Of a stretch of 64,000 nt of DNA, positions 1 through 64,000 are shown in pieces. The notes beneath the pieces are model-generated. The model searched no databases, was not told the DNA's origin, and worked only from the letters and a program-made list of their open reading frames with translations. The position numbers and the translations under genes were made by a program. The stretch is from positions 28,874 to 92,873 of the forward strand of contig CANFOS010000011.1 of NCBI GenBank assembly GCA_947448735.1, read 5' to 3'. Source of the DNA: Comamonadaceae bacterium (GTDB taxonomy: Bacteria > Pseudomonadota > Gammaproteobacteria > Burkholderiales > Burkholderiaceae_C). Each line of letters begins with the position of its first letter. Within the stretch, counting starts at the first letter, position 1.

Positions 1-7
1 CTACTGC

Positions 8-3000
8 TTAGGCAGCCGGCTTGTCAAAGGGCAGTTCCACCGCACGCAAGTCGCGGCGGGTTTCAACCAGCACCAACGGACCTTCATTGGACACCATCAC
101 GGGTGCTCGCTCACGCGGCACATGTGCCGGTTTGGCCTCGGCAGCAATGGCGGCCTGCGCCTCTGCTATCTTGCCCGCGTCCGAGTTGATCCACTGAAGG
201 CCGGAGCCCTGTGCGACCTGAACCAGGTCTTGCAAGGGCAAGTCATAAGCCTTAACCTTGGGCAGGCCGCTGGCAGCCGATGCAAGGGCTGGCGAAGGCG
301 AGGGTGCGGGCGTGCTTTGGGGTGTGTGTGCTGGCACTGCAGGCAGAGCCGCATCAGCGGTGACAATAGCCGAGCCAACTGGCGCTGTAGATGCTACAAA
401 TTCAGGAGCTACTGGCGCGGGAATTTGCTGGTCTGCAGCCTCATTTGATGCCTGGTGTTCAGTCAAGGCAGCGGCCTCAGCACCGGTTTCACTGCGCTCA
501 GAACCTTCAGCGCGCTCGCGGCGATCGCGGCCGTAACGGTCACGGCTGCGGCGCTCGCGTGGCGCACGTTGTGGATTGGCCTGATCACCCGTTGTGTTGC
601 CTTCAGCAGGGGCATGAACGTCTCTGCTGACGGATGGCTCAGCCGGCGCGTCACCCGATGGCTGGCGATCTTCACGCGGCGCATCTTGAGAGTCGGTGCG
701 TGACTCTGCGCGTGGCTCACCACGGCGGTCATTTCGGCGACCGCGATCGCCACGCTCTCGGCGCGGCGCTTCCTGGCCCGCCGCGTCTGCTGCCCCGCCA
801 CCCATGGCGGCAGCCATGGCGGCTTTGTTGGCCAGTGCAATGTCTTGCTCGGTGGCATCCGCCGATGGGCGCGGCTCGTTGCTTCGCTCACCGCGTTCAC
901 GGCGTGGACGCTCCTGGCGACCGCCTTCGCGTGGCTCACGCGGCTCGCGCGGTGGGCGCGGCTCGCGTGGCTCCTGACCTTCAGCGCGTTGTTCGCCGCG
1001 CTGGTCATTGCGTGGTTCACCGCGCGGCTCAGCGCCCCGCGCATCAGGACCACGTTCCCGGCGCTCGTTGCTTCTACCCTCACCCCGGCCCTCGCCGCGA
1101 CCTTCCGAACGGTCACCGCGCTCGCCTCTGGCGCGGCCGCCACGGCGGCCATCACGGCCACCGCGTTCGCCGCGGCCATCGCGGGCAGCGTCACGGCGTG
1201 CGTCGCCTTCACGGTCATCTTTTTTCACATCACCGGCCGGCGCGGCGATCGGTTTGGCGGGCTCATCAGCGCCGCCAAACAAAGCTTTGAGCCAGCCGAA
1301 AAATCCCTTTTCCGCTGGCGCTACTTGTGCCGGTGTTGCAGCGGGTGCTGCCTTGGCGGCCACGTCAGGTTTGGCTTCAGCCTTGACCGGGGCGGCAGGT
1401 GCCAGGGGTTCGTGGGCATCTGGCAACACGCCCTTGATCACAGGCTCTTGCTTGTTGTGCTTTTCCTGGCTGCGACGGGTGACCAGCGTCGGGTCTTCCA
1501 TTTCTTCGGCCATCTTGTAGCTGGCTTCGATGTTGTCCAGGCGCGGGTCGTCGTGCTTCAGGCGTTCCAGGCGGTAGTTCGGTGTTTCCAGCGTTTTGTT
1601 TGGCACCAGCAGCACGTTGATGCGCTGCTTCATTTCGATTTTGCTGATTTCTGAGCGTTTTTCATTCAACAAGAAAGACGCCACATCCACCGGCACCTGG
1701 CACAACACCGAGGCCGTGCTGTCTTTGAGGGACTCTTCCTGAATGATCCGCAAGATCTGCAAGGCAGAGCTTTCGGTGTCGCGGATATGGCCAGAGCCAC
1801 CGCAACGCGGGCAGGGGATGGACGCGCCTTCGCTCAGCGTAGGGCGCAGGCGCTGGCGGCTCATCTCCATCAGGCCAAACTTGCTGATGGTGCCGAACTG
1901 GACTCTGGCGCGGTCTTGGCGCAGTGCATCACGCAGGCGGTTTTCAACATCGCGGCGGTTGCGTGACTCTTCCATATCAATAAAGTCAATCACCACCAGG
2001 CCGCCCAGGTCACGCAGGCGCATCTGGCGGGCCACTTCGTCAGCGGCTTCCAGGTTGGTTCGGGTCGCGGTTTCCTCAATGTCGCCGCCCTTGATAGCGC
2101 GCGCCGAGTTGACGTCGACGCTGACCAGCGCCTCGGTCTGGTCAATCACGATGGCGCCGCCAGACGGCAACTGCACGGTGCGGGCATAGGCCGACTCGAT
2201 CTGGTGCTCGATCTGGAAACGGCTGAACAGCGGTGCGTCGTCGCGGTAACGCTTGACGCGGTGCTCATGCTCGGGCATCACATGCGCCATGAACTGCTTG
2301 GCCTGCTCGTACACGTCGTCGGTGTCAAACAAGATGTCGCCGATGTCGCTGTTGAAGTAATCGCGAATCGCACGGATGACCAGGCTGGATTCCTGATAAA
2401 TCAGGAACGCGCCCTTGCCGCCCTTGCCGGCGCCTTCAATGGCCGTCCAGAGCTTGATCAGGTAGTTCAGGTCCCACTGCAGTTCTGGGGCGCTGCGGCC
2501 AATGCCGGCGGTTCGGGCAATGATGCTGGAGCCCTGCGGGTACTCCAGCTGGTCCATGTTTTCTTTCAGCTCGGCCCGGTCTTCGCCCTCGATACGGCGG
2601 CTCACGCCACCACCGCGCGGGTTGTTGGGCATCAGCACCACATAGCGGCCGGCCAGCGATACAAAGGTCGTCAGGGCTGCACCCTTGTTGCCGCGCTCTT
2701 CTTTTTCGACCTGAACCATCAGTTCCTGGCCCTCGCGGATCACATCATTGATGCGGGCCTGGCTGACCGACACACCTGGTGCAAAGTAGTTGCGCGAGAT
2801 TTCCTTGAACGGCAAAAAGCCGTGGCGGTCTTCGCCGTAATCCACAAAACAGGCTTCCAGCGATGGCTCAACCCGGGTCACCACCGCTTTGTAGATGTTT
2901 CCTTTGCGCTGTTCGCGCCCTTCAATTTCAATTTCGTAGTCGAGGAGTTTTTGTCCGTCAACAATCGCCAAACGGCGCTCTTCTGCCTGGGTGGCATTGA

Positions 3001-3016
3001 TCAGCATGCGTTTCAT
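8..3016 (-). CDS. rne: Ribonuclease E
   Basis: N-terminal [22 protein letters not shown]1 domain, DVNSAR and DFIDM catalytic motifs, CPRC Zn-link, long Arg/Glu-rich disordered tail; divergent from rluC. Confidence 0.98.
392..434 (+). repeat. 43-bp fixed-spacing element, copy inside rne
   Basis: TGCTAC-AAATTCA-GGAGC-N20-GGTCT. Confidence 0.8.
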
Positions 3017-3208
3017 GTGCGTACTCTTTCATCATCATTTCAACAGCTCAAAATGAGCCAACGATGCCAAAGCAGACGCTGTGCGAACGTGGGGAATTGC
3101 CGGAGAGCTTTGTAGCCAACTGGCCGACTGAAAAATCAGTCAGGCAGGAGCTTGAAGCGTAGGCGCGTGGATGGGGTGAGCAGGAGTCCGAATGAACGAA
3201 ACAAGCTT

Positions 3209-3251
3209 TGCTATTGTATTGGTAGCTGCTTGTGCACGTGAAACAGGGGCT
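3209..3251 (+). repeat. 43-bp element, rne-rluC intergenic
   Basis: TGCTAT-TGTATTG-GTAGC-N20-GGGCT. Confidence 0.85.
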
Positions 3252-3598
3252 GCAGGCTGATTCGTGCCTAAAAACGGGGCTAAAAAGCACCGCAGGCAGA
3301 AGGTGATCAGGTTGTACAGCGTTGTCATTGAAGTGCTATCGGTCAAAAAAGGCTTTTATCTCACCAAGATCCGCAGGCAGCCCCTGAATGCAAGGAGGCT
3401 ACCCGCTTGGGTATTCCGTAGTTTGTTTCGCAAAACGTCGACTCGTTTCCCGGTGTCAACCCGCTTTGGCGGAGTCACAGGTGTTTGCATCGACCTTCTG
3501 GTGCTGTGTGATCAAGCTTCTCATGGGCCTTTTCAGGCTGGTTTGATGGGCGTGGACTAAACTCCAAGCAAATCAACAACTTAACGAACACAACGCCA

Positions 3599-4666
3599 GT
3601 GAAATCTATTATAGGGGCAGCTTCAGCCAGCGGGACGAGTTTAAATCCGGCGGCCACTTTTGTCACCGTGGACGAAGACTATGCAGGGCAGCGGTTGGAC
3701 AATTTTTTGATCCGGCAGCTCAAAGGCGTCCCCAAAACGCATGTTTACCGCATCATTCGCAGTGGCGAGGTGCGCGTCAACAAGGGCCGGGCGCAGGCCG
3801 ATACCCGGGTGGAAACGGGGGACATTGTGCGTTTGCCGCCGGTCCGCACATCTGAACGAGCCGACCAAAAAGCCGTTGCGATTCAAGCGGCGCAAGAAGT
3901 CGTGCGCCACGGCGCCATGTCCAGCGTCGGCGGGTTTGCCCCAGCAGCTGAATTTCCCATCTTGTTTGAAGACGACTTTGTGCTGGCCATCGACAAGCCC
4001 GCTGGCGTGGCGGTGCATGGCGGCAGTGGGGTGAGTTTTGGCGTGATTGAGCAACTGCGAATGGCGCGGCCCGAGGCCGACTTTTTAGAGCTGGTGCATC
4101 GTCTGGACCGCGAAACCAGCGGTGTGTTGCTGATTGCCAAGCGGCGCATGGCCTTGAAGCTGCTGCAAGAGCAATTCAGGGAGCGCGAAACCGACAAGGT
4201 CTATCTGGCGCTGGTCAAAGGGGCCTGGCCTGCCAATCAGCGGGTGATTGACAAGGCGCTGCATAAATACGAAGCACCCAACGGTGAAAGGCGGGTCAGG
4301 GTTGTGGCCAACGACCACCCGGACGGCCTGCGTTCAATCACGCTGGTCAAGGTCAAATCGACTTTTGACAATGGCGCGTTTACCTTGCTCGAGGTCACCA
4401 TCAAAACCGGGCGGACCCACCAGATCCGGGTGCACCTGGCCGATGCAGGCCACCCCATTGCGGGGGACGACAAATACGGCGACTTTGAGCTCAACAAATT
4501 ACTGCAAAAACCAAATGCCCAGACACCCAGCCTGAAACGCATGTTTTTGCACGCCTGGAGTTTGAAATTCAACCATCCCAAACTGCGCAAAGTGGTGCAT
4601 CTGCAGGCTGAGTTGCCGCCAGAATTGCAGCAGTTTTTACCTGCTTCAATCCCCCTCACGCCATGA
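3599..4666 (+). CDS. rluC: 23S rRNA pseudouridine synthase RluC
   Basis: S4 domain (GQRLDNFL), HRLDRETSG catalytic motif, GRTHQIRVH; GTG start approximate. Confidence 0.95.
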   Translation: MKSIIGAASASGTSLNPAATFVTVDEDYAGQRLDNFLIRQLKGVPKTHVYRIIRSGEVRVNKGRAQADTRVETGDIVRLPPVRTSERADQKAVAIQAAQEVVRHGAMSSVGGFAPAAEFPILFEDDFVLAIDKPAGVAVHGGSGVSFGVIEQLRMARPEADFLELVHRLDRETSGVLLIAKRRMALKLLQEQFRERETDKVYLALVKGAWPANQRVIDKALHKYEAPNGERRVRVVANDHPDGLRSITLVKVKSTFDNGAFTLLEVTIKTGRTHQIRVHLADAGHPIAGDDKYGDFELNKLLQKPNAQTPSLKRMFLHAWSLKFNHPKLRKVVHLQAELPPELQQFLPASIPLTP

Positions 4667-5322
4667 CATCCCGAAATTTCGACCTCATTGCCTTCGACTG
4701 GGACGGCACGCTGTTTGATTCCACCAAAATCATCGTGCGCTGTATTCAGGCCGCCGTCAAAGATGTGGGCGGCACCGTGCCGACTGACGAGGCCGCCGCC
4801 TATGTGATTGGCCTGGGACTGGCGCAGGCACTGGCGCATGCTGCGCCTGATGTGCCGCGCGACAAATACCCGGTGCTCGGTGAACGCTACCGTTACCACT
4901 ACCATTTGCATGCGCATGATGTGAGCCTGTTTGACGGTGTGTTGCCGCTGCTGGCCGCGCTGAAGGCCCGCGGCCATTTGCTGGCTGTCGCTACCGGCAA
5001 GTCGCGCCATGGGCTTGACGAAGCTTTGCAAACTGTTCAGCTCAAAGGCGTGTTTGATGCCTCGCGAACGGCCGATAAGACCGCTGGCAAGCCAGACCCG
5101 AAGATGCTGCACGAGCTGATGGCCGAGTTGGGTATTGCCCCCAAGCGCACCCTGATGGTGGGCGACACCACGCATGATCTGCAAATGGCGCTGAATGCAG
5201 GGTGCCCGAGCTTGGCGGTGAGCTATGGCGCGCACGCCCCAGATGCGTTTGCCGCACTTGGGCCGCTGCACATCGCCCATTCAGTGCCAGACATGCATGA
5301 CTGGCTGCTTGCCAACGGCTGA
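4663..5322 (+). CDS. HAD-family hydrolase (phosphoglycolate phosphatase-like)
   Basis: FDWDGTL motif I, KPDP motif, GDTTHD motif IV; ATGA overlap with rluC. Confidence 0.9.
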   Translation: MTSRNFDLIAFDWDGTLFDSTKIIVRCIQAAVKDVGGTVPTDEAAAYVIGLGLAQALAHAAPDVPRDKYPVLGERYRYHYHLHAHDVSLFDGVLPLLAALKARGHLLAVATGKSRHGLDEALQTVQLKGVFDASRTADKTAGKPDPKMLHELMAELGIAPKRTLMVGDTTHDLQMALNAGCPSLAVSYGAHAPDAFAALGPLHIAHSVPDMHDWLLANG

Positions 5323-5338
5323 TAAAGAGGGTTCAGGC

Positions 5339-5704
5339 ATGGACGATTTGCAGCCCCTTTGCAATTCCAGTGATCTGGCTGAAGGCGGTCAGGCGGTGCC
5401 TTTTGATGTGGTCTATGCAGGCCAGACCTGCCGGGCGTTTGCTGTCAGGTTCAAAGGCCGGGCGCATGCCTACCTGAACCGCTGCACACACGTGGCGATG
5501 GAACTGGACTGGCAGCCCAACCGGGTATTTGACGCCACTGGTCAGTGGCTGCTGTGTGCCAGCCACGGCGCGGCTTATGTGCCCGACAGTGGCCAGTGCG
5601 CGGGCGGGCCTTGCCAGGGCGGGCTGGTCAAAATCCATCTTGTCGACAAAGACGGTGTCGTTTGTTGGCAAACGGCTTACAACCTCAAACCGCCGGCCTT
5701 TTGA
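5339..5704 (+). CDS. Rieske [2Fe-2S] ferredoxin
   Basis: CTH...CASHG Rieske ligands; start moved to ATG 5339 after AGAGG/AGG. Confidence 0.85.
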   Translation: MDDLQPLCNSSDLAEGGQAVPFDVVYAGQTCRAFAVRFKGRAHAYLNRCTHVAMELDWQPNRVFDATGQWLLCASHGAAYVPDSGQCAGGPCQGGLVKIHLVDKDGVVCWQTAYNLKPPAF

Positions 5705-5723
5705 TAAAACCATAAACTACCGC

Positions 5724-6806
5724 ATGACTGAAAACAATCGCCCAGACTCTGAAAACCAATCGTTTGATGCTGAGAATGCCTCGAAAATTCGATCCAATAT
5801 GCCCTCAGACCAATCTAAACCTGGGCCAGATGCTCCTGAAATAGTAGCTCCTAAAAAATCAAAAGCGGACCCGATAGACACGCCAGGCTGGGAGCGCAAT
5901 ACCCTTGAAAGGCTGGCTTTTGCATCCCTGAACGAGCAAAAGGCCACGCGCCGCTGGAAAGCCTTTGTCCGGATGTCCTGGCTGCTGTTTTTTGTGGTGC
6001 TGGTCTGGATGGCCTTGCACCGGGGCACGCCCGCGACCAGCGCCAGCGCGCCGCACACCGCAGTCGTTGAGATCAAAGGCGAAATCGCCGCCGGATCCGA
6101 TGCCAGCGCCGAGTTCATCAATGCCGCTTTGAAGGCCGCTTTTGAGGACGATGGCGCCAAAGCGGTCGTGCTGCTGATCAACTCCCCCGGCGGCAGCCCG
6201 GTGCAGGCCGGCATGATGAACGACGAAATTCGCCGCCTGAAAGCCAAACACAAAAAGCCGGTCTACGCCGTGGTGGAAGAAACCTGTGCTTCGGCGGCTT
6301 ACTACATTGCCGTGGCGGCAGACCAGATTTTTGTCGACAAAGCCAGCATTGTTGGCAGTATTGGCGTGCTGATGGATGGTTTTGGTTTTACCGGGCTGAT
6401 GGACAAGCTGGGTGTTGAGCGCCGACTGTTGACAGCTGGCGAAAACAAGGGCTTTTTAGATCCTTTCAGCAAGCAAACTGACAAGCAGCGCGAGTTTGCC
6501 TTGACCATGCTCAACCAGATTCACCAACAGTTCATCAGCGTCGTCAAAGCCGGGCGCGGCGTACGCCTGAAAGAAACACCAGAAATGTTCAGCGGCCTGT
6601 TCTGGACCGGTCAGCAAGCCATTGAACTGGGCCTGGCCGACAAACTGGGTACGCTCGAATACGTGGCACGCGAAGTGGTCAAACAAGAGGATATCGTTGA
6701 CTACACCCGCCGTGACAACGTGGCCGAGCGCCTGGCCAAAAAGTTTGGTGCGGCCGTGGGCGAAGGCGCGATCAAGGCCGTCAGGGCCTTACCCGCCATT
6801 CGCTGA
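5724..6806 (+). CDS. sppA: S49 family signal peptide peptidase SppA
   Basis: INSPGGSP, CASAAYYIA, GSIGV motifs, one TM helix; start at ATG 5724 inferred. Confidence 0.9.
   Translation: MTENNRPDSENQSFDAENASKIRSNMPSDQSKPGPDAPEIVAPKKSKADPIDTPGWERNTLERLAFASLNEQKATRRWKAFVRMSWLLFFVVLVWMALHRGTPATSASAPHTAVVEIKGEIAAGSDASAEFINAALKAAFEDDGAKAVVLLINSPGGSPVQAGMMNDEIRRLKAKHKKPVYAVVEETCASAAYYIAVAADQIFVDKASIVGSIGVLMDGFGFTGLMDKLGVERRLLTAGENKGFLDPFSKQTDKQREFALTMLNQIHQQFISVVKAGRGVRLKETPEMFSGLFWTGQQAIELGLADKLGTLEYVAREVVKQEDIVDYTRRDNVAERLAKKFGAAVGEGAIKAVRALPAIR
5807..5849 (-). repeat. 43-bp element, inside sppA N-terminus
   Basis: AGCTAC-TATTTCA-GGAGC-N20-GGTCT. Confidence 0.8.
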
Positions 6807-6838
6807 TCAACTTGCCGGATTGTCTTTGCTTCAGGACA

Positions 6839-7603
6839 TCAGCGTCCGATACAAAAAACCGTTGGCAAACCCAGCGGCGGCGCCGGTTTGTCCTGTTTCC
6901 ACTTGGCAACTGTGGTGCTTTTGCTCCAGGCGTTGTCCAAAGTCAGGCCGCAACTGACGGCCAGCCGTGTGTTGCCTTGCAGGGTTTGCAGCAGGGCCTG
7001 TAGCAAGGCCGCGTTGCGGTAAGGCGTTTCAATAAAAATCTGCGTCTGGCCAGTTTTCAAGGCCACAGACTCCAGCGCTTTGATGCGCAGACTGCGCTCA
7101 CCGCCGTCTTGCGGCAGGTAGCCGACAAAGGCAAAGTTTTGACCGTTCAGGCCACTGCTGGCAAGCGCAAGCATCAGTGACATGGGGCCTGTCAGCGCGA
7201 CCACTTCAATGCCCAAATCGTGCGCGGCACGCACGACCGATGAGCCTGGGTCGGCAATGGCAGGCATGCCGGCTTCGCTGACCAGACCCATGTGCCGTCC
7301 TTCCATGGCGGCCATCAGCATGGGCCTGGCGTCAAAGTTGCCGGTGTGATCGCCTTTTTTATGCACCTCGCGCGGCAACTCTGTGATGAGCAGGGCCTGC
7401 ACGGGCTGGCTCAGCGGCATCAGCTCGCCGATCCGTTTGAGGTAAGCGCGTGTACTTTTGGCGTTTTCGCAAATCCAGCATGGCAGTTGTGCGGCAATCG
7501 TCATCGTGGCAAGCGGCATCACGTCGGTGAGCGGCGCCTGGGCTTCACAGCCAAAGTCCAGTGGCGCGGGCACGAGGTAAAGCTTTCCTTTGGGGTTGCT
7601 CAT
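6839..7603 (-). CDS. Tetrapyrrole-methylase family SAM-dependent methyltransferase (RsmI/YraL-like)
   Basis: LVSEAGMPAIADPG, GPMSLMLALASSG, FIETPYRN motifs. Confidence 0.85.
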   Translation of the reverse strand: MSNPKGKLYLVPAPLDFGCEAQAPLTDVMPLATMTIAAQLPCWICENAKSTRAYLKRIGELMPLSQPVQALLITELPREVHKKGDHTGNFDARPMLMAAMEGRHMGLVSEAGMPAIADPGSSVVRAAHDLGIEVVALTGPMSLMLALASSGLNGQNFAFVGYLPQDGGERSLRIKALESVALKTGQTQIFIETPYRNAALLQALLQTLQGNTRLAVSCGLTLDNAWSKSTTVAKWKQDKPAPPLGLPTVFCIGR

Positions 7604-8217
7604 GTGGCCGCCTTGGCTGACAGCAGTGAAATACCCGCTGCCCGGAGCATCTGGCAGGTTCTGATGAGTGGCAGGCCAATCAGGGCCGTGGGGTCGTCGC
7701 TGTCGATGGCGTCCAGCAAGGCAATGCCCAAGCCTTCGCTTTTGGCGCTGCCTGCGCAGTCGTAGGGCTTCTCGATCTGAAGGTAGTTTTCAATCTCATC
7801 GTTTGTGAGATGGCGAAATCTCACCCGCACAGCCGCCAAGCTGCTTTGCTCGAAACCGGTTTCCAGGCAGACCACCGCCACGGCGGTCTGAAACACCACG
7901 GTTTGCCCCCGCATGTGGCGCAGTTGCGCGACAGCCTTGTCGTGTGTGCCGGGTTTGCCCAGACTGAGCCCGTTCAAATCAGCCACCTGGTCTGAACCAA
8001 TCACCACGGCTTGCGGAAATCGAACGGCCACGGCCCGGGCTTTGGCCAATGACAGGCGCTTGGCCATCTCGTTGGGTGCTTCCCCCGGCAATGGGGTTTC
8101 CTCCACATCGGGAGCGGCCACGTCAAACGGGATGTGCAGTCGGGCCAACAATTCACGCCTGTAGGCGGAGGTTGATCCCAAAATCAGCGTGCGGCTTTTG
8201 GAGAAGGTGATGGTCAT
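7600..8217 (-). CDS. maf: Maf-family nucleoside triphosphate pyrophosphatase (YceF-like)
   Basis: LILGSTSAYRRELL, GSDQV, DCAGSAKSEG motifs. Confidence 0.92.
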   Translation of the reverse strand: MTITFSKSRTLILGSTSAYRRELLARLHIPFDVAAPDVEETPLPGEAPNEMAKRLSLAKARAVAVRFPQAVVIGSDQVADLNGLSLGKPGTHDKAVAQLRHMRGQTVVFQTAVAVVCLETGFEQSSLAAVRVRFRHLTNDEIENYLQIEKPYDCAGSAKSEGLGIALLDAIDSDDPTALIGLPLIRTCQMLRAAGISLLSAKAAT

Positions 8218-8242
8218 GCGGTGATTCTCTTACACTGCTGAC

Positions 8243-8782
8243 ATGACCCGACAGCAAGCCTTGCACAGCCTCAACCTGCAAACCCTGGCAACCAGCGGTG
8301 TACCGCTGGTTGAAACTACGCCGCTACACAATTTGGAGCGCCTCGCACAGGAATCCATTGGGCCGGCGCCAGACGCGATCGTCAACTGGCAGGCTTTGGC
8401 CGAGCTTCGCGCAGGCTCGACCGGCCAAACAGACATGTGGCTGCATCTGCAGGCCGAGGCGTCTGTGCCGCTGACCTGTCAGCGTTGTATGGCCGTTGCC
8501 CAGACGCCTTTGCAGGTGAACCAGTGGTACCGATTCGTGGCCACTGAAGAGATTGCCATGGCGCAAGATGATGCGTCGCAGGAGGATTTGCTCGTCATGA
8601 CGCCGCAGTTTGACCTGTTGGCGCTGCTCGAGGACGAGCTGCTGATGGCGCTGCCGCTGGTGCCCATGCACGGCGAATGCCCGGTATTGCCAGCCTTTAG
8701 CGCGGGAGCCATTGATGTGCCTGACGATGGCCCTGGCAAACCGAATCCGTTTGCCGCGCTGGCCCAGTTAAAGAAAAGGTGA
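8243..8782 (+). CDS. yceD: DUF177/YceD ribosome accumulation protein
   Basis: CQRC motif, EDELLMALP, NPFAAL; directly upstream of rpmF. Confidence 0.9.
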   Translation: MTRQQALHSLNLQTLATSGVPLVETTPLHNLERLAQESIGPAPDAIVNWQALAELRAGSTGQTDMWLHLQAEASVPLTCQRCMAVAQTPLQVNQWYRFVATEEIAMAQDDASQEDLLVMTPQFDLLALLEDELLMALPLVPMHGECPVLPAFSAGAIDVPDDGPGKPNPFAALAQLKKR

Positions 8783-8839
8783 CCAGCCAGTCCTGGTCGT
8801 GTCTCTTGGGGTTGGCTTCCCATGCGCGGCTAACCGCGC

Positions 8840-8845
8840 TATAAT
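8840..8845 (+). promoter_or_regulatory. Candidate sigma70 -10 box for rpmF
   Basis: Perfect TATAAT about 90 bp upstream of rpmF; no clear -35. Confidence 0.5.
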
Positions 8846-8933
8846 CAAAGGCTTCGCGCGCATGGCAAGCGTGCAATTTACCAACTTTTTACACGTGCAG
8901 TGAATACCATCACTGTTCGATCAGGAGCTCATC

Positions 8934-9116
8934 ATGGCTGTTCAACAGAACAAGAAATCACCGTCCAAGCGCGGTATGCACCGCTCACACAATGCCCTGA
9001 CCGTGCCGGGCATCGCTGTGGAGTCCACCACCGGCGAGACCCATTTGCGTCACCATATCAGCCCTACCGGCTTTTACCGTGGCCGCAAGGTGCTGAAAAC
9101 CAAATCAGAAGCGTAA
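8934..9116 (+). CDS. rpmF: 50S ribosomal protein L32
   Basis: [19 protein letters not shown]; AGGAG RBS. Confidence 0.99.
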
Positions 9117-9152
9117 TTCATCGCTTCAATAACGTGCGACGCACACCCGAAG

Positions 9153-9180
9153 GCCCGCTTTATCTGCGGGCTTTTCTTTT
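9153..9180 (+). terminator. Intrinsic terminator after rpmF
   Basis: GCCCGC-7nt-GCGGGC followed by TTTTCTTTT. Confidence 0.7.
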
Positions 9181-9216
9181 GTTGACATCTAAACCAACGA
9201 TCACCCCGGTCTCACC

Positions 9217-10311
9217 ATGATCAGGATAGCAGTCGATGCCATGGGTGGAGATTTTGGTCCAGCGGTCACCGTCCCGGCCAGTCTGGCATTTTTGGAAGGG
9301 CATACGGAAGCTTCCCTGACCTTGGTCGGTCAATTAGACGTACTGCAAAAGCACCCGCAGTTCAGCCAACTTCAGGCGCATGCACGATGCCACGTCGTTG
9401 CTGCCGCGGAGGTCGTCTCCATGGACGATCCGATTGAAATTGCCCTGCGGCGCAAGAAGAACTCGTCCATGCGGGTGGCGATCAATCAGGTCAAAGACGA
9501 GGCAGCCCAAGCGGCAGTATCTGCCGGCAACACCGGGGCACTGATGGCGATTGCCCGCTATGTGCTCAAAACAATGGACGGTATTGATCGGCCCGCCATC
9601 GCCACTCAGCTGCCCAATGCCATGGGTGGTGCCACCACCGTACTGGATCTGGGTGCCAACGTCGACTGCACAGAAGATCATTTGCTGCAATTTGCTGTCA
9701 TGGGATCGGCTCTGGTGGCGGCCATTTCGAACAATCCTTCGCCCAGCGTGGGGCTTCTCAATATTGGTGAAGAAGCGATAAAAGGCAGTGAAGTGATCAA
9801 AAAAGCCGGTGAACTGCTTCGATCTGCCGCTAAATCTGGCGATTTGAATTTCTATGGCAACGTCGAAGGCAATGACATTTTCAAAGGGACGACGGACATC
9901 GTGGTGTGTGATGGTTTTGTGGGAAATGTCGCCCTCAAGACCAGTGAAGGTTTGGCCAGCATGATCGGCAGTTTCATGAAAAAAGAGTTTTCTCGCAATA
10001 TTTTCACGAAAATTGCGGCCATCGTTGCTTATCCCGTACTAACTGCGTTTAAAAACAGAATGGACCACAGGCGCTACAACGGCGCTGCCTTGCTGGGTTT
10101 ACAGGGCCTGGTCTTTAAAAGCCACGGCTCGGCAGATGTGTTTGCCTTCGAGCGTGCGCTCAATCGTGCCTACGATGCAGCCAGCAACAGGCTGCTGGAT
10201 CGGGTGCGTGAGCGCATCGCACATGCGGCGCCCATTCTGGTGGCGGTCTCTGTCGAGCACAAAACTGAACCGAGCCTGCAAGCTGCAAAAGAAGCAGTCG
10301 CGTTACATTAG
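9217..10311 (+). CDS. plsX: Phosphate acyltransferase PlsX
   Basis: [30 protein letters not shown] motifs. Confidence 0.97.
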
Positions 10312-10350
10312 GCGATACTTTTCGCATCTCTTCACGTTCCTGTTCTTTTG

Positions 10351-11328
10351 ATGGCACCTTATTCACGCATTACCGGGACCGGCAGCTACCTGCCGCCACA
10401 GCGGTTGACCAACGCCGATTTGGCAACACGCCTTGCAGCAACAGGCGTCGAAACGTCCGACGAATGGATTGTGGAGCGCACCGGCATCCATGCCCGCCAC
10501 TTCGCGGCACCTGACGTGTCGTGCAGTGACCTTGGATTTGAGGCGGCGAAAAATGCCCTGCAAGCTGCTGGTTTGCAAGCCAGCGACATCGACCTCATCA
10601 TCGTGGCAACCTCAACGCCAGACATGGTGTTTCCTTCAGCCGCCTGCATTTTGCAGAGCAAGCTGGGCATCGCTGGTTGTCCGGCTTTTGACATTCAGGC
10701 GGTTTGCAGCGGGTTTGTCTACGCGCTGACCGTCGCTGACGCGATGATCAAAACCGGGGCTGCCAGCAAGGCGCTGGTGATTGGTGCCGAGGTTTTCTCC
10801 CGCATCCTTGACTTTTCAGACCGCACCACCTGCGTGCTGTTTGGCGATGGTGCAGGCGCTGTGGTGCTTGAAGCATCCGATACACCCGGCATTCTGGCCA
10901 GCGATTTGCACGCCGACGGCAAACATGTGGGCATTTTGTGTGTTCCGGGCCATGTGTCGGGCGGCAAGATCATCGGTGACCCGTTGCTCAAAATGGATGG
11001 TCAAGCCGTGTTCAAGTTGGCTGTCGGCGTTCTTGAAAGTGCGGCCCGTGCTGCCCTGGCAAAAGCCAACATGACGGATCAAGACATTGACTGGCTGATT
11101 CCGCATCAGGCGAATATTCGCATCATGCAAAGCACGGCCAAAAAGCTCAAGCTTCCCCTCGAAAAACTCATCGTGACCGTGGACCAGCACGGCAACACCT
11201 CAGCGGCTTCAATTCCGCTGGCGCTGGATGCGTCAGTGCGCAGCGGCAAAATTAAAAAAGGTGACACGCTGATGCTCGAAGGCGTGGGCGGTGGCTTTAC
11301 CTGGGGCGCAGTTCTTCTCAATTATTGA
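10351..11328 (+). CDS. fabH: Beta-ketoacyl-ACP synthase III
   Basis: AVCSGF, PHQAN, GNTSAAS, GGGFTWG. Confidence 0.98.
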
Positions 11329-11329
11329 G

Positions 11330-12640
11330 ATGCAATCCCTGACGAGAATTGGCAACCGCAAGCGCAGCCTGATTTTTGCGGGTTTGACGCTCATCGCCAT
11401 TGCCGCTGCGGGCTACAAAATAGCTCGCCGGGAGCCAGCGCCAACTTTTGTTCCACCATCCGTCAAGGCCCTGCCGTCACATGGCCACCATGCTTTTGCT
11501 GGCCAACCTTTGCAGCATGAGCCGCAATTTGTCTCCAGCCAGCCTGGTCAGGCTGTGCATGCTCCTTCGGTTGTCGAACTCAAAGATGGCAGTTTGCGGG
11601 CGGTATGGTTTTCAGGTTCTCGGGAAGGTGCAGGGGATGTCACCGTACAAACCGCTGTCATGAACGCTGCCACGGGCCAGTGGGGCGGCGAGACAACACT
11701 GGTTGACCGCCAGCAATTGCAGCGTGGTTTGTGGCGCTACATTAAAAAAATCGGAAACCCAGTCATTGCACGCCTACCCGACGGCTCACTTCATTTGTGG
11801 ATGGTCAATGTGTCACTCGGCGGATGGGCCGGCAGTGCGATCTCTTGGACGCGCTCTGTGGACGACGGTGCGACCTGGAGCGCCCCCAGGCGACTGGTGA
11901 CCTCGCCTTTTTTGAATATCAGCACACTCGTCAAAGCTGCGCCTGTGGCAATGGCCGATGGCTCGGTTGGTTTGCCGGTCTATCACGAGTTCATCACCAA
12001 GTTTGCCGAGGTATTGCACATCAGCGCCCAAGGCCAGGTGACGGATAAAACGCGGATCCCCGGCAGTCATTCCAGCTTGCAGCCCGTCGTGTTGGTCGCC
12101 AGCCCGGTCAAGGCCAATGCCTATATGCGGGCCGGCCAGGGCGGCCGGGTGGTCATGTCTGCCACGAACGATGCGGGTCAAACCTGGGTGCCAGCCCGGT
12201 CGCTGAACCTGCCCAACCCTGACTCCGCAATAGCGGGTCTTGTCGCCAGCTCGGGTGACAAGTGGCTTGCGTTAAACCCGACCGCTGCGGGTCGCCCATC
12301 GCTGGCGCTGCTCAAGGCCACCAGCGACGGCAGTTTTGACACCGCCAAGACGCTGTTTGTGGAGGGTTCCGCCGAAGCATCACAGGCGGGCAATAGCCTG
12401 ACGATCGCCGATCACTCGGCTTTGTTGGGCCGTGAACTCAAGGCGCAAGGCGCGAGCGATGCAGATATTCAGGCCTACATCGGTAGTGCGGCAAGGCAGC
12501 TGTGTGGCCCATCGACCTGTGCAAAAGAGTTTTCATACCCGTTCTTGCTGCAAACGCGAGACGGCGCCATCCACCTGGTTTACACATGGCATCGCAGCCG
12601 CATCAAACATGTCCGGATGGACCATGCCGTCCTTGACTGA
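11330..12640 (+). CDS. Membrane-anchored BNR/Asp-box beta-propeller protein (sialidase-like)
   Basis: N-terminal TM, Asp-boxes SVDDGATW and TNDAGQTW, C-terminal FSYPFLLQ...IHLVYTW; starts 2 bp after the fabH stop. Confidence 0.75.
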   Translation: MQSLTRIGNRKRSLIFAGLTLIAIAAAGYKIARREPAPTFVPPSVKALPSHGHHAFAGQPLQHEPQFVSSQPGQAVHAPSVVELKDGSLRAVWFSGSREGAGDVTVQTAVMNAATGQWGGETTLVDRQQLQRGLWRYIKKIGNPVIARLPDGSLHLWMVNVSLGGWAGSAISWTRSVDDGATWSAPRRLVTSPFLNISTLVKAAPVAMADGSVGLPVYHEFITKFAEVLHISAQGQVTDKTRIPGSHSSLQPVVLVASPVKANAYMRAGQGGRVVMSATNDAGQTWVPARSLNLPNPDSAIAGLVASSGDKWLALNPTAAGRPSLALLKATSDGSFDTAKTLFVEGSAEASQAGNSLTIADHSALLGRELKAQGASDADIQAYIGSAARQLCGPSTCAKEFSYPFLLQTRDGAIHLVYTWHRSRIKHVRMDHAVLD

Positions 12641-13238
12641 TGCGTTTGCCTTGCTCGGCATCAGTGTGGTGCTGTGTGCCGGACTGATCGCATTGCTGGG
12701 TGCGCGGCGCGGCGCGGATGGACGAGCGATGTGGGTCAAAGTGCTGGCCGGGTTTTGTTTTGTGCTGCTGTGGATACCGGCTGGCGTGTCCGGCATACCC
12801 GTTGTGGCTTATGTCAGGGGCGTCACCGGCGATGTGAGCATCTGTCTGGTGATGCTGGCGGTCTGGCGTATTTGCCAACTGGCGCTGAATTGGCATGCCA
12901 TCCCCAAGCGCGAGCAAACAGCGGTGATGTCATTGCTTGCTGTGGCGGCCTTGTTTCTTTATCCGCTGGCATTGGGTTGGGGTGACTGGGACGCCTATCG
13001 CCCGGGTTGGGGTTCATGGGGCATGCTGCTGACCTTGCTGGCACTGTGTGCGGTTTGCTGGGTTCAAGGCTTGCGACTCGCGCCTGCGCTGATGGTGATG
13101 GCGCTGCTGGCCTGGAGCTTTGGTTTGTTGGAATCAGGCAATCTGTGGGACTATTTGCTGGACCCCTGGTTGTCGATGTATGCGCTGTGTTTTGTTTTCA
13201 TAAAATGCTTGCAAACAGCATACAGACGCTGGCGTTAA
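12624..13238 (+). CDS. Polytopic membrane protein, function unknown
   Basis: About 6 hydrophobic helices, LYPLALGWGDWDAYRPG and NLWDYLLDP motifs; overlaps end of the BNR gene. Confidence 0.75.
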   Translation: MPSLTDAFALLGISVVLCAGLIALLGARRGADGRAMWVKVLAGFCFVLLWIPAGVSGIPVVAYVRGVTGDVSICLVMLAVWRICQLALNWHAIPKREQTAVMSLLAVAALFLYPLALGWGDWDAYRPGWGSWGMLLTLLALCAVCWVQGLRLAPALMVMALLAWSFGLLESGNLWDYLLDPWLSMYALCFVFIKCLQTAYRRWR

Positions 13239-13250
13239 TTGGAGATTTTG

Positions 13251-14210
13251 TTGAAACCATTTGCTTTTGTATTTCCGGGTCAAGGCTCTCAATCGGTCGG
13301 TATGTTGGATGCTTGGGGCGATCACCCTGCGGTCGCCCAAACATTGCAAGAGGCATCTGATGCGCTGGGGCAGGATGTGAGCCGATTGATTAAAGAGGGC
13401 CCCAAAGAAGAGCTGGCGCTGACGACCAATACGCAGCCCGTGATGTTGGTGGCGGGTGTTGCGGCTTACCGGGTGTGGATGGCCGAGGCAGGTGTGGCGC
13501 CGGCTTGCGTTGCCGGGCATTCGCTTGGCGAATACGCAGCTTTGGTGGCCAGCGGCGCATTGACATTGACGCAAGCCGCGCCGCTGGTGCGCTTTAGGGC
13601 CCAGGCCATGCAAGACGCCGTGCCCGTAGGCGCAGGTGCGATGGCAGCCATTTTGGGTTTGGATGCTTCGAAAATAATAGCTGTTTGCGCAGGTATTACT
13701 GGGGCTACCGCAGAGTTTGGTTTGCAAAATGGCGAAGTGGTGGAGGCTGTTAATTTCAACGATCCGCTGCAAACCGTGATTGCAGGCAGCAAGGCCGCCG
13801 TTGACAAGGCCTGCGAACTGCTCAAAGCCGAAGGTGCCAAACGCGCCTTGCTGCTTCAGGTCTCCGCGCCATTTCACTCCAGCCTGATGAAGCCCGCTGC
13901 CGAAAAGCTTCAAGAAAAACTGGCGCAAACCTCCTTCGCCGCCCTGCAGATTCCGCTGATCAACAATATTGACGTGGCGGTGCAAACCGATGCAGCGGGG
14001 ATTCGCGATGCCTTGTACCGCCAGGCTTTTGGTGCTGTGCGCTGGGTGGAATGTGTCCAGGCCATGAAAGCACGTGGTGTCAGCCATGTTGTTGAATGTG
14101 GGCCTGGCAAAGTACTGGCGGGTCTGGTCAAGAGAATCGATGCCGACTTGACAGGAGCCCCTTTGTTTGACCCCGCCTCCATGGCTCAAGTGAAAGAATT
14201 GCTGGTATGA
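13251..14210 (+). CDS. fabD: Malonyl-CoA:ACP transacylase
   Basis: FVFPGQGSQ, GHSLGEY, VSAPFHS; TTG start with GGAG RBS. Confidence 0.98.
   Translation: MKPFAFVFPGQGSQSVGMLDAWGDHPAVAQTLQEASDALGQDVSRLIKEGPKEELALTTNTQPVMLVAGVAAYRVWMAEAGVAPACVAGHSLGEYAALVASGALTLTQAAPLVRFRAQAMQDAVPVGAGAMAAILGLDASKIIAVCAGITGATAEFGLQNGEVVEAVNFNDPLQTVIAGSKAAVDKACELLKAEGAKRALLLQVSAPFHSSLMKPAAEKLQEKLAQTSFAALQIPLINNIDVAVQTDAAGIRDALYRQAFGAVRWVECVQAMKARGVSHVVECGPGKVLAGLVKRIDADLTGAPLFDPASMAQVKELLV
13664..13706 (+). repeat. 43-bp element, inside fabD
   Basis: TGCTTC-GAAAATA-ATAGC-N20-GGGCT. Confidence 0.8.
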
Positions 14211-14953
14211 GCGACATCAAGTTTGAAGGTCAAATTGCGCTGGTCACTGGCGCAACGCGCGGCATCGGCGCAGCCATTGCTCTGGAGTTGGCCAAAAAAG
14301 GCCTGAAAGTGATCGGAACGGCAACCAGCGATGCGGGTGCTGTCAAGATCAACGAGGCCTTGGCTGCTTACCCCGGTTGCGCCGGCAAGACCTTGAACGT
14401 GAACGACGGTGCTGCCTGTGAAGCGCTGATCGAGACCATCACGAAAGAACAAGGTGGCCTGCAGGTGCTGGTCAACAATGCCGGCATTACCCGCGATATG
14501 CTGGCCATGCGCCTGAAAGACGACGACTGGGATGCGGTGATGGACACCAATTTGAAGGCCGTCTTCCGGATGAGCCGCGCGGTCATGCGCACCATGATGA
14601 AGCAGCGCTACGGCCGGATCATCAACATCACATCAGTCGTCGGCAGCTCGGGCAATGCCGGGCAGTCAAATTACGCTGCAGCCAAAGCAGGTGTGGCTGG
14701 CATGACGCGGGCGCTGGCCAGAGAGCTGGGCTCGCGAAATATCACGGTCAACTGTATTGCACCCGGTTTCATTGAAACCGACATGACGGCCAGCCTGAGT
14801 GCGGAGCAGCAGAAAAATCTGCTGGCACAAATTCCTTTGGGCCATCTTGGCAAGCCGCAGGATGTCGCCCATGCCGTTGCTTATCTAGCCAGTCCGCTGG
14901 CGTCTTATGTGACTGGACAGGAAATTCATGTGAACGGCGGCATGTACATGTAA
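14207..14953 (+). CDS. fabG: 3-oxoacyl-ACP reductase
   Basis: TGATRGIG, NNAGITRD, YAAAK. Confidence 0.98.
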   Translation: MSDIKFEGQIALVTGATRGIGAAIALELAKKGLKVIGTATSDAGAVKINEALAAYPGCAGKTLNVNDGAACEALIETITKEQGGLQVLVNNAGITRDMLAMRLKDDDWDAVMDTNLKAVFRMSRAVMRTMMKQRYGRIINITSVVGSSGNAGQSNYAAAKAGVAGMTRALARELGSRNITVNCIAPGFIETDMTASLSAEQQKNLLAQIPLGHLGKPQDVAHAVAYLASPLASYVTGQEIHVNGGMYM

Positions 14954-15062
14954 CCTGCAAGTGGTAAAAAACGAACCAACTTTTCCACACTGGCGCTGGC
15001 TTTTATCCGTCTGGCTCAGTATTCACCCCCCGGTGCGTAGAGCGTCGCCTCTAACGCGCTAA

Positions 15063-15338
<276 letters not shown>

Positions 15339-15359
15339 GGCTACTGCTTCCCCTGCTTC

Positions 15360-15383
15360 AAAAGCCCCGTCCGGGGCTTTTTT
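15360..15383 (+). terminator. Intrinsic terminator after acpP
   Basis: AAAAGCCCC-GTCC-GGGGCTTTTTT. Confidence 0.8.
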
Positions 15384-15417
15384 GCAATCTTTTCAGGTGT
15401 AATTTGAGGATCTGCGA

Positions 15418-16662
15418 ATGAATCGTCGCCGCGTTGTAGTGACAGGTCTGGGCTGTATCAGCCCGGTTGGGAACACCGTTGCCGAAAACTGGTCCAGTCT
15501 GCTGGCTGGACAGTCGGGCATCGACCTGATCACCAAATTTGACGCCTCTGGCTCGACCTGCAAAATCGCTGGCGAGGTCAAGGGTTTTTCCATCGCGGAT
15601 TACATCTCTGAAAAAGAGGCCCGCCACATGGATACCTTTATCCACTACGGCTTGGCCGCGGCTTGCCAGGCAGTCGCTGACAGTGGGCTGAAAACAGGCG
15701 AGGCGTTGAGCGAAGACGAGGCCGTGCGCATCGGCTGCGTGATCGGTTCGGGTATTGGTGGCCTGCCGCTGATTGAAAATACCCACGCAGAGCTGACCAG
15801 CCGCGGACCACGCCGGATCACGCCATTTTTTGTACCCGGCTCGATCATCAACATGATTGCCGGGCACGTGTCGATGAAATTCGGCTTCAAAGGTCCTAAC
15901 ATCGCCATCGTCACTGCCTGCACCACGGGCCTGCATTGCATCGGCGATGCCGGACGCATGATTGAATACGGTGATGCCGATGTGATGATTGCCGGCGGCG
16001 CAGAAGCAACCGTTTCTCCGCTCGGCATTGGCGGCTTTGCGGCCATGCGTGCCCTGTCTACCCGCAACGACGACCCTAAAACAGCCAGCCGCCCGTGGGA
16101 CAAAGACCGTGACGGATTTGTGCTGGGCGAAGGCGCCGGCATGATGGTGCTGGAAGAGTATGAACACGCCAAGGCGCGGGGCGCCAAGATTTATGCTGAG
16201 CTTGCAGGGTTTGGCATGAGCGCTGATGCCGGCCACATCACCGCGCCCAACATGGACGGACCCCGGCGGGCCATGCTGTCTGCCGTGCGCAATGCAGGCT
16301 TGAACGCTGATTCAGTCGACTATCTCAATGCGCATGGAACATCCACACCGCTGGGAGACATTAACGAAACCAACGCCATCAAAGCGGCCTTCGGCGGTCA
16401 TGCTAAAAAGATGGTGGTGAGTTCCACCAAGTCCATGACCGGGCATTTGCTCGGTGGTGCGGGCGGCATAGAGTCTGTGTACACCGTGCTGGCACTGCAC
16501 CATCAAAAGATTCCCCCCACCATCAATATCTTTAGTCAAGATGCTGAATGTGATCTGGACTTTTGCGCCAACACTGCGCGTGATGCGGTCGTCAATGTGG
16601 CCGTCAAGAACAACTTTGGTTTTGGTGGAACCAATGGTTCGCTGGTGTTCAAGCGCGTCTGA
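15418..16662 (+). CDS. fabF: Beta-ketoacyl-ACP synthase II
   Basis: [36 protein letters not shown]. Confidence 0.98.
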
Positions 16663-16676
16663 TCTGTAAAAAGCGC

Positions 16677-17135
16677 TTGAACCACAACGCTCCGCCCGTC
16701 ACTTATCCGCTGAGGCGCTCGCCCGTGCAGGCGCTGATTTATCTGGGGTTGTGGTTTGCAGTACTCGCTGTGGTGGTCCGCTGGATCTGGCTCAGCCCCA
16801 ACAGCAACATGGCTTTGCTTCTTGGTATCGGCGCGTTGGCAGCCTCTAGCCTGGCCGGTATTTTTGGCATGAAATTCTCACCTATTGGCCAGCTCGTTTG
16901 GGACGGCCAACGCTGGCATTGGGAGAGCCTGGCCTATCAGGTGGGTACGGCAGAGTACGAGGTATTTGTTGCTGCTGATTTTCAGCATATTGTCTTGCTG
17001 CACATCAAGAACCATGCAAACGCCAAGCTCTGGCTTTGGGTTGAACGTGACATTTTTCCCGAGCGTTGGCTGGATTTGCGACGCGCTATTTACTCTCCCC
17101 ACCGGACTGCCGCTGATCTGATTGCCCCGGCATGA
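16677..17135 (+). CDS. Small membrane protein, YgfX/CptA-like
   Basis: Two TM helices then WDGQRWHW and WLDLRRAI motifs; ATGA overlap with rpoE; family call from memory. Confidence 0.6.
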   Translation: MNHNAPPVTYPLRRSPVQALIYLGLWFAVLAVVVRWIWLSPNSNMALLLGIGALAASSLAGIFGMKFSPIGQLVWDGQRWHWESLAYQVGTAEYEVFVAADFQHIVLLHIKNHANAKLWLWVERDIFPERWLDLRRAIYSPHRTAADLIAPA

Positions 17136-17767
17136 CCGACGTTCGTGCACAGTCTCCGGCTGATGCATCGCCTGACAGTGATGCTTTGCTGGTTGAGCGA
17201 ACGGTCGCCGGAGATCAAAAAGCATTTGAGTTGCTGGTCATCAAATACCAGCGGCGCATTCAACGCCTGATTGGCCGCATGGTGCGCGATGTTGATTTGG
17301 TCGAAGACATCGCCCAGGAAACCTTTATCCGGGCTTACCGGGCGCTGGCGCAGTTTCGGGGCGAGGCGCAGTTCTACACCTGGTTGTACCGGATTGCCAT
17401 CAATACGGCAAAAAAAGCCCTGATGGACCTGAAACGAAACCCGACGGTTTCGGAAAATTCTTTCAAATCTGACGATGAAGATGAAACTTCGCACCTCAAG
17501 AATGAACTAACCAGTTCAGAGACGCCTGACGCCGTGCTGGCCAGCAAGGAGATAGCACAAATCATTAACACGGCGCTTGAAGCCTTGCCTGAAGATTTGC
17601 GGATGGCAGTGACGCTGCGCGAAATTGAAGGTCTGAGTTACGAGGAAATAGCCGAAACCATGAACTGCCCGATCGGCACCGTACGATCCCGGATTTTCCG
17701 GGCCCGAGAGGCTATTTCTCAAAAGGTCAAGCCTTTGCTTGAAAACCAGGCAGGCAAGCGCTGGTAA
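17132..17767 (+). CDS. rpoE: ECF sigma factor RpoE (sigma24)
   Basis: DIAQETFIRAYRAL, FYTWLYRIA, CPIGTVRSRIFRARE. Confidence 0.97.
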   Translation: MTDVRAQSPADASPDSDALLVERTVAGDQKAFELLVIKYQRRIQRLIGRMVRDVDLVEDIAQETFIRAYRALAQFRGEAQFYTWLYRIAINTAKKALMDLKRNPTVSENSFKSDDEDETSHLKNELTSSETPDAVLASKEIAQIINTALEALPEDLRMAVTLREIEGLSYEEIAETMNCPIGTVRSRIFRAREAISQKVKPLLENQAGKRW

Positions 17768-17813
17768 ATTAGCCTGCGATAGACTGACATGAAACGATAA
17801 AAAACAGCTCATC

Positions 17814-18410
17814 ATGACAACACAAGACAGCTCCGGCCACGAAATGCTTTCCGCCCTTTTTGACGGACAGGAAGTCTCTGATAGCGCTCTTGCAAACTTG
17901 CCGTTTGCAGGCGCGCATGGTGTGCGCAGTGACTGGAACTGTTACCACGTGATTGGCCAAGCGCTGCGGAGCTCGCCGTCTGCGGGAGTTATTGGGGCGG
18001 ATCCAGCATTTCTGCAGCGTCTCAGTACGCGCTTGAATCATGAGGTTATTGAGCCGCTTGCCCCACCGGCGGTCATGGCGGTTGGCACAGTAGCCGTGTC
18101 AGCAGTTCAAGCTGCCAACGACCAGCAATTCCGCTGGAAGCTGCTGGCCGGCTTCGCCAGCCTGGGTGCTGTTGCTGTATTGGCTTGGACGCTGACAGGA
18201 TCGTCGATGGGCACTTCTTTGCCGCAGATGGCTCAAGACACCAGGGCCGCAACCTTGGTAACAGCTTTGCCAGAGGGGCCGATGATTCGAGACGCAAGGC
18301 TTGAGGAGCTGCTTTCTGCGCACAAGCAGATGGGTGCAAGCACCTTGCAGGTGCCTTCAGGTTTTGTGCGCCATGCTGGTTTTGAAGCGCCCCTTTCATC
18401 GGGTCGGTGA
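17814..18410 (+). CDS. rseA: Anti-sigma factor RseA/MucA
   Basis: LSALFDG, WNCYHVIGQALR, TM helix; follows rpoE. Confidence 0.9.
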   Translation: MTTQDSSGHEMLSALFDGQEVSDSALANLPFAGAHGVRSDWNCYHVIGQALRSSPSAGVIGADPAFLQRLSTRLNHEVIEPLAPPAVMAVGTVAVSAVQAANDQQFRWKLLAGFASLGAVAVLAWTLTGSSMGTSLPQMAQDTRAATLVTALPEGPMIRDARLEELLSAHKQMGASTLQVPSGFVRHAGFEAPLSSGR

Positions 18411-18447
18411 AACTGCGTCAAAGCCGCCCCAACGTTATTGAAAATCC

Positions 18448-19479
18448 ATGTTTTACCGGTCATTTATTCCTCTAGCCCTAGTATTATCGATGCTAGTAGC
18501 TCCTGAATTTGTAGCATCCCAAACTCTCGGCTCGAACCCCTCCGTCGCTGCCATCGCCACGGTTCAGGACGCCAAAGACCTCAATGATTGGCTGCGCCGC
18601 ATGCATGAGGCTTCCAAAAACCGCGCCTATATCGGGACTTATGTGGTTTCCTCGGGCGGTCAATTGCAAAGCGCAAAAATCTGGCACGTCTGTGAGGCGG
18701 GGCAGCAAACCGAACGAGTCGAAACCCTGACGGGCGCGCCGCGTTCAACTTTTCGGCACAACGAGCAGGTCGTGACTTTTCTGCCTGACCAAAAGCTGGT
18801 ACGCCATGAAAAACGTGAAGCGTTGAATTCGTTTCCCGAGATTGTTCAGTCTGCCGATCACCGCATTTCTGACTTTTATAAACTCAAACACGAAGGCACA
18901 GAGCGCGTTGCGGGGGTGGATGCCGACGTTGCTGTTCTGGTGTCCAAAGATGCGATGCGCTTTGGCTACCGTGTCTGGACCGAGCAGAAAAAAGGCCTGG
19001 TGGTGAAATTGCAGACGCTCGATGTCGATGGCCGGGTTCTTGAGCAGGCTGCGTTTTCCGAGCTTCTGATGGACGCGCCTGTGAAGATGGACAAACTGAT
19101 ACAGATGATGGGCAAGGTGGACGGCTTGCGCGTGGAACACCCCGCGGTGGTCAAGACTACAGCCAGCGCACAGGGCTGGTATTTGCCTTCATCGGTTGCT
19201 GGATTCAAACCCATGAGTTGCTACAAGCGGTCTGCTTCGGCGGGTGCTGCCTCCCTTGCCGAAGACTCCATGCACTGGGTGTTTTCTGATGGGCTGGCAT
19301 CGGTGTCGCTGTTTGTGGAGTCTTACGACCGCCAGCGTCACAGCAAAGAGTCCGGCATGTCCATGGGAGCAACGCATACCCTGACGCGGCACATCGGCAG
19401 TTACTGGTTGACGGCCATGGGTGAGGTGCCGATGGCCACCCTCAAGCAGTTTGCCAATGGCCTTGAACGTAAAAAATAG
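18448..19479 (+). CDS. rseB: RseB/MucB periplasmic regulator
   Basis: Signal peptide, WVFSDGLASVSLFVE, GEVP motifs. Confidence 0.92.
   Translation: MFYRSFIPLALVLSMLVAPEFVASQTLGSNPSVAAIATVQDAKDLNDWLRRMHEASKNRAYIGTYVVSSGGQLQSAKIWHVCEAGQQTERVETLTGAPRSTFRHNEQVVTFLPDQKLVRHEKREALNSFPEIVQSADHRISDFYKLKHEGTERVAGVDADVAVLVSKDAMRFGYRVWTEQKKGLVVKLQTLDVDGRVLEQAAFSELLMDAPVKMDKLIQMMGKVDGLRVEHPAVVKTTASAQGWYLPSSVAGFKPMSCYKRSASAGAASLAEDSMHWVFSDGLASVSLFVESYDRQRHSKESGMSMGATHTLTRHIGSYWLTAMGEVPMATLKQFANGLERKK
18474..18516 (-). repeat. 43-bp element, inside rseB signal peptide
   Basis: TGCTAC-AAATTCA-GGAGC-N20-GGGCT. Confidence 0.85.
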
Positions 19480-19514
19480 TTGTCTGAATTTAAAACCACT
19501 TGAAGACGAGGTAG

Positions 19515-20999
19515 ATGATGTTTGTTCCCCTGAAAAATTCATGGCGCTCCAGCGTTGCCGTGATGTCCTTATGTGCCGCTGCCCTGTTGGCGGCAACACC
19601 GGCCCCCTCGGCTTGGGCACAAAACCGGACGCTGCCAGACTTCACCGATCTGGTCGAGCAGGTAGGGCCGTCAGTGGTCAACATTCGCACCTCCGAAAAG
19701 GTCAAGGCGGCTGCGGCTGGTGGTGGCGGCGCGGATGAGCAGATGCTCGAATTCTTTCGCCGGTTTGGTATTCCTGTCCCTCCCAATATGGCACCCAACA
19801 CGCCGCGTGGCCCCCGCTCTGAGCGTTCACCCGCGCCTCAGGAGGATGCTCAGCCGCGTGGTGTGGGATCCGGTTTTATCCTGACATCTGACGGTTTTGT
19901 GATGACCAACGCCCACGTTGTCGAGGGTGCCGACGAGGTCATCGTGACGCTCACTGACAACCGCGAATACAAGGCCAAAATCATCGGTGCCGACAAGCGT
20001 ACCGACGTTGCTGTTGTGAAGATCGAAGCCGCAGGCCTGCAGGCCGTCAAAATTGGTGACTCCAATCGCCTGAAAGTCGGTGAGTGGGTCATGGCGATTG
20101 GTTCGCCGTTCGGCCTGGAGAACACCGTCACTGCCGGCATCGTCAGCGCCAAACAGCGCGACACGGGTGACTATCTTCCTTTTATCCAGACTGACGTGGC
20201 GATCAACCCCGGTAATTCTGGCGGTCCGCTGATCAACATGCGCGGCGAGGTGGTGGGCATCAACAGCCAAATCTATTCACGCTCAGGTGGTTTTCAAGGC
20301 ATTTCATTTGCCATACCCATGGATGAAGCCACACGGGTGTCAGACCAGTTGCGAACTTCCGGGAAGGTCACGCGTGGGCGCATCGGCGTTCAGATTGACC
20401 AGGTGAGTAAAGAAGTCGCTGAGTCGATTGGTCTTGGCAGAGCGCAGGGTGCGCTGGTCAGGGGCGTCGAGGCCGGAGCACCCGCAGACAAAGCAGGCGT
20501 TGAAGCCGGCGACATCATCACGAAATTTGACGGTAAGACGATCGAAAAATCAACGGACCTGCCCCGCTTGGTGGGCAACGTCAAACCCGGTACCAAATCC
20601 GTGGTGACGGTGTTCAGGCGTGGTGCGAGCAAAGATTTGTCAGTCGTCGTCGCCGAAGTAGAAGCTGACAAGCCCGTGCGCAAATCGTCCGCTGCAGAGC
20701 CCAAACCTCAGGCGGCTGGTCCCGCTCAAGTGTTGGGTCTGGCTGTGAGCGAAGTCACCGATGCTCAAAAGAAAGAACTCAAAATCAAGGGTGGTGTGAA
20801 GATTGACACTGCTGAAGGCGCTGCTTCAAGGGCAGGCTTGCGTGAGGGGGACGTGATCATCGCCATTTCCAATATCGAGGTCACCAATGTCAAGGAGTTT
20901 GAAGCGGCAGTGGCCAAGATGGACAAGACCAAAGCCGCCAATGTCCTGTTCAGGCGAGGCGATCTGGCGCAATATGTGTTGATCCGCCCGACGCGTTAA
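19515..20999 (+). CDS. degP: DegP/MucD serine endoprotease with two PDZ domains
   Basis: GSGFI, TNAHVV, INPGNSGGPL. Confidence 0.95.
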   Translation: MMFVPLKNSWRSSVAVMSLCAAALLAATPAPSAWAQNRTLPDFTDLVEQVGPSVVNIRTSEKVKAAAAGGGGADEQMLEFFRRFGIPVPPNMAPNTPRGPRSERSPAPQEDAQPRGVGSGFILTSDGFVMTNAHVVEGADEVIVTLTDNREYKAKIIGADKRTDVAVVKIEAAGLQAVKIGDSNRLKVGEWVMAIGSPFGLENTVTAGIVSAKQRDTGDYLPFIQTDVAINPGNSGGPLINMRGEVVGINSQIYSRSGGFQGISFAIPMDEATRVSDQLRTSGKVTRGRIGVQIDQVSKEVAESIGLGRAQGALVRGVEAGAPADKAGVEAGDIITKFDGKTIEKSTDLPRLVGNVKPGTKSVVTVFRRGASKDLSVVVAEVEADKPVRKSSAAEPKPQAAGPAQVLGLAVSEVTDAQKKELKIKGGVKIDTAEGAASRAGLREGDVIIAISNIEVTNVKEFEAAVAKMDKTKAANVLFRRGDLAQYVLIRPTR

Positions 21000-21231
21000 A
21001 CAGTTGACCCCCGACTGCCTGGGCTTCGTTCAAGGCGTCTTGGCCCCGATATCCCATATGGGTGAGGGGTTTTTTGGCTTAAAAACACGCACAAAGTTCT
21101 TTGAAAACATTTTTTGCGCGATCTTGCAAAAAATAAATCTGTGTTGCTTAGTGTGCACTAACAAACTAGTCGACGCTCGCAATATAATTTCTGGTTACTA
21201 AGAATTTATAAAGAAATACATTTTAGATATA

Positions 21232-21253
21232 TTGCCAATTCTCAAATTGGCAA
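21232..21253. promoter_or_regulatory. Perfect inverted repeat, candidate operator
   Basis: TTGCCAATT-CTCA-AATTGGCAA in AT-rich intergenic DNA. Confidence 0.45.
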
Positions 21254-21338
21254 AACGGTCTTGTATAGAATCCAATCTGACATATCCTCACTTGCTCCAC
21301 AGATCACGCACAAGTTGTTCATGGCTATTAGTTAAAAT

Positions 21339-21347
21339 TGTGGATAA
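21339..21347 (-). promoter_or_regulatory. DnaA box
   Basis: TGTGGATAA, the reverse complement of TTATCCACA. Confidence 0.5.
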
Positions 21348-21472
21348 CCTGTTAATAAAATTCATGTTGCGGCACTGCAACGACAAAGATATGGGCATTG
21401 AGGGACTTCTCGTTCGGGTCTTTTTGCCTACAATGAAGGTCCAACATAGCAGTTGCCATAGATTGTTGGTTC

Positions 21473-21504
21473 AGGGCGCGTCGCAAACCGACGCGCCCTT
21501 TTTT
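21473..21504 (+). terminator. Intrinsic terminator hairpin upstream of lepA
   Basis: AGGGCGCGTCG-CAAAC-CGACGCGCCCT then a T run. Confidence 0.75.
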
Positions 21505-21569
21505 ATGTTTTATCGCGAATGGCAAGGCTACTGTTCGCAATACTTTCAAGCACTTAGGCGTTCTCGTTG

Positions 21570-23381
21570 ATGAATCACATCAGAAATTTTTCGATCATTG
21601 CTCACATTGATCATGGCAAGTCGACGCTCGCAGACCGTTTGATCCAGCGTTGCGGCGGACTACAGGACAGAGAGATGAGTGCACAGGTTCTTGATTCGAT
21701 GGACATCGAAAAAGAACGTGGGATAACCATCAAGGCGCAAACCGCCGCGCTCAAATACAAAGCGCTCGACGGTCAGATTTACAACCTCAACCTGATCGAC
21801 ACACCAGGCCATGTGGACTTCTCTTACGAAGTCAGTCGCTCGCTGTCTGCGTGTGAAGGTGCCTTGCTGGTGGTGGATGCATCCCAAGGTGTTGAAGCGC
21901 AGACGGTCGCCAACTGCTACACCGCGCTTGACCTGGGTGTTGAAGTGGTGCCCGTTTTAAACAAGATGGATTTACCGCAGGCCGACCCGGACAATGCGAA
22001 ACAGGAAATTGAAGAGGTCATCGGCATCGACGCGACGGATGCAATTGCATGCAGTGCAAAAACCGGCATGGGCATTGACGAGATTCTTGAGGCCGTTGTC
22101 GCCCGTATCCCGCCTCCGAAAGGCAACCCCGATGGCCCGCTGCGTGCCATGATCATTGACAGTTGGTACGACGCTTATGTGGGCGTGGTGATGCTTGTGC
22201 GCGTGGTCGATGGCCGGCTGGCCAAGGGCGACCGCATCAAGTTAATGGCCAGCGAGGCCACTTACAACGCCGAGCAGTTGGGCGTGTTTACACCGCACAA
22301 CGAGCCGCGTCCGGCTCTGGAGTCGGGCGAGGTGGGCTTTGTGATTGCCGGCATCAAAGAGCTGCAGGCGGCCCGTGTGGGTGACACCATCACACGCATC
22401 AAGCCCGGTACTGGGGGGCTGAGCGCGACAGCAACCGAGGCGCTGCCTGGTTTTAAGGAAATCCAGCCGGCCGTGTTTGCAGGTCTGTATCCATCAGAAG
22501 CCAGCGAATATGAGTCCTTGCGCGATGCCCTTGAAAAGCTCAAGCTGAACGACGCTTCGCTGCATTACGAGCCTGAGGTCAGTGAGGCGCTGGGCTTTGG
22601 CTTCAGGTGTGGATTTCTGGGCTTGCTGCACATGGAAATCGTCCAGGAACGTCTGGAGCGCGAGTTCGACCAGGACCTGATCACCACAGCACCGAGTGTG
22701 GTTTACGAGGTACTCAGGGCCGATGGCGAGATGATCATGGTTGAGAACCCATCGAAAATACCTGACGCCGGTCGTGTCAGTGAAATCAGGGAGCCCATCG
22801 TCACCGTGCATTTGTATATGCCGCAGGACTATGTGGGCGCGGTGATGACGCTGGCCAACCAGAAGCGCGGCGTGCAGCTCAATATGGCCTACCACGGCAA
22901 GCAGGTGATGCTGACCTACGAAATGCCGCTCGGCGAAATCGTGCTCGACTTTTTTGACAAGCTCAAATCCGTCTCGCGCGGCTACGCCTCCATGGACTAC
23001 ACCTTCAAGGAGTTCCGCGCATCTGATGTGGTGAAGGTCGACATTTTGTTAAACGGCGAAAAGGTCGACGCGCTGTCCATCATCGTGCACCGCAGCCAGT
23101 CGGCCTACCGGGGCCGCGCAGTCGTGGCCAAGATGCGCGAGATCATTTCGCGTCAGCAGTTTGACGTGGCCATCCAGGCGGCCATCGGCGCCAATATTAT
23201 TGCGCGTGAGACAATCAAGGCACTGCGGAAAAACGTCATTGCCAAGTGCTACGGCGGAGATATTTCACGCAAGCGCAAGCTTCTTGAAAAACAAAAAGCG
23301 GGTAAAAAACGCATGAAACAAATCGGATCGGTAGAAGTGCCCCAAGAGGCCTTCCTGGCCATATTGCAAGTGGAAGACTGA
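21570..23381 (+). CDS. lepA: Elongation factor 4 LepA
   Basis: [41 protein letters not shown]. Confidence 0.99.
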
Positions 23382-24370
23382 TGAGCAACGCGATCACAAA
23401 AACCATGAGCGGCGTCACAGCTGTTGTTCTGGCTGCATTTGCTGGCTACGGCGCGGCGTGGTATTTCGGTATGGTGGATGGCAATTTTTCATTGCTGCTC
23501 TTTCTTGCAGCGGTGGTGACGGGTATTTACTGGGTGGCTGAACGCCTTTATTTTCTGCCCCAACGCTACAAAGACGTTGCGGCCCTGGACGAGGCAACCG
23601 CCAGACGCCGCGAGGAGCTTGGCAAGATGGGCATCACCAAAGTGGATACCGACACCAGTGACGCCAAAATTCGTCTCCTCATGCAGCCCTGGTGGCTCGA
23701 CTGGACGGCCGGGCTGTTCCCCGTCATCATCGTGGTCTTTTTGCTGCGCTCGTTTTTGTTCGAGCCTTTCAAAATCCCGTCTGGCTCCATGATCCCGACG
23801 CTGCTGGTCAATGACCTGATTCTGGTCAACAAATTCCATTACGGCGTCCGGCTTCCTGTCATTAACCAGAAGGTGCTGGACAACAACAGCCCGCAGCGCG
23901 GCGACGTGATGGTGTTTCGCTACCCGCCCAAGCCCAGCCTCGACTACATCAAGCGTGTGGTCGGCGTGCCGGGTGACGAGGTTGCTTATCTGAATAAAAA
24001 GCTGACGATCAATGGCAAACCCTTGAGCAAAACCGCCTTGCCTGATTTTTTTGATGAAGACAGCATGCGCTATTCAAAGCAGTTTGAAGAAGTGACGGGC
24101 ACGAAAAAATACCGCCTGCTCAATGACGATGACCGTCCCGCCTTCATCCCGGGAGCAGAGGACTTCCCCAACAAGCAAAATTGCCGCTACAGTAATGAGG
24201 GTGTCGTCTGCAAGGTTCCCGAAGGCCACTACTTCATGATGGGCGACAACCGCGACAACTCGCTGGATTCCCGTTATTGGGGTTTTGTGCCGGAAAAAAA
24301 CATTGTGGGCAGGGCATTTTTTGTATGGATGAACTTCGGCAACTTAAAGCGTATTGGCTCTTTTGATTGA
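23381..24370 (+). CDS. lepB: Signal peptidase I
   Basis: IPSGSMIPTL, DYIKRVVG, GDNRDNSLDSR. Confidence 0.98.
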   Translation: MSNAITKTMSGVTAVVLAAFAGYGAAWYFGMVDGNFSLLLFLAAVVTGIYWVAERLYFLPQRYKDVAALDEATARRREELGKMGITKVDTDTSDAKIRLLMQPWWLDWTAGLFPVIIVVFLLRSFLFEPFKIPSGSMIPTLLVNDLILVNKFHYGVRLPVINQKVLDNNSPQRGDVMVFRYPPKPSLDYIKRVVGVPGDEVAYLNKKLTINGKPLSKTALPDFFDEDSMRYSKQFEEVTGTKKYRLLNDDDRPAFIPGAEDFPNKQNCRYSNEGVVCKVPEGHYFMMGDNRDNSLDSRYWGFVPEKNIVGRAFFVWMNFGNLKRIGSFD

Positions 24371-24397
24371 TTCAATCGTCAAGGCCGACTGGAAAAA

Positions 24398-24751
24398 ATG
24401 TTGAAAAACCTCAAAAGCAAACAGCAGGGCGCCTCGTTGATCGGCATGTTGTTTGTTGGCGCTGTGCTGGTGTTCCTGGGCGTGATCGGTGCCCAGGTCG
24501 TCCCGACTTACACTGAATACCAAACCATTGGTAAGGCCGTCGAAAAAGCCAGGCAGTCGGGCTCTGTTGCAGAAGTGCGCAGTGTTTTTGACAAGGCGGC
24601 CCAGATTGACGACATCAAGTCCATCACCGGCAAGGACCTTGAGGTCTCCAAGGAAGGCGACAAAATCGTGATTTCCTTCGCCTACAGCAAAGAAATTCAC
24701 CTGGGCGGTCCCGCCTTTTTGCTGTTGAAGTACACGGGTCGTTCTAAATAA
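24398..24751 (+). CDS. DUF4845-type protein with pilin-like N-terminus
   Basis: QQGASLIGMLF; conserved position between lepB and rnc. Confidence 0.8.
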   Translation: MLKNLKSKQQGASLIGMLFVGAVLVFLGVIGAQVVPTYTEYQTIGKAVEKARQSGSVAEVRSVFDKAAQIDDIKSITGKDLEVSKEGDKIVISFAYSKEIHLGGPAFLLLKYTGRSK

Positions 24752-25447
24752 GTGCGTGCCAGTTCTGCATCAGACTTGAATTTGCTGGCGCTGCAAAAGC
24801 GGCTTGAGCACACGTTCGGCAATCCCAAGCTGCTGGTGCAGGCCCTGACGCATCGCAGCTTTTCGTCAGACCACAACGAGCGAATCGAATTTCTGGGTGA
24901 CTCGGTTTTGAACCTGGCCGTCGCAGGTCTGTTGTACGAGCGCCTCAAAGAACTGCCAGAAGGCGACTTGTCCCGTGCTCGCGCCAATCTGGTCAAGCAG
25001 GACACGCTGCACCAGATCGCCGTGTCGCTGGGCCTGCCAGAGTTGCTTCGTCTGGGCGAAGGCGAAGCCAAGTCTGGCGGGCAAAAACGGCCTTCGATAC
25101 TGGCCGATGCGCTGGAGGCCGTGATCGGCGCGGTGTACCTTGATGCCGGTTTTGAAGTCGCATCAAGTTTGGTGCGTCGCCTTTTTCAGAACGTTGAAAT
25201 CAACGCCCAAATGCAGGCAATTGGCAAAGACCCCAAGACTGAATTGCAAGAGTGGTTGCAAGGCCACAAGATGAGCCTACCGATCTACCGCATTGTGGGC
25301 ACCGAGGGCGCTGCGCACAAGCAGACCTTTGATGTCGAGTGTGAGATTATTGAATATCGCCGTGCAGAGCGTGGCACCGGAAACTCCCGCCGCGCAGGCG
25401 AGCAGGCCGCTGCGCTGGCCATGCTGGCATTTATAAAGACGCTATGA
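24752..25447 (+). CDS. rnc: Ribonuclease III
   Basis: [19 protein letters not shown], dsRBD. Confidence 0.98.
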
Positions 25448-26469
25448 GCGATAAAAAATTGACACCTGACGAAGTTGCTGCCCAGGCTCAAGCGGCAGCC
25501 GTAGAGGCCATGATGGCCAAGGCGTTTTCAAAGCGTGCCAGTACTGCTCCGGCCAGCGACGTTGCGCTAACAGACACACCAGGCCTTGACACCCAGCGCT
25601 GCGGCCTGATTGCCATTGTCGGTAAGCCCAATGTGGGCAAATCGACCTTGCTCAATGCGCTGGTCGGACAAAAAGTCAGCATCACCTCTCGCAAAGCGCA
25701 AACCACGCGGCACCGTATCACTGGCATGCGCACCGTCGGCGTCACCCAGTTTGTATTTGTGGACACCCCCGGCTTTCAAACCCGGCATGGCAATGCGCTG
25801 AACCGCTCATTGAACCGCACCGTGGTGGGCACTGTCAACGATGTCGATCTGATTGTGTTTGTGGTGGAAGCTGGGCAGTTCAATCAGGCTGACGAAAAAG
25901 TGTTGAACCTGTTGCCACCGGGTACGCCTGCCATTTTGCTGGCCAACAAGTTTGACCTGATTCACCGCCGGGGCGACATTGCGCCTTGGTTGCAAATGAT
26001 GCAGACCAAGCGCGACTTTGCCGAGTTTGTACCCATGTCGGCCAACAGTGTGAAAGATGTAGAGCGCGTGTTCGGCATTTGTGAAAAATACTTGCCCCAA
26101 CAGCCCTGGATGTACGAGGCCGATGCACTGACCGACCGCAGCGACCGCTTCATGGCCGCCGAGATGATCCGGGAAAAGCTGTTTCGACTGACAGGTGATG
26201 AGCTGCCCTACACCTCGACCGTCATCATCGACAAGTACGAGCAAGAAGGCAACCTGCGCAAAATCGCCGCCACCATTGTGGTGGAACGTGACGGCCACAA
26301 GGGCATGATCATTGGCGACAAAGGCGAAAAGCTAAAGCGCATGGGTACCGAAGCGCGCCATGAGCTGGAAGCACTCACCGGCAACAAAGTTTTTCTGGAA
26401 ATTTGGGTCAAGGTCAGATCTGGCTGGGCTGACGACGAAGCCAGAGTCAAAACATTCGGGTATGAATAG
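25444..26469 (+). CDS. era: GTPase Era
   Basis: [22 protein letters not shown] domain. Confidence 0.98.
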
Positions 26470-26551
26470 CCCCCACGGTCGCTCACTGCGTGTAGCTTCC
26501 TGCCCCCCGAGGGGGCCGCTGCGCCTGCGGCCTGGCAAAGCCAGTTCCGCG
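26467..26551 (+). repeat. REP/MITE-like hairpin repeat, family 2, copy 1
   Basis: TAGCCCCCACGG...GCCCCCCGAGGGGGC...CTGGCAAAGCCAG...CCGCG; close match to 34781-34864 on the opposite strand. Confidence 0.85.
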
Positions 26552-26587
26552 GCCCCTGTTTGCATTTGACCTGTCTGCGCTTCAGCC

Positions 26588-27337
26588 GTGGTCACCAAAA
26601 GAATTTCCGATGAACCCGCTTACGTTCTGCACCGCTACGACTGGAGCGAGTCCAGTCTGATTCTGGAAGTCTTCACCCGTTCCTATGGCCGGGTGGCGCT
26701 GATTGCGCGGGGGGCTAAAAAACCCAGTTCTAACTTCAGGCCCATCTTGCTGCCGCTGCAGCCGCTGCATATCGCTTTTGGTGGTGATGCTGAAATCCGC
26801 AACCTCAAAAGCGCCGAATGGCAGGGCGGCCATGTGATGCCGACGGGTGATGCCCTGCTGTCGGGCTATTATTTGAATGAGCTGCTGATGCGCCTGCTGG
26901 CCCGCGACGATCCGCATCCAGTGCTGTTTGATGCCTATGCCGCCACCGTGCAGTTGCTGGCCAGCCAAAGCATTGACACGCTGCAAGTGGCGCTTCGGGC
27001 TTTTGAGCTGCGGCTGCTGCGTGACATTGGTTTTTTGCCCTTGCTCGATGCACAAACCTCGACTTTGGCGACGCTGGGTGCGGACACGCCTTACGTGTTG
27101 CTGGCCGAAGCCGGCTTGCGCGAAGCGCATGACGACGACCGCAGCGCCTTGAGCGGTGCGCAATGGCTGGCCCTGCAGCAGGCATTGGACGGTGACTCGC
27201 CCTTTGTAGACACCATGCACGCCTGCGTCAACCACTTGCCTGAGCTGAAAACCCAGCTGCGTGCGCTGCTGCACTACCATTGCGATGTCAAGGTGTTAAA
27301 AACCCGGCAGATGATGATGGACCTGCAGGCGCTTTAA
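26588..27337 (+). CDS. recO: DNA repair protein RecO
   Basis: [29 protein letters not shown]; follows era. Confidence 0.96.
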
Positions 27338-27340
27338 ATC

Positions 27341-28123
27341 ATGATTGCCAACACTTCAATGAAAACCGCACTCTCAGTCAACGTCAACAAGGTTGCCCTG
27401 CTGCGCAACACCCGCCAGCTCGGCATTCCTGATGTGGTGCGTGCGGCACGCCTGTGCCTGGAGGCGGGTGCCCAAGGCATCACGGTGCATCCTCGCCCTG
27501 ATGAGCGCCATATCCGCAGTGCCGATGTGTTTGGCATCGCCGCCATGATGAAAGACTGGCCAGACCGGGAATTCAACATTGAAGGCAACCCGTTCCATAA
27601 CCTGATGGGTTTTGTGCACGATTTGTCAGCACGCGGCTTGCCGCTGCACCAATGCACCTTTGTGCCGGACAGCGAAGACCAGTTCACCAGCGACCATGGC
27701 TGGGTGTTTCCTGATGATGCTGAGCGATTGATGCCTTTGATTGAAAAAGTCCATGCCAGAGGCGTTCGCGTCAGCTTGTTCATGGACCCTATCCCCAGCG
27801 CCATGGCGGCCGCCAAGGCGGCGGGCGCAGACCGGGTCGAGTTTTATACCGAAAGCTACGCCAGCGCCTGGGCCACAGACCAAAAAGGCGAGGCGTTAAA
27901 CCGTTTTACCCAATCAGCTCTGGCAGCTACAGCGGTTGGCTTAGGGCTCAACGCGGGTCACGACTTAAACCATGACAACCTCACTGAGTTTTTAAAGGCC
28001 GTGCCCGGCTTGCTTGAAGTGTCAATTGGCCATGCCTTGGTCGCTGATGCACTGGAGTTGGGTTACGACGCCACAGTCAAAGCCTATTTGCGCTGCATTG
28101 ATCAGGCGTTTGTCGGCAAATGA
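27341..28123 (+). CDS. pdxJ: Pyridoxine 5'-phosphate synthase
   Basis: [36 protein letters not shown]. Confidence 0.97.
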
Positions 28124-28515
28124 TTTATGGCATTGGTACTGATATTTGTGATGTGCGCCGCATCCGAGCGAGCGTCGAGCGCCATGGCGAACGCTTCGCC
28201 AAAAAAATCCTGAGCGATGGCGAGATGAAAACGTTCAGCGAGCGCAGCCTGCGCTGGCCAGACCGGGGCGTCAGTTATCTGGCCACCCGCTTTTCGGCCA
28301 AAGAAGCTTTCAGCAAAGCCATCGGTATGGGCATGCGCATGCCCATGACCTGGCGCAGCTGCGAAATTGCCAAAGAGGCCAGCGGCAAACCCTGCATCGT
28401 GCTGCATGGCGCACTCAAAGAGTGGTTTGACGCGCGCCGCTTGTCAGCGCATGTCAGCGTGACAGACGAAACCGACTACGCCGCCAGCTTTGTGGTCGTT
28501 GAACAGCGTCCTTGA
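28120..28515 (+). CDS. acpS: Holo-ACP synthase
   Basis: [17 protein letters not shown]. Confidence 0.97.
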
Positions 28516-28562
28516 AATCAGCCCAGGATGTTCAGGCCACCTTGACCCTAAAATAGGGCTGC

Positions 28563-28605
28563 AGGCCAATGAATATATGAATAAGAAGCTCCTGATTAAA
28601 TAGCA
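28563..28605 (-). repeat. 43-bp element, acpS-nagZ intergenic
   Basis: TGCTAT-TTAATCA-GGAGC-N20-GGCCT. Confidence 0.85.
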
Positions 28606-28620
28606 CCGAAGAAACCATCT

Positions 28621-29679
28621 ATGACTCAACACGCCCCTCTCATCATCGATATTGCCGGTGTCAGCCTGTCCAAAGACGACCGTCGCCGCCTGAAAAGCCC
28701 GCTGACAGGCGGCATCATCCTGTTCGCCCGCAATTGGGAAAATCGCACGCAACTGACCAGCCTGTGCGCAGCGATCAAAAGCATTCGCAAAGACTTGCTG
28801 ATTTGTGTGGACCATGAAGGCGGGCGGGTGCAGCGTTTTAAAACCGACGGCTTCACGCATGTGCCGCCAATGCGGGCGCTCGGTGAGCTGTGGATGAAAG
28901 ACCAGCTGGCGGCGACCAACGCCGCCACCGCTTGCGGCTACGTGTTGGCGGCTGAGCTGCGCAGTTGTGGGGTCGACTTCAGCTTCACGCCTGTGCTGGA
29001 CCTGGATTACGGTGAAAGCAGTGTGATTGGCGACCGCGCCTTTGGCCGCGACCCGCGCGTGGTCACGCTGCTGGCCAAAAGCCTGATGCATGGCTTGCTG
29101 CAAGCCGGCATGATGAACTGCGGCAAGCATTTTCCCGGTCACGGCTTTGTCAAAGCCGATTCGCATCTTGAAATTCCCGTCGACAAGCGCAGTCTGAAAG
29201 CTATTTTGCTGGATGACGCAGCGCCCTATGACTGGCTCAACACGACACTGACCAGCGTCATGCCGGCCCATGTGATTTACCCCAAGGTGGACAGTCGCCC
29301 GGCCGGATTTTCAGAGCAATGGCTGACGTATATTTTGCGCGGTCAGCTCGGCTTTGGCGGCGCTATTTTCAGCGACGACCTGAGCATGGCGGGCGCACGC
29401 ATCATTGATGGCAAGCAGGTGTCATACACGCAGGCAGCTGTCACAGCACTCAATGCTGGCTGCGACATGGTGCTGCTGTGCAACCAGTCGGTTGATGGTG
29501 GCAAGGCGGTGGATGAACTGTTGGACGGCATGACGGAAGCGCTGATGAAAGGCCACTGGGAAGCGCTCGAATCCAGCGAGCTGCGCAGACAAGAGTTACT
29601 GCCAACGACCAAAGCCCATGCCTGGGACGATCTGATGCTGCACCCGGCTTACATGCATGCGATGGGTTTGATCCCATGA
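28621..29679 (+). CDS. nagZ: Beta-N-acetylhexosaminidase NagZ (GH3)
   Basis: VDHEGGRVQRF, KHFPGHGFVKADSH, FSDDLSM. Confidence 0.97.
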   Translation: MTQHAPLIIDIAGVSLSKDDRRRLKSPLTGGIILFARNWENRTQLTSLCAAIKSIRKDLLICVDHEGGRVQRFKTDGFTHVPPMRALGELWMKDQLAATNAATACGYVLAAELRSCGVDFSFTPVLDLDYGESSVIGDRAFGRDPRVVTLLAKSLMHGLLQAGMMNCGKHFPGHGFVKADSHLEIPVDKRSLKAILLDDAAPYDWLNTTLTSVMPAHVIYPKVDSRPAGFSEQWLTYILRGQLGFGGAIFSDDLSMAGARIIDGKQVSYTQAAVTALNAGCDMVLLCNQSVDGGKAVDELLDGMTEALMKGHWEALESSELRRQELLPTTKAHAWDDLMLHPAYMHAMGLIP

Positions 29680-30617
29680 ACGTCGCGCTTCGCGCGATCA
29701 CTGTATGGCTTGCTGCTGCGGTGTGGTGCGGTGTGGCGTTGGCCCAAGCCGCTGCCACCCAGCCCCTTCGCGTCGGCTCCAAAATCGACACCGAAGGCAA
29801 GTTGCTCGGCCACATGATGGTGCTGGCGCTGGAGGCCAACGGCATCAAGACGCAAAGCAAAGTGTCGCTCGGTAACACGCAGGTCATGCGTGGCGCCATC
29901 ATGGCGGGCGAGATTGATATTTACCCCGAATACACAGGCAACGGCGCTTTCATTTTTGCTGAAGAAAAAAGCCCGGTGTGGAAGAATTTACAAACTGGCT
30001 ACGATCGCGTCAAGGCGCTGGACTATGCCAAAAACAAAATTGTCTGGCTGCAAGCCGCACCTGCCAACAACAGCTGGACGATTGCCGTGCGCAAAGATGT
30101 GGCTGCGGCCAACAAGCTGGTCACGCTTGGTGACTTGTCAAAGTGGTTGGCGTCTTCGCAATACAAGGCAGGCCAATTCAAGCTTGCCGCGTCGGCAGAG
30201 TTCGTTGAGCGTTCAGACGCTCTGCCTGCGTTTCAGGCGGCCTACAACTTCAAGCTCAAACCCGACCAGCTGTTAACGCTTGCAGGCGGCGACACGTCAG
30301 TGACGGTGCGTGCTGCCTATGAAAAAACATCCGGCGTGAACGCCGCGATGGCTTACGGTACCGATGGTGCTGTGGCTGCGCTGGGTTTGGTGATTCTGGA
30401 CGACACTTTGGGCGTGCAGCCGGTCTACGCGCCGGCGCCCATCATTCGGGAAGACGCACTCAAAAAGAACCCGAACATCGCCGAATCACTGGCGCCCGTT
30501 TTCAAGCTGCTGGACCGCCCGACATTGCAGAGCTTGAATGCAAAGATTCAGCTGGAAGGCCAGGACGCCAAAAAAGTAGCCGGGGATTTTTTGAAGTCCA
30601 AAGGGCTGTTGAAATAA
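29676..30617 (+). CDS. osmF: OsmF/YehZ-type ABC substrate-binding protein
   Basis: Signal peptide, VGSKIDTEG, IYPEYTG, QPVYAPAPIIR. Confidence 0.85.
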   Translation: MNVALRAITVWLAAAVWCGVALAQAAATQPLRVGSKIDTEGKLLGHMMVLALEANGIKTQSKVSLGNTQVMRGAIMAGEIDIYPEYTGNGAFIFAEEKSPVWKNLQTGYDRVKALDYAKNKIVWLQAAPANNSWTIAVRKDVAAANKLVTLGDLSKWLASSQYKAGQFKLAASAEFVERSDALPAFQAAYNFKLKPDQLLTLAGGDTSVTVRAAYEKTSGVNAAMAYGTDGAVAALGLVILDDTLGVQPVYAPAPIIREDALKKNPNIAESLAPVFKLLDRPTLQSLNAKIQLEGQDAKKVAGDFLKSKGLLK

Positions 30618-30627
30618 TCTGTCTGAC

Positions 30628-31815
30628 ATGACCACAGGCAAGCGCCGCAACCCAGTACTGGCGAGCTTGTCATGGCTGGCCGTGCTGGCCTTGTACAGCC
30701 TGCCGTTTTTACGGCTGGCACCCAACCGTCTGGTGTCGGGCCAACCGATTTATTTTTTCTCGATCGTTGACGGCTCAGTCTGGTTGTTGCTGCTGATGCT
30801 TGTTGCGCTGGTGGCGTTGACAGGCGTGACCCTGTTCAAGCCGCGCGCAGCATGGCTTTGGGCGGTTGTGACCATCGCTGTGCTTGCCATGCCCAGCTTG
30901 CTTTGGCAGGCGGCCAACCAGGCCAGTATCAGCCTGCAAGGCGAGTTGCCCACTTCGCTCATTGCACGCGTATCGCTCGGTAGCGCCTTCTGGGTGACGC
31001 TGGCGCTGCTGGGGTTGATGGTTAGCAGTGCCTTGCAGCAGTTGCGAGTTCATGTGTTTCAAGCCGCTGCGGTGCTTGCTGCATTGCTACTGGCGCTGGG
31101 CGGTTTGCTGGTCAGCGGCGCCTGCAACGACCTGTCCCTGGTCAAGGAATACGCCAATCGGGCCGACGGCTTTGGGGGCGTCGTGGGGCGGCACCTGCAA
31201 ATGGTGTTGCTGGCGCTGGCAGGCACGCTGGCCATCGGCTTGCCGCTGGGTTGGGCGGCGCATGTGCATGCCAAAGCGGGCAGGTTGCTGCTGCCCCTGC
31301 TCAACATCATTCAAACCATTCCGTCGATTGCGCTGTTTGGTTTGTTGATGGCACCGCTTGCACTGCTGGCGGCCAGCTTGCCAGCTTTGGGTCGCGCGGG
31401 CATCAGCGGCGTGGGCCTGGCGCCTGCGGTGATGGCCTTGACGCTGTATGGCCTGCTGCCGGTGGTGCGCGGCACGCTGGCTGGCTTGCAGCAGGTGTCT
31501 GGCGGCATGACGCAGGCCGCGTCTGCCCTGGGGCTGACGCATTTTCAGGCACTGGTTCATATCGAGCTGCCGCTGGCTTTGCCCGTGCTGCTGGGCGGCG
31601 TGCGTACAGCGGCGGTCAGCAGTGTCGGGCTGGCAGCCGTGACTGCGCTGATTGGTGCGGGCGGCTTGGGCAGTATTTTGTTTGAGGGGCTGTTTGCCAA
31701 TGCGGAGGACGTGGTGCTGTTGGGCGTGCTGCCCATCATTGCGCTGGGTGTGTTGGTGGATGCGCTTTTTAAGGTGTTGATGGGTTTGGCCAGGCGCAGG
31801 GTTCACCCATGGTGA
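30628..31815 (+). CDS. yehY: ABC permease (YehY-like)
   Basis: APNRLVSG, IIQTIPSIALFG, EAA-like loop, GAGGLG. Confidence 0.8.
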   Translation: MTTGKRRNPVLASLSWLAVLALYSLPFLRLAPNRLVSGQPIYFFSIVDGSVWLLLLMLVALVALTGVTLFKPRAAWLWAVVTIAVLAMPSLLWQAANQASISLQGELPTSLIARVSLGSAFWVTLALLGLMVSSALQQLRVHVFQAAAVLAALLLALGGLLVSGACNDLSLVKEYANRADGFGGVVGRHLQMVLLALAGTLAIGLPLGWAAHVHAKAGRLLLPLLNIIQTIPSIALFGLLMAPLALLAASLPALGRAGISGVGLAPAVMALTLYGLLPVVRGTLAGLQQVSGGMTQAASALGLTHFQALVHIELPLALPVLLGGVRTAAVSSVGLAAVTALIGAGGLGSILFEGLFANAEDVVLLGVLPIIALGVLVDALFKVLMGLARRRVHPW

Positions 31816-32534
31816 TGAAGCATCCATGGCTTTGGGTGGCTGCCTTGCTGGCCGCGCTGGTCATGTTTTTGCCGCATTCTGCGCCGCTTTTTAGCTACGC
31901 GTTTCCCCAGCTCGAACGCCCGGTTTACACGCAGGAGCCTTTTGCCTGGCTGCTGTGGCAACACCTGTTGTTGGTGGGCGCGTCCAGCTCGTTTTCGGTG
32001 CTGGTCGGCAGTGCCATCGGTGTCTGGGTCACGCGCCCGGCAGGCCATGCCTTCAAGCCGCTGGTTGAAAGCGTACTCGCCATGAGCCAGGCTTTCCCGC
32101 CGGTGGCCGTGCTGGCTTTAGCAGTCCCCGTGGTGGGCTTTGGCGAGCTGCCCGCGCTGCTGGCGCTAGCTTTGTATGGCTTGCTGCCGGTGGTGCAGGG
32201 TACTGTCGGCGGTTTGCAAGGTGTGCCCGCAGCCCAGCGGCAAGCGGCATTAAGCCTGGGTCTAACGCCGCGCCAGAGCTTGCGCTATGTCGACCTGCCG
32301 CTGGCCCTGCCGGTCTGGCTGTCTGGCGTGCGCACCTCGGTCATCATCAACATCGGCACAGCGGCGATTGCTTCAACGGTCGGCGCCAAAACTCTGGGCT
32401 CACCCATCATCATTGGCCTGAGCGGCTTTAACACCGCCTATGTGTTGCAAGGGGCCATGCTGGTCGCCCTGCTGGCAGTAGCAGTTGATATGGCGTTTGA
32501 AAAGCTGGCCCGCCGCGTCGCTTGGGAGCGTTGA
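31809..32534 (+). CDS. yehW: ABC permease (YehW-like)
   Basis: ERPVY, QAFPPVAVLAL, GAKTLGSPII. Confidence 0.8.
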   Translation: MVMKHPWLWVAALLAALVMFLPHSAPLFSYAFPQLERPVYTQEPFAWLLWQHLLLVGASSSFSVLVGSAIGVWVTRPAGHAFKPLVESVLAMSQAFPPVAVLALAVPVVGFGELPALLALALYGLLPVVQGTVGGLQGVPAAQRQAALSLGLTPRQSLRYVDLPLALPVWLSGVRTSVIINIGTAAIASTVGAKTLGSPIIIGLSGFNTAYVLQGAMLVALLAVAVDMAFEKLARRVAWER

Positions 32535-32537
32535 GTA

Positions 32538-32580
32538 TGCTATTGATTAAGTAGCTGCTGGCCCAATTAAATATTGGGCT
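32538..32580 (+). repeat. 43-bp element, yehW-serC intergenic
   Basis: TGCTAT-TGATTAA-GTAGC-N20-GGGCT. Confidence 0.85.
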
Positions 32581-32624
32581 GCAGGCGATTTTTGCTAAAT
32601 TTTCTGGCGAATGTTTGTCGCTGT

Positions 32625-33740
32625 TCAGGCGGTGGCTTCGCGGTAGGCCCAAGCCAGCCAGGGCAGCAGCGCGTGAAGGTCAGCGGCTTCAACTGTCGCG
32701 CCACACCAGATGCGCAGCCCGGCTGGTGCATCTTTGTAAGCGCCGATGTCATAAGCCACGCCTTGTTCGTCCAGCAGCGCGACCATCTTTTTGACCTGCG
32801 CGTCGCTGGCGGTCAGCGTCAGGCAGACGCTGGTGTTCGACACGGTGGCCGGGTCTTTGGCCAAAAACTGAATCCAGTCGTTTTGCGCCACAAATTTTTC
32901 AATCACTGCCAGGTTGGCCCGGCTTTTGGCGATCAAGCCTGGCAAGCCGCCCAGGCTGTCAGCCCATTGCAAGGCGTCGAGGTAGTCGGCCACGCACAGC
33001 ATGGATGGCGTGTTGATGGTGTCGCCCTTGAACAGCCCTTCATTGAGCTTGCCGTTGGTCGTCATGCGGAAAATTTTGGGCATCGGCCAGGGCGGGGTGT
33101 AAGTCAGCAGGCGCTCAACCGCACGCGGGCTCAAAATCAGCATGCCATGCGCGCCTTCGCCGCCCAGCACCTTTTGCCAGGAGTAGGTGATGACGTCCAG
33201 CTTGTGCCAGGGCATGTCCATCGCAAAAATGGCCGATGTGGCGTCGCAAAGCGTCAGGCCGCCCCTAGCATCAGGGATCCAGTCGCCATCGGGTACCTTG
33301 ACGCCCGAGGTGGTGCCGTTCCACACAAACACCACGTCGTTGTTGAAATCAACCCGCGCCAGGTCTGGCAAGTCACCATAGTCGGCTGTGATGACGCGGA
33401 CATCCGGCAGCTTGAGCTGCTCCAAAATATCGTTCGTCCAAGTGGCGCTGAAGGTTTCCCATTCCAGCACGTCGACACCCCGCGCACCCAGCAGTGACCA
33501 CATTGCCATTTCAATCGCACCCGTGTCAGACGCCGGCACCACAGCCACCCGGTAATCGTCAGGCAGACCCAAGATACGAGCGGTCTCAGAGCAAGCCAAA
33601 CCCAATGCTTTTTTGCCCAAGGCTGACCGGTGCGATCTGCCCAGCGTGTCCAGCTGCAATTTGCTCACGTCGTAACCAGGTCGTTTGGCGCACGGGCCTG
33701 ATGAGAAGTTGGGGTTTGTGGGTTTGAGGCTGGGTTGCAT
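32625..33740 (-). CDS. serC: Phosphoserine aminotransferase, Methanosarcina/alphaproteobacterial type
   Basis: [52 protein letters not shown]. Confidence 0.88.
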
Positions 33741-34050
33741 GGGTGTTCTTGTTGAGCAGGCGGAAAACTTTCGATTCGTTCCGACGGCGTTTGCTGGTTA
33801 TCTTAGCAATTCAGCCGCTGGCGTTGGGCCGCTCTTTGTTGCACAGGCGCATGTCGGGTTATGCGTCGCTTTCCTGATCTACAGGGCTTTCATTCGTGCT
33901 CATGAATAAAGCTACAAACTTTGCGACTCACAGCATCAGACCGCATTAAGCGTCAAAAGATGCTGAGACGCGAAGGAAAATTTGGAAAATCTGAAGTTTT
34001 GTTGATCCATCACGAAGCTGCTTGCCCAAGTATCCGTTCGGCTAGAGCAG

Positions 34051-34059
34051 TTATTCACA
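34051..34059 (+). promoter_or_regulatory. DnaA-box-like site
   Basis: TTATTCACA matches TTWTNCACA. Confidence 0.35.
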
Positions 34060-34166
34060 GCCTAAAACGGTTCAAAAAGATGGCTTTAAACAAAAAATGC
34101 ACTCTTCAAACCACCTCAACCCGTTCTAACTCTCAAAACGACGTCTCACTTAAAAAACAAACTTAC

Positions 34167-34209
34167 AGCCTAATACTTACGTAGACGATTAGCTACTAAA
34201 AACGTAGCA
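34167..34209 (-). repeat. 43-bp element, downstream of the M48 peptidase gene
   Basis: TGCTAC-GTTTTTA-GTAGC-N20-AGGCT. Confidence 0.8.
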
Positions 34210-34230
34210 TTTGTAATTGATGCGGGCTTT

Positions 34231-34746
34231 TTAAACCACAGCCCAAGCCAGCTTGCCGCTGGCATCCATGTGCGTCAAGTACACGCGCAGGTCAAACTCG
34301 TACTGGTGGTATTGCGGCTCCATGTAGGTGCAGAGCTTGTAGAAGTCTTTGTCGTGCTCTTTTTCCTTGATGTGGGCCAGCTCGTGCACGGTGATCATGC
34401 GCAAAAATTCGTCGGGTACTTCTTTGAACAGTGACGACACGCGGATTTCGCGTTTGGCTTTGAGCTTGCTGCCCTGCACTCTACTGATTTGGGTGTGGGT
34501 GCCCAGGGCGTGAGCGATGACTTGCAGGCGGTTGTCAAACGCGACTTTTGCTAAAGGCTCGGAGCTGCGCAAAAACTCGTTTTTAAGTGCCATCACGTAG
34601 TCGTAAAGCGCCTTGTCGGTGCGTACGCTGTGGGCGCGCGGGTATTTTTTGAGCAGCATGTCGCCCAGCTTGTCTTGGGCCTGCAACTGCTGCACTTGCA
34701 ATTGCAGGCTCTCCGGGTAGGCGCTGAGGTATTTGAGGGGAATCAT
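34231..34746 (-). CDS. M48/YgjP-like metallopeptidase
   Basis: HELAHIKEKEH zincin motif, LKYLSAYP N-terminus. Confidence 0.85.
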   Translation of the reverse strand: MIPLKYLSAYPESLQLQVQQLQAQDKLGDMLLKKYPRAHSVRTDKALYDYVMALKNEFLRSSEPLAKVAFDNRLQVIAHALGTHTQISRVQGSKLKAKREIRVSSLFKEVPDEFLRMITVHELAHIKEKEHDKDFYKLCTYMEPQYHQYEFDLRVYLTHMDASGKLAWAVV

Positions 34747-34780
34747 GGCTTGGGCTTGGCTTGACTTTTCAAGTTCGAGA

Positions 34781-34864
34781 CGCGGAACCGGCTTTGCCGG
34801 GCCGCAGGCGGGCGGCCCCCTCGGGGGGCAGGGAGCTTGCGCGTTGTGCGCAACCGTGGGGCTA
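34781..34864 (-). repeat. REP/MITE-like hairpin repeat, family 2, copy 2
   Basis: TAGCCCCACGG...GCCCCCCGAGGGGGC...CCGGCAAAGCCGG...CCGCG, starting at the lysS stop codon. Confidence 0.85.
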
Positions 34865-36412
34865 CACCTCTCTGCGCAGGGCCGGGAACAAGATCACATC
34901 CCGAATACTCGGGCTGTCGGTCAGCAGCATCATCAGCCGGTCAATGCCCACACCACAGCCACCGGTGGGCGGCATGCCGTATTCGAGGGCGCGCACAAAG
35001 TCGTGGTCATAAAACATGGCCTCGTCGTCGCCACTGTCTTTGGCGGCGACTTGGGCGTTAAAGCGGGCGGCTTGCTCCTGGGCGTCGTTCAGCTCGCTAA
35101 AGCCGTTGCCAAATTCGCGGCCGGTGATATACAGCTCAAAGCGTTCGGTCACTTCAGGGCGTGCGTCGTTGGCGCGTGCCAGCGGCGATATTTCGGTGGG
35201 GTGCTCCATGATGAAAGTCGGCTGCCAGAGCTTTTCTTCGACCGTTTCTTCAAAAAACATCACTTGCAGGCTGGCCAGCGAGCGTGTGCTCAGGCGGTCT
35301 TTTTGTTCGTTAAAACCGAGCTTTTTCAGCTTGTCAGTCAGCCACACGGCGTCGTCTACGCCCGCATCCACGCCCAGTGCAGCGTCGGTGTGCTTCAAAA
35401 TCGCTTCGCGAATCGTCAGGCGCTCAAACGGCTGGCTTAAATCAACCGGCTTGTCGGCGTAGCTCAAGCTCAACGAGCCGCAAATTTTTTGCGCCACGTC
35501 ACGAATCAGCGACTCGGTAAAAGTCATCAAGTCCTGGTAGTTCCACCACGCGGCGTAGAACTCCATCATGGTGAACTCGGGGTTGTGCCGCACGCTGATG
35601 CCTTCGTTGCGGTAGCTGCGGTTGATTTCAAAAACGCGCTCAAAGCCGCCCACGATCAGCCGCTTCAGGTACAGCTCGGGTGCAATGCGCAAAAACATTT
35701 CCTGGTCAAGCGCGTTGTGGTGGGTTTTGAAGGGTTTGGCGTTTGCGCCACCAGGGATGGGGTGCAGCATGGGTGTTTCGACCTCTAAAAAGTCATTTGC
35801 CACCATGAATTCACGGATACCGCTGACTGCCTTGCTGCGCGACTTGAAGCGGGCTCTGGCCGACTCGTCGGTGATCAAATCCACATAGCGCTGGCGGTAC
35901 TTAACCTCTTGGTCGGCCATGCCGTGAAACTTGTCGGGAAGCGGCCGCAGGCTTTTGGTGACCAACCGGATGGCGGTGGCGTGAATCGACAGCTCGCCGG
36001 TTTTGGTTTTAAACAGCGTGCCGCTGGCCCACACAATGTCGCCCAAGTCCCAGTGTTTAAAGGCGCTGTGAACGTCTTCGCCCACGCCTTCGTTGTTGAT
36101 GTACACCTGAATGCGGCCACCCGATGGGCCAAAGGACGCATCTTGCAGCGTGGCAAAGCTGGCCTTGCCCATCACGCGCTTGAGCATCATGCGGCCGGCA
36201 ACGCTGACGGTGACAGCCAGCGGCTCCAGTTCTTCCTTGGTTTTGCTGTCGTACTGGGCAAACAGCGCTTCGGCCCGGTGCTGGGGTTTGATGTCGTTGG
36301 GGAAAGCGATGCCTGCGGCGCGCAGTGCAGTCAGCTTGTCACGCCGCTCGACCATCAACTGGTTTTCGTCTTGTGGGGTAACAGCGGAGGCGGGCGTAGA
36401 TTGGGGCGTCAT
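34862..36412 (-). CDS. lysS: Lysyl-tRNA synthetase (class II)
   Basis: [38 protein letters not shown]; start ATG 36412 (alternative TTG 36433). Confidence 0.98.
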
Positions 36413-36512
36413 GAGGGGCGGTCGGTTGGGCAATAAACTACTGATTTTAGGTTTTTACTGCGCGGCCGCTTCCAATCGCTCACTTCGGCGCCTTTTTAAA
36501 CCTTGATAATCC

Positions 36513-36722
36513 ATGCCATGTACTTCCATGCTGTGTTTTTCCACTTGGGTTGCGGCTGCTCAGCCGAGCCTTAGGGCGGCTATGGATGTCTCGGCCCATC
36601 TTTTTCAGGCAGGTATCTGTTTGCCATCTGGCTCTCAACTGAGCCAGGCAAAGCAAGACCGTGTGATGGATCATCTGCGTCATACATTAACAATGGGTAA
36701 AAAGAGTTATGCGATTGCGTAA
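36513..36722 (+). pseudogene. C-terminal remnant of a DegT/DnrJ/EryC1/StrS sugar aminotransferase
   Basis: VSAHLFQAGICLPSGSQLSQAKQDRVMDHL resembles the last about 45 aa of DegT-family enzymes; the rest of the gene is absent. Confidence 0.65.
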
Positions 36723-38517
36723 AGAGGCTTTGCTATTTTGGGCCATTGACATTGCGCTGGTTGGCCTGGCTTGGTGGGTGACCTTCTGGCTGCGGTTTAA
36801 CTTCGAAATTCCAGATGATTTTGTGGCGATGGCGCTTGGCAGCGCGCGCTGGATGCTGCCTTGTTTTGTTGTCGGGCTCGCCATTGCCAGGGTGTATCGG
36901 CAGGTGTGGCGCTATATTGGCCTGCCAGAGCTGCGCCAGCTCGGCTGGGGCGTTTTTCTTTCGAGCGTGATGACAGCCGCGGTGATCTTGATGCTGCGCG
37001 TGCCTTTTTTCCCGCGCTCTGTGTTGCTCATCCATCCCTTGCTGGTCTTGGTCATGCTGGGCGCTGTACGCGCAGGCTGGCGCACGTTGACTGAACACCA
37101 TAAGCCGGGCGACAGCTCAAAGCCTTTGCTGATCGTGGGTTCGCTCAAAGATGCCGCCGATGCGTTGCGCGCACTCAAAGGCTCTAGCCAGTGGCACTGC
37201 GTGGGCATTGCATCGCCGCTGGCTGCAGAGCAAGGCACTTACTTGAACCAGATTCCTGTGCTGGGCCTGCCCAGTTCGGTGGTTGAAATGGCGCAATTGA
37301 CAGGTGCCACCACCGCCCTGATTGCCAGCCCCCCGGGCTCGGATGAGCGGCGCGATGTGCTGTTGCAGTCTACCCAGGCCGGCTTGACGCTGCTGACGAT
37401 GCCCCGCCCTGATGAATGGCTGCGTGCGGACGGCAGCAGCCCGCGCAAGATCGAGCTGGAAGACTTGCTCGGCAGGCAGGCCGTCCAGCTGAATGTTCAG
37501 GGTCTGGCCTCGTTGTTTTCAGGCCAAACCGTCTTTGTGTCAGGTGCGGGTGGCTCCATCGGCTCCGAGCTTTGCCGCCAGATTGCCCGGCTGGGCGTGG
37601 CGCGGCTGGTGTGTGTGGATTCATCTGAAATTGCCGTCTACAAGCTGGAGCAGGAGCTGCGCGAATTGCATCCGCAAATGCAAGGCCTGTACTACACCGC
37701 CAATGTGCGTGAACTGGGCAGGCTGCAGGCCATTGCCATGCAGTACAAGCCAGCGGTTTTCTTTCATGCGGCAGCCTACAAGCATGTGCCTTTGATGGAG
37801 TCGCACAATGAGATCGAAGCGATTCGCACCAACATCCTGGGCACCTTGCACGCCGCGCGTATTGCCGGCGAGTGCGGGGCGCAAAAGTTTGTCTTGATAT
37901 CTACCGACAAAGCCGTCAACCCGACCAACATCATGGGCGCGACCAAGCGCATGGCCGAGCTGGTGGTGCAAAGCGTCGCGATTGAGCATCCGAACACGTC
38001 CTATGTGTCGGTACGCTTTGGCAATGTGCTGGGCTCCAGCGGTTCAGTGGTACCGCTCTTCACCGAGCAAATTGCCAAGGGCGGGCCCATCACTGTGACC
38101 CACCCTGACATCGTGCGCTACTTCATGACGATTCCTGAAGCTGCGCGTCTGGTGTTGCAGGCCGGCCTGATGGGCTCGACAGGGCAAATTTATGTGCTTG
38201 ACATGGGTGAGCCGATGAAAATCGCCGATCTTGCACGCATGATGGTTCGCCTGTCGGGCAAGACCGAGCAGGACATTCCGCTAACGTACACAGGCCTGCG
38301 CCCCGGCGAAAAGTTGTTTGAAGAGCTGCTCGCTGATGACGAAACGACCGAGCCGACCCAGCACCCCAAGCTGCGCGTGGCCAAAACATCAGGCCAGCAG
38401 GCGGTGGCGATTGACGGCGTGCTCCAGTGGATCGAGTCGGCAGGACCAGCGCCTTCCAGCCGCGACGTGCGGGCCTGGCTCTCCAGCCATTTGCCCGAAT
38501 ACAAGGCTCAGAACTAG
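36709..38517 (+). CDS. Membrane UDP-GlcNAc 4,6-dehydratase (WbpM/PglF/CapD family)
   Basis: N-terminal TMs, GAGGSIGSELCRQ, HAAAYKHVPLME, STDKAVNPTNIMGATKR, VRFGNVLGSSGSV. Confidence 0.93.
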   Translation: MRLRKEALLFWAIDIALVGLAWWVTFWLRFNFEIPDDFVAMALGSARWMLPCFVVGLAIARVYRQVWRYIGLPELRQLGWGVFLSSVMTAAVILMLRVPFFPRSVLLIHPLLVLVMLGAVRAGWRTLTEHHKPGDSSKPLLIVGSLKDAADALRALKGSSQWHCVGIASPLAAEQGTYLNQIPVLGLPSSVVEMAQLTGATTALIASPPGSDERRDVLLQSTQAGLTLLTMPRPDEWLRADGSSPRKIELEDLLGRQAVQLNVQGLASLFSGQTVFVSGAGGSIGSELCRQIARLGVARLVCVDSSEIAVYKLEQELRELHPQMQGLYYTANVRELGRLQAIAMQYKPAVFFHAAAYKHVPLMESHNEIEAIRTNILGTLHAARIAGECGAQKFVLISTDKAVNPTNIMGATKRMAELVVQSVAIEHPNTSYVSVRFGNVLGSSGSVVPLFTEQIAKGGPITVTHPDIVRYFMTIPEAARLVLQAGLMGSTGQIYVLDMGEPMKIADLARMMVRLSGKTEQDIPLTYTGLRPGEKLFEELLADDETTEPTQHPKLRVAKTSGQQAVAIDGVLQWIESAGPAPSSRDVRAWLSSHLPEYKAQN

Positions 38518-38524
38518 AGCCGGT

Positions 38525-39196
38525 TTAAAGCGCGATACCGGTTCGTTCCAGCATATCGCTCACCAGTTCGAGCCGTACCAGCGGGTTTTCGAGTTCCATC
38601 AGCCGCTGCTTGAGTTCTAGCGGCAGCGGCAGCAGCTCGCACCAGCGGTTGGCCACCCAGCCGCAATCGTCCAGCTGGTACGGCGGCGTCAAAGGCATCT
38701 GGTCTTCCGGAATGCTGCGCTGCTGCAGGCTTTTGATCAGTTTTCCAAGAGCATTGGCGCAGGCCTTCAAATCGTCTGGCACCGTCACGCTCATGTCGTT
38801 ATCGACGCGTTCCACATCCGCAATCCACAAGCCATGCTTGAGTTTTTCGCGGTTGTTGATCTTAAAGCGCTGAGCCCCTACGCAACGGATCACCATCAGC
38901 CCCGGCTGCGGTGCTGAGAACTCGGTAATCGTGGCCAGCGTGCCGGTGGCACAAAACTCTTCTACTGCAAACCCGTCTCCCGCTGGTTGACCGGTGGGTT
39001 TGTCAGACTGGGCTTTGCGCACTTCAGAGCCTGCCGTCAGCGACACCACACCAAATGGCGCGCCAGTTTTGTGGCACTTGCCAATCATGTCCAGGTAGCG
39101 CACCTCAAAAATCCGCAGCGGCAGCAAACCGCCAGGGTAGAGCACACTGCCCAGGGGAAAGAGCGGAAGGCTGGACAGCTTGAGCGTGTCAGACAT
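38525..39196 (-). CDS. LON peptidase substrate-binding domain protein
   Basis: LPLFPLGSVLYPGGLLPLRIFEVRYLDM. Confidence 0.88.
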   Translation of the reverse strand: MSDTLKLSSLPLFPLGSVLYPGGLLPLRIFEVRYLDMIGKCHKTGAPFGVVSLTAGSEVRKAQSDKPTGQPAGDGFAVEEFCATGTLATITEFSAPQPGLMVIRCVGAQRFKINNREKLKHGLWIADVERVDNDMSVTVPDDLKACANALGKLIKSLQQRSIPEDQMPLTPPYQLDDCGWVANRWCELLPLPLELKQRLMELENPLVRLELVSDMLERTGIAL

Positions 39197-39311
39197 GGGA
39201 AATGCCTCGAAAATTGCTTGAAGCGGGTTAGAAAAAGGGTTGGAGGAAAATAAAGCCCAAAAGTGCCCGACAGCATTGAAATGGCCTGTTGAGGGTGTTC
39301 TTTCGTGTTCT

Positions 39312-39354
39312 AGGCCAATGAATATGTGGGTAAAAAGCTATAAAAAAAGTAGCA
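39312..39354 (-). repeat. 43-bp element, downstream of accD
   Basis: TGCTAC-TTTTTTT-ATAGC-N20-GGCCT. Confidence 0.85.
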
Positions 39355-39365
39355 TTCCATGCTGG

Positions 39366-40237
39366 TTAAACCACCGCATCGGCAGGCTGCTTTTGCAGCA
39401 TGGCCAGCGTTGACGCAATGGTCTTGCGCAGCTCGCGGCGGTCACAAATAAAGTCAATCGCGCCCTTGGTCTGCAAAAACTCGGCGCGCTGAAAGCCTTC
39501 AGGCAAAGTCACCCGCACGGTCGATTCAATCACCCGTGGCCCTGCAAAGCCAATCAGCGCCTTCGGTTCGGCAATCACCACATCACCCACAAACGCAAAG
39601 CCAGCCGACACGCCGCCCATGGTCGGGTCGGTCAGCACACTGATGTAAGGCAAGCCTTTTTGGCCAGCCGGGTCAGCGAAGCATTGGTTTTGGCCATTTG
39701 CATCAGGCTCAGCAGGCCTTCTTGCATGCGTGCGCCACCCGTGGCGGTAAAGCAGATAAACGGTACTTTCTGCTCAATCGCCGTATGCACGCCGCGCACA
39801 AAGCGCTCACCGACCACACTGCCCATGCTGCCGCCCATAAAGTCAAACTCAAAGCAGGCTGCCACCACGCCAATGCTGTGCACTGCGCCACCCATCACAA
39901 TCAGTGCGTCCGTCTCGCCTGTGGTCTCCAGCGCATCTTTGAGACGCTCTGGGTACTTGCGGCTGTCTTTGAACTTCAACGGGTCAACCGGGATGACTTC
40001 TTGCCCCAGCTCATAGCGGCCTTCCGGGTCTAAAAAGGCATCCAGCCGGGCCCTCGCCCCAATCCGGTGGTGATGGCTGCACTGCGGGCAGACATTTTGG
40101 TTTTTTTCCAGATCGGTTTTGTACAGCACCGCCTCGCAACTCGGACATTTGATCCACAGCCCCTCTGGCACACTGCGTCGCTCGGTCGGGTCGGTGGGGG
40201 TGATTTTGGGGGGGAGGAGTTTTTCTAGCCAAGACAT
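39366..40237 (-). pseudogene. accD: Acetyl-CoA carboxylase carboxyltransferase beta, split by a 1-nt frameshift near 39657-39661
   Basis: LWIKCPSC...CPQC zinc finger and GGARMQEG in ORF 39632-40237; [16 protein letters not shown]...GFQRAEFL in ORF 39366-39653; A5 run at the junction. Confidence 0.9.
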
Positions 40238-40521
40238 GGGTTTGTCCTTACATGGATTGCGGTAAAACGTTCACCGGTACAAGCGCGATGCTGGCTCGCG
40301 CCCAACCGTTGTCAGTTTGTCATTATGACGCTGTGCCTGCGGCATCAACCGGAGCGATTTGGCATGTCGGCAAGTCCATCTTGAATGGACCTTGCCAGTA
40401 GTATCATTTAAGAGGCGTTGGGGTTCAGTGCACACATGAGGCGCTCGAACGACCTCCCAGCCCTTTGCTGGATTGGATGAAATTGCTTGTGACAAATTTT
40501 TAATGCACTTGGAGAAAAGTG

Positions 40522-40728
40522 ATGCGCAAGAAACCACTGTTGACAATTCTGACGGCCATGGCGCTTGCGCTGGTGGGCGGAACTGCTTTGGCTGGCGGTA
40601 AAGGTTCGAACTCTTCCAATGCATCAGAGGGCGATTACCGCAGTGCAAAAACCGGCCAGTACGTCAAGAAGGCTTACGCGGAAAAACACAAGAGCACCAC
40701 AGTGCGTGAAGCGCGGCAGAAAAAATAG
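40522..40728 (+). CDS. Small exported basic protein (68 aa), function unknown
   Basis: GGAG RBS, signal peptide ending TALA, mature part YRSAKTGQYVKKAYAEKHKSTTVRE. Confidence 0.7.
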   Translation: MRKKPLLTILTAMALALVGGTALAGGKGSNSSNASEGDYRSAKTGQYVKKAYAEKHKSTTVREARQKK

Positions 40729-40775
40729 CTTGAAAAAGCTCTTTTCACCCGACTTCAGTTGCCTTTTAGGCCTCC

Positions 40776-40818
40776 AGCCCCATCAAAACGTGCGAAAGCT
40801 GCTCTATCAATCGTAGCG
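40776..40818 (-). repeat. 43-bp element, downstream of trpA
   Basis: CGCTAC-GATTGAT-AGAGC-N20-GGGCT. Confidence 0.8.
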
Positions 40819-40971
40819 ACTGAAGCGCGAACGATTCCAGGAATTCGTATTTTCGGGATGACGTGCCAGCCGTACGAAGCGCAGCACGTCTTCACGCGCA
40901 CCAGCAGTTGAGGATGGCAAGCACCACTCAATGAGGCCATGCGTCCGAAAAATGAATTTGCGGACCTGCCC

Positions 40972-41789
40972 TCAAGAATCCAGCGCCACCCGAATCTCCG
41001 CCAAGAAGTCGTGCGCCACGCCAGCGACATTGCCCCTCGGTGCGTTTTCAATCAGCTGGATGATCTTGCTGCCGATCACGACCGCATCAGCAACCTGTCC
41101 CACCACCTTGGCCGTTGCCGCGTCGCGGATGCCAAAGCCTACGCCGACGGGAATGCTGACGTGCTGGCGGATACGGGGCAACATGGCCTCTACTGCGCCT
41201 GTGTCCAGGTTGCCTGCGCCGGTGACACCTTTGAGCGACACGTAGTACACGTAGCCGCTGGCCACGCGGGCGACCTGGGCCATGCGCTCATCTGTGCTGG
41301 TGGGGGCCAGCAAGAAGATCAGGTCCATGCTGTGGGCGCGCAGGCTGGCAGCAAAGGCTTCGCATTCTTCAGGCGGGTAGTCGACGATCAGCATGCCGTC
41401 GACGCCTGCTTCTGATGCGTGTTTGATAAAACTGCCCGCGCCGTTTTTGATCTCGTAACGCTCGACCGGATTGGCGTAGCCCATCAGCACGACGGGCGTG
41501 GTTTTGTCTTGCGTTCTGAAGTCGGTGACCATGTCCAAAACCTTGGCCAGGCCAATGCCGAGGGCCAGTGCTTTTTCACCGGCTTTTTGAATCACCGGGC
41601 CGTCGGCGCTGGGGTCTGAGAAGGGGACGCCAAGTTCAATCACATCCGCCCCGGCGCTGACCATGCCGTGCATCAGTTCGGGGGTGACGTCGGCATACGG
41701 AAAGCCAGCCATCACGTACGGGATCAGCGCAGTTTTGTTTTGCGCTTTGAGCTTTGAGAGTGTGGTTTGAATGCGGGTCATGTTGCCGT

Positions 41790-41793
<4 letters not shown>
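40972..41793 (-). CDS. trpA: Tryptophan synthase alpha chain
   Basis: [32 protein letters not shown]; start may be 41781. Confidence 0.98.
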
Positions 41794-43071
<1,278 letters not shown>

Positions 43072-43094
<23 letters not shown>

Positions 43095-43797
43095 GATTGA
43101 AGGCTTTCTCTGCAAGTTGGTCGTCTGCAGCGCGAACCGCTGCGACAAATTGACTGATCAGCTCGGGGCTTTTGATTCCCTTGGAAATCTCGACGCCCGA
43201 GCTCACATCGACAGCCAGCGTTTTACCGCGTGGCCGGACTTGCAATATGCCGTCGCCCACGTTTGCAGGTGTGAGTCCACCAGACAAAACGAGGTGAGCA
43301 TTGACGCTTGGAGGAAGGAGTGACCAATTGAATGTTTTTCCGCCGCCGCCAAAACCTTCGACATGTGCGTCTAAAAGAATGGCTTGGGCTGATTTGAAGT
43401 CGTTGGTGTATTTTACGAGATCGAAATTGAGTCGTGCGTTTGGGGTTTCTTGATTCAGCGGGATGCGCGCCGCTTTGATGAACGGCCGGGCACTCTTTTG
43501 GGCTATGTGCAGGCACTCATCGGGCGTTTCATCACCATGAAATTGCAGCAAAGCACCCGAAATACCTTGGCAGGTAGCTATTATCTCTGTAGCGGGCGCA
43601 TTGACGAAAAGCAGCACGGGCGTCACGAACGGCGGCAGCCTGGCTGCCAGCTCAGCCGCTCGTGCCGGGCTGACGTAACGGGCGCTGCTCGCATACAGCA
43701 CAAAGCCAATCGCGTCGACCCCTGCGGCTACGGCGGCGTCAACGTCCTGTTCGCGGGTCAGGCCGCAGATTTTGATTCGGGTTCTGGCTTGATTCAT
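43072..43797 (-). CDS. trpF: Phosphoribosylanthranilate isomerase
   Basis: [33 protein letters not shown]. Confidence 0.96.
43552..43594 (-). repeat. 43-bp element, inside trpF
   Basis: CGCTAC-AGAGATA-ATAGC-N20-GTGCT. Confidence 0.7.
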
Positions 43798-44588
43798 GGC
43801 AGCCAATCATAAGACGCGGACCGGGTGGGCAGGCCGTACCTTTCTTCATAAACCGGTCCCAAAAAGTACAAACCATCTGGCGAAAAGGTGGGCGCTGCGG
43901 CGTCACGCCTTTTGGCAGCCATGACGTCGGCCATCCACTCAGGCTCGCGAAAGCCCTGGCCCACCGCCACTAGGCAGCCCATGATGTTGCGAATCATGTG
44001 GTGCAAAAAGGCGTTGGCTTGAAATTCAAAGCGCCAGTACGGCGAGCCTTGCCGCTGTGTGATGTCGATTCTTTGGATGTTTTTGATGGGCGATTTGGCC
44101 TGGCACTGAGCCGCTCGAAATGAACTGAAGTCGTGTTCGCCCAGCAAATAGCTTGCTGCCTGCCGCATTTTTTCACCGTCCAGCGTGCGGTAAACCCAGC
44201 CGACGCGGCCCGCCTCTACGCTTGGCCGCACCGGAGATTCGAGCACCACGTACGCATAGCGCCGGGCAATCGCACTGCCGCGTGAGTGAAATTCATCGGG
44301 CATCACACGCGCCCACTGCACGGCGATGTCTGCGGGTAAAAAGGCGTTGGTGCCGCGCACCCAGGAGCCAGTTTCGCGTTCAATTGGAGTGTCAAAATGC
44401 ACGACCTGCATCAGGCCGTGTACGCCTGCGTCGGTGCGCCCAGCGCAATTGACGCGGATGGGCCGAGCTGCAAATTTGGCCAGAGCACCTTCCAGTTTGT
44501 CCTGCACGGTGTTGCCCGAGAGCTGGCTTTGCCAGCCCTCGTAGGCGTTGCCGTTGTAACTGATGCCCAGAGCCAGCCTCAAAGTCAA
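43794..44588 (-). CDS. truA: tRNA pseudouridine(38-40) synthase
   Basis: AGRTDAGVH, FLHHMIRNIMG. Confidence 0.97.
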   Translation of the reverse strand: MTLRLALGISYNGNAYEGWQSQLSGNTVQDKLEGALAKFAARPIRVNCAGRTDAGVHGLMQVVHFDTPIERETGSWVRGTNAFLPADIAVQWARVMPDEFHSRGSAIARRYAYVVLESPVRPSVEAGRVGWVYRTLDGEKMRQAASYLLGEHDFSSFRAAQCQAKSPIKNIQRIDITQRQGSPYWRFEFQANAFLHHMIRNIMGCLVAVGQGFREPEWMADVMAAKRRDAAAPTFSPDGLYFLGPVYEERYGLPTRSASYDWLP

Positions 44589-44606
44589 ACCAGCCTCAAA
44601 GGCCGC

Positions 44607-47189
44607 TCATGACAAGGCGTTCAGAAACGCTTGTGCTCTGGTTTTCAGGCTGCCCTGTGCCTCGGCGACGACTTCACTGGCCAGTGAACGGGCACCATCG
44701 GCGTCGCCAAGAGCACGAAATTCTTCGGCCAGCGCCAATTTGGTCTCTAGCGGGCTTTCAACGGGCGGCGACACAGGCGCTGCGGCGGTAATTGCTGGGC
44801 TTTGAGCGGCCGGTGGATTCAGGTCGAGCGACAGGGACCCCATGTCGAACTCCAGCATGCCACTGTCAGGCGCCACGGGAGCCCGGGTCATGGGCTTGCT
44901 GGCGGCCGACAGCGGGTCAACACTGAAACTCAAGCTGTTACCGCTGGGCGGTGGCGCTACAGACACCGGTTGATCGACTGTGAAATCCATCTCCAGATCT
45001 TCGAAAATCGTATCTTCAGCCACTCGCAGGGATGCTGTTGGGCCTGGCGCGTCAACCGACCCGGCTGGTCTGACAGATGGTGCCGCCGAGCCAGCCCCAT
45101 CATCGACGGCAAAGTCCAGGTCCAGGTCAAAGTCGACCGCCGAATCAGCAAAGCCTGGCGACGCAACCATCATCTGCGGCGTGGTGTCTGCAGCAAAAGA
45201 TGTGGCTGCTAACGGCATCATGTCAGCTGCTACCCGTTCGCTCTTTTGCGGCTGGCCAGCGGGCTGGTACATCGGATTGCTGGGGTCCAGGTCATGACCC
45301 ATCTCGCAGATGTAAGCCCACTGCGGACCATTGCCGTTCGTGATGGGCAACGCCTGCGCAGCAATCATTTCAAAGGCTTTGAGGTCTCGCCGTTTGGCGT
45401 AAATTTCTATCAACTTGACATGAACGGCGACACGCGAGGGGTCGGTGCGCAGGGCTTCCTTCAGGATCTCCTCGGCCTGCAAATCGCGGCCGTAGGCCAG
45501 GTAGACATCGGCTTCTGCGACCGGGTCAACATCGCCAGCTGCATCGAGCTGGTTGGGTGAATACAGCATCGATGAGTCGGCCGCCTTGCCGTCTTCGCTG
45601 GTGTCGATGCGCTGACCACCGCTGGCACCAAAAAAAGAGTCAGGTTGCAGGCGGCTTTCCAGAAAAGAGTTTTCAACAGCGGCTTCGTCTCTGCGCTTTT
45701 TGACGCGGTAAAAGCCAAAACCAGCCAGCAGCGCCAAGAGCGCACCCAGGCCGGGCAAGACCAGCGGGTTGTCGGTCAGTTCATCAATCAGGCTGTGTTC
45801 AGGGGGTGGTGGCGCGGCTACGACGGGTTTTTTAACGGCGACCGGGGTGCTGGAGGCACCTGATGGTGCGACTGGTGCGGCAGTCGTCGGTGCGGCTGAT
45901 GCGCCAGAAGCCGCGGGCGTCGGCGATGAAGCGGATGCGGTCGCTGCCGCCACTGTGCTGCTGGCAGCAGCCAGCGGGGCCGCAACGGCGGGAACGGACA
46001 GTGCGGGTACCGCCGGCACGGTCAAACCAGGAGGATTTGCAGCGGCTGATGCAGCTGCGGCAGGTGCGCCAGGCGTCAGGCCGGCTATTTTGTTCAGGTC
46101 GCCGATGTTCTTGGCCAGCTCAGCGACACGGTCGGACGCGTCTTTGGCTTGCTTGTCTCTGACTATCTTGTCTTCAGCGGCAGCCTTGCCCTGCACAGCA
46201 CCCTTTGACAGCGTCAATTTGTCGGACACTGCCGCCGCCGGAGCGCGGTCTTCTACTGTGGCCTGAACCTTGCCAGCTGACTGGCGGTTGGCGCTTTCAA
46301 CTTGCGCAGCTGGCACGCCGCCGGCCAACCTTTGCTTGAAGTCGTTGAAGTCTTTGGACTGCGCTACGATGGTTCGGGATGCCTCGGAACGAGACACTGC
46401 AGCTGCTTGTTCAGCGGACGGCAGATCTAACACGACGCCTGATTTCAGCCGGTTGACGTTGCCACCGATGAAGGCGTCCGGGTTGCTCTTGAGCAGCGCC
46501 ACCAGCATCTGGTCAAGAGAAATACTTGGGACTTTGTTTTGCCCGGCAATCTTGCCCGCGGTATCGCCTGCCTTGACCCGGACCTCTGTGAGCTGCTTCC
46601 CGGCTATGGGCGCAGGTGTGGCTGGCGCCGATCTCGGGGCTGGCGCGGCTGCGCGAGGCGTGGGCTGCGCGAGGGGTGTCACAGGTGGCGCTGTCGTGCC
46701 GGAAGAAGGTGCACTGGGCGGCGACATGATGGGTGCAGTGGGCGCAACAGCGGCCGATGCCGGCGCCTGCCGCAGATTGGGTGGGTCAAACAGCATGGTG
46801 TAGTCACGCACCACACGGCCCGACGACCAGCTTGCCTCAAGAATGAGGTCTACGAAAGGCTCTGTGACTGGACGGGAACTGCTCAGGCTGAGGAAGGACC
46901 GCCCGTCAGCACGCTTTTGCAGGTTGATCTGAATGCCCACCACGGCGGCGCTGTAGTCGAGTCCCGCAGCCTTGAAGGTGGCCGCTGTGGCGACGCCCAC
47001 GCGCAGACTGGAGGCTTCGTCAGCGCTGATTTCAGGCACCTCAATTTCAGCTCTCAGCGCCTCACCCAGAGCTGACTGGACCGTGATGCGGCCCAGTCCA
47101 AGCGCATGGGCCGAGTTGATGGAAAGGCCGCCGATCAGCGCCATCGCTGCGCCCAAGGCAGCCAAGCTCCAGCTTGAGCGGTGTGTCAT
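44607..47189 (-). CDS. fimV: FimV/HubP-type polar landmark protein
   Basis: LGRITVQSALGEALRAEI, LysM-like domain, TM helix, DPVAEADVYLAYGR, KLALAEEF C-terminus; start uncertain (47189 or 47246). Confidence 0.92.
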   Translation of the reverse strand: MTHRSSWSLAALGAAMALIGGLSINSAHALGLGRITVQSALGEALRAEIEVPEISADEASSLRVGVATAATFKAAGLDYSAAVVGIQINLQKRADGRSFLSLSSSRPVTEPFVDLILEASWSSGRVVRDYTMLFDPPNLRQAPASAAVAPTAPIMSPPSAPSSGTTAPPVTPLAQPTPRAAAPAPRSAPATPAPIAGKQLTEVRVKAGDTAGKIAGQNKVPSISLDQMLVALLKSNPDAFIGGNVNRLKSGVVLDLPSAEQAAAVSRSEASRTIVAQSKDFNDFKQRLAGGVPAAQVESANRQSAGKVQATVEDRAPAAAVSDKLTLSKGAVQGKAAAEDKIVRDKQAKDASDRVAELAKNIGDLNKIAGLTPGAPAAAASAAANPPGLTVPAVPALSVPAVAAPLAAASSTVAAATASASSPTPAASGASAAPTTAAPVAPSGASSTPVAVKKPVVAAPPPPEHSLIDELTDNPLVLPGLGALLALLAGFGFYRVKKRRDEAAVENSFLESRLQPDSFFGASGGQRIDTSEDGKAADSSMLYSPNQLDAAGDVDPVAEADVYLAYGRDLQAEEILKEALRTDPSRVAVHVKLIEIYAKRRDLKAFEMIAAQALPITNGNGPQWAYICEMGHDLDPSNPMYQPAGQPQKSERVAADMMPLAATSFAADTTPQMMVASPGFADSAVDFDLDLDFAVDDGAGSAAPSVRPAGSVDAPGPTASLRVAEDTIFEDLEMDFTVDQPVSVAPPPSGNSLSFSVDPLSAASKPMTRAPVAPDSGMLEFDMGSLSLDLNPPAAQSPAITAAAPVSPPVESPLETKLALAEEFRALGDADGARSLASEVVAEAQGSLKTRAQAFLNALS

Positions 47190-47487
47190 GGAATTTTGAG
47201 CCCCGAGTGCCCGATTGACGTGTAACTTTATTTTGCTTGAGCGCACAAAAACCTCAATGCGAATTTTTGAAAAACCAATTTAACATCAGGGTGTTAGGCT
47301 GACAAGCTAAGACTCCACTTAAGTTTTGACCCACCCTGCCAGCGGGGGCTCACACGCGGTAATTGTTGCCTATTGGCAACGTTCATTGACAATTGCTTAC
47401 GTTTTGACCTTTGTCGGTGCATTTATATCGATCTGTCACCCAGCGGTCCGATTTTCTCAAGGCGATCCCGACCTCGTGGTTCAAGCA

Positions 47488-48627
47488 TCAATCTTCCAGC
47501 AGGATGCGCAGCATGCGGCGCAATGGCTCCGCAGCGCCCCACAGCAGTTGGTCTCCCACGGTAAAGGCACCCAGGTAATCTGACCCCATGGCCAGCTTGC
47601 GCAGACGTCCCACCGGGATCGTCATCGTGCCGGTCACGGCCACGGGCGTCAGGTCTTGGGTGGTGGCTTCCCGCGTGTTGGGCACCACTTTGACCCAGGC
47701 GTTGTCTGCAGCAATCATGGTCTCGATGTCAGCCAGCGGCACGTCTTTTTTCAGCTTGAAGGTCAAGGCCTGGCTGTGGCAGCGCATCGCGCCTACACGC
47801 ACACAAAAGCCATCGACCGGTACGGCGGGCACGCCAAAACCCGCGCCTTGGCCCAGAATCTTGTTGGTCTCAGCGCCAGCTTTCCATTCTTCTTTGCTCG
47901 AACCATCACCCAAGTCTTTGTCAATCCATGGAATCAGCGAGCCGCCCAGCGGCACGCCAAAGTTGGCGGTCTCAACGGCTGACAGGCTGTGTTGCTTGGC
48001 AAGCACGCGGCGGTCGATTTCTAAAATCGCCGATTTCGGGTCGTCCAGCAGGGCTTTGACTTCACCGTTCAAGGTGCCAAATTGCGTCAGCAACTCGCGC
48101 ATGTGTTGTGCGCCGCCGCCCGACGCCGCCTGATAAGTCATGGATGTCATCCACTCGACCAAACCGGCCTTGTACAGCGCGCCCACACCCATCAGCATGC
48201 AGCTGACGGTGCAGTTGCCGCCAATCCAGTTGTTGCCACCTTTGGCCAGGGCGTTTTTGATGACCGGCAAGTTCACCGGGTCCAGAATGATGACCGCATC
48301 GTCCTTCATGCGCAGCGTCGACGCGGCGTCAATCCAGTGGCCGTTCCAGCCGGCAGCGCGCAGCTTGGGGTAGACCTCGGCTGTGTAGTCACCGCCTTGC
48401 GCGGTGATGATGATGTCGCACTTTTTCAATGCGGCAATGTCCATCGCGTCTTTCAGCGTGGTTTCGTTCTTGGCCTGCGCCGGGGCTTTTGCGCCTGCGT
48501 TGGATGTGGAAAAGAACACTGGCTCGATCAGCGCGAAGTCGTTTTCCGCGCTCATGCGGTCCATCAGCACCGAGCCGACCATGCCGCGCCAGCCGACGAG
48601 GCCGACTGTGTTTCCTGAGATTTTCAT
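47488..48627 (-). CDS. asd: Aspartate-semialdehyde dehydrogenase
   Basis: [37 protein letters not shown]. Confidence 0.98.
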
Positions 48628-48700
48628 TGGAGTTGCCCTTATCAAAAAATGATTCTTTGACCCGGCTCATCGAGCCAGCGGGCACGACGAGGCGGGCTTG

Positions 48701-48736
48701 CTAGCCTTTGGTGCCTGTCGTTTTAATTGCGTTCAT
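48701..48736 (-). CDS. Putative leader peptide MNAIKTTGTKG upstream of asd
   Basis: ATG AAC GCA ATT AAA ACG ACA GGC ACC AAA GGC TAG; enriched in aspartate-family residues; followed by a hairpin. Confidence 0.6.
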   Translation of the reverse strand: MNAIKTTGTKG

Positions 48737-48749
48737 GACCGTATTGTAA

Positions 48750-49847
48750 TCAGCCCAGAGCCTTGACCACCGCGTCACCCATCTCTCGCGTGCCGACACG
48801 GGTCGTGCCTTCGCTGTAGATGTCGGGGGTGCGCAGGCCCTGGCTGAGCACGGCGTCTACAGCCTTCTCAATCCGCGCAGCAGCCTCGTTCTGGTTCAGG
48901 CTAAAGCGCAGCATCATGGCAGCGCTCAAAATCGTGGCCAGTGGATTTGCCACGCCTTTGCCTGCAATGTCCGGCGCACTGCCGTGGCTGGGCTCATACA
49001 GGCCCTGGTTTTTGGCGTTCAGGCTGGCTGAGGGCAACATGCCGATAGAGCCGGTCAGCATGGCTGCGGCGTCAGACAAGATGTCGCCAAACATGTTGCC
49101 AGTGACCACCACATCGAATTTTTTAGGCGCCTTGACGAGTTGCATGGCCGCGTTGTCAACGTACATGTGGTCCAGCGCGACGTCGGGGTATTGCAGGCCA
49201 ATCTCGGTCACCACGTCTTTCCAGAGCTGAAAGGTCTCCAGAACGTTGGCTTTGTCAACGCTGGTGACGCGCCCGGGGCCCTGGTCAGGGCCACGTTCTG
49301 TAGCACGTTTGCGTGCCGCCTGAAAAGCGACATGTGCAATCCGCTCAATCTCGGGCCGCGAATAGCGCATGGTGTCAAAAGCTTCCTCGCTGCCGGGGAA
49401 GTGCCCGTCTACCGCCACACGCCTGCCGCGTGGCTGGCCAAAGTAAATGTCGCCGGTCAGCTCGCGGATGATCAAAATATCCAGCCCGCTGACCAATTCG
49501 CGTTTCAAGCTCGACGCATCAACCAGCTGCGGGTAGCAGATCGCCGGGCGAAAGTTGGCAAACAGGCCGAGGTTTTTACGCAGGCCCAAAATGGCCTGCT
49601 CCGGGCGCAGCGGGCGGTCGAGCGTGTCGTATTTCCAGTCGCCGACGGCACCGAAGAGCACCGCATCGGCTTCTTTGGCAAGCTTCAAGGTCGCGTCAGG
49701 CAGCGGATGGCCGAAAGCCTCGTAGGCGGCACCACCGACGAGCGCGATCTCGGTTTCAAACTTCAGGTCTAAAACCTTCAACACCTTGACCGCTTCAGCG
49801 ACGATTTCAGTGCCAATGCCGTCACCGGGCAGGATTGCGATTTTCAT
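48750..49847 (-). CDS. leuB: 3-isopropylmalate dehydrogenase
   Basis: [30 protein letters not shown]. Confidence 0.98.
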
Positions 49848-49860
49848 GGTTTAACTTCTT

Positions 49861-49903
49861 TACTATTATTTTTATAGCTGCCCATCCAGGTTTTGATTGG
49901 GCT
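49861..49903 (+). repeat. 43-bp element, leuD-leuB intergenic
   Basis: TACTAT-TATTTTT-ATAGC-N20-GGGCT. Confidence 0.8.
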
Positions 49904-49942
49904 AGCCTCATTTGGCGGGGTGAAAAGGCGAAAAATGCGAAA

Positions 49943-50593
49943 TCAAGCCGGAATCATGTGGTTCAGCCACGGTTTGGTCGCCAAGCGCTCGGCCTCGAAG
50001 GACCTGATTTTGTCACTGTGCAACAGGGTCAAACCAATGTCGTCCAGCCCATTGATCAGGCAGTATTTGCGAAACTCTTCAACGTTAAAAGGAATCTCTT
50101 CACCCTGCGGTTTCACAATCATCTGGCGTGCCAGGTCAATCGTCAGCTTGTAGCCGGGGAAGGCCAGCGCCTCTGCGAATAAAGCCGCTACTTGCGCCTC
50201 GGGCAGCACGATGGGCAGCAGGCCATTTTTAAAACTGTTGTTGAAAAAGATGTCGGCATAGCTGGGCGCAATGATGGCGCGAAAGCCGTATTGGTCGAGC
50301 GCCCAGGGTGCGTGCTCACGCGACGAGCCGCAGCCAAAATTTTTACGCGCCAGCAGCACCGATGCGCCTTTGTAGCGCGGCTGGTTCAGCACAAAGTCAG
50401 GGTTGGGCTTGCGGCTTGCCGGGTCCTGGCCAGGCTCGCCTGGGTCCAGGTAGCGCCAGGCATCAAACAGGTTGGGGCCAAAACCGGTTTTGCGAATCGA
50501 CTTTAAAAACTGCTTCGGAATGATCGCGTCGGTGTCGACGTTCTCGCGGTCCATGGGAGCAACCAAGCCAGTGTGGAGTGTGAATTTTTGCAT
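49943..50593 (-). CDS. leuD: 3-isopropylmalate dehydratase small subunit
   Basis: [26 protein letters not shown]. Confidence 0.98.
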
Positions 50594-50602
50594 GATGATC
50601 TC

Positions 50603-52024
50603 TTAAACGAATCTGCGCACATCAACAAAGTGGCCGTGCACGGCCGCAGCCGCCGCCATCGCCGGGCTGACCAGATGGGTTCTCCCGCCCGCGCCCTGCC
50701 GGCCTTCAAAGTTGCGGTTGCTGGTGGATGCACAGCGCTCGCCAGGCTCCAGCTTGTCGGCGTTCATGGCCAGGCACATGCTGCAGCCCGGTTCGCGCCA
50801 CTCAAAGCCTGCAGCCTTGAAGATCACGTCCAGGCCTTCACGCTCGGCTTGTTCTTTGACCAAGCCTGAGCCCGGCACAACGAGTGCCAGCTTGATGTTT
50901 TTGGCGACCTTTTGGCCAATTTTCTTCACCACAGCGGCGGCTTCGCGCATGTCTTCAATCCGGCTGTTGGTGCAGCTGCCGATGAAGACCTTGTCCACGT
51001 ACAAATCATTCAGGGCCTTGCCCGGCTGCAGGTTCATGTAAGTCAGGGCGCGCTCAATCGCATCGCGCTTGTTGGCGTCTTTTTCCTTGTCAGGGTCGGG
51101 CACGATGTCGTTGATGGACAGCACCATCTCTGGCGAGGTGCCCCAGGTCACCTGCGGCAAGATTTGGCTGGCGTCCAGCTCAACCACTTTGTCAAACACC
51201 GCGTTGGCATCTGACTGCAGGGTTGACCAGTAGCGCATCGCCAGGTCCCATTCCACCCCCGTGGGTGACAACAAGCGGCCTTTGCAGTAATCCAGTGTTT
51301 TTTGGTCCACTGCCACCAAGCCAGCGCGTGCACCCGCTTCAATCGCCATGTTGCAGACCGTCATGCGGCCTTCCATGCTGAGGGCCCGAATGGCAGCGCC
51401 TGCAAACTCAATCGTGTAGCCGGTGCCGCCCGCTGTGCCAATTTTGCCAATGATGGCCAGCACGATGTCTTTGCCAGTGCAACCTTTTGGCAGCGTGCCT
51501 TCGACCTTGATGAGCAGGTTTTTGGCTTTTTTGGCCAGCAGCGTGTTGGTGGCCAGCACGTGCTCGACCTCGCTGGTGCCAATGCCGTGAGCCAGTGCGC
51601 CAAAGGCGCCGTGGGTTGACGTGTGCGAGTCACCGCAGACCACCGTCATGCCTGGCAGCGTCGCGCCGTTTTCAGGGCCTATCACATGCACGATGCCCTG
51701 GCGTTTTGACAGGAAGGGGAAGAACGCCGCAGCGCCGTGCTCCTTGATGTTCGCGTCGAGTGTGGTGATCTGCTCTTTGCTCACCAGGTCGGTGATGCCG
51801 TCGTAGCCCAGCTCCCATCCGGTGGTGGGGGTGTTGTGGTCGGCTGTCGCCACAATCGAGCTGATGCGCCAGACTTTGCGTTTGGCTTCACGCAGGCCTT
51901 CGAAGGCTTGCGGGCTGGTGACTTCGTGCACCAGGTGGCGGTCAATGTAAAGGATGGAGGTGCCGTCTTCCTCGGTGTGGATGACGTGCTCGTCCCAGAT
52001 TTTGTCGTAGAGTGTTTTTGCCAT
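50603..52024 (-). CDS. leuC: 3-isopropylmalate dehydratase large subunit
   Basis: [29 protein letters not shown]. Confidence 0.99.
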
Positions 52025-52049
52025 ATTTTTCTTTCAAGAATGTCTGATT

Positions 52050-52976
52050 TTAAGTGTCTTGGTCTGCGGTCAGGTGCTCAACCAGAAGTCGCGCCGTGAC
52101 CGGCAGGGTTGAAAAGTCCCGCGCCACCAGATGGATGCGCCGCAATGCCCAGTCGTCCAGCAGCTCAATCGACGCCAGCTCGCCCACGCCATTCATCAGC
52201 TCAAAGGCGCGTTGCGGCATCACGCCCACACCCAGGCCGTTGTGAATCATCCGGCACACGGCGTCCAGGCTGGTCACGTGAATACGCAGTTTGATCGTGC
52301 GCCCAACGGCGGCGGCCGCCTGCTGCATGGCGATGTAAATCGAGCTGTTGGTGTGCAGGCCGACCTGGTCGTAGTCTAGCGATGCTTCAAAATAAATAGC
52401 TGCTTGTTCAGATAAAACATGGCCTCTGGGCACAATCAGTACCAGCTTGTCGGTCCGGTAGGGCAAACTTTGCAGCTCGCCCACGCCGTCAGCGACGTTG
52501 CAAATGCCCAGATCCGCAGCACCCTCCGCCACGGCCCTGACGATCTCGGTGCTCAGGTGCTCTTCCAGGTCAATTTTGACTTCTGGGTGGGTGCGGATGA
52601 ACGCGCCCAGGTCTTCCGGCAAAAACTGGACGATCGCCGAAATGCTGGCGTGCACACGGACATGGCCGCGCACACCGTCGGCGTACTCGCTCAGTTCGCC
52701 TTGCATTTTCTCCAGGCTGAACAGCACTGAGCGCGCATGGTGCAACAGACTTTCGCCTGCCGGCGTCAGGCCCACGCCGCGCGTATGGCGGTAGAGCAGG
52801 GCCGTGCCCAGAGTCGCTTCCAGATCGCTCAGCCGTTTGCTGACCGCCGACGCCGCAATAAATTCCCGCTCGGCAGCCTTGCCAATGCTGCCCAGCTCGC
52901 ACACCGCGACAAAGAGCTGAAGCGAGGTCAGGTCGATGCGGCGGGCAAAGTTGCGTTCTGAGCTTTTGAGGGTCAT
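52050..52976 (-). CDS. LysR-family transcriptional regulator
   Basis: HTH (LQLFVAVCELGSI...SAVSKRLSDLE), LysR substrate domain; start approximate. Confidence 0.93.
   Translation of the reverse strand: MTLKSSERNFARRIDLTSLQLFVAVCELGSIGKAAEREFIAASAVSKRLSDLEATLGTALLYRHTRGVGLTPAGESLLHHARSVLFSLEKMQGELSEYADGVRGHVRVHASISAIVQFLPEDLGAFIRTHPEVKIDLEEHLSTEIVRAVAEGAADLGICNVADGVGELQSLPYRTDKLVLIVPRGHVLSEQAAIYFEASLDYDQVGLHTNSSIYIAMQQAAAAVGRTIKLRIHVTSLDAVCRMIHNGLGVGVMPQRAFELMNGVGELASIELLDDWALRRIHLVARDFSTLPVTARLLVEHLTADQDT
52383..52425 (+). repeat. 43-bp element, inside the LysR gene
   Basis: TGCTTC-AAAATAA-ATAGC-N20-GGCCT. Confidence 0.8.
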
Positions 52977-53151
52977 GAGGCTTGAATGCATCGTCAAACA
53001 CGATGAGAGCTCATTTTGACTTACGCGAAACCTAAAGGCCATCGCCTTTCGCGATGTCGGACGTGCCCAAAACCGCTGCTCTTGAACGATCAGGTCAAAA
53101 ATCTAGGGTTTTAAACCAAAAAGACCTTTTTCAGCTGTGTTTTAGGGCTTT

Positions 53152-53194
53152 AGGCCACAGAACCTGTGCGCGAGCTGCTATTGATTAAATAGCA
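53152..53194 (-). repeat. 43-bp element, between the gltA terminator and the LysR gene
   Basis: TGCTAT-TTAATCA-ATAGC-N20-GGCCT. Confidence 0.85.
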
Positions 53195-53197
53195 AAT

Positions 53198-53234
53198 AAA
53201 AAAGCCCGTTGATGTCACCATCAGCGAGCTTTTT
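53198..53234. terminator. Terminator after gltA, possibly bidirectional
   Basis: AAAAAAGC-C-CGTTGATG-TCAC-CATCAGCG-A-GCTTTTT. Confidence 0.7.
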
Positions 53235-53250
53235 GTTGATTAAAACCAGA

Positions 53251-54561
53251 TCAGCGTTGCGCCAGAGGCTTCACGTCACGTGATACCGAGCCGGTGAACA
53301 ACTGGCGTGGGCGGCCAATCTTGTATTCTGGGTCGCCAATCATTTCGTTCAGTTGGGCAATCCAGCCGACCGTGCGGGCCAGCGCAAAGATGGCGGTGAA
53401 CAGTGGCACCGGGATGCCAATGGCGCGCTGCACAATGCCCGAGTAGAAGTCGACATTGGGATAGAGCTTGCGGCTGACGAAGTAATCGTCTTCCAGGGCA
53501 ATTTTTTCCAGTGCCATGGCCAACTTGAACAGTGGGTCGTTTTGCAGACCCATTTCCAGCAGCACTTCCTTGCAGGTCTCCTGCATCAGCTTGGCGCGCG
53601 GGTCGTAGTTTTTGTAAACCCGGTGGCCAAACCCCATCAGCTTGACGCTGGAGTTTTTGTCTTTGACCTGCTTGATGAAGTCGCCGATTTTCTCGATGCC
53701 GCCTTGCTTCTGGATGTCGCCCAGCATATTCAGGGCCGCTTCATTGGCGCCGCCGTGGGCCGGGCCCCACAGGCAGGCCACGCCTGCGGCAATGGCTGCA
53801 AACGGGTTGGTGCCAGACGAGCCGCACAGGCGCACGGTCGAGGTCGATGCGTTTTGCTCGTGGTCTGCGTGCAGGATAAAGATGCGGTCCAAGGCGCGCT
53901 CGAGCACGGGGTTGACCTTGTACTCTTCACACGGCGTGGCAAACATCATGTGCAAAAAGTTGCCGGCGTAGCTTAAAGAGTTCTTCGGGTACATGTAGGG
54001 CTGGCCCATCGTGTACTTGTAAGCCATCGCCACCAGTGTGGGCAGCTTGGCAATCAGGCGGATGGCCGAAATGTCGCGGTGCTGGGGGTTGGTGATGTCG
54101 GTGCTGTCATGGTAGAAGGCCGACAGGGCCCCCACCAAGCCGGTCATGATGGCCATCGGATGTGCGTCACGGCGGAAACCGCGCAGGAAAAACTGCATCT
54201 GCTCGTTGACCATGGTGTGGTTGGTCACGCGCGACACGAAGTCTTTTTTCTGTGCTACGTCAGGCAACTCACCGTACAGCAACAGATGGCAGGTTTCCAT
54301 GTAGTCACAGTTGGTGGCCAACTGCTCGATGGGGTAACCGCGGTACAGCAGTTCGCCCTTGTCGCCGTCGATGTAAGTAATCGCTGACTGGCAGGAGGCG
54401 GTTGACAAAAAGCCAGGGTCGTAAGTGAACATGCCGGTCTGTGCGTACAGCTTGCGTATGTCCACCACATCGGGACCCACATTACCCTGGTAGACAGGCA
54501 AGTCGATGCTGGGGCTGCCGTTGCTAAACGACAGGGTGGCTTTGTTGTCAGCGAGCTTCAT
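53251..54561 (-). CDS. gltA: Citrate synthase (type II)
   Basis: [37 protein letters not shown]. Confidence 0.99.
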
Positions 54562-54585
54562 AGTGTGCTTTCTAAAAATATCAAA

Positions 54586-54900
54586 TCAAACCGGAACTGG
54601 CAGGGTTTTACCCTTGGGGCGGAGCAAGTTCAAGACCTGCAATGCTTCAAAAGTACAGGCGCTGGCCTTGGCATCAGGATCAGCCAAATCGGCGGGCTCT
54701 TTGCGTTGTAGCAACAGATCCAGCAGATCATTGTCGGACAAATCCATTAAATCATTCATGCCTTTGGCTTGGGCTATCGTTAACGTGGACTCATGTTGAG
54801 CAAAGAACTTTTCAATCAGCAAATCGTTTTCCAGCAAACCCCGGCGGCAACGCCAGCGCAGTTTGCTCAATTCACGTTCGCCCAGAAGTTCGTCAAGCAT
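54586..54900 (-). CDS. sdhE: Succinate dehydrogenase assembly factor SdhE
   Basis: KLRWRCRRGLLENDL; between sdhB and gltA. Confidence 0.9.
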   Translation of the reverse strand: MLDELLGERELSKLRWRCRRGLLENDLLIEKFFAQHESTLTIAQAKGMNDLMDLSDNDLLDLLLQRKEPADLADPDAKASACTFEALQVLNLLRPKGKTLPVPV

Positions 54901-55006
54901 GCCATTTTCCGACGGGCCGCCCTTAGGAAAATTAGCCCCAACTTCTTGTGAAAGGGGCAGCGTATCGCCATAGGCGTGCGAAGCGACAAGCGTGGGGGTC
55001 ATATTT

Positions 55007-55711
55007 CTAGACAGAGCGCAGCACCATCATCTCTTTGATCTTGCCAATCGCCTTGGTTGGGTTCAAGCCTTTTGGGCACACATCCACGCAGTTCATGATG
55101 GTGTGGCAACGGAACAGGCGGTACGGGTCTTCCAGGTTGTCCAGGCGCTCGGCGGTGCCTTGGTCGCGGCTGTCGGCAATGAAGCGGTAGGCTTGCAACA
55201 GGCCGGCTGGACCCACGAATTTGTCCGGGTTCCACCAGAAGCTGGGGCAACTGGTGGAGCAGCTTGCGCACAAAATGCATTCGTACAGGCCGTTCAGTTC
55301 ATCACGCTCTTCCGGGCTTTGCAGACGTTCCTTTTCAGGCGGCACGTTGTCATTGATCAAATAGGGCTTGATCGAGTTGTACTGTTTGAAGAACTGCGTC
55401 ATGTCGACGATCAAGTCACGCACGACGGGCAATCCTGGCAAGGGCTTGAGCGTGATTTCACCAGGCAGGGTGCGCATATTGGTCAGGCAGGCCAGTCCGT
55501 TTTTACCGTTGATGTTCATCGCGTCAGAGCCGCAAACGCCTTCGCGGCATGAACGCCTGAAGCTGATGCTCGGATCTTGGGCTTTCAGCTTCATCAGCGC
55601 ATCGAGCAACATGCGCTCAGTGCCGTCGAGTTCAACCTCGATTTTTTGCATGTACGGCTTGGCGTCGGTGTCCGGGTCGTATCGGTAAATGTTGAAGGTG
55701 CGTTTGGTCAT
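55007..55711 (-). CDS. sdhB: Succinate dehydrogenase iron-sulfur subunit
   Basis: RSCREGVCGSD, CILCASCSTSCP, CHTIMNCVDVCP. Confidence 0.99.
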   Translation of the reverse strand: MTKRTFNIYRYDPDTDAKPYMQKIEVELDGTERMLLDALMKLKAQDPSISFRRSCREGVCGSDAMNINGKNGLACLTNMRTLPGEITLKPLPGLPVVRDLIVDMTQFFKQYNSIKPYLINDNVPPEKERLQSPEERDELNGLYECILCASCSTSCPSFWWNPDKFVGPAGLLQAYRFIADSRDQGTAERLDNLEDPYRLFRCHTIMNCVDVCPKGLNPTKAIGKIKEMMVLRSV

Positions 55712-55726
55712 GGTGTGTGCCTGCTG

Positions 55727-55757
55727 AATATCGAAAAAATATCGAAAAATATCGAAA
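55727..55757. repeat. Short tandem repeat (AATATCGAAA x3)
   Basis: Three copies in the sdhA-sdhB spacer, one extra A between copies 1 and 2. Confidence 0.8.
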
Positions 55758-55764
55758 TTAGTTT

Positions 55765-57558
55765 TTAGAAACTGCGAACTTTGAGTGGCAGTGAGTCAAC
55801 CGTCAGCGGAATCATTTGCACGGGCTTGTAGGTCAGGCTGTTGCTTTGGCTGTGCCACAGTGTGTGCTTGTGCCACTCTTCGTCGTTGCGGCCATTCGGA
55901 TGTGCGGGTGTGTCGCCGTAGTCGTCGACTGAATGCGCGCCGCGGCTTTCCTTGCGCGCTGCTGCCGACACGATGGTCGCTTGTGCGGACTCAATCAGAT
56001 TTTCAACTTCCAGCGCTTCAATGCGGGCGGTGTTGAAGATTTTTGACTTGTCCTTCAGGCCGATATTTTTCACCCGCTCGCGCAGTTTGGCAATCGCCTC
56101 GACACCTTCATCCATGCTGGCCTGGGTGCGGAAAACGCCGGCATACTTTTGCATGGCGGCGCGAATGTCGTTGGCAACGTCCTGGGCATATTCGCCGTCT
56201 GTGGCGTTGTCTAAACGCGCGATTCTGCTCAACGTAGCATCGGCAGCATCAGCCGGCAGTGGCTTGTGAACGGTGGTTTTATTGTGCTCAACGATGTGGT
56301 TGCCCGCTGCGCGGCCAAACACCAGCAAATCAAGCAGCGAGTTGGTGCCCAGACGATTGGCGCCGTGCACACTGACGCAAGAGCATTCGCCCACCGCATA
56401 CAGACCATTCACTACTTCGCTCTTGTTGTCAGCGTTTTGTGTCACGACCTGGCCATGGATGTTGGTCGGTATACCGCCCATTTGGTAGTGGATGGTTGGC
56501 ACCACAGGAATCGGTTCTTTGGTGATGTCGACGTTGGCAAAGTTGTGGCCAATCTCAAACACCGACGGCAGGCGCTTCATGATGGTTTCAGCGCCCAAGT
56601 GCGTCATGTCCAGGTTGATGTAGTCCTTGTTCGGACCGCAGCCACGGCCTTCCTTGATCTCTTGGTCCATGCAGCGTGATACGTAGTCGCGTGGGGCCAG
56701 GTCCTTGTAGGCCGGTGCGTAGCGCTCCATGAAGCGCTCGCCATTGCTGTTGCGCAAAATCGCGCCTTCGCCGCGGCAACCTTCAGTCAGCAACACGCCT
56801 GCACCGGCCACCCCGGTCGGGTGAAACTGCCAGAACTCCATGTCTTCCAGCGGAATGCCAGCGCGTGCGGCCATGCCCAAGCCATCACCGGTATTGATAA
56901 AGGCGTTGGTTGACGCCGCAAAAATACGGCCCGCACCGCCAGTGGCCAGCAGCGTGGTTTTGGCTTCAAAAATATGCACGTCACCGGTTTCCATCTCGAT
57001 GGCGGTCACGCCGACCACGTCACCCGCAGCATCGCGGATCAGGTCCATGGCCAGCCACTCGACGAAGAAGCTGGTTTTTTCTTTCACGTTTTGCTGGTAC
57101 AGCGTGTGCAGCATGGCGTGGCCGGTACGGTCAGCAGCAGCGCAGGCCCGCTCTACCGCTTTTTCGCCGTAGTTGGCGGTGTGGCCGCCAAAGGGGCGCT
57201 GGTAAATCGTGCCATCAGGGTTGCGGTCAAACGGCATGCCCATGTGCTCCAGGTCATACACCACCTTGGGGGCTTCTCGGCACATGAACTCAATCGCGTC
57301 CTGGTCACCCAGGTAGTCCGAGCCTTTGACAGTGTCGAAAAAATGGTAGTGCCAGTTGTCCTCGTTCATGTTCCCCAGTGACGCACCGATGCCGCCTTGC
57401 GCCGCCACGGTGTGTGAGCGGGTCGGAAAAACCTTGGACAGCACGGCCACGTTCAGACCGGCGCGAGCCAGTTGCAGCGAGGCACGCATGCCAGAGCCGC
57501 CGGCTCCGACGATGACAACGTCAAATTTGCGCTTGGGGATTTTGGAGCTTGCGGTCAT
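55765..57558 (-). CDS. sdhA: Succinate dehydrogenase flavoprotein
   Basis: GAGGSG, RSHTVAAQGG, QFHPTG, HGANRLGTNSLLD. Confidence 0.99.
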   Translation of the reverse strand: MTASSKIPKRKFDVVIVGAGGSGMRASLQLARAGLNVAVLSKVFPTRSHTVAAQGGIGASLGNMNEDNWHYHFFDTVKGSDYLGDQDAIEFMCREAPKVVYDLEHMGMPFDRNPDGTIYQRPFGGHTANYGEKAVERACAAADRTGHAMLHTLYQQNVKEKTSFFVEWLAMDLIRDAAGDVVGVTAIEMETGDVHIFEAKTTLLATGGAGRIFAASTNAFINTGDGLGMAARAGIPLEDMEFWQFHPTGVAGAGVLLTEGCRGEGAILRNSNGERFMERYAPAYKDLAPRDYVSRCMDQEIKEGRGCGPNKDYINLDMTHLGAETIMKRLPSVFEIGHNFANVDITKEPIPVVPTIHYQMGGIPTNIHGQVVTQNADNKSEVVNGLYAVGECSCVSVHGANRLGTNSLLDLLVFGRAAGNHIVEHNKTTVHKPLPADAADATLSRIARLDNATDGEYAQDVANDIRAAMQKYAGVFRTQASMDEGVEAIAKLRERVKNIGLKDKSKIFNTARIEALEVENLIESAQATIVSAAARKESRGAHSVDDYGDTPAHPNGRNDEEWHKHTLWHSQSNSLTYKPVQMIPLTVDSLPLKVRSF

Positions 57559-57622
57559 GTTTGTTTTTCGAACTCAATGGTGGGTCAAAGCAAGATGGCT
57601 TCAAATAACTTCTGATGATGTT

Positions 57623-57988
57623 TTACAGGCGCCACAGCACCTGGATGCCCCAGCCCGCGCAAGCGGTGAGCCACACAATCGTGAACACCTGCAAACCCAG
57701 GCGCAGGCCAACCGGTTTGATGTAGTCCATCCAGATGTCGCGCATCCCCACCCACACGTGGTACAGCATGGCGATGATCAGGGTGAAGGTCAGCACTTTC
57801 ATCCACTGCGATGAAAAAATACCGGACCATTTGTCGTAGCCAATGGGGCCTTTGGTCAGCATGACCTGACCGAGAACCAGCAGTGTGAAAAGCGCCATCA
57901 GCGCAGCCGTGACGCGCTGGGCCAGCCAGTCGCGCAGACCGTAGTGTGCGCCGACGACGATGCGTTTGGTGCCGTGATTGATTGCCAT
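57623..57988 (-). CDS. sdhD: Succinate dehydrogenase membrane anchor
   Basis: GAHYGLRDWLAQR, HVWVGMRDIWMDY. Confidence 0.95.
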   Translation of the reverse strand: MAINHGTKRIVVGAHYGLRDWLAQRVTAALMALFTLLVLGQVMLTKGPIGYDKWSGIFSSQWMKVLTFTLIIAMLYHVWVGMRDIWMDYIKPVGLRLGLQVFTIVWLTACAGWGIQVLWRL

Positions 57989-58042
57989 ACAAGTGTTTCC
58001 TGATCAAGAGGGGGTCAAAGCTGAGGATCTGACCCGCAAAAA

Positions 58043-58486
58043 TTAATAAATGCCAAAGAGTTTGGCACCCAACACCAGCGTCAGGGCGACGCTGATGGCA
58101 AGCGTGGCAATGGCCGACGTTTTGCCAAATTCTTTGGTCACCGCCGAGTGGTGCGTGTCAGACCACAAATGGCGCAGGCCGGCAAGCGAGTGGTGCAGAA
58201 AAGCCCAGATCAGCGCCAGTGCCAGCAGCTTCCAGATGATGCCCGGCAGGCCCAGCATGCCCACATTGAAAGCGCCCTTGAATTTGGCGAATGAGATTTC
58301 AGACGAAATGGACGTGTCGAACATCCAGATGATGAAGGGCATCAGGATGAACATGATGGCCCCGCTGATGCGGTGAAGAATCGACACAATGCCCGCAACG
58401 GGCAGGCGGTAGGACGGCAGGTCGGTGAAGGCGTTGATATTGCGGAACTCGGGCCGCTTTTTGGCGGTCGTTGCAGTCTCTGGCAT
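58043..58486 (-). CDS. sdhC: Succinate dehydrogenase cytochrome b556 subunit
   Basis: SILHRISG, HHSLAGLRHL; start ATG 58486. Confidence 0.95.
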   Translation of the reverse strand: MPETATTAKKRPEFRNINAFTDLPSYRLPVAGIVSILHRISGAIMFILMPFIIWMFDTSISSEISFAKFKGAFNVGMLGLPGIIWKLLALALIWAFLHHSLAGLRHLWSDTHHSAVTKEFGKTSAIATLAISVALTLVLGAKLFGIY

Positions 58487-58664
58487 GCGTGACTTTCTGT
58501 GTTGTTCTGAAACTATCGCTGGGTGACCCGTCAATCGACGGATCTGTCGTTGATATTTCGGCAAATTCTGGTAAACCCTCGGATTCTATTGCAATGCAGC
58601 ATCGGAATTTTTCGGGTCATATTTGAGCTTAAGGTTTTTGTCTGAACAGGGGCTGACAAGGGAT

Positions 58665-60308
58665 TCACAAACTGTCCAGATCGGCCAGCATTTCGCTGGC
58701 GCGCCCGCGCACTTCTGCCCGCACTTCAGGGGTCATGCGCTGCAGGTTTTTGACCATCAGCGCGGTGCGCGGGTTGCCTGCAAAGCTGGCCTCGTGTTGG
58801 TCCAGGAAATTCCAGTACAGCGTGGTCATGGGGCAGGCGTTAGCGCCCACGCGCGTGTCGCTCTCATACTTGCAGTCGCTGCAGTAATTACTCATGCGTT
58901 TGACATAGGCGCCGCTGGCCACATAGGGCTTGCTGGTAAAGCGCCCGCCATTGGCAAACAGCGCCATGCCTGCCGTGTTGGGCAGTTCTACCCATTCCAC
59001 CGCGTCGACATAAACCGCCAGATACCAGTCGCAAACGGCTTGCGGGCTGATCTGTGCGGTGACACCAAACATGCCCGTGATCATCAGCCGCTGGATGTGG
59101 TGCGAGTAACCGTTTTGAAGCGTCTGGCCGATGCATTGCTTCATGCAATTCATGTGGGTGTCGCCGGTCCAGTACCACTTGGGTAGTGGGTTGGTGTGAC
59201 GGTAGTGGTTGGCGGTTTTCAGCTCGGGCATATCCATGAAGTACACGCCGCGCATGAACTCGCGCCAGCCCAGGATCTGCCTGATGAAACCCTCCACGCT
59301 GGCCAGGTCCAGGTCATGCTTTTTGTAGGCGGCTTCGGCGGCCTGAATGACTTCTAGCGGGTTGAGCAGCTTCAGGTTGAGCGAACTTGACAGCAATGAA
59401 TGCCAACCAAAATCAAGATTTGTCCACATCGCGTCTTCATGCGGGCCGAACTGCGGCAGACGGTTGGCAATGAAGTCCTTCAGGGCCAGCAAAGCCTGCT
59501 CACGGGTTACCGGCCAGTTGAAGTCTTCCAACTGGCCAGGATGCGCTGCAAAATGGGCATTGACCAGCTGGATGACGTCATTCGTGATGGCATCGGGCTT
59601 GTAGTGAACCGCTTTGGGCACGTTTTGTGGCCCCGCCTTGCCAAAGCTTTTGCGGTTGTCAGCATCAAAGTTCCACTGCCCACCCACCGGTTCATCCCCG
59701 GCCATCAGCACTTTGTATTGCTTGCGCATTTGCCGATAGAAAAATTCCATCCGCAGGCTGGTGGACTTGCCCGCCCACTTGCGGAACTGGGGCAGACCGC
59801 ATAAAAAGTGTTTGTCTTCGCGCCAGGTCAAAAACCCAGCCGGTGAATGACTCGACGTCGCGTTACCGGTCACTTTTTGAGTGTCTTTTAACGGTTTTGA
59901 TGAATGGACATAGGGGGCAATAGCGCCTGATTTAACAGCGCCCTGAACAGCATGCTCAATCTGTTGCCTGACGCGCAAGTCACCCGGCTCCACGCCAATC
60001 ACCGCTTGCGGCTGGCGCTCTTTGATCGCTGCCAGCAGGCCCGCGGCCAGGGTTTGGTCGCCGTGCGTGTCCAGTGCCCGGTAGTCCACTTGCCAGCCGC
60101 GTTGTTTCAGGCTTTGAGAAAAATGCCGCATGGCAGACAAGAACAGGGTGGTGCGAATTTTGTGCGACCAGACATGGGTGGACTCCTCAAAAGCCTCCAC
60201 CATCAACACGGTGTCTTGTTCCGGGTCAAACCCGTCAAAGGCGCTGGAGGCCTCGTCGAGTTGGTCGCCCAAAATGAGCACCAAATGACGCGTTTTTGTA
60301 GATTGCAT
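58665..60308 (-). CDS. Fe-S bacterial cryptochrome/(6-4) photolyase (FeS-BCP, PhrB/CryB type)
   Basis: LVLILGDQL, RMEFFYRQMR, WNFDADNR, HHIQRLM, four Cys ligands (HMNC, NYCSDC, NACP). Confidence 0.92.
   Translation of the reverse strand: MQSTKTRHLVLILGDQLDEASSAFDGFDPEQDTVLMVEAFEESTHVWSHKIRTTLFLSAMRHFSQSLKQRGWQVDYRALDTHGDQTLAAGLLAAIKERQPQAVIGVEPGDLRVRQQIEHAVQGAVKSGAIAPYVHSSKPLKDTQKVTGNATSSHSPAGFLTWREDKHFLCGLPQFRKWAGKSTSLRMEFFYRQMRKQYKVLMAGDEPVGGQWNFDADNRKSFGKAGPQNVPKAVHYKPDAITNDVIQLVNAHFAAHPGQLEDFNWPVTREQALLALKDFIANRLPQFGPHEDAMWTNLDFGWHSLLSSSLNLKLLNPLEVIQAAEAAYKKHDLDLASVEGFIRQILGWREFMRGVYFMDMPELKTANHYRHTNPLPKWYWTGDTHMNCMKQCIGQTLQNGYSHHIQRLMITGMFGVTAQISPQAVCDWYLAVYVDAVEWVELPNTAGMALFANGGRFTSKPYVASGAYVKRMSNYCSDCKYESDTRVGANACPMTTLYWNFLDQHEASFAGNPRTALMVKNLQRMTPEVRAEVRGRASEMLADLDSL
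59898..59940 (-). repeat. Degenerate 43-bp element, inside the photolyase insertion
   Basis: CGCTGT-TAAATCA-GGCGC then an AT-rich stretch; GGNCT box lost. Confidence 0.45.
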
Positions 60309-60395
60309 ACTGATGATTCTATTTGGCGACTGGTTGGTATTTTGGTGTCGACATCAAGACCACATCGCCGGTGCGGGCAGGGGAAAAAGAGTCGC

Positions 60396-60578
60396 TCAGG
60401 AGGCTGGCAACTTGCTGGTCGCTTTGCCTTTTTGGCCGCGGCAAGCATCGGAGCAATACTTGACCTCAGCCCAGTTCTTGGCCCAGCTCTTACGCCAGGT
60501 CATTTCGCGGCCGCAGGCCACGCACGGCTTGCTCGGGAGCGACGCCTTGTTGCCCTTGAATCCAGACTTTTCAGGCAT
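60396..60578 (-). CDS. DUF2256-type small Cys protein
   Basis: LPSKPCVACGREMTWRKSWAKNWAEVKYCSDACR; a family I recall as commonly next to photolyases. Confidence 0.88.
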   Translation of the reverse strand: MPEKSGFKGNKASLPSKPCVACGREMTWRKSWAKNWAEVKYCSDACRGQKGKATSKLPAS

Positions 60579-61360
60579 CAGTTCAGTGTGTTGTGATAGT
60601 GGTGCGTGTCGGTGCGGTAGTAGCCCCGGCGCAGCTCCATCGGCACATTTTGATAGGTGTAGGCAATCCGCTCCACGCTCAGAAGCGGTGTGCCGCGCTC
60701 TACTTTTAATAGCTGCTCGCGCCCGTCGATGGCTGACTCGGCGCGTATTTTCTCTTCGGCTCGCACCATGCGCATGTTGAATTCAGTTTCAAACAGCGCA
60801 TACATCGGGCCGTGGTAATCGGCCAGGCGCTCGGCGGTCAGGCCTTTGAATGGGGCTGCGGGCAGCCAGATGTCTTCAACAATTGTGGGGACGCCCGCAA
60901 AACTGAGCACCCGCCGCGCTTGCAACACGGCGTCGCCACTGCGCAGAGCCAAAGCCCTTGCCACATCGGCAGTGGCCCGGGCGCGGCGGCAATCGATGAT
61001 CTCGCGCTGGGCTGGGCCTTCGCTGCCTGGTGTGCCGCTGTCGGGCACCAGCTTGAGGAAGCGGAACTGCACATGCTGTTCGGCATGCGTTGCCACGAAA
61101 GTGCCCTTGCCCTGGCGGCGCACCACCAGGTTGCTGGCGGCCAGCTCGTCAATGGCTTTGCGCACCGTGCCCTGGCTGACGCGGTAGCGGGTGGCCAGGT
61201 CCATTTCAGATGGAATCGCTTCGCCGGGCTTCCATTCGCCGGACTGCAGACTTTGCAAAATCAGCGCCTTGATCTGCTGGTACAGAGGGCTGAAGGCGGG
61301 CGTGGCGGTGTTTGACTCGTCGGCTGACGAGGGGGATGCGAAGGAAGGAATAGCTGCCAT
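60578..61360 (-). CDS. GntR/HutC-family regulator with UTRA domain (SdhR-like)
   Basis: PLYQQIK, IPSEMDLA, VSQGTVRKAIDEL, RRQGKGTFV; divergent from mdh. Confidence 0.93.
   Translation of the reverse strand: MAAIPSFASPSSADESNTATPAFSPLYQQIKALILQSLQSGEWKPGEAIPSEMDLATRYRVSQGTVRKAIDELAASNLVVRRQGKGTFVATHAEQHVQFRFLKLVPDSGTPGSEGPAQREIIDCRRARATADVARALALRSGDAVLQARRVLSFAGVPTIVEDIWLPAAPFKGLTAERLADYHGPMYALFETEFNMRMVRAEEKIRAESAIDGREQLLKVERGTPLLSVERIAYTYQNVPMELRRGYYRTDTHHYHNTLN
60696..60738 (+). repeat. 43-bp element, inside gntR
   Basis: CGCTCT-ACTTTTA-ATAGC-TGCTCGCGC...-TGACT at the fixed distance. Confidence 0.65.
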
Positions 61361-61383
61361 AGGGGGTCTTCGGGGAAGCTTTA

Positions 61384-61409
61384 TCTTATCTTATATAAGA
61401 CATAAGACA
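61384..61409. promoter_or_regulatory. Operator palindrome between gntR and mdh (SdhR-type site)
   Basis: TCTTATCTTATATAAGACATAAGACA, with a perfect core TCTTATATAAGA at 61389-61400. Confidence 0.7.
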
Positions 61410-61498
61410 AATTGACGCATGGCAGCATTCGGCGCTAAAATCTTTGGCTGTTGTTGCTGCATGGCAACCGTTTTACTCACTTCCTGAAAGCTCCCATC

Positions 61499-62485
61499 AT
61501 GACCAAAAAACCCGTCCGCGTTGCCGTTACCGGTGCAGCCGGCCAAATTGGCTACGCGCTGCTGTTTCGTATTGCCTCCGGCGAAATGCTGGGCAAAGAC
61601 CAGCCCGTGATTTTGCAATTGCTGGAAGTCCCGGTTGAGGGTCCACAAAAAGCCCTCAAAGGCGTGATGATGGAACTCGACGACTGTGCCTTTCCTCTGC
61701 TGGTGGGCATGGAAGCGCACAGCGATCCGATGACGGCTTTCAAAGACACCGACTACGCACTGCTGGTGGGGTCCCGCCCACGCGGCCCGGGCATGGAGCG
61801 GGCCGAGTTGCTGGCCGTGAACGGCGCGATTTTTATCGCCCAGGGCAAGGCGCTGAACGCCGTGGCCAGCCGCAACGTCAAGGTGCTGGTGGTCGGCAAC
61901 CCGGCCAACACCAACGCATGGATCGCCATGAAAAGCGCGCCCGATCTGCCGCGCAAAAACTTCACAGCCATGCTGCGCTTGGACCACAACCGCGCGGCCA
62001 GCCAGGTTGCGGCCAAAACCGGCAAGGCTGTGGCCGACATCGAAAAACTCTGCGTGTGGGGCAACCATTCGCCCACCATGTACGCTGACTACCGCTTTGC
62101 CACCATCAAGGGCGAAAGCGTTGCCGCCATGATCAACGACCAGGACTGGAACGCCAACACCTTTTTGCCAACCGTTGGCAAGCGCGGCGCGGCCATCATT
62201 GAAGCGCGCGGCGTGTCGTCAGCCGCATCGGCCGCCAACGCCGCCATCGACCACATGCGCGACTGGGCACTGGGCACCCACGGCAAGTGGGTCACCATGG
62301 GTATCCCATCGGGCGGCCAGTACGGCATTCCTGACGGCACCATGTTTGGTTTCCCTGTGACCTGCGAAGGCGGCGAGTACAAACTGGTTGAAGGCCTGGC
62401 CATTGATGAATTCAGCCAGACCTGCATCAACAAGACATTGGCAGAGTTGCAAGGCGAGCAAGACGGCGTCAAACACCTCCTCTAA
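61499..62485 (+). CDS. mdh: Malate dehydrogenase
   Basis: [34 protein letters not shown]. Confidence 0.98.
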
Positions 62486-63459
62486 TGGCTCATCCCAGAG
62501 AGGTTCTTCTCGGCGCTCAGGCTGCAACTGGTTTCTTGCCAGTTTGCGACCACTACAGTGGCGTAGAGACGCGCATGCGCAAAAGCCTGCAGTTGCAGGC
62601 CGACATGTGCGCTGAGTTCGGCGCTTGCGTTTTTGACGTCACGCTGGACTGCGAAGACGGTGCGCCCGTGGGCGGCGAGGCCGACCACGCCGCCATGGTG
62701 GTGGCCCTGGCCACCCAGGCCAGCCCCAAGGCCCGCGTGGCAGTGCGTGTCCATCCCATCGATCATCCTGCTTTTGAGGCTGACGTAGCCACCATTGCCG
62801 GCACGGTGGGCGACAGGCTTTGCCACATCATGGTGCCTAAAGTCGAGTCGGCGGGCGACATCATGCGGATTGAAAAAGCCCTGAACGATGCGCATGCAGG
62901 GCATCTGCCCCTGCACGTGTTGATTGAATCGCCCGCTGCTGTGCACCGCGCTTTCGAGATTGCCGCGCATCCGCGTGTGCAGTCACTCAGCTTTGGTCTG
63001 ATGGACTTTGTATCGAGCCATGGCGGTGCCATACCTGCGCATGGCATGACCAGTCAGGGTCAGTTCGACCACCCGCTGGTGGTGCGCGCCAAGCTGGAGA
63101 TAGCCTCGGCCTGCCACGCCAACAGCAAAACACCATCGCATTGCGTGGTGACAGAATTTAACGATGCCGCCGCCATGACGATGGCCGCGCGCCGGGCTTT
63201 TCACGAGTTTGGCTACACCCGCATGTGGAGCATCCACCCGAACCAGATTCGTCCGATTCTGGCGGCCTTCGCACCGACTGAAGGTGAGATTGAAGATGCT
63301 ACAAGAATAATAGCTGCAGCCGCTCGTGAAGAGTGGGCTCCGATCAGCTTCGAGGGTAAATTGCACGACCGCGCCAGTTATCGCTATTACTGGCAGGTCT
63401 TGGAGCGTGCGCACCAGACGGGCCGTGACTTGCCAGCCGAGTCACAGATCTACTTTTAG
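62485..63459 (+). CDS. CitE/HpcH-family acyl-CoA lyase
   Basis: TLDCEDGAP, VPKVES, IESP, FGLMD, WSIHPNQI; 1-bp overlap with mdh stop. Confidence 0.88.
   Translation: MAHPREVLLGAQAATGFLPVCDHYSGVETRMRKSLQLQADMCAEFGACVFDVTLDCEDGAPVGGEADHAAMVVALATQASPKARVAVRVHPIDHPAFEADVATIAGTVGDRLCHIMVPKVESAGDIMRIEKALNDAHAGHLPLHVLIESPAAVHRAFEIAAHPRVQSLSFGLMDFVSSHGGAIPAHGMTSQGQFDHPLVVRAKLEIASACHANSKTPSHCVVTEFNDAAAMTMAARRAFHEFGYTRMWSIHPNQIRPILAAFAPTEGEIEDATRIIAAAAREEWAPISFEGKLHDRASYRYYWQVLERAHQTGRDLPAESQIYF
63297..63339 (+). repeat. 43-bp element, inside the CitE-like gene
   Basis: TGCTAC-AAGAATA-ATAGC-N20-GGGCT. Confidence 0.8.
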
Positions 63460-63466
63460 GAATGGC

Positions 63467-64000
63467 ATGAAAGCACTCGTCCTTGCCGCCTTCATCTTCG
63501 CCTTGCCGGCTGTTACCTTCGCGCAAGCGGCGGCCTTGGCCAATGCACCAGTCAAGGCTGACACTAAAAAGCCGGGGCAAAAGTCATCGTCTGAAGTCAG
63601 GCGTTCGGCCCTGAAAGCGGTTGAAGAAGTCACGCCGATCGATGAGGACCCCAAAATCAGCCTGACTGCCGAAGACCTAGAAATAGCCAAGCGTGTATTT
63701 GTAGGCACCATTGCCTGCGAATTGGGGAACTCGGTCACGCTGACACCCAGCACGCGTCGCCCCGGCTTTTTTGTGGTGCAAACCAAGGGTGCACGCTTTA
63801 GCATGCACCCGGTCGAAAGTCGTACCGGCGCGATTCGGCTGGAAGACCCTAAAAGAGGCGCATTGTGGCTTCAGTTGGGCAACAAATCCATGCTGATGAG
63901 CCAAAAGCTGGGTCAGCGACTGGCAGACGAATGCATGAGCCCCGAGCAAATGACCCTGGCCGACGAGCTTAAAAAGAACCCGCGCCCAGGCTTGCTTGAC
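63467..64000 (+). CDS. Conserved exported hypothetical protein, truncated by the window end
   Basis: Manual translation: MKALVLAAFIFALPAVTFAQ signal peptide...CELGNSV...MHPVESRTGAIRLED...WLQLGNKSMLM...ADEC; open to the window edge. Confidence 0.75.
   Translation, partial: MKALVLAAFIFALPAVTFAQAAALANAPVKADTKKPGQKSSSEVRRSALKAVEEVTPIDEDPKISLTAEDLEIAKRVFVGTIACELGNSVTLTPSTRRPGFFVVQTKGARFSMHPVESRTGAIRLEDPKRGALWLQLGNKSMLMSQKLGQRLADECMSPEQMTLADELKKNPRPGLLD

Follow-up and report, generated by a model that had tools for sequence, protein, structure and literature searches.

Copies of the element in the window

The window (the whole stretch of DNA analyzed, 64 kb from a freshwater Comamonadaceae genome) carries a dispersed repeat of about 56 bp with rigid internal spacing, which is real and which recurs in related genomes, at a density of about one per 5–10 kb in this genome and its relatives. 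The sequence-only reading had listed 16 copies and a degenerate one at 59898, and each of the 16 sequences was found at its coordinate and strand, eight on each strand and eight each in intergenic and intragenic positions, as claimed. A comparison with shuffled sequence gave 22 strand matches (15 sites) for the core GCTAY-N7-RKAGC in the window, versus 0.24 expected from dinucleotide shuffles. With an independent profile, an HMM built from 74 copies, all of other genomes, 12 of the 16 listed copies were recovered in the window at E<0.003 (3209, 13664, 53152, 32538, 40776, 392, 28563, 18474, 52383, 5807, 49861, and 39312), along with a new copy, 8323, absent from the earlier list, while the top match in the reversed window, used as a decoy, reached only E=0.18. 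Two more of the listed copies, 63297 and 60696, are borderline by this profile, and sites 43552, 34167, and 59898 gained no support from it in the window. For some copies a second model, built from the window's intergenic copies only, was also applied.

The intragenic members of the original list lie in genes for RNase E, an S49 peptidase, FabD, RseB, TrpF, a LysR regulator, a GntR regulator, and an HpcH-family protein. One example is copy 392 (392..447, plus strand; independent E=5.5e-7), antisense in the C-terminal non-domain region of rne (RNase E, 8–3016, minus strand; host identified by Pfam), where it is read in frame. Copy 5807 (5794..5849, minus; E=1.7e-8 intergenic-only, 1.3e-4 independent) is antisense in the gene of a SohB-like S49 peptidase, within its variable N-terminal tail (real start near 5724; in-frame reading ...GPDAPEIVA), and has orthologs in L001–L003, L017, L018, L031, and L047. 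The new copy (8323..8378, plus; E=7.1e-4), with orthologs in L001, L002, L003, L006, and L031, is in the sense orientation in yceD (8243–8782; assigned by Pfam), N-terminal to the Pfam domain. Copy 13664 (13664..13719, plus; E=1.8e-6, intergenic-only model) is sense in fabD, copy 18474 (18461..18516, minus; E=2.6e-4 intergenic-only, 2e-5 independent) is antisense in the signal-peptide codons of rseB, and copy 52383 (52383..52438, plus; E=8.5e-5) is antisense in the substrate-binding domain of a LysR-family regulator gene (52050–53042, minus; Pfam). Of the borderline copies, 63297 (63297..63352, plus; E=0.006 independent, 0.06 intergenic-only) is sense in an HpcH/CitE-like gene, and 60696 (60696..60751, plus; E=0.007), a partial match aligned over model positions 10–31 only, is antisense in a GntR/UTRA regulator gene. 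Site 43552 (43539..43594, minus), inside trpF, is not supported as a family member by its scores (E=0.13 independent, 0.39 intergenic-only) and is probably a look-alike helix.

Among the non-coding copies, 3209 (3209..3264, plus; E=5.7e-12) occupies the divergent spacer upstream of rne, with orthologs upstream of rne in L017, L018, L020, L025, L047, L049, L052, and L073 (Rhodoferax and other genera). Copy 28563 (28550..28605, minus; E=5e-6) lies in the acpS–GH3 (nagZ-like) spacer and is oriented opposite to the downstream gene, whose ATG is 15 nt from the 5′ end of the copy. Likewise, copy 49861 (49861..49916, plus; E=3.2e-4), which by the ORF map takes up most of a 95-nt spacer, is oriented opposite to the gene 48750–49847 (minus), with 14 nt separating the 5′ end of the copy from that gene's ATG. 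Copy 32538 (32538..32593, plus; E=8.9e-8; orthologs in L082–L085) begins 3 nt past the stop codon of an ABC permease gene, in the convergent permease/serC spacer. Copy 40776 (40763..40818, minus; E=2.3e-7; ortholog in L083, E=1.3e-10) lies downstream of trpA in the orientation of the gene, and copy 53152 (53139..53194, minus; E=2.5e-8) lies between the end of the citrate synthase gene and the start of the LysR gene (both by Pfam), in the orientation of both. Copy 39312 (39299..39354, minus; E=2.6e-3; ortholog in L083, E=4.4e-8) is found 14 nt past the accD stop in accD's orientation, and in one strain a 76-nt deletion takes out most of it. By its reading frames, accD itself is frameshifted in the window near 39656. 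Copy 34167 (34154..34209, minus; window E=0.63), about 20 nt past the stop of a YgjP-like gene, retains the palindrome and has lost the GCGC block; its orthologs in L082, L084, and L085 are well formed, and it is a decayed true copy. Convergent with it is a partial copy, 34014 (34014..34056, plus; E=2e-4 by the intergenic model, 0.66 independent), consisting of the 3′ half only, with counterparts in L082 and L084.

Anatomy and spacing

The unit reads TGCTAY-N7-RTAGCTGCTTGCGCA-N10-GGGCT-nnAGGCC-nATTTG, and its 5′ boundary is sharp, at position 1. It had been described as 43 bp long and is in fact longer, conserved AGGCC and ATTT blocks lying 3′ of the GGNCT box. The 20 nt preceding this box, previously called variable, open with a conserved TGCTTGCGCA block, and the CA noted in this spacer forms the last two bases of that block. 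The short palindrome GCTAY-N7-RTAGC forms the first part of the element and is followed by a longer imperfect palindrome at about positions 17–49, CTGCTTGCGCA...GGGCT..AGGCC, and then by a T-rich end. The consensus is thus an imperfect palindrome: its true register pairs at 61% versus 36–43% in slid registers, and positions 17–52 fold with a mean z of about −1.2 (−2.1 in high-GC genera).

The proposed fixed spacing holds in the larger sample: alignment is gapless in all 145 matches at E≤0.001, and of 100 sites identified by the 5′ half only, 79 have the 3′ block at its canonical offset, one has it shifted by +1, and 20 have no detectable 3′ block, a test that is only partly independent, as these sites mostly overlap the seed set. 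One ortholog, in L085 at site 32538, has a 1-nt insertion.

Distribution and age

The profile scan of relatives, proposed in the sequence-only reading, revealed the family across the Comamonadaceae, with 159 matches in the 1.54 Mb sampled (window plus relatives) versus none in reversed-sequence decoys at E≤0.01; plasmids are nearly free of copies. Orthologous sites are occupied down to about 75% DNA identity and across genera (including L001–L004 and L082–L085), and the blocks of the element are kept at these sites while the adjoining spacer gains indels, one example being copy 28563 in L082–L085. Similarity of the filler among the window paralogs is not above a column-shuffle null, thus recent copying is not seen, and a search for terminal inverted repeats, target site duplications, and a transposase found none. 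As had been proposed, these are not recent transposon copies, and the evidence favors a conserved DNA site of old age over a transposon that is still active.

The element was rightly said not to belong to a named family; two fragments of it had, however, appeared in print in 2017, as "spaced motifs" without an explanation, in Polaromonas naphthalenivorans and Acidovorax ebreus (PMC5217627). In these relatives, 81–94% of the copies genome-wide are intergenic, within about 50 bp of genes, and of the 107 copies considered in A. ebreus 44 are in convergent spacers and only four in divergent ones (PMC5217627). The published copy number is in the hundreds per genome (PMC5217627). The element differs from the betaproteobacterial BRE repeat, and it resembles the REP/ERIC class of short dispersed repeats.

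Coding copies

In FabD, alignments to the PDB FabD and to 15 relatives reveal the 43-bp core to be native sequence (D-A-x-K-I/V-I-A-x-C-A...), ruling out an insertion. Likewise, whether or not a relative has the copy, its RseB signal peptide is 25 aa long (N-terminal comparison), and the copy at the FabH C-terminus, including the TAG stop, is a native segment. The coding copies in these three places are thus native segments and not insertions. They are rich in rare codons (GTA in 6/8 versus 7%; GCT plus GCA in 14/16 versus 33%), a result that is partly circular, the copies having been found by DNA match. Where residues are conserved, the codons are identical in 64% of cases within the element versus 52% outside (p=0.005), a modest synonymous-site excess from four genes in four related, non-independent genomes.

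Origin and role

The reading that fits best, which we hold tentatively and at somewhat less than even chances, is that of a REP/ERIC-like repeat retained as a fixed-geometry site for a putative protein that reads double-stranded DNA. It is favored because of the rigid spacing, the blocks conserved with no compensatory pairing, the occurrence in both orientations, and the synonymous conservation and rare codons; on the same grounds, the earlier suggestion of a site read by a protein stands as the best-fitting inference. The element may have originated as a non-autonomous mobile element of old age that selection has kept. Copies in this genome are old and vertically inherited, copying having ceased. 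They would be retained because a host protein or complex reads the blocks, set at fixed distances on double-stranded DNA, so that the element would act at the level of DNA. Most lie at gene boundaries (just past stops and in intercistronic and convergent spacers). Where the native peptide is compatible (the FabD helix, the FabH C-terminus plus stop, the RseB signal peptide), coding DNA may have been drawn toward the element pattern by substitution or short-patch conversion, without insertion. As to the role, topological or architectural binding of the REP kind is our guess.

It is unlikely that the family is merely a functionless, slowly decaying relic of an ancient REP/MITE-like burst in the Comamonadaceae ancestor, its conservation reflecting survivorship and detection bias. 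The palindromic consensus with an RTAG head ahead of the long palindrome would suit such an origin, as would the lack of recent copying, the 3′ blocks missing at 20/100 sites, the decay of 34167, and the deletion allele at 39312, and the last two indicate that not every copy is constrained. However, neutral intergenic DNA of 56 bp should be unrecognizable between genera with saturated synonymous sites, yet the blocks persist while the neighboring spacer diverges; indels are nearly absent within copies, the coding copies are not insertions, and synonymous sites are more conserved inside copies than outside.

A role in RNA, with the hairpins of a transcribed copy ending, protecting, or processing the transcript at the 3′ end of a gene (terminator, RNase site, or 3′ stabilizer of the REP kind), is in our view rather improbable. 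Many non-coding copies do begin 0–20 nt past a stop codon, in the orientation of the gene and with a T-rich end (32538, 39312, 34167, and the fabH–fabD copy), and the published excess of copies in convergent spacers and their scarcity in divergent ones agree with such a role. In Acidovorax-type copies a strong hairpin, long and GC-rich, runs straight into TTTTT, which there would equally fit an RNA or terminator role, and copy 32538 folds with an MFE z of −2.6. Yet 32538 is the only window copy with a strong hairpin, most copies folding no better than shuffles. The Watson–Crick fraction equals expectation for all column pairs, without compensatory base-pair changes, a named helix is paired at 61.3% versus 60.9% in shuffles, and RNAalifold produced no consensus structure for 28 fabH–fabD orthologs. 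No Rfam family matched, a terminator scan gave numbers at chance level and missed the copies, copies occur in both orientations relative to host-gene transcription, including antisense in genes and head-on 14–15 nt from start codons, and fabH–fabD is an operon junction.

We give little credence to concerted evolution without function, in which ectopic short-patch gene conversion would keep copies and look-alikes similar and overwrite compatible coding segments. It would account for coding copies of native segment length with element-like DNA, for the 22/22 nt shared by copies 392 and 18474, and for the resemblance of the fabH–fabD copy to the other copies of its own genome (rho=0.51, p=0.005), and the conservation of orthologous copies could also come from homogenization among copies. 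The window paralog columns are, however, statistically independent, with shared patches not beyond chance, and the lineage effect at fabH–fabD may be base-composition drift. Tracts of 56 bp that are about 60–70% identical are poor substrates for homologous recombination.

A DNA-uptake or recombination signal built up by molecular drive, as with USS/DUS, is very unlikely. Both orientations, the emergence in place within coding DNA in restricted reading frames, the orthologous conservation, the existence of lineage-specific consensus versions, and the presence on the chromosome and not on plasmids would all be in its favor. Nevertheless, a short exact core is not over-represented in this long, degenerate, and composite motif: each of its best-conserved 9-mers is present just twice in the 64 kb, and no k-mer of the element is among the top over-represented words. 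None of the papers searched links Comamonadaceae to uptake sequences. Operators for a transcription factor, LysR-type or other, as suggested earlier from T-N11-A, would fit the presence of T-N11-A within GCTA-N9-TAGC and a second conserved region 2–3 helical turns away, but deserve almost no credence: the copies, 13 in 64 kb here and hundreds per genome in relatives (PMC5217627), are unlike a regulator's operator set, they lie within ORFs and between convergent genes while divergent promoter spacers are depleted (4/107 in A. ebreus; PMC5217627), promoter signal is not above chance, and T-N11-A carries no weight because any GCTA-N9-TAGC palindrome contains it.

Detection and anatomy of the element

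The dispersed element is real, and its occurrence is far beyond chance. All 16 sequences listed by the sequence-only reading as copies of a 43-bp unit are present in the window, each in its position and on its strand, and the core GCTAY-N7-RKAGC has 22 strand matches (15 sites) in the window, versus 0.24 expected from dinucleotide shuffles. The scores of an initial profile, for which all listed copies served as seeds, are circular, and two independent profiles were then used. One, based exclusively on the eight intergenic copies of the window, recovers five intragenic copies, in the genes for an S49 peptidase (1.7e-8), FabD (1.8e-6), RNase E (2.3e-5), a LysR protein (6.3e-5), and RseB (2.6e-4); the copies in the TrpF, GntR, and HpcH genes have no significance with this profile. 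With the other, derived solely from 74 copies of other genomes, 12 of the 16 reach E<0.003, the remainder being borderline or below, and an additional copy that had not been listed is found at 8323, in yceD. With this second profile, the copies at 63297 (HpcH gene; 0.006) and 60696 (GntR gene; 0.007) are borderline, and those at 43552 (trpF), 34167, and 59898, the last listed as degenerate, find no support. Copy 34167 is a decayed ortholog, with well-formed counterparts in three relatives. The top match in a reversed-window decoy has E=0.18, and across 1.54 Mb of the window and loci from related genomes 159 matches versus 0 decoy matches are found at E<=0.01, with the same orthologous sites making up the bulk of the matches over all sampled loci.

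The alignment of 59 copies defines a unit of about 56 bp with a sharp 5' edge at position 1, TGCTAY-N7-RTAGCTGCTTGCGCA-N10-GGGCT-nnAGGCC-nATTTG. The original length of 43 bp was thus too short, and the 20 nt once described as variable in fact open with the conserved block RTAGCTGCTTGCGCA. The RTAG at positions 14-17 precedes a long imperfect palindrome. The fixed spacing claimed for the element holds, the alignment being gap-free in 145 of 145 matches at E<=0.001, even if gap-free alignments are weak proof of indel absence, as a local aligner truncates instead of opening gaps. Of 100 sites found by the 5' half alone, which largely overlap the seed set and are thus only partly independent, 79 have the 3' block at the canonical offset and one has it at +1, while in 20 no 3' block can be detected. 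A 1-nt insertion is seen in one ortholog. Downstream of the S49 gene in one related locus (L003, 3536-3580) lies a short derivative, GCGCTAC-TTTCA-GTAGC-TTCAGGCTCAAATC; its loop is 5 nt and not 7, the middle of the element is missing, and it may be an internally deleted copy.

Relation to published motifs and repeats

Parts of the element have been seen before. A survey of spaced motifs (BMC Genomics 2017;18:27; PMC5217627) gave two separate, unexplained "potential novel motifs." One is ATAGCT(N)22CAAAAG of Polaromonas naphthalenivorans CJ2, with 125 copies (101 intergenic, 18 genic, and 6 overlapping a gene end), 34 of them between convergent genes (PMC5217627). The other is GCTTAT(N)5AAGCG of Acidovorax ebreus TPSY, with 114 copies, mostly within 50 bp of genes, in spacers that are convergent (44), co-oriented (59), or divergent (4; PMC5217627). 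In the sampled loci, the latter falls inside element copies in seven of its eight occurrences, and of 43 matches to a relaxed form of the former, RTAGCT(N)22CWNNAG, 36 are in register with the element (positions 14-19 and 42-47), in a sample that does not include the CJ2 genome. Judging from these registers, both published motifs are pieces of the 56-bp element. The paper neither defines the full 56-bp unit nor describes a family across genera, conservation at orthologous sites, or overlaps with coding sequence (PMC5217627), and the element, while partly seen before, is unnamed.

A named family for comparison is BRE, the Beta-proteobacterial repeat element, a short repeat of Bordetella and Comamonadaceae that is most abundant in Polaromonas and is mostly intergenic, sometimes lying over ORF ends, with some copies within coding sequences (Hot et al., 2011; PMC3110155). 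Unlike the element, BRE is about 90 bp long, GC-rich, often tandem, and of a different sequence (TTTTTTTGGCCGCGGGCCGCCCAAGGCAAAAAAGCCCCC...; PMC3110155). Direct sequence comparison rules out identity of the two: in blastn-short searches of three BRE sequences against all copies, no significant alignment is found, the best having E 0.06 over 11 nt. Rfam models, at their gathering scores, likewise have 0 matches in the window. The sequence-only reading was right in assigning the element to no named repeat family, fragments of it having been published as unexplained motifs. A BRE-type repeat (GGCCCCCTCGGGGGGCAG...GCGCAACCGTGGGGC), whose sequence fits the BRE core (Hot et al., 2011), does occur in the window, at about 34795-34862 and at 26495-26516, as a separate family coexisting with the 56-bp element; at 34810-34823, it shows length heterogeneity among metagenome contigs.

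Distribution and age

The lineage of the window comes from a lake-water metagenome, and in the genome collection its nearest relatives are Polaromonas MAGs, whose FabD proteins are at most 86% identical. The element is found in loci of Polaromonas-like bacteria, Rhodoferax, Acidovorax, Simplicispira, and other Comamonadaceae, and is nearly absent from plasmids, with two weak, unannotated matches (Rhodoferax, Delftia) among 72,556. The copies in the S49 peptidase gene (5807), yceD (8323), fabD (13664), and rseB (18474) are common to four related loci (L001-L004), and a copy upstream of rne is common to eight Rhodoferax-type loci. About 28 species from several genera carry a copy at the fabH-fabD junction, while Limnohabitans-like genomes have a mere 10-nt spacer there. 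In a divergence ladder built around serC (99% to 87% protein identity), the non-coding copies of the window are kept at all covered orthologous sites: those at 28563, 32538, and 34167 in three related loci (L082, L084, L085), and those at 28563 and 32538 in a fourth (L083), together with 39312 and 40776, two sites covered in that locus alone. The partial copy at 34014 has counterparts in L082 and L084. Among the orthologs of this ladder, the blocks are retained, and the adjacent spacer accumulates substitutions and indels. Among the metagenome contigs, which are fragmentary, the sole event is an imprecise 76-nt deletion at copy 39312; the region downstream of the S49 gene is not syntenic among relatives, so no empty-site comparison is available there.

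As to recent copying, the similarity among paralogous copies of the window at low-information positions is not above a column-shuffle null (P=0.11, 0.27), and two subfamilies with apparently shared filler (28563/39312 and 5807/49861), which do not exceed this null, were dropped for that reason. Nor does the element have the hallmarks of a MITE, namely terminal inverted repeats and duplication of the target site: TGCTAY... at one end is no inverted repeat of ...ATTTG at the other, and in the aligned copies no target-site duplication is seen, the flanking columns holding at most 0.24 bit. In 1.5 Mb of sampled fragments, no transposase lies between inverted copies, the genes there encoding PIN, APH, epimerase, and YgjP-like proteins. 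Taken together, these observations bear out the proposal that the copies are not recent transposon copies. The decay of copy 34167 would fit a functionless relic, but the conservation of the blocks and the scarcity of indels speak against one, and we consider a relic unlikely.

Variation among relatives is seen next to several copies. About 100 nt of the window (40856-40956), lying just upstream of copy 40776, at its 5' end, are absent from the 94%-identical L083 (about 2463-2470). The spacer between serC and the YgjP-like gene is strain-variable (window 33741-34230, L083 9077-9927, L082 9554-10002), with a PhdYeFM antitoxin and PIN toxin pair in L083, two small ORFs in L082, and neither in the window. 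In L085, the YgjP-like gene lies between two inverted copies, at 5603-5654 (minus) and 6289-6342 (plus), the upstream one having no counterpart in the window. In another relative (L086, 11244-12275), a gene for an rve-family transposase lies beside serC, at the position of copy 32538 of other relatives.

Folding and a role in RNA

A covarying second hairpin within the supposedly variable 20 nt is convincing by eye in some copies, but all-pairs statistics, RNAalifold, and pair-count controls are against it, and it was rejected. In the all-pairs test, the Watson-Crick fraction equals the independent-column expectation for every candidate pair (for pair 6-14, 0.47 versus 0.51 expected, MI about 0); RNAalifold finds no consensus structure in 28 orthologs of the fabH-fabD copy; and the named helix is 61.3% paired versus 60.9% in shuffles, a value reached by 191 of 500 shuffles. 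The true register, on the other hand, pairs at 61% versus 36-43% for slid registers. The consensus is thus an imperfect palindrome, yet pairing is not maintained in individual copies. The folding of positions 17-52 is moderately better than that of shuffles, with a mean z of about -1.2 (-2.1 in high-GC genera, -0.75 in the window), and when the whole unit is folded most window copies have z>=0, with clear structure in 32538 alone.

Copies placed after stop codons would suit an element of RNA 3' ends, and both copy 32538 and the Acidovorax-type copies, the latter near-perfect hairpins followed by a T-run, are terminator-like in appearance. However, the orientation of copies relative to genes is mixed, which goes against an intrinsic terminator, and covariation is lacking, making a role at RNA 3' ends distinctly unlikely. 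Scans of the window for promoters and terminators give counts at chance level (25 terminator sites versus 25.6 expected) and do not pick up the copies, and a promoter or terminator identity was rejected on these counts.

Copies inside genes

One codon phase is common to seven of the eight listed intragenic copies. From comparison with orthologs, the coding copies in FabD, FabH, and RseB are not insertions, and in-frame insertion of the kind known for RPE repeats is ruled out for these three. In FabD, the residues encoded by the 43-bp core, D-A-x-K-I/V-I-A-x-C-A..., belong to the native protein throughout the family and align with FabD of Burkholderia and E. coli, the sole difference in the window clade being a 9-nt gain just past this core. 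At the end of fabH, positions 1-17 of the element are the codons of the conserved C-terminus AVLLxL and the TAG stop, and this peptide is unchanged in species without the remainder of the element. The signal peptide of RseB has 25 residues whether a copy is present or absent (ALLAMNYVAAQ in a copy-less example). The N-terminal tail of the S49 peptidase ranges from 35 to 59 aa among close relatives irrespective of the copy, and is too variable to decide. This cytoplasmic tail of a SohB-like protein is at 5724-5900, and the real start is likely near 5724 (MTENNRPD), downstream of the listed ORF start at 5529 (TTG).

Over the six supported coding copies, codon usage is extreme against the genome background, with GTA used for 6 of 8 Val (7.4% in the background), GCT or GCA for 14 of 16 Ala (33%), and ATA for 3 of 7 Ile (5.9%), a result that is partly circular, as the copies were found by DNA match. 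In a non-circular test on conserved residues, codon identity is 64% inside the element versus 52% elsewhere (four genes, p=0.005, an optimistic value as the relatives share ancestry). A far-reaching reading would be that of a chromosome-wide architectural code, in which a conserved DNA-binding protein or complex of Comamonadaceae would need a rigid 56-bp site every few kb, and selection for this density would be strong enough to recode native segments (such as a FabD helix, the FabH C-terminus and stop, and the RseB signal peptide), overriding codon preference and changing some amino acids, the consensus co-evolving with the protein between genera; we regard this as conceivable, if rather doubtful. 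Two further observations concern coding copies. Those in rne (392-413) and rseB (18495-18516) are identical over 22 of 22 nt (TGCTACAAATTCAGGAGCTACT), and every TCAGGAGC-variant copy observed, except the one at 28563, lies antisense to a coding sequence, in which the variant is read as Ala-Pro-Glu. Protein-level selection or conversion may be behind this pattern.

Nature of the element

The element is best filed with the short dispersed palindromic repeats, among which it is unusual in its rigidity, age, and coding overlap. Like the REP/BIME sequences of Enterobacteria and Pseudomonas, it is a short chromosomal repeat with hundreds of copies, rare on plasmids, mostly extragenic and at gene 3' ends, scarce in divergent promoter regions (PMC5217627), and an imperfect palindrome behind a G/A-TAG head may be a further common feature. 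Unlike REPs, its copies are singletons and do not form REPIN doublets, the sole close convergent pair being 34014/34167; most copies in the window genome have no stable hairpin, and near-identical recent copies are absent; a second small palindrome and rigid multi-block spacing are present; and a large share of copies are intragenic, as recoded native segments. No RAYT gene is seen in 1.5 Mb of sampled fragments. With ERIC/IRU, the element shares an imperfect palindrome dispersed in either orientation, strong sequence conservation across genera, many copies at orthologous intergenic positions, and no known transposase. ERIC, however, is about 127 bp long, has an unrelated sequence, occurs only in transcribed intergenic DNA, and is regarded as constrained by RNA structure, while the element has no structural covariation and its copies reach into ORFs. 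As with RPE and MIRU, small repeats coexist with coding sequence, and the copy at the fabH stop recalls the mycobacterial MIRUs, which lie in operon spacers and overlap the stop and start codons of neighbours. RPEs, read in frame inside genes, are nonetheless true insertions that add residues, whereas FabD, RseB, and FabH have no added length over the element core, and MIRUs are tandem VNTR-type units.

In its palindromic consensus and RTAG head, its placement at gene ends, its scarcity in divergent spacers, and its chromosomal restriction, the element would resemble REP and ERIC, and a palindromic mobile ancestor is plausible as the origin of the element, especially because the Acidovorax-type copies are near-perfect hairpins with a T-run. 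Gyrase and IHF are among the DNA-binding proteins known to have sites in REPs, and we propose such binding as a functional analogy for the 56-bp element. Rigid spacing, conserved blocks that are uncompensated, and occurrence in both transcriptional orientations point to a constraint on sequence blocks set at fixed distances along double-stranded DNA, i.e., to a site read by a protein, and persistence at orthologous positions where neutral DNA is scrambled, along with the mark on synonymous sites, points the same way. We therefore tentatively favor a REP/ERIC-like repeat retained as a double-stranded DNA site of fixed geometry. The protein-read site of the sequence-only reading survives as the best-fitting reading of spacing, blocks, orientations, orthology, and synonymous sites, its reader protein being putative.

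Three other explanations fare worse than retention as a protein-read site. Homogenisation of copies through short-patch conversion, on which a classifier result is suggestive (rho=0.51, p=0.005) but confounded by base composition, is improbable. An uptake signal, one of the candidates originally named, is very improbable. Like the USS of Pasteurellaceae and the DUS of Neisseriaceae, the element occurs in both orientations, is conserved at orthologous positions, has lineage "dialects," and arises in place in coding DNA, in tolerated frames; yet the core of USS and DUS is exact, 9-12 nt long, and present about once per kb, and the element is a degenerate 56-bp composite. No short exact core is over-represented in the window, where no 7-9-mer of the element ranks with the most over-represented words (GTAGCTGCT and ATAGCTGCT are each found twice in 64 kb), and no link to sequence-biased uptake was found in the literature searched. 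LysR operators, suggested by the T-N11-A geometry, are hardly credible, as the dyad is present only trivially and such operators are few sites at regulated promoters, while the element has 13 copies in the 64 kb of the window, half of them in ORFs, is published at 114-125 copies per genome and is scarce in divergent spacers.

Two published and unexplained "spaced motifs" are thus united into one defined, family-wide element of 56 bp. The profile detects it without decoy matches and, in genome annotation of Polaromonas, Rhodoferax, Acidovorax, and their freshwater and soil relatives, could be used to label or mask sites by the hundreds in each genome. Its age, positional stability, rigid spacing, coding mark, and freedom from RNA-type covariation make it a good bait for a chromosomal DNA-binding factor, and a tractable case of how far the demands of non-coding sequence shape protein-coding sequence. 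Were it a decaying relic, it would still be a phylogenetic marker and a warning for motif-discovery pipelines.

A last observation concerns accD (39632-40237, minus), which in the window has a frameshift at a short A/T run (39656-39661): frame 0 ends after ...LAKK, and the remainder (...AVV*) is in another frame. AccD of L083 is intact, at 290 aa. An additional T follows 39656 in several metagenome contigs, so the frameshift is due either to strain variation or to an error of assembly.

Follow-up and report, generated by a model that had tools for sequence, protein, structure and literature searches.

The RseB signal peptide of a Comamonadaceae bacterium is probably encoded by an old in-frame copy of a dispersed repeat

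In rseB, which encodes a stress-sensor protein, the first 24 codons are probably a dispersed-repeat copy that is old, in frame and domesticated, and the sequence identity that they share with the RNase E gene rne is probably for the most part inherited. Both genes lie in the window, the 64,000-nucleotide stretch of a Polaromonas genome that was analysed. Signal peptides are usually viewed as evolving by drift of an existing hydrophobic N-terminus. In rseB the complete Sec signal, peptidase site included, would be a translated dispersed repeat that has been kept for the whole history of the genus. This would make rseB a clean natural example of repeat DNA exapted as a targeting signal, with the DNA boxes of the repeat frozen at synonymous sites.

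rseB (mucB; 18448..19479, plus strand) encodes a protein of 343 aa and is the third gene of an rpoE-rseA-rseB-degP cluster. By its domains and gene neighbourhood the product is predicted to be the MucB/RseB anti-sigma-E regulator. The Pfam MucB_RseB N domain (PF03888) spans aa 46-221 (190 bits) and the C domain (PF17188) aa 239-339 (83 bits), and alignments to MucB/RseB chains in the PDB start at aa 43-49 (E 2e-17). Upstream are an rpoE-like ECF sigma factor gene with Sigma70_r2/r4 domains (17132..17767, plus strand) and, directly before rseB, an rseA-like anti-sigma gene with an RseA_N domain (17814..18410, plus strand). The 37-nt spacer between rseA and rseB has no obvious Shine-Dalgarno sequence. 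A degP/mucD-like periplasmic protease gene with Trypsin_2 and PDZ domains lies downstream (19515..20999, plus strand).

The rseB reading frame opens two codons upstream of the ATG at 18448, which is the earliest possible start and the sole start conserved in sister genomes. Met15 is not conserved, and the sisters carry V or A at this position. A true start downstream of the repeat, which the first-pass annotation had named as fatal to its reading, finds no support among the orthologues. In annotation, the starts of such genes should not be moved downstream of the repeat.

The predicted signal peptide covers codons 1-24 (18448..18519, plus strand), with cleavage predicted between S24 and Q25 (18519|18520) from the -3/-1 rule and the orthologues. 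Read from the translation, the N-terminus consists of an n-region MFYR, a core SFIPLALVLSMLVAP and EFVAS|Q. The n-region holds R4, the hydrophobic core runs from F6 to P20, and the cleavage site has V at -3 and S at -1, while orthologues have V-A-A|Q at the same place. With such an n-region, a core of 10-15 residues and these -3/-1 residues, the N-terminus is predicted to be a Sec-type signal peptide cleaved by signal peptidase I. Export and the cleavage site were judged by rule and so rest on rules and homology; RseB would be exported to the periplasm and act there on RseA.

The repeat copy in rseB lies in frame on the sense strand at 18450..18517 (plus strand) and covers codons 2-23. It belongs to a dispersed repeat of ~66-68 nt, and its boxes on the plus strand are TTTTA (18451-18455), TCA, CCTCTAGCCC, AGCT and GTAGC. 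Using a profile trained on intergenic copies only, it scores 34.2 bits (E 5e-8 for the genome) over profile positions 4-71. The 68 nt fall on 68 profile positions with no indels, so the copy fits the fixed geometry of the family. An earlier profile of the 49-nt core gave 27.7 bits for 18469-18515. Box A is the weakest part of the copy (+5.9 PWM units). The G+C content of the copy is 37-40%, compared to 58% for the genome. The element had been placed at 18451-18518 in the first pass, which agrees with the profile span within one base. The proposal that a repeat was co-opted as a signal peptide is supported: the ATG at 18448 is conserved, the copy extends over codons 2-23, the n-region, core and cleavage site are typical, and the protein domains begin at residues 43-49. 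Past the initiator Met, the copy would supply the entire Sec signal, namely the n-region, the core and the V-A-[AS]|Q site.

The repeat family is abundant in this genome. The family profile was built on 142 intergenic copies, with the rseB and rne copies excluded, and it has 502 matches in the genome compared to a single match of 8.9 bits in the reversed genome. The copy number is put at about 400-500, and about 470-500 copies in 3.83 Mb amount to one per ~8 kb. The boxes TTTTAGG, TCAAAT, GGCCTnnAGGCCAAT, AGCT and RTAGC stand at fixed spacing with AT-rich spacers between them, and 80 intergenic copies align without one gap. Most copies lie just past stop codons, the ATAGC end being no more than 30 nt from the stop in 109 of 166. 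About one third are in frame within predicted genes, the census being based on genome-wide calls from a crude codon-usage gene finder. The sense/phase-1 frame, as in rseB and rne, is the commonest coding frame of the repeat and is used by 81 of 181 copies inside predicted genes. A genome-wide count of related peptides, suggested at first pass, finds [AV]APE.[IV]A in 17 proteins, compared to 0-2 in shuffled proteins.

In Rfam the window has no matches at gathering thresholds, and a cutoff of E<=1 applied around a strong copy likewise yields no meaningful match. Mutual information and alifold analyses of 222 full-length copies detected no base-pair covariation and no structure, with no Watson-Crick combinations among the top pairs. 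The 5' RNA of rseB (18436-18530) is not more structured than shuffles (z = -0.24). A reading of the repeat as an RNA with two hairpins was dropped, since there is neither covariation nor excess structure. A weak stem of 4-5 bp is possible, because the paired variants GCTCC..GGAGC, GCTAT..ATAGC and GCTAC..GTAGC are all present.

The rseB copy appears to be old. About 100 Polaromonas orthologues share the N-terminus M-N-F-K-x-F-x-L-L-A-L-...-A-[TM]-N-[FY]-V-A-A-Q at equal length, and this type of RseB signal peptide is common to Polaromonas and three sister genera. Outside these genera the RseB signal peptides are unrelated and 23-24 aa long, compared to 24 aa here. Full-length profile matches are found in separate branches of rseB (L045, L047, L053, L093, L095 and L015), and in many orthologues the match is limited to the last ~25 nt. 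The comparison supports an ancient and genus-wide use of the repeat copy as the RseB signal peptide. The co-option claim therefore stands as far as signal-peptide use is concerned; it does not stand as an event of this genome, since Polaromonas and the three sister genera share the same signal peptide at equal length.

JS666-type orthologues have a homologous RseB N-terminus with no detectable similarity to the repeat. Orthologues of this kind, with the same N-terminus and no motif, had been named beforehand as evidence against co-option. The JS666-type orthologues go part of the way towards such evidence, and we read their gene as a decayed old copy. An ancestral copy followed by decay is preferred on parsimony only, because the backbone of the RseB tree is unresolved. 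The JS666 group also allows an alternative, in which a pre-existing signal peptide shifted gradually to a repeat-like sequence.

The box GCT...GTAGC of the repeat is kept at synonymous sites in rseB. Of 66 distinct orthologous sequences, 50 have GCT as the box Ala codon, compared to 15% for GCT elsewhere in rseB, and the box Val codon is GTA in 48 of 57, compared to 6.5% elsewhere. The Ala codon after the box Val is GCA or GCG in 57 of 66, matching the repeat profile, while the second Ala codon after it varies freely.

Our favoured explanation is that the copy was acquired before the Polaromonas radiation and replaced an earlier signal-coding segment of rseB, leaving the length unchanged. Simple insertion of 66 nt does not fit signal peptides of 24 compared to 23-24 aa, so a replacement or a later deletion is assumed. 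Subsequent decay would have been unequal among the lineages, with the 3' box GCT-N-GTAGC preserved at its synonymous sites. RNase E carries in its tail another old member of this sub-variant, GCTCCTGAATTT, which is conserved at the orthologous position and read in the same frame.

It is possible, though rather unlikely, that no copy ever arrived and that the motif was written in place. A tolerant signal segment would then have drifted by point substitutions into a motif favoured genome-wide and have been held there, driven by a motif-reading protein or by biased repair or uptake, as with the DNA uptake sequences found in Pasteurellaceae and Neisseria. In line with this view, the length of the RseB signal peptide is unchanged relative to genera that lack the motif, and the motif boxes are conserved at synonymous sites genus-wide. 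The 80 gapless intergenic copies suggest a recognition signal of fixed geometry. The rseB states ATN, APN, APD and APE, seen in different living lineages, form steps that converge on GCTCCTGAA, the variant most frequent in the family. In the derived G000 subclade the 5' box has a higher score, by ~9 bits relative to its sisters with a profile trained on this genome. The TruB protein has equal length in all Polaromonas while its repeat score ranges from 42 bits down to 0, and it is 4 aa longer than in outgroups.

Clear insertions exist as well, and these argue against writing in place. Tex carries a repeat insertion of 24-27 aa that is polymorphic within the genus, FabD is 8-9 aa longer than its solved homologues, and the genus G115 has a separate repeat copy in its rseB signal peptide, which is ~13 aa longer. 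Overwriting without any length change fits rseB but fails strictly as a rule for FabD and TruB. A match of 34 bits over 68 nt would require many directed steps by point mutation, and the scattered full-length matches are more simply explained as one old copy. No reader or drive is known, the density and the 66-nt length differ from those of known uptake sequences, and the repeat scores favour this genome, from which the training copies of the profile were taken. About seven further N-terminal copies in this genome resemble signal, lipoprotein or Tat signals.

rne (8..3016, minus strand; 1002 aa by ORF translation) carries its repeat copy at 390..453 on the minus strand, in the disordered C-terminal part of RNase E. 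With the intergenic-only profile the copy scores 38.1 bits (E 3e-9, span 453-390). The 24-nt run AGTAGCTCCTGAATTTGTAGCATC at 18495..18518 (plus strand) encodes (L)VAPEFVAS and is, as first reported, the exact reverse complement of 390-413, both sites being within repeat copies. The description of the rseB element as reverse-strand is a matter of convention only; relative to their own genes, the two copies agree in orientation and frame. Accepting one mismatch lengthens the match to 27 nt. With three mismatches allowed, only the rseB and rne sites are found, with none in 100 shuffles, and among the predicted proteins of the genome VAPEFVA occurs only in these two products. An exact run of at least 24 nt is shared by 4 of 109,746 pairs of repeat copies, rne/rseB among them, so these two copies are unusually alike, yet they stand at the end of a smooth distribution.

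Much of this likeness appears to predate the present lineage. Twelve other rne loci, from 11 further genomes, have the copy at the orthologous position. In eight genomes the rne copies read AGCTCCTGAATTT[AG]TAGC, and the rne core is invariant there. The core AGCTCCTGAATTTGTAGC, or a one-base variant of it, is present in both rne and rseB of the sister genomes G022 and G016. The two copies match at 22 of 23 positions in G016, and their longest common run in G022 is 12 nt. Within this lineage the run grew to 24 nt through two C-to-T transitions, GCA to GTA in rseB and CCT to TCT in rne. The rne change is found in G000 alone, and the rseB GTA also occurs in the closest relative, L040.

The first-pass annotation had offered exchange of sequence between copies by gene conversion as its other explanation. 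A recent conversion between the rne and rseB copies, which are inverted and 18 kb apart, could have given the identical tract of 24-27 nt; the rarity of such runs among copy pairs and the direction of both changes, each toward the other copy, are in its favour. We consider it improbable. The core was already in both genes of the sisters and was kept by rne across eight genomes, the rseB GTA is shared with L040 and therefore not specific to this genome, and over their 5' halves the two copies differ considerably. As C-to-T transitions, both changes belong to the most frequent type of mutation, and the data already show in part that they arose at different times. With 24-27 nt, the tract is at the lower limit of what homologous recombination can use. 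Some homogenisation would fit a C-to-T change in each copy together with the higher 5'-box score in the subclade. That score is no more than a hint of conversion, because a divergence of 12 of 31 nt in the 5'-box segment is ordinary for genomes this far apart and the profile had been trained on copies from this genome. Since the rseB copy is old and genus-wide, its likeness to rne is more readily inherited than freshly exchanged, and the 24-nt identity appears to be mostly inherited likeness plus two C-to-T transitions.

Chance resemblance, in which an ordinary signal peptide with AT-rich codons for A-T-N-F-V-A-A happens to form a GCTAC...GTAGC palindrome, is very improbable: signal peptides are rich in rare codons and the profile match of many orthologues covers just the last ~25 nt, but against this stand the full-length indel-free match to a profile that excluded the copy, where the reversed genome stays below 9 bits, the low G+C content of the segment in a 58% G+C genome, and a codon bias that tracks the repeat profile position by position rather than general AT-richness.

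The conservation of the DNA boxes may have a wider meaning. We tentatively suggest that the ~66-nt unit is a genomic signal kept by the host, with a hypothetical reader, and is not selfish DNA, and that the 5' end of rseB may have been dual-coded since before Polaromonas diversified. One stretch of DNA would then have to act as a genomic signal while also encoding a functional Sec signal peptide, and selection or biased conversion would maintain the unit even within genes. The case bears on why an abundant Comamonadaceae motif stays in place inside and outside genes. If the DNA constraint comes from a reader protein or from biased repair, synonymous changes in rseB, rne and truB could separate the protein role from the DNA role.

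REP/BIME and REPIN elements, which depend on RAYT/Y1 transposases, resemble the repeat in being short, abundant, mostly extragenic and located just past stop codons. Unlike these elements, the repeat has no stable hairpin or base-pair covariation. REPs are not normally translated. G000 has one Y1_Tnp gene, with a repeat copy ~100 nt upstream. Of 30 genomes, 29 contain such a gene irrespective of how common the repeat is, nearly repeat-free genomes included, and in 5 of the 29 a copy flanks it. Repeat counts per genome were capped at 150 scored candidates. A RAYT link looks doubtful and was set aside, since repeat abundance is not tracked by the single Y1 transposase gene, which rarely has a copy beside it. 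A literature search for REP/RAYT in Comamonadaceae gave nothing useful.

The uptake sequences of Pasteurellaceae (USS) and Neisseriaceae (DUS) have cores of 9-12 nt and occur about once per kb. In coding DNA they use preferred frames and tolerant protein segments, and they are kept at synonymous sites, often without a change in protein length. Findlay and Redfield reportedly addressed USS in coding regions in 2009. The repeat is similar in its preferred frames and tolerant segments, its conservation at synonymous sites and its lack of length change in rseB and, within Polaromonas, in TruB. It differs in being 66 nt long, in occurring once per 8 kb and in that real insertions also occur. We know of no link between the repeat and competence.

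Polaromonas naphthalenivorans CJ2 has a spaced motif pair, ATAGCT(N)22CAAAAG, in 125 copies, of which 101 are intergenic, 18 are in genes and 6 lie over a gene end (PMC5217627, Table 7). The pair is often ~50 bp from genes and its function is described as unknown (PMC5217627). Its geometry is that of the repeat read on the other strand, and from geometry alone the two may be equivalent. In this genome the pair has two exact matches, both inside repeat copies. PMC5217627 gives a statistical motif pair only, without the 66-nt unit, the frame bias, the orthologous conservation or the signal-peptide role. The beta-proteobacterial repeat element (BRE) of Bordetella is also reported from Comamonadaceae, among them Polaromonas sp. 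JS666, and some of its copies lie in coding sequences (Hot et al. 2011, PMC3110155). It is ~90 bp long with 69% G+C and is often in tandem (PMC3110155). The repeat is not a BRE, which is GC-rich, longer, tandem and a different family.

The closest known system appears to be the Rickettsia palindromic elements (RPE), which are ~100-150 bp long and insert an extra peptide segment in the host protein, as summarised in a MITE review (Ogata et al. 2000, via PMC10969869). To the extent of that summary, RPE share with the repeat a short, dispersed nature, many in-frame copies in unrelated housekeeping genes, the use of few frames, tolerance in loops, linkers and tails, and conservation between species. 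The repeat is set apart by its ~66-nt length and its Comamonadaceae host, and its copies lie mostly past stop codons. Our search of the literature on RPE and signal peptides found no report of a signal-peptide role. An added segment of the RPE kind is seen in Tex and is absent in rseB. We class the rseB copy as a putative variant of in-frame repeats such as RPE, one that, compared with the elements as summarised there, adds no length and would encode the whole signal peptide.

The repeat copy at the 5' end of rseB belongs to a dispersed family in this 3.83 Mb assembly (57.7% G+C), whose genome (G000) is assigned to Polaromonas by its RseB relatives. With six intergenic seeds, iterated nhmmer searches detected a 49-nt core in about 470 copies, and flank profiles show that the unit reaches further 5' with a TTTTAGG..TCAAAT box, to about 66-68 nt in all. 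An extended profile, trained on 142 intergenic copies only, has 502 matches in the genome, of which 407 score >=20 bits; the reversed-genome control gave a single match of 8.9 bits. This profile aligns without indel to rseB (18448..19479, +) at 18450-18517 (34.2 bits, E 5e-8, profile positions 4-71), so the span of 18451-18518 in the first-pass annotation is correct to within one base, and it also detects the copy in the RNase E gene rne (8..3016, -) at 453-390 (38.1 bits). Eighty strong intergenic copies align free of gaps; no base-pair covariation was found in the repeat copies, nor any Rfam match for the repeat. For 109 of 166 intergenic copies, an opposite-strand gene has its stop codon no more than 30 nt from the ATAGC end, and for 46 of 118 the ATAGC end precedes a start codon by at most 30 nt. 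Published notice of the family is so far limited to a statistical motif pair, ATAGCT(N)22CAAAAG of Polaromonas naphthalenivorans CJ2 (PMC5217627), by its geometry apparently the same element; its two exact matches in G000 both lie within repeat copies. Among the matches listed for a sequence-only model, most Polaromonas tested and several further genera of the family carry the repeat, and 6 of the 30 genomes searched lack it nearly or wholly. A Y1_Tnp (RAYT-like) gene is present once (C3:75639-76337, -; 233 aa). It is kept in 28 of 29 other genomes searched (58-94% identity) with or without the repeat there, and a repeat copy about 100 nt upstream of it occurs only in G000 and its sister genome G016. 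The gene thus fails to follow the distribution of the repeat and does not point to a mobilising enzyme.

rseB lies in the gene order rpoE-rseA-rseB-degP. Its codons 2-23 lie in the repeat, and only the initiator Met and the -1 residue of the signal fall outside it. Arg4 lies in the n-region of the peptide, residues F6 to P20 form its hydrophobic core, and V-A-S/Q stands at -3/-1 (slash, predicted cleavage). RseB export and its cleavage site are predicted from this layout, read as a Sec signal. The reading frame opens just two codons upstream of the ATG at 18448. The next in-frame start, Met15, would delete the hydrophobic core if used, and is not kept in sister genomes, which have V or A instead. 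The Pfam MucB_RseB domain begins at residue 46 and the alignments to solved MucB and RseB chains start at residues 43-49, so residues 1-24 and a linker of about 21 residues precede the fold. A recognisable Shine-Dalgarno sequence before the ATG was not found in the 37-nt rseA-rseB spacer (18411-18447); sister genomes read AAAAACCC-ATG at the rseB start.

The proposal that a repeat has been co-opted as a signal peptide is supported, though as an ancient and genus-wide feature. The same 24-residue signal is found in orthologues of 20 genus-level genomes and in those of another 80 Polaromonas records, with the consensus M-N-F-K-x-F-x-L-L-A-L-...-A-[TM]-N-[FY]-V-A-A-Q. Three sister genera (genomes G064, G126 and G092) share this type of signal, and the remaining genera of the family have unrelated rseB signals of 23-24 residues. 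The profile score at the site is highest in G000 (34 bits), reaches 20-27 bits at loci L002, L003, L045, L047, L053, L059, L093 and L095, and falls as low as zero, for example in the group of Polaromonas sp. JS666. On an RseB tree with an unresolved backbone, high scores fall mostly in the well-supported clade holding G000, and full-length matches occur on other branches too. A genome of another genus, G115, has an apparent separate full copy in an rseB signal peptide about 13 residues longer; the rseB 5' end seems to have gained the repeat more than once. That locus (L126, C3:138600-139200) scores 20 bits with the core profile and encodes MLFGTLFFRPWK-APAQWNVAGAAIVLIV-FGALQNASA/Q. Locus L014, at a contig edge (G017:C345), has an in-frame TAA within the repeat-encoded signal (..ALAATN-stop-IAAQ..; GCAGCTACAAATTAAATAGCG), exactly where the repeat consensus is AATTAAATAGC. 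The locus may be a pseudogene or reflect an assembly error, or its copy may have been driven back toward the consensus with loss of the open frame.

The most interesting part of the rseB case is its conservation at the DNA level. Among 66 distinct orthologous rseB sequences, the box Ala is GCT in 50 of 66 (15% elsewhere in rseB), the box Val is GTA in 48 of 57 (6.5% elsewhere), and the next Ala is GCA or GCG in 57 of 66 (42% elsewhere), while the Ala codon after that has no bias. The bias tracks the repeat profile position by position and does not simply favour codons that are AT-rich or rare, which speaks for constraint or drive acting directly on the DNA or RNA.

Many copies lie inside other genes. 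With a crude codon-usage gene finder (3342 genes, 89% of the genome), 181 of 469 copies fall wholly within predicted genes, as do 139 of the 407 extended-profile matches of >=20 bits. Frame bias is strong, with 81 copies in sense/phase 1, 55 in antisense/phase 0, 21 in antisense/phase 2 and 24 in the remaining three together. The rseB and rne copies are both in sense/phase 1 and hence give the same peptide. The antisense/phase-0 frame of the consensus is open with TAA at its end, and a protein of about 530 aa (C3:247045) terminates within a copy, ..AIILIAARIRFHWAKARFDR, so that its C-terminus and stop codon are supplied by the repeat. Among the proteins that contain a copy are Tex, LeuRS, TruB, PurL, a lipoamide dehydrogenase linker and GluQ-RS. 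In G000, about seven further copies at N-termini resemble signal, lipoprotein (LIAAC, LGAAC) or Tat signals, suggesting that export signals are a recurrent use of the repeat. Such N-terminal copies, mostly in the antisense frame, are at C8:86581, C4:137829, C23:9724, C2:202570 and C2:91377, with putative lipoprotein boxes LGAAC and LIAAC, a Tat-type MNRRLNRRHFIQ...FFIAAHA/Q, and Sec-type signals.

The best reading is that, before the radiation of Polaromonas, an old repeat copy took the place of the rseB segment that encoded the signal. Translated in the common frame, this copy would act as a Sec signal, and since then its 3' box would have been held at the DNA level. The net length change in rseB is zero, and 66 nt could have entered without a longer peptide if the old segment was lost on insertion, or through gradual overprinting. 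The main rival is in-place overprinting of the kind known from DNA uptake sequences; constant length, synonymous-site conservation and the TruB pattern speak for it. In TruB the segment has constant length while the repeat score runs from 42 bits to 0; it is 4 aa longer in nearly all Polaromonas (63 aa; 62 in genome G007) than in most outgroups (59). The 65-nt TruB copy (42 bits; C1:183128-184093, loci L201-L230) encodes ..MAVAQDLRAPAAIKIIV.. directly before the CSKGTYIR motif, and its box keeps the rare ATA codon and GCT. As a general rule, however, overprinting conflicts with real insertions in Tex, FabD and the rseB of G115, and the net length effect differs between genes. Tex has a net gain of 24-27 aa that is polymorphic within the genus, with an empty site in outgroups. 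The insertion lies between GNGTASRE and SEAGASVYS (C15:48809-49588, loci L140-L169); it is carried by G000, G022, G016, G004 and G005, shorter (about 8-10 aa) in G014, G007, G003 and G021, and absent from other Polaromonas and outgroups; G010, G001, G002 and G020 have a different extra segment of 6-10 aa. FabD is 8-9 aa longer at its repeat copy than its solved homologues, with GITGATAEFGLQNGE against AS-AT--------G in the structures. The antisense-frame copy in fabD (13239..14210) is at 13671-13730 (-), scores 22.5 bits and encodes ..SKIIAVCAGITGATAEFGLQN... Its AVCA stretch matches conserved native residues in the alignment, so this site is part insertion and part overlay.

The rseB and rne copies share 24 nt, as first reported: AGTAGCTCCTGAATTTGTAGCATC at 18495-18518 is the exact reverse complement of 390-413. 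With one mismatch allowed, the identity reaches 27 nt, and at <=3 mismatches these are the only two sites in the window (0 in 100 shuffles). Among predicted proteins, the heptapeptide VAPEFVA occurs in RseB and RNase E only. The pair is unusually alike, since runs of at least 24 nt are common to just 4 of 109,746 pairs of copies, rne/rseB among them. The rne copy is orthologous at 12 other loci in 11 other genomes, and reads AGCTCCTGAATTT[AG]TAGC in all eight genomes of the G000 clade. The rseB copies of the sister genomes G022 and G016 each differ from the rne core by one base, and in G016 the two copies are identical at 22 of 23 positions, so their likeness is older than the split of these species. 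Two C-to-T transitions lengthened the run in the G000 lineage, rseB GCA to GTA, common to G000 and its closest relative L040, and rne CCT to TCT. For the older rseB change of ACT AAT to CCT GAA, the states ATN, APN, APD and APE persist in living lineages, which points to stepwise substitutions, not a single conversion tract. These steps converge on the commonest variant of the family, and slow homogenisation of copies toward the family consensus is possible to some degree. Recent gene conversion between rne and rseB, the other origin suggested in the first-pass annotation, appears unlikely from these alignments, given the age of the likeness, the stepwise changes and 5' halves that are unlike each other.

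Rickettsia palindromic elements, repeats that lie in frame within housekeeping genes (PMC10969869), are closest in behaviour, but the Polaromonas unit is shorter and apparently unrelated, and adds no length in rseB. REP elements are alike in that intergenic copies follow stop codons, but no stable hairpin and no clear RAYT link were found for the repeat. Uptake sequences are alike in their in-place conservation, but differ from the repeat in length and density. What is new is a complete predicted Sec signal peptide from such a repeat, genus-wide and with its DNA boxes frozen.

Follow-up and report, generated by a model that had tools for sequence, protein, structure and literature searches.

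How can a bacterium match the level of a single enzyme to the demand for several end products? Asd (aspartate-semialdehyde dehydrogenase) is the common step in the synthesis of Lys, Thr, Met, Ile, and diaminopimelate, and to our knowledge little is understood, outside E. coli, of how cells adjust the amount of this enzyme to several end products at once. In E. coli, asd is said to be under multivalent repression, and the 1982 sequence paper reportedly describes no attenuator. The classical ribosome-mediated transcription attenuators of Gammaproteobacteria comprise thrL, trpL, hisL, leuL, ilvL, and pheL, among which thrL is rich in Thr and Ile codons. The locus considered here lies on the minus strand of a 64,000-nucleotide stretch of DNA from a Comamonadaceae bacterium (the window), in which a mini-ORF encoding MNAIKTTGTKG is situated between leuB and asd. 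A first-pass annotation of this DNA had proposed that asd is regulated by a leader sensing Thr, Lys, and Ile. A leader of such mixed codons would offer a simple answer to the matching problem, as a shortage of any single amino acid would stall the ribosome. In this study, we ask whether the mini-ORF is such a sensor and, if so, how it might act on asd.

The leuB-asd spacer in the window

The features on which the proposal had been built were recovered when the minus strand was re-read, namely the mini-ORF with its 3 Thr, 2 Lys, 1 Ile, and 1 Asn, the TACAAT box 6 nt ahead of its ATG, and the GGCTC-GAT-GAGCC hairpin ahead of the asd ribosome-binding site (Table 1). The leader ORF consists of 11 codons, with the leuB stop 13 nt upstream and the asd ATG 73 nt further on, and both flanking genes have Pfam matches (Iso_dh for LeuB; Asd likewise). 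Its codons after the ATG are AAC GCA ATT AAA ACG ACA GGC ACC AAA GGC, six of these ten (Ile4, Lys5, Thr6, Thr7, Thr9, and Lys10) being candidate regulatory codons. The spacer folds with a z-score of -2.4, that is, 2.4 standard deviations better than shuffled sequences.

Table 1. Features of the leuB-asd spacer, with positions in the 64,000-nucleotide window
Feature	Position	Strand	Remarks
leuB stop TGA	48752-48750	(-)	read from sequence
-10-like box TACAAT	48743..48748	(-)	overlaps leuB end; one base past leuB TGA
Spacer ACGGTC, 6 nt	between TACAAT and leader ATG	(-)	sequence
Leader (sensor) ORF MNAIKTTGTKG + TAG	48701..48736	(-)	ATG 48736-48734, TAG 48703-48701
Region 1, ACGACAGGC	48713..48721	(-)	Thr6-Thr7-Gly8 codons; pairs with GCC-U-C-GUCGU of region 2 (MFE fold)
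P0 hairpin GGCU[AGCA]AGCC	48695..48706	(-)	stop codon in and beside apical loop
Region 2, CCCGCCTCGTC	48686..48696	(-)	partners: region 1 (1:2) or region 3 (helix H1)
Anti-SD TGCCC	48680..48684	(-)	complements GGGCA 48638-48634 (MFE)
H2 hairpin CTGGCTC-GAT-GAGCCGG	48662..48678	(-)	includes GGCTC (48676-48672)-GAT-GAGCC (48668-48664); relatives CCCCGGC..GCCGGGG
Region 3, GATGAGCCGGG	48661..48671	(-)	common to H1 (with region 2) and H2 (with C-rich arm)
P3 A-run/U-run hairpin, GUCAAAGAA-UCA-UUUUUUGAU	48641..48661	(-)	just 5' of SD
asd RBS AAGGG and start ATG	48625..48640	(-)	RBS 48640-48636, ATG 48627-48625; start agrees with N-termini of relatives

Taken alone, the window ORF is unusual and suggestive only, not decisive, since at least six T/K/I residues among the last nine codons are found in 3 of the 1060 ATG-initiated ORFs of 8-60 codons in the 64-kb window. 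The significance of the mini-ORF lies in its conservation among relatives rather than in window statistics.

Conservation of the putative sensor and the RNA element upstream of asd

A genome scan with the Asd protein provided the 80 nearest loci, which belong to Comamonadaceae and to the Rubrivivax/Ideonella/Roseateles group, the closest being Polaromonas-like, and the DNA between the upstream gene and asd was taken from each locus for comparison. Together with the window, 73 of the 81 loci carry the RNA element, 28 of them with a standalone leader ORF and 45 with the sensor in the tail of LeuB. A T/K/I(M)-rich coding stretch was present in all 73 element-bearing loci, the distance from its end to the asd ATG being 70-155 nt, in most cases 70-95 nt. 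These residues account on average for 7.3 of the last nine codons (minimum 4), against 2.4 in a control interval 20 codons upstream, and the overall sensor composition is 41% T, 22% K, and 17% I. The eight element-less loci have ordinary LeuB ends with at most three T/K/I and spacers of 16-51 nt.

Standalone leaders range from 11 to 38 codons across 28 genome loci and 18 metagenome loci. Approximately one third of the loci have an ORF of 31-38 codons with the nearly invariant ending (I/S/T)TKTTTIKG-stop, and these long leaders have a common N-terminal motif, MF(A/H)A(R/H)xF(T/S)LN. Short leaders of 11-19 codons ending in KTTGTKG were found in the window and in L001-L004 and L007, with length differences that are multiples of 3; on this comparison, the window peptide is a shortened form of the 31-38 codon leader ending in ...TKTTTIKG. 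Five loci (L014, L032, L033, L043, and L055) have the leader, the element, and asd with no leuB upstream, so that the sensor and element form a unit belonging to asd.

The substitution pattern within the sensor is of the coding type. In the last eight codons of the 22 distinct long leaders, the summed column entropy is 0.0, 1.28, and 5.10 at codon positions 1, 2, and 3, respectively, and codon differences among these leaders are synonymous in 478 cases and non-synonymous in 139, the latter being confined to T, K, I, and M (ACC/ATC, AAA/ACG, ATT/ATG). Sensor codons also show preferences that depart from those of the asd genes of the same loci, both for AAA (53% vs 20%) and for ATT (61% vs 17%). 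Variation concentrated at the third position indicates that the sensor is translated. In the LeuB tails, residue order is free to change while composition and frame are retained, as regulatory codons would be expected to behave and an RNA motif or a folded peptide would not. The first-pass annotation had named conservation of the peptide composition upstream of asd as a check on its proposal; composition proved to be Thr/Lys/Ile-rich in every element-bearing locus. Judged from these comparisons, a translated Thr/Lys/Ile sensor very probably controls asd in cis.

A covariance model built on hairpin H2 and the anti-SD:SD helix identified exactly one copy in each element-bearing locus and none in the eight others; in the 64-kb window, it gave one match, at 48619-48733 on the minus strand. 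Metagenome contigs were scanned with a pattern of regions 2 and 3 alone, independent of asd, which gave 120 matches. A T/K/I sensor accompanies 24 of these (18 standalone leaders with TACAAT-like boxes, 5 LeuB tails, and 1 unclassified), and a further match, L156, is cut at its 5' end so that the sensor is not visible; in this set, asd lies 27-75 nt downstream wherever the contig allows. None of the sensor-less matches has asd nearby, and matches without sensor or asd are expected to be chance matches. Among the first 100 metagenome loci, the covariance model matched 19, all of them sensor-bearing asd loci, and gave no match in the other 81. Some of the metagenome Asd proteins are just 64-72% identical to that of the window, so the family extends beyond the 80 nearest genomes. 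Among the loci compared, no gene other than LeuB carries the tail and no gene other than asd follows the element.

Database searches gave no relevant match in Rfam 15, including its Thr_leader and asd motif models, either for window positions 48300-49100 (E<=10) or for seven representative loci (L005, L013, L029, L032, L037, L047, and L070; E<=1). Five long leader peptides matched no NCBIfam family at E<=10, the window peptide being too short to scan, and the full-text literature, subscription-only papers aside, contained no earlier account of an asd leader of such type. Apparently, these loci represent a widespread and previously undescribed family of Thr/Lys/Ile-rich putative ribosome-stalling sensors.

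A putative sensor in the tail of LeuB

In 45 of the 73 loci, the sensor is a 6-14 residue C-terminal extension of LeuB, as in ...AAITKKTITG*, ITKTITKG*, ITKTTIKG*, ITGKTITTKT*, TSTTTITKTTS*, and TGTTTKTMTG*. At loci without a separate ORF, the element RNA begins directly after the leuB stop. Counted past the conserved MGxAV motif, LeuB has 10-19 residues in the tail loci, compared with 4-7 in standalone and 4-10 in element-less loci. The order of residues in the tails differs between clades, with composition kept and the frame always that of T/K/I.

In the course of evolution, the sensor has evidently shifted between an enzyme-gene tail and a mini-ORF of its own, and the window layout (stop, 13 nt, ATG, 10 codons) looks like an intermediate between the two. 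A broader reading is that the sensor is portable and comes in two interchangeable forms, a leaderless mini-ORF and a 6-14 residue LeuB tail, in which ribosomes finishing a structural gene would report starvation to asd, the output being translational instead of terminator-based; we consider the chances of this reading to be about even. If true, it would be the first instance of amino-acid-sensing regulatory codons inside the end of an enzyme-coding gene, and the first in which the branch-point enzyme of the aspartate family is under multivalent (Thr, Lys, and Ile) attenuation.

Candidate promoter and possible leaderless start

Leaderless mRNAs are uncommon in Betaproteobacteria, and the leader family suggests that leaderless sensory ORFs occur in this group. 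The leaderless geometry proposed for the window fits the conserved spacing at the standalone loci, 27 of 28 of which have a TAnnnT hexamer 5-10 nt (mostly 6-8) before the in-frame ATG and no SD. These hexamers are TACAAT in 22 loci, TATAAT in 4, and TATACT in 1 (the TATAAT of L055 was scored as TAATCT by the script); only L033, a nanopore MAG that appears to carry a frameshift, departs from this pattern. The same arrangement, a -10 box 5-10 nt before the leader ATG and no SD, is seen in all 18 standalone metagenome loci. No convincing or consistent -35 element was found at the leader promoter, and a consensus promoter scan made no call in the window spacer, so that the assignment of a promoter is based solely on the conserved -10 box.

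At L032, the leader begins with an ATG at 2783, preceded by TATAAT (2769-2774); in X30, the only declared transcriptome for this locus, the perfect-match contig begins at 2802, 19 nt past the leader ATG, with zero depth upstream, which is compatible with transcription beginning at the leader. Other putative RNA runs for L032 look like DNA or like other strains. In the metatranscriptomes X17 and X20, from relatives of the window organism, low-depth contigs without 5'-end information span leuB, leader, and asd, and indicate either that read-through RNA exists or that DNA contaminates the libraries. On read-through transcripts, the leader ATG would be internal and without an SD.

Alternative pairings between the leader and asd

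The sequence from the leader stop codon to the asd ATG is conserved among the element-bearing loci, and four complementarities recur. The 1:2 hairpin forms where the final sense codon, together with the first stop-codon base, pairs with the sequence just downstream (GGCU/AGCC); further pairs, in which Thr codons meet region 2 (ACGAC:GUCGU; ACC:GGU), lengthen the helix, the clade of the window having GGC:GCC where other clades have ACC:GGU. The last sense codon co-varies by clade with the downstream arm (GGC..AGCC, AGC..AGCU, ACC..GUCU). Shuffling the order of the nine codons lowers the stability of this hairpin to a mean of -7.1 kcal/mol, against -11.0 kcal/mol for the native order, with z below -1 in 57 of 72 elements.

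The second pairing, helix H1, joins region 2 to region 3 (CCGGTTCGTC with GACGAGCCGG in the consensus, CCCGCCTCGTC with GATGAGCCGGG in the window). RNAalifold gives this helix as the consensus for the Comamonadaceae-type as well as for the Rubrivivax-type group, the helix being longer by UCGCC:GGCGA in the latter, and 92.3% of its cells are paired, compared with at most 62% when the partner is slid. Almost no compensatory change was seen in H1, both arms being near-invariant. Region 3 takes part alternatively in the local hairpin H2, which reads CCTGG/CCAGG in L076, where G has become A in region 3 and both of the potential partners carry a matching U. The 3' arm of the GGCTC-GAT-GAGCC hairpin thus has a second, longer-range partner, CCCGCCTCGTC, and with it the makings of a switch.

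Between region 2 and H2 lies the anti-SD, GYGCCCU, which complements the asd SD region, AGGGCRC. In a covariance-model alignment of 71 sequences, 77% of the cells of the anti-SD:SD helix are paired and both sides have changed in 5 of its 6 pairs. For the whole OFF structure (H2 plus anti-SD:SD), 85% of the cells are paired, against at most 60% when slid, and 8 of 12 pairs have changed on both sides, a value reached by 0 of 500 shuffles (71 sequences, in an alignment fitted to the structure). When 19 metagenome sequences were taken as an independent set, the OFF structure again had 85% of its cells paired, with covariation no higher than in shuffles. MAFFT mis-registered the C-rich arm, the stop-codon hairpin, and the GTGCGCCC-type anti-SD; the covariance-model alignment was therefore used for the C-rich arm and anti-SD, and the stop-codon hairpin, which that alignment also mis-registered, was assessed by per-sequence folding. 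The P3 hairpin just 5' of the SD is conserved in kind and not in sequence.

The mean duplex energies of the four pairings are -13.5 (1:2), -19.0 (2:3), -14.8 (H2), and -9.9 kcal/mol (anti-SD:SD), all below those of shuffles. H1 and H2 are mutually exclusive, as are 1:2 and H1, which by its complementarities is the architecture of an attenuator. Exclusive 1:2 and 2:3 helices with region 1 overlapping the regulatory codons were thus found, as in the thrL/trpL type, on the basis of complementarity with limited covariation.

Folding of the free window RNA favors the combination of 1:2, H2, and anti-SD:SD over H1 by 6.0 kcal/mol, whereas H1 is favored by 4.8 kcal/mol when the Thr codons are masked as the footprint of a stalled ribosome. 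The SD is predicted to be unpaired with a probability of 0.20 in the free RNA; stalling of a ribosome at the Thr codons raises this value to 0.65, and a ribosome at the stop leaves it at 0.21. Masking of region 1 shifts the balance toward H1 by a mean of about 5 kcal/mol in standalone leaders and about 3 kcal/mol in LeuB-tail loci. In most of the LeuB-tail loci, equilibrium folding gives no switch, the three-way junction staying the minimum-energy fold; kinetic effects, a pseudoknot, or a different output may play a part there. From its place in the H1 loop, the anti-SD might still bind the SD by forming a pseudoknot, a class of structure that the folding tools ignore.

Proposed mechanism

We consider it rather probable that asd is controlled by ribosome-mediated attenuation with a translational output, in which the leader monitors charging of the tRNAs for Thr, Lys, and Ile (occasionally Met), end products that derive from aspartate semialdehyde. 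In this model, the short ORF would be translated, probably on a leaderless transcript with its promoter at the TACAAT box; ribosomes arriving from the end of leuB, 13 nt upstream, may translate it as well. With a good supply of the amino acids, the ribosome would reach the stop and depart, allowing region 1 to re-pair with region 2; region 3 would then fold into the local H2, the anti-SD TGCCC would bind the asd SD region in a three-way junction, and asd translation would be low. A shortage of Thr, Lys, or Ile would stall the ribosome on the sensor codons, where it would cover region 1, leaving region 2 free to form H1 with region 3, whereupon H2 and the junction would be lost, the SD exposed, and asd translation raised. 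The conserved sensor, the coding pattern, and the conserved RNA element support the earlier leader-sensing interpretation of the window.

The first-pass annotation had seen no classic U-tract terminator, which is borne out on a wider scale: a terminator scan found no terminator-like site at 48628-48748, and of 72 elements, only 4 contain a terminator by the usual criteria, their positions not being homologous. A 3:4 intrinsic terminator of the thrL/trpL type was likewise absent from the window and from the 72 elements as a conserved feature. Because no conserved intrinsic terminator is present, the output is most likely translational. Between the two modes of control that the annotation had left open, Rho-dependent and translational, the latter is thus the better fit, and Rho acting through the C-rich loop was rejected, as this strand would become accessible in the wrong state. 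We also rejected intrinsic termination at H2 or P3, given that the U-run lies 10-15 nt after H2 and is itself the 3' arm of P3.

Alternative explanations

An alternative that keeps the same Thr/Lys/Ile sensor replaces SD occlusion with premature termination (Rho-dependent or at a non-canonical terminator) or with an effect on mRNA stability. The logic of 1:2 and 2:3 pairing is that of the classical attenuators, and ribosome release at the leader stop would bare 70-95 nt of untranslated C-rich RNA (GCGCCCUCCCC); moreover, P3 is followed by a U-run in the Acidovorax/Hydrogenophaga clade (e.g., ACUGUUUUUUUAC in L070), and a hairpin followed by at least 4 U within 8 nt is present in 18 of 72 elements. 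However, the scarcity and scatter of terminators described above do not fit such an output, the C-rich stretch would be paired under plenty and exposed on stalling, which is the wrong direction for Rho, and the untranslated gap is short for Rho loading. The conserved anti-SD:SD complementarity, with some compensatory changes, also speaks against it, and we regard this alternative as unlikely. Considerably less probable is a riboswitch-like or protein-binding element before asd, with the T/K/I codons as a by-product of A/C-rich RNA. TTCGTC and GACGAGCCGG are near-invariant over two families, beyond the needs of a plain helix, and the element is kept with or without a separate leader ORF; this near-invariance is explained by the two or three partners that each arm has, one of them tied to the Thr codons. 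The frame is always that of T/K/I, with variation at third positions and synonymous, the LeuB tails keep their composition while residue order changes, and no Rfam family matches, all of which count against such an element.

The peptide or the LeuB tail might instead be functional in itself, as a micropeptide or a degradation or localization tag, with the hairpins representing an unrelated leuB terminator or mRNA stabilizer. The N-terminal motif shared by the long leaders and the physical presence of the tail within LeuB at 45 loci would agree with this, yet the C-terminal motif is shared by a free peptide of 11-38 residues and an enzyme of 360 residues, always a few nucleotides before the RNA element and ahead of asd, even without leuB. 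In addition, the last codon co-varies with the downstream RNA (GGC, AGC, or ACC with AGCC, AGCU, or GUCU, respectively), so that the amino acid is not what is kept, and no terminator is conserved; we therefore hold a function of the peptide itself to be very improbable. A chance mini-ORF in an ordinary operon spacer is scarcely credible. The window ORF is short, its T/K/I count is equaled by the few small ORFs counted above, and the promoter scan missed the site; against this stand conservation at about 100 independent loci, coding substitutions, and fixed spacing to the -10 box and the element, and the comparative data refute a chance origin within the reach of computation.

Relation to known regulatory systems

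The proposed attenuator of asd would follow thrL-type logic without its defining terminator, and its predicted output and putatively leaderless small ORF resemble the mycobacterial polycysteine and ermC-type systems. Similar to the thrL/trpL type, it has a short upstream ORF with codons for the end products, a 1:2 hairpin over the regulatory codons and stop region, and a competing 2:3 helix predicted on stalling. Unlike the thrL type, the asd leader lacks a 3:4 terminator hairpin and U-tract, the third state being a predicted SD-sequestering junction, and thus appears to be a terminator-less attenuator; its codons are a mixture for Thr, Lys, and Ile, fitting a branch-point enzyme; and it is either an SD-less ORF with a -10 box 5-10 nt ahead of it or a fusion to the upstream enzyme. 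Neither by sequence nor in Rfam was any similarity to the thrL type found. In the translational attenuation of the resistance genes ermC and cat, an antibiotic together with a specific nascent peptide pauses the leader ribosome. There too, the paused ribosome remodels alternative hairpins and uncovers a downstream SD, whereas the pause in the asd leader would result from a lack of charged tRNA.

In mycobacteria, ribosomes stalled on leaderless polycysteine small ORFs block RNA structures that sequester a downstream ribosome-binding site (Canestrari et al., 10.1101/834739). The asd leader would share with these a leaderless sensory small ORF as first cistron, stalling on regulatory codons, and a translational output. 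It differs in its occurrence in Betaproteobacteria, in its amino acids (Thr, Lys, and Ile) and target (asd), and in that stalling would free a strand for a new helix, giving a three-state switch rather than the mere covering of a sequestering strand; the asd family also includes the variant in the tail of an enzyme gene. For the latter, the rph-pyrE operon of E. coli offers a parallel, in which the end of full-length rph acts as a leader and the reach of translation toward the intercistronic attenuator sets pyrE expression; UTP is sensed there through RNA polymerase pausing, a transcription terminator is used, and rph has no run of regulatory codons (PMC2784333). The LeuB-tail form would likewise use the end of a full-length upstream gene as a leader, but carries candidate regulatory codons and has no conserved terminator.

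The same gene is also the target of the asd RNA motif of Lactobacillales, which we take to be Rfam RF01732, whereas the asd model matched neither the window nor the seven representative loci. On this sequence-based reading, C-terminal extensions of LeuB and unannotated ORFs of 11-38 codons before asd would be regulatory, a point to be borne in mind in genome annotation. The system is compact and was found in the cultivable genera Variovorax, Acidovorax, Polaromonas, Hydrogenophaga, and Rubrivivax.

Distribution and possible mobility of the asd leader

Candidate regulatory codons (the sensor) rich in Thr, Lys and Ile precede asd in four metagenome loci, namely TTKTEITTG (L104), STKTTTTKG (L132), TLKTTTIKG (L094) and TIKTTITKG (L185). 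Since the Asd proteins encoded downstream of these elements are only 64-72% identical to that of the window, the system reaches lineages outside the 80 nearest genomes. A contig from sequencing run X31 matches locus L032 from position 2751 onward and is unrelated to it before that point, so that the shared block starts some 18 nt before the -10 box. This pattern would fit a single unit in which the promoter, the leader, the element (the conserved RNA between sensor and asd) and asd travel together. In locus L033 (2780-2915), the leader ATG that follows TATAAT does not share the reading frame of the conserved ...STKTTTIKG end. L033 comes from a nanopore MAG, and the mismatch is probably an indel in a homopolymer, not a genuine loss.

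Features of the leader and of the RNA before asd

Among the long standalone leaders, those of the Acidovorax/Hydrogenophaga type have in common the N-terminal motif MF(A/H)A(R/H)xF(T/S)LN, which occupies the first 10 codons and occurs in genome loci (L032, L053, L056, L070, L076, and L078) as well as metagenome loci (L083, L094, L099, L100, L169, L170, L180, and L185), despite a variable peptide middle. Leaderless initiation could impose the motif as a constraint; alternatively, it could be due to an RNA element or to an effect of the nascent peptide. Codon usage in the sensor is also distinctive: across 72 loci, each compared with its own asd, AAA accounts for 53% in sensor codons versus 20% in asd coding regions, and ATT for 61% versus 17%. 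Either slower codons are favoured, or G/C is kept out of region 1, the sensor codons that pair downstream.

Across all loci, what is conserved in the P3 hairpin is its kind, not its sequence. The Rubrivivax/Ideonella type has a GC-rich hairpin, GGACCCC/GGGGTCC, in place of the A-run/U-run form; the 5′ arm of this hairpin overlaps that of H2 (the hairpin with a C-rich arm), creating an additional alternative pairing. In the Acidovorax clade a U-run comes after P3.

Transcription and gene neighbourhood

Two metatranscriptome contigs (X17 record 3 and X20 record 14) span the end of leuB, the leader and the start of asd (window 48521-48918), and read-through transcripts carrying an internal leader ATG therefore probably exist. 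Because the leuB stop lies just 13 nt upstream of the leader ATG in the window, re-initiation by ribosomes terminating at leuB is a possible second loading route for the mini-ORF. In the gene cluster (see table), the LysR-type regulator gene is separated from leuC by only 25 nt. The fimV-like gene, between asd and truA, encodes an 879-aa product with FimV_N and TPR.

Features of the asd region in the window
Feature	Position	Strand	Remarks
LysR-type regulator, leuC, leuD, leuB, leader, asd, fimV-like, truA	43794-53042	-	gene order
P3, A-run/U-run hairpin	48641-48661	-	between H2 and SD; equivalent place in all loci
leuD-leuB spacer	49848-49942	-	95 nt
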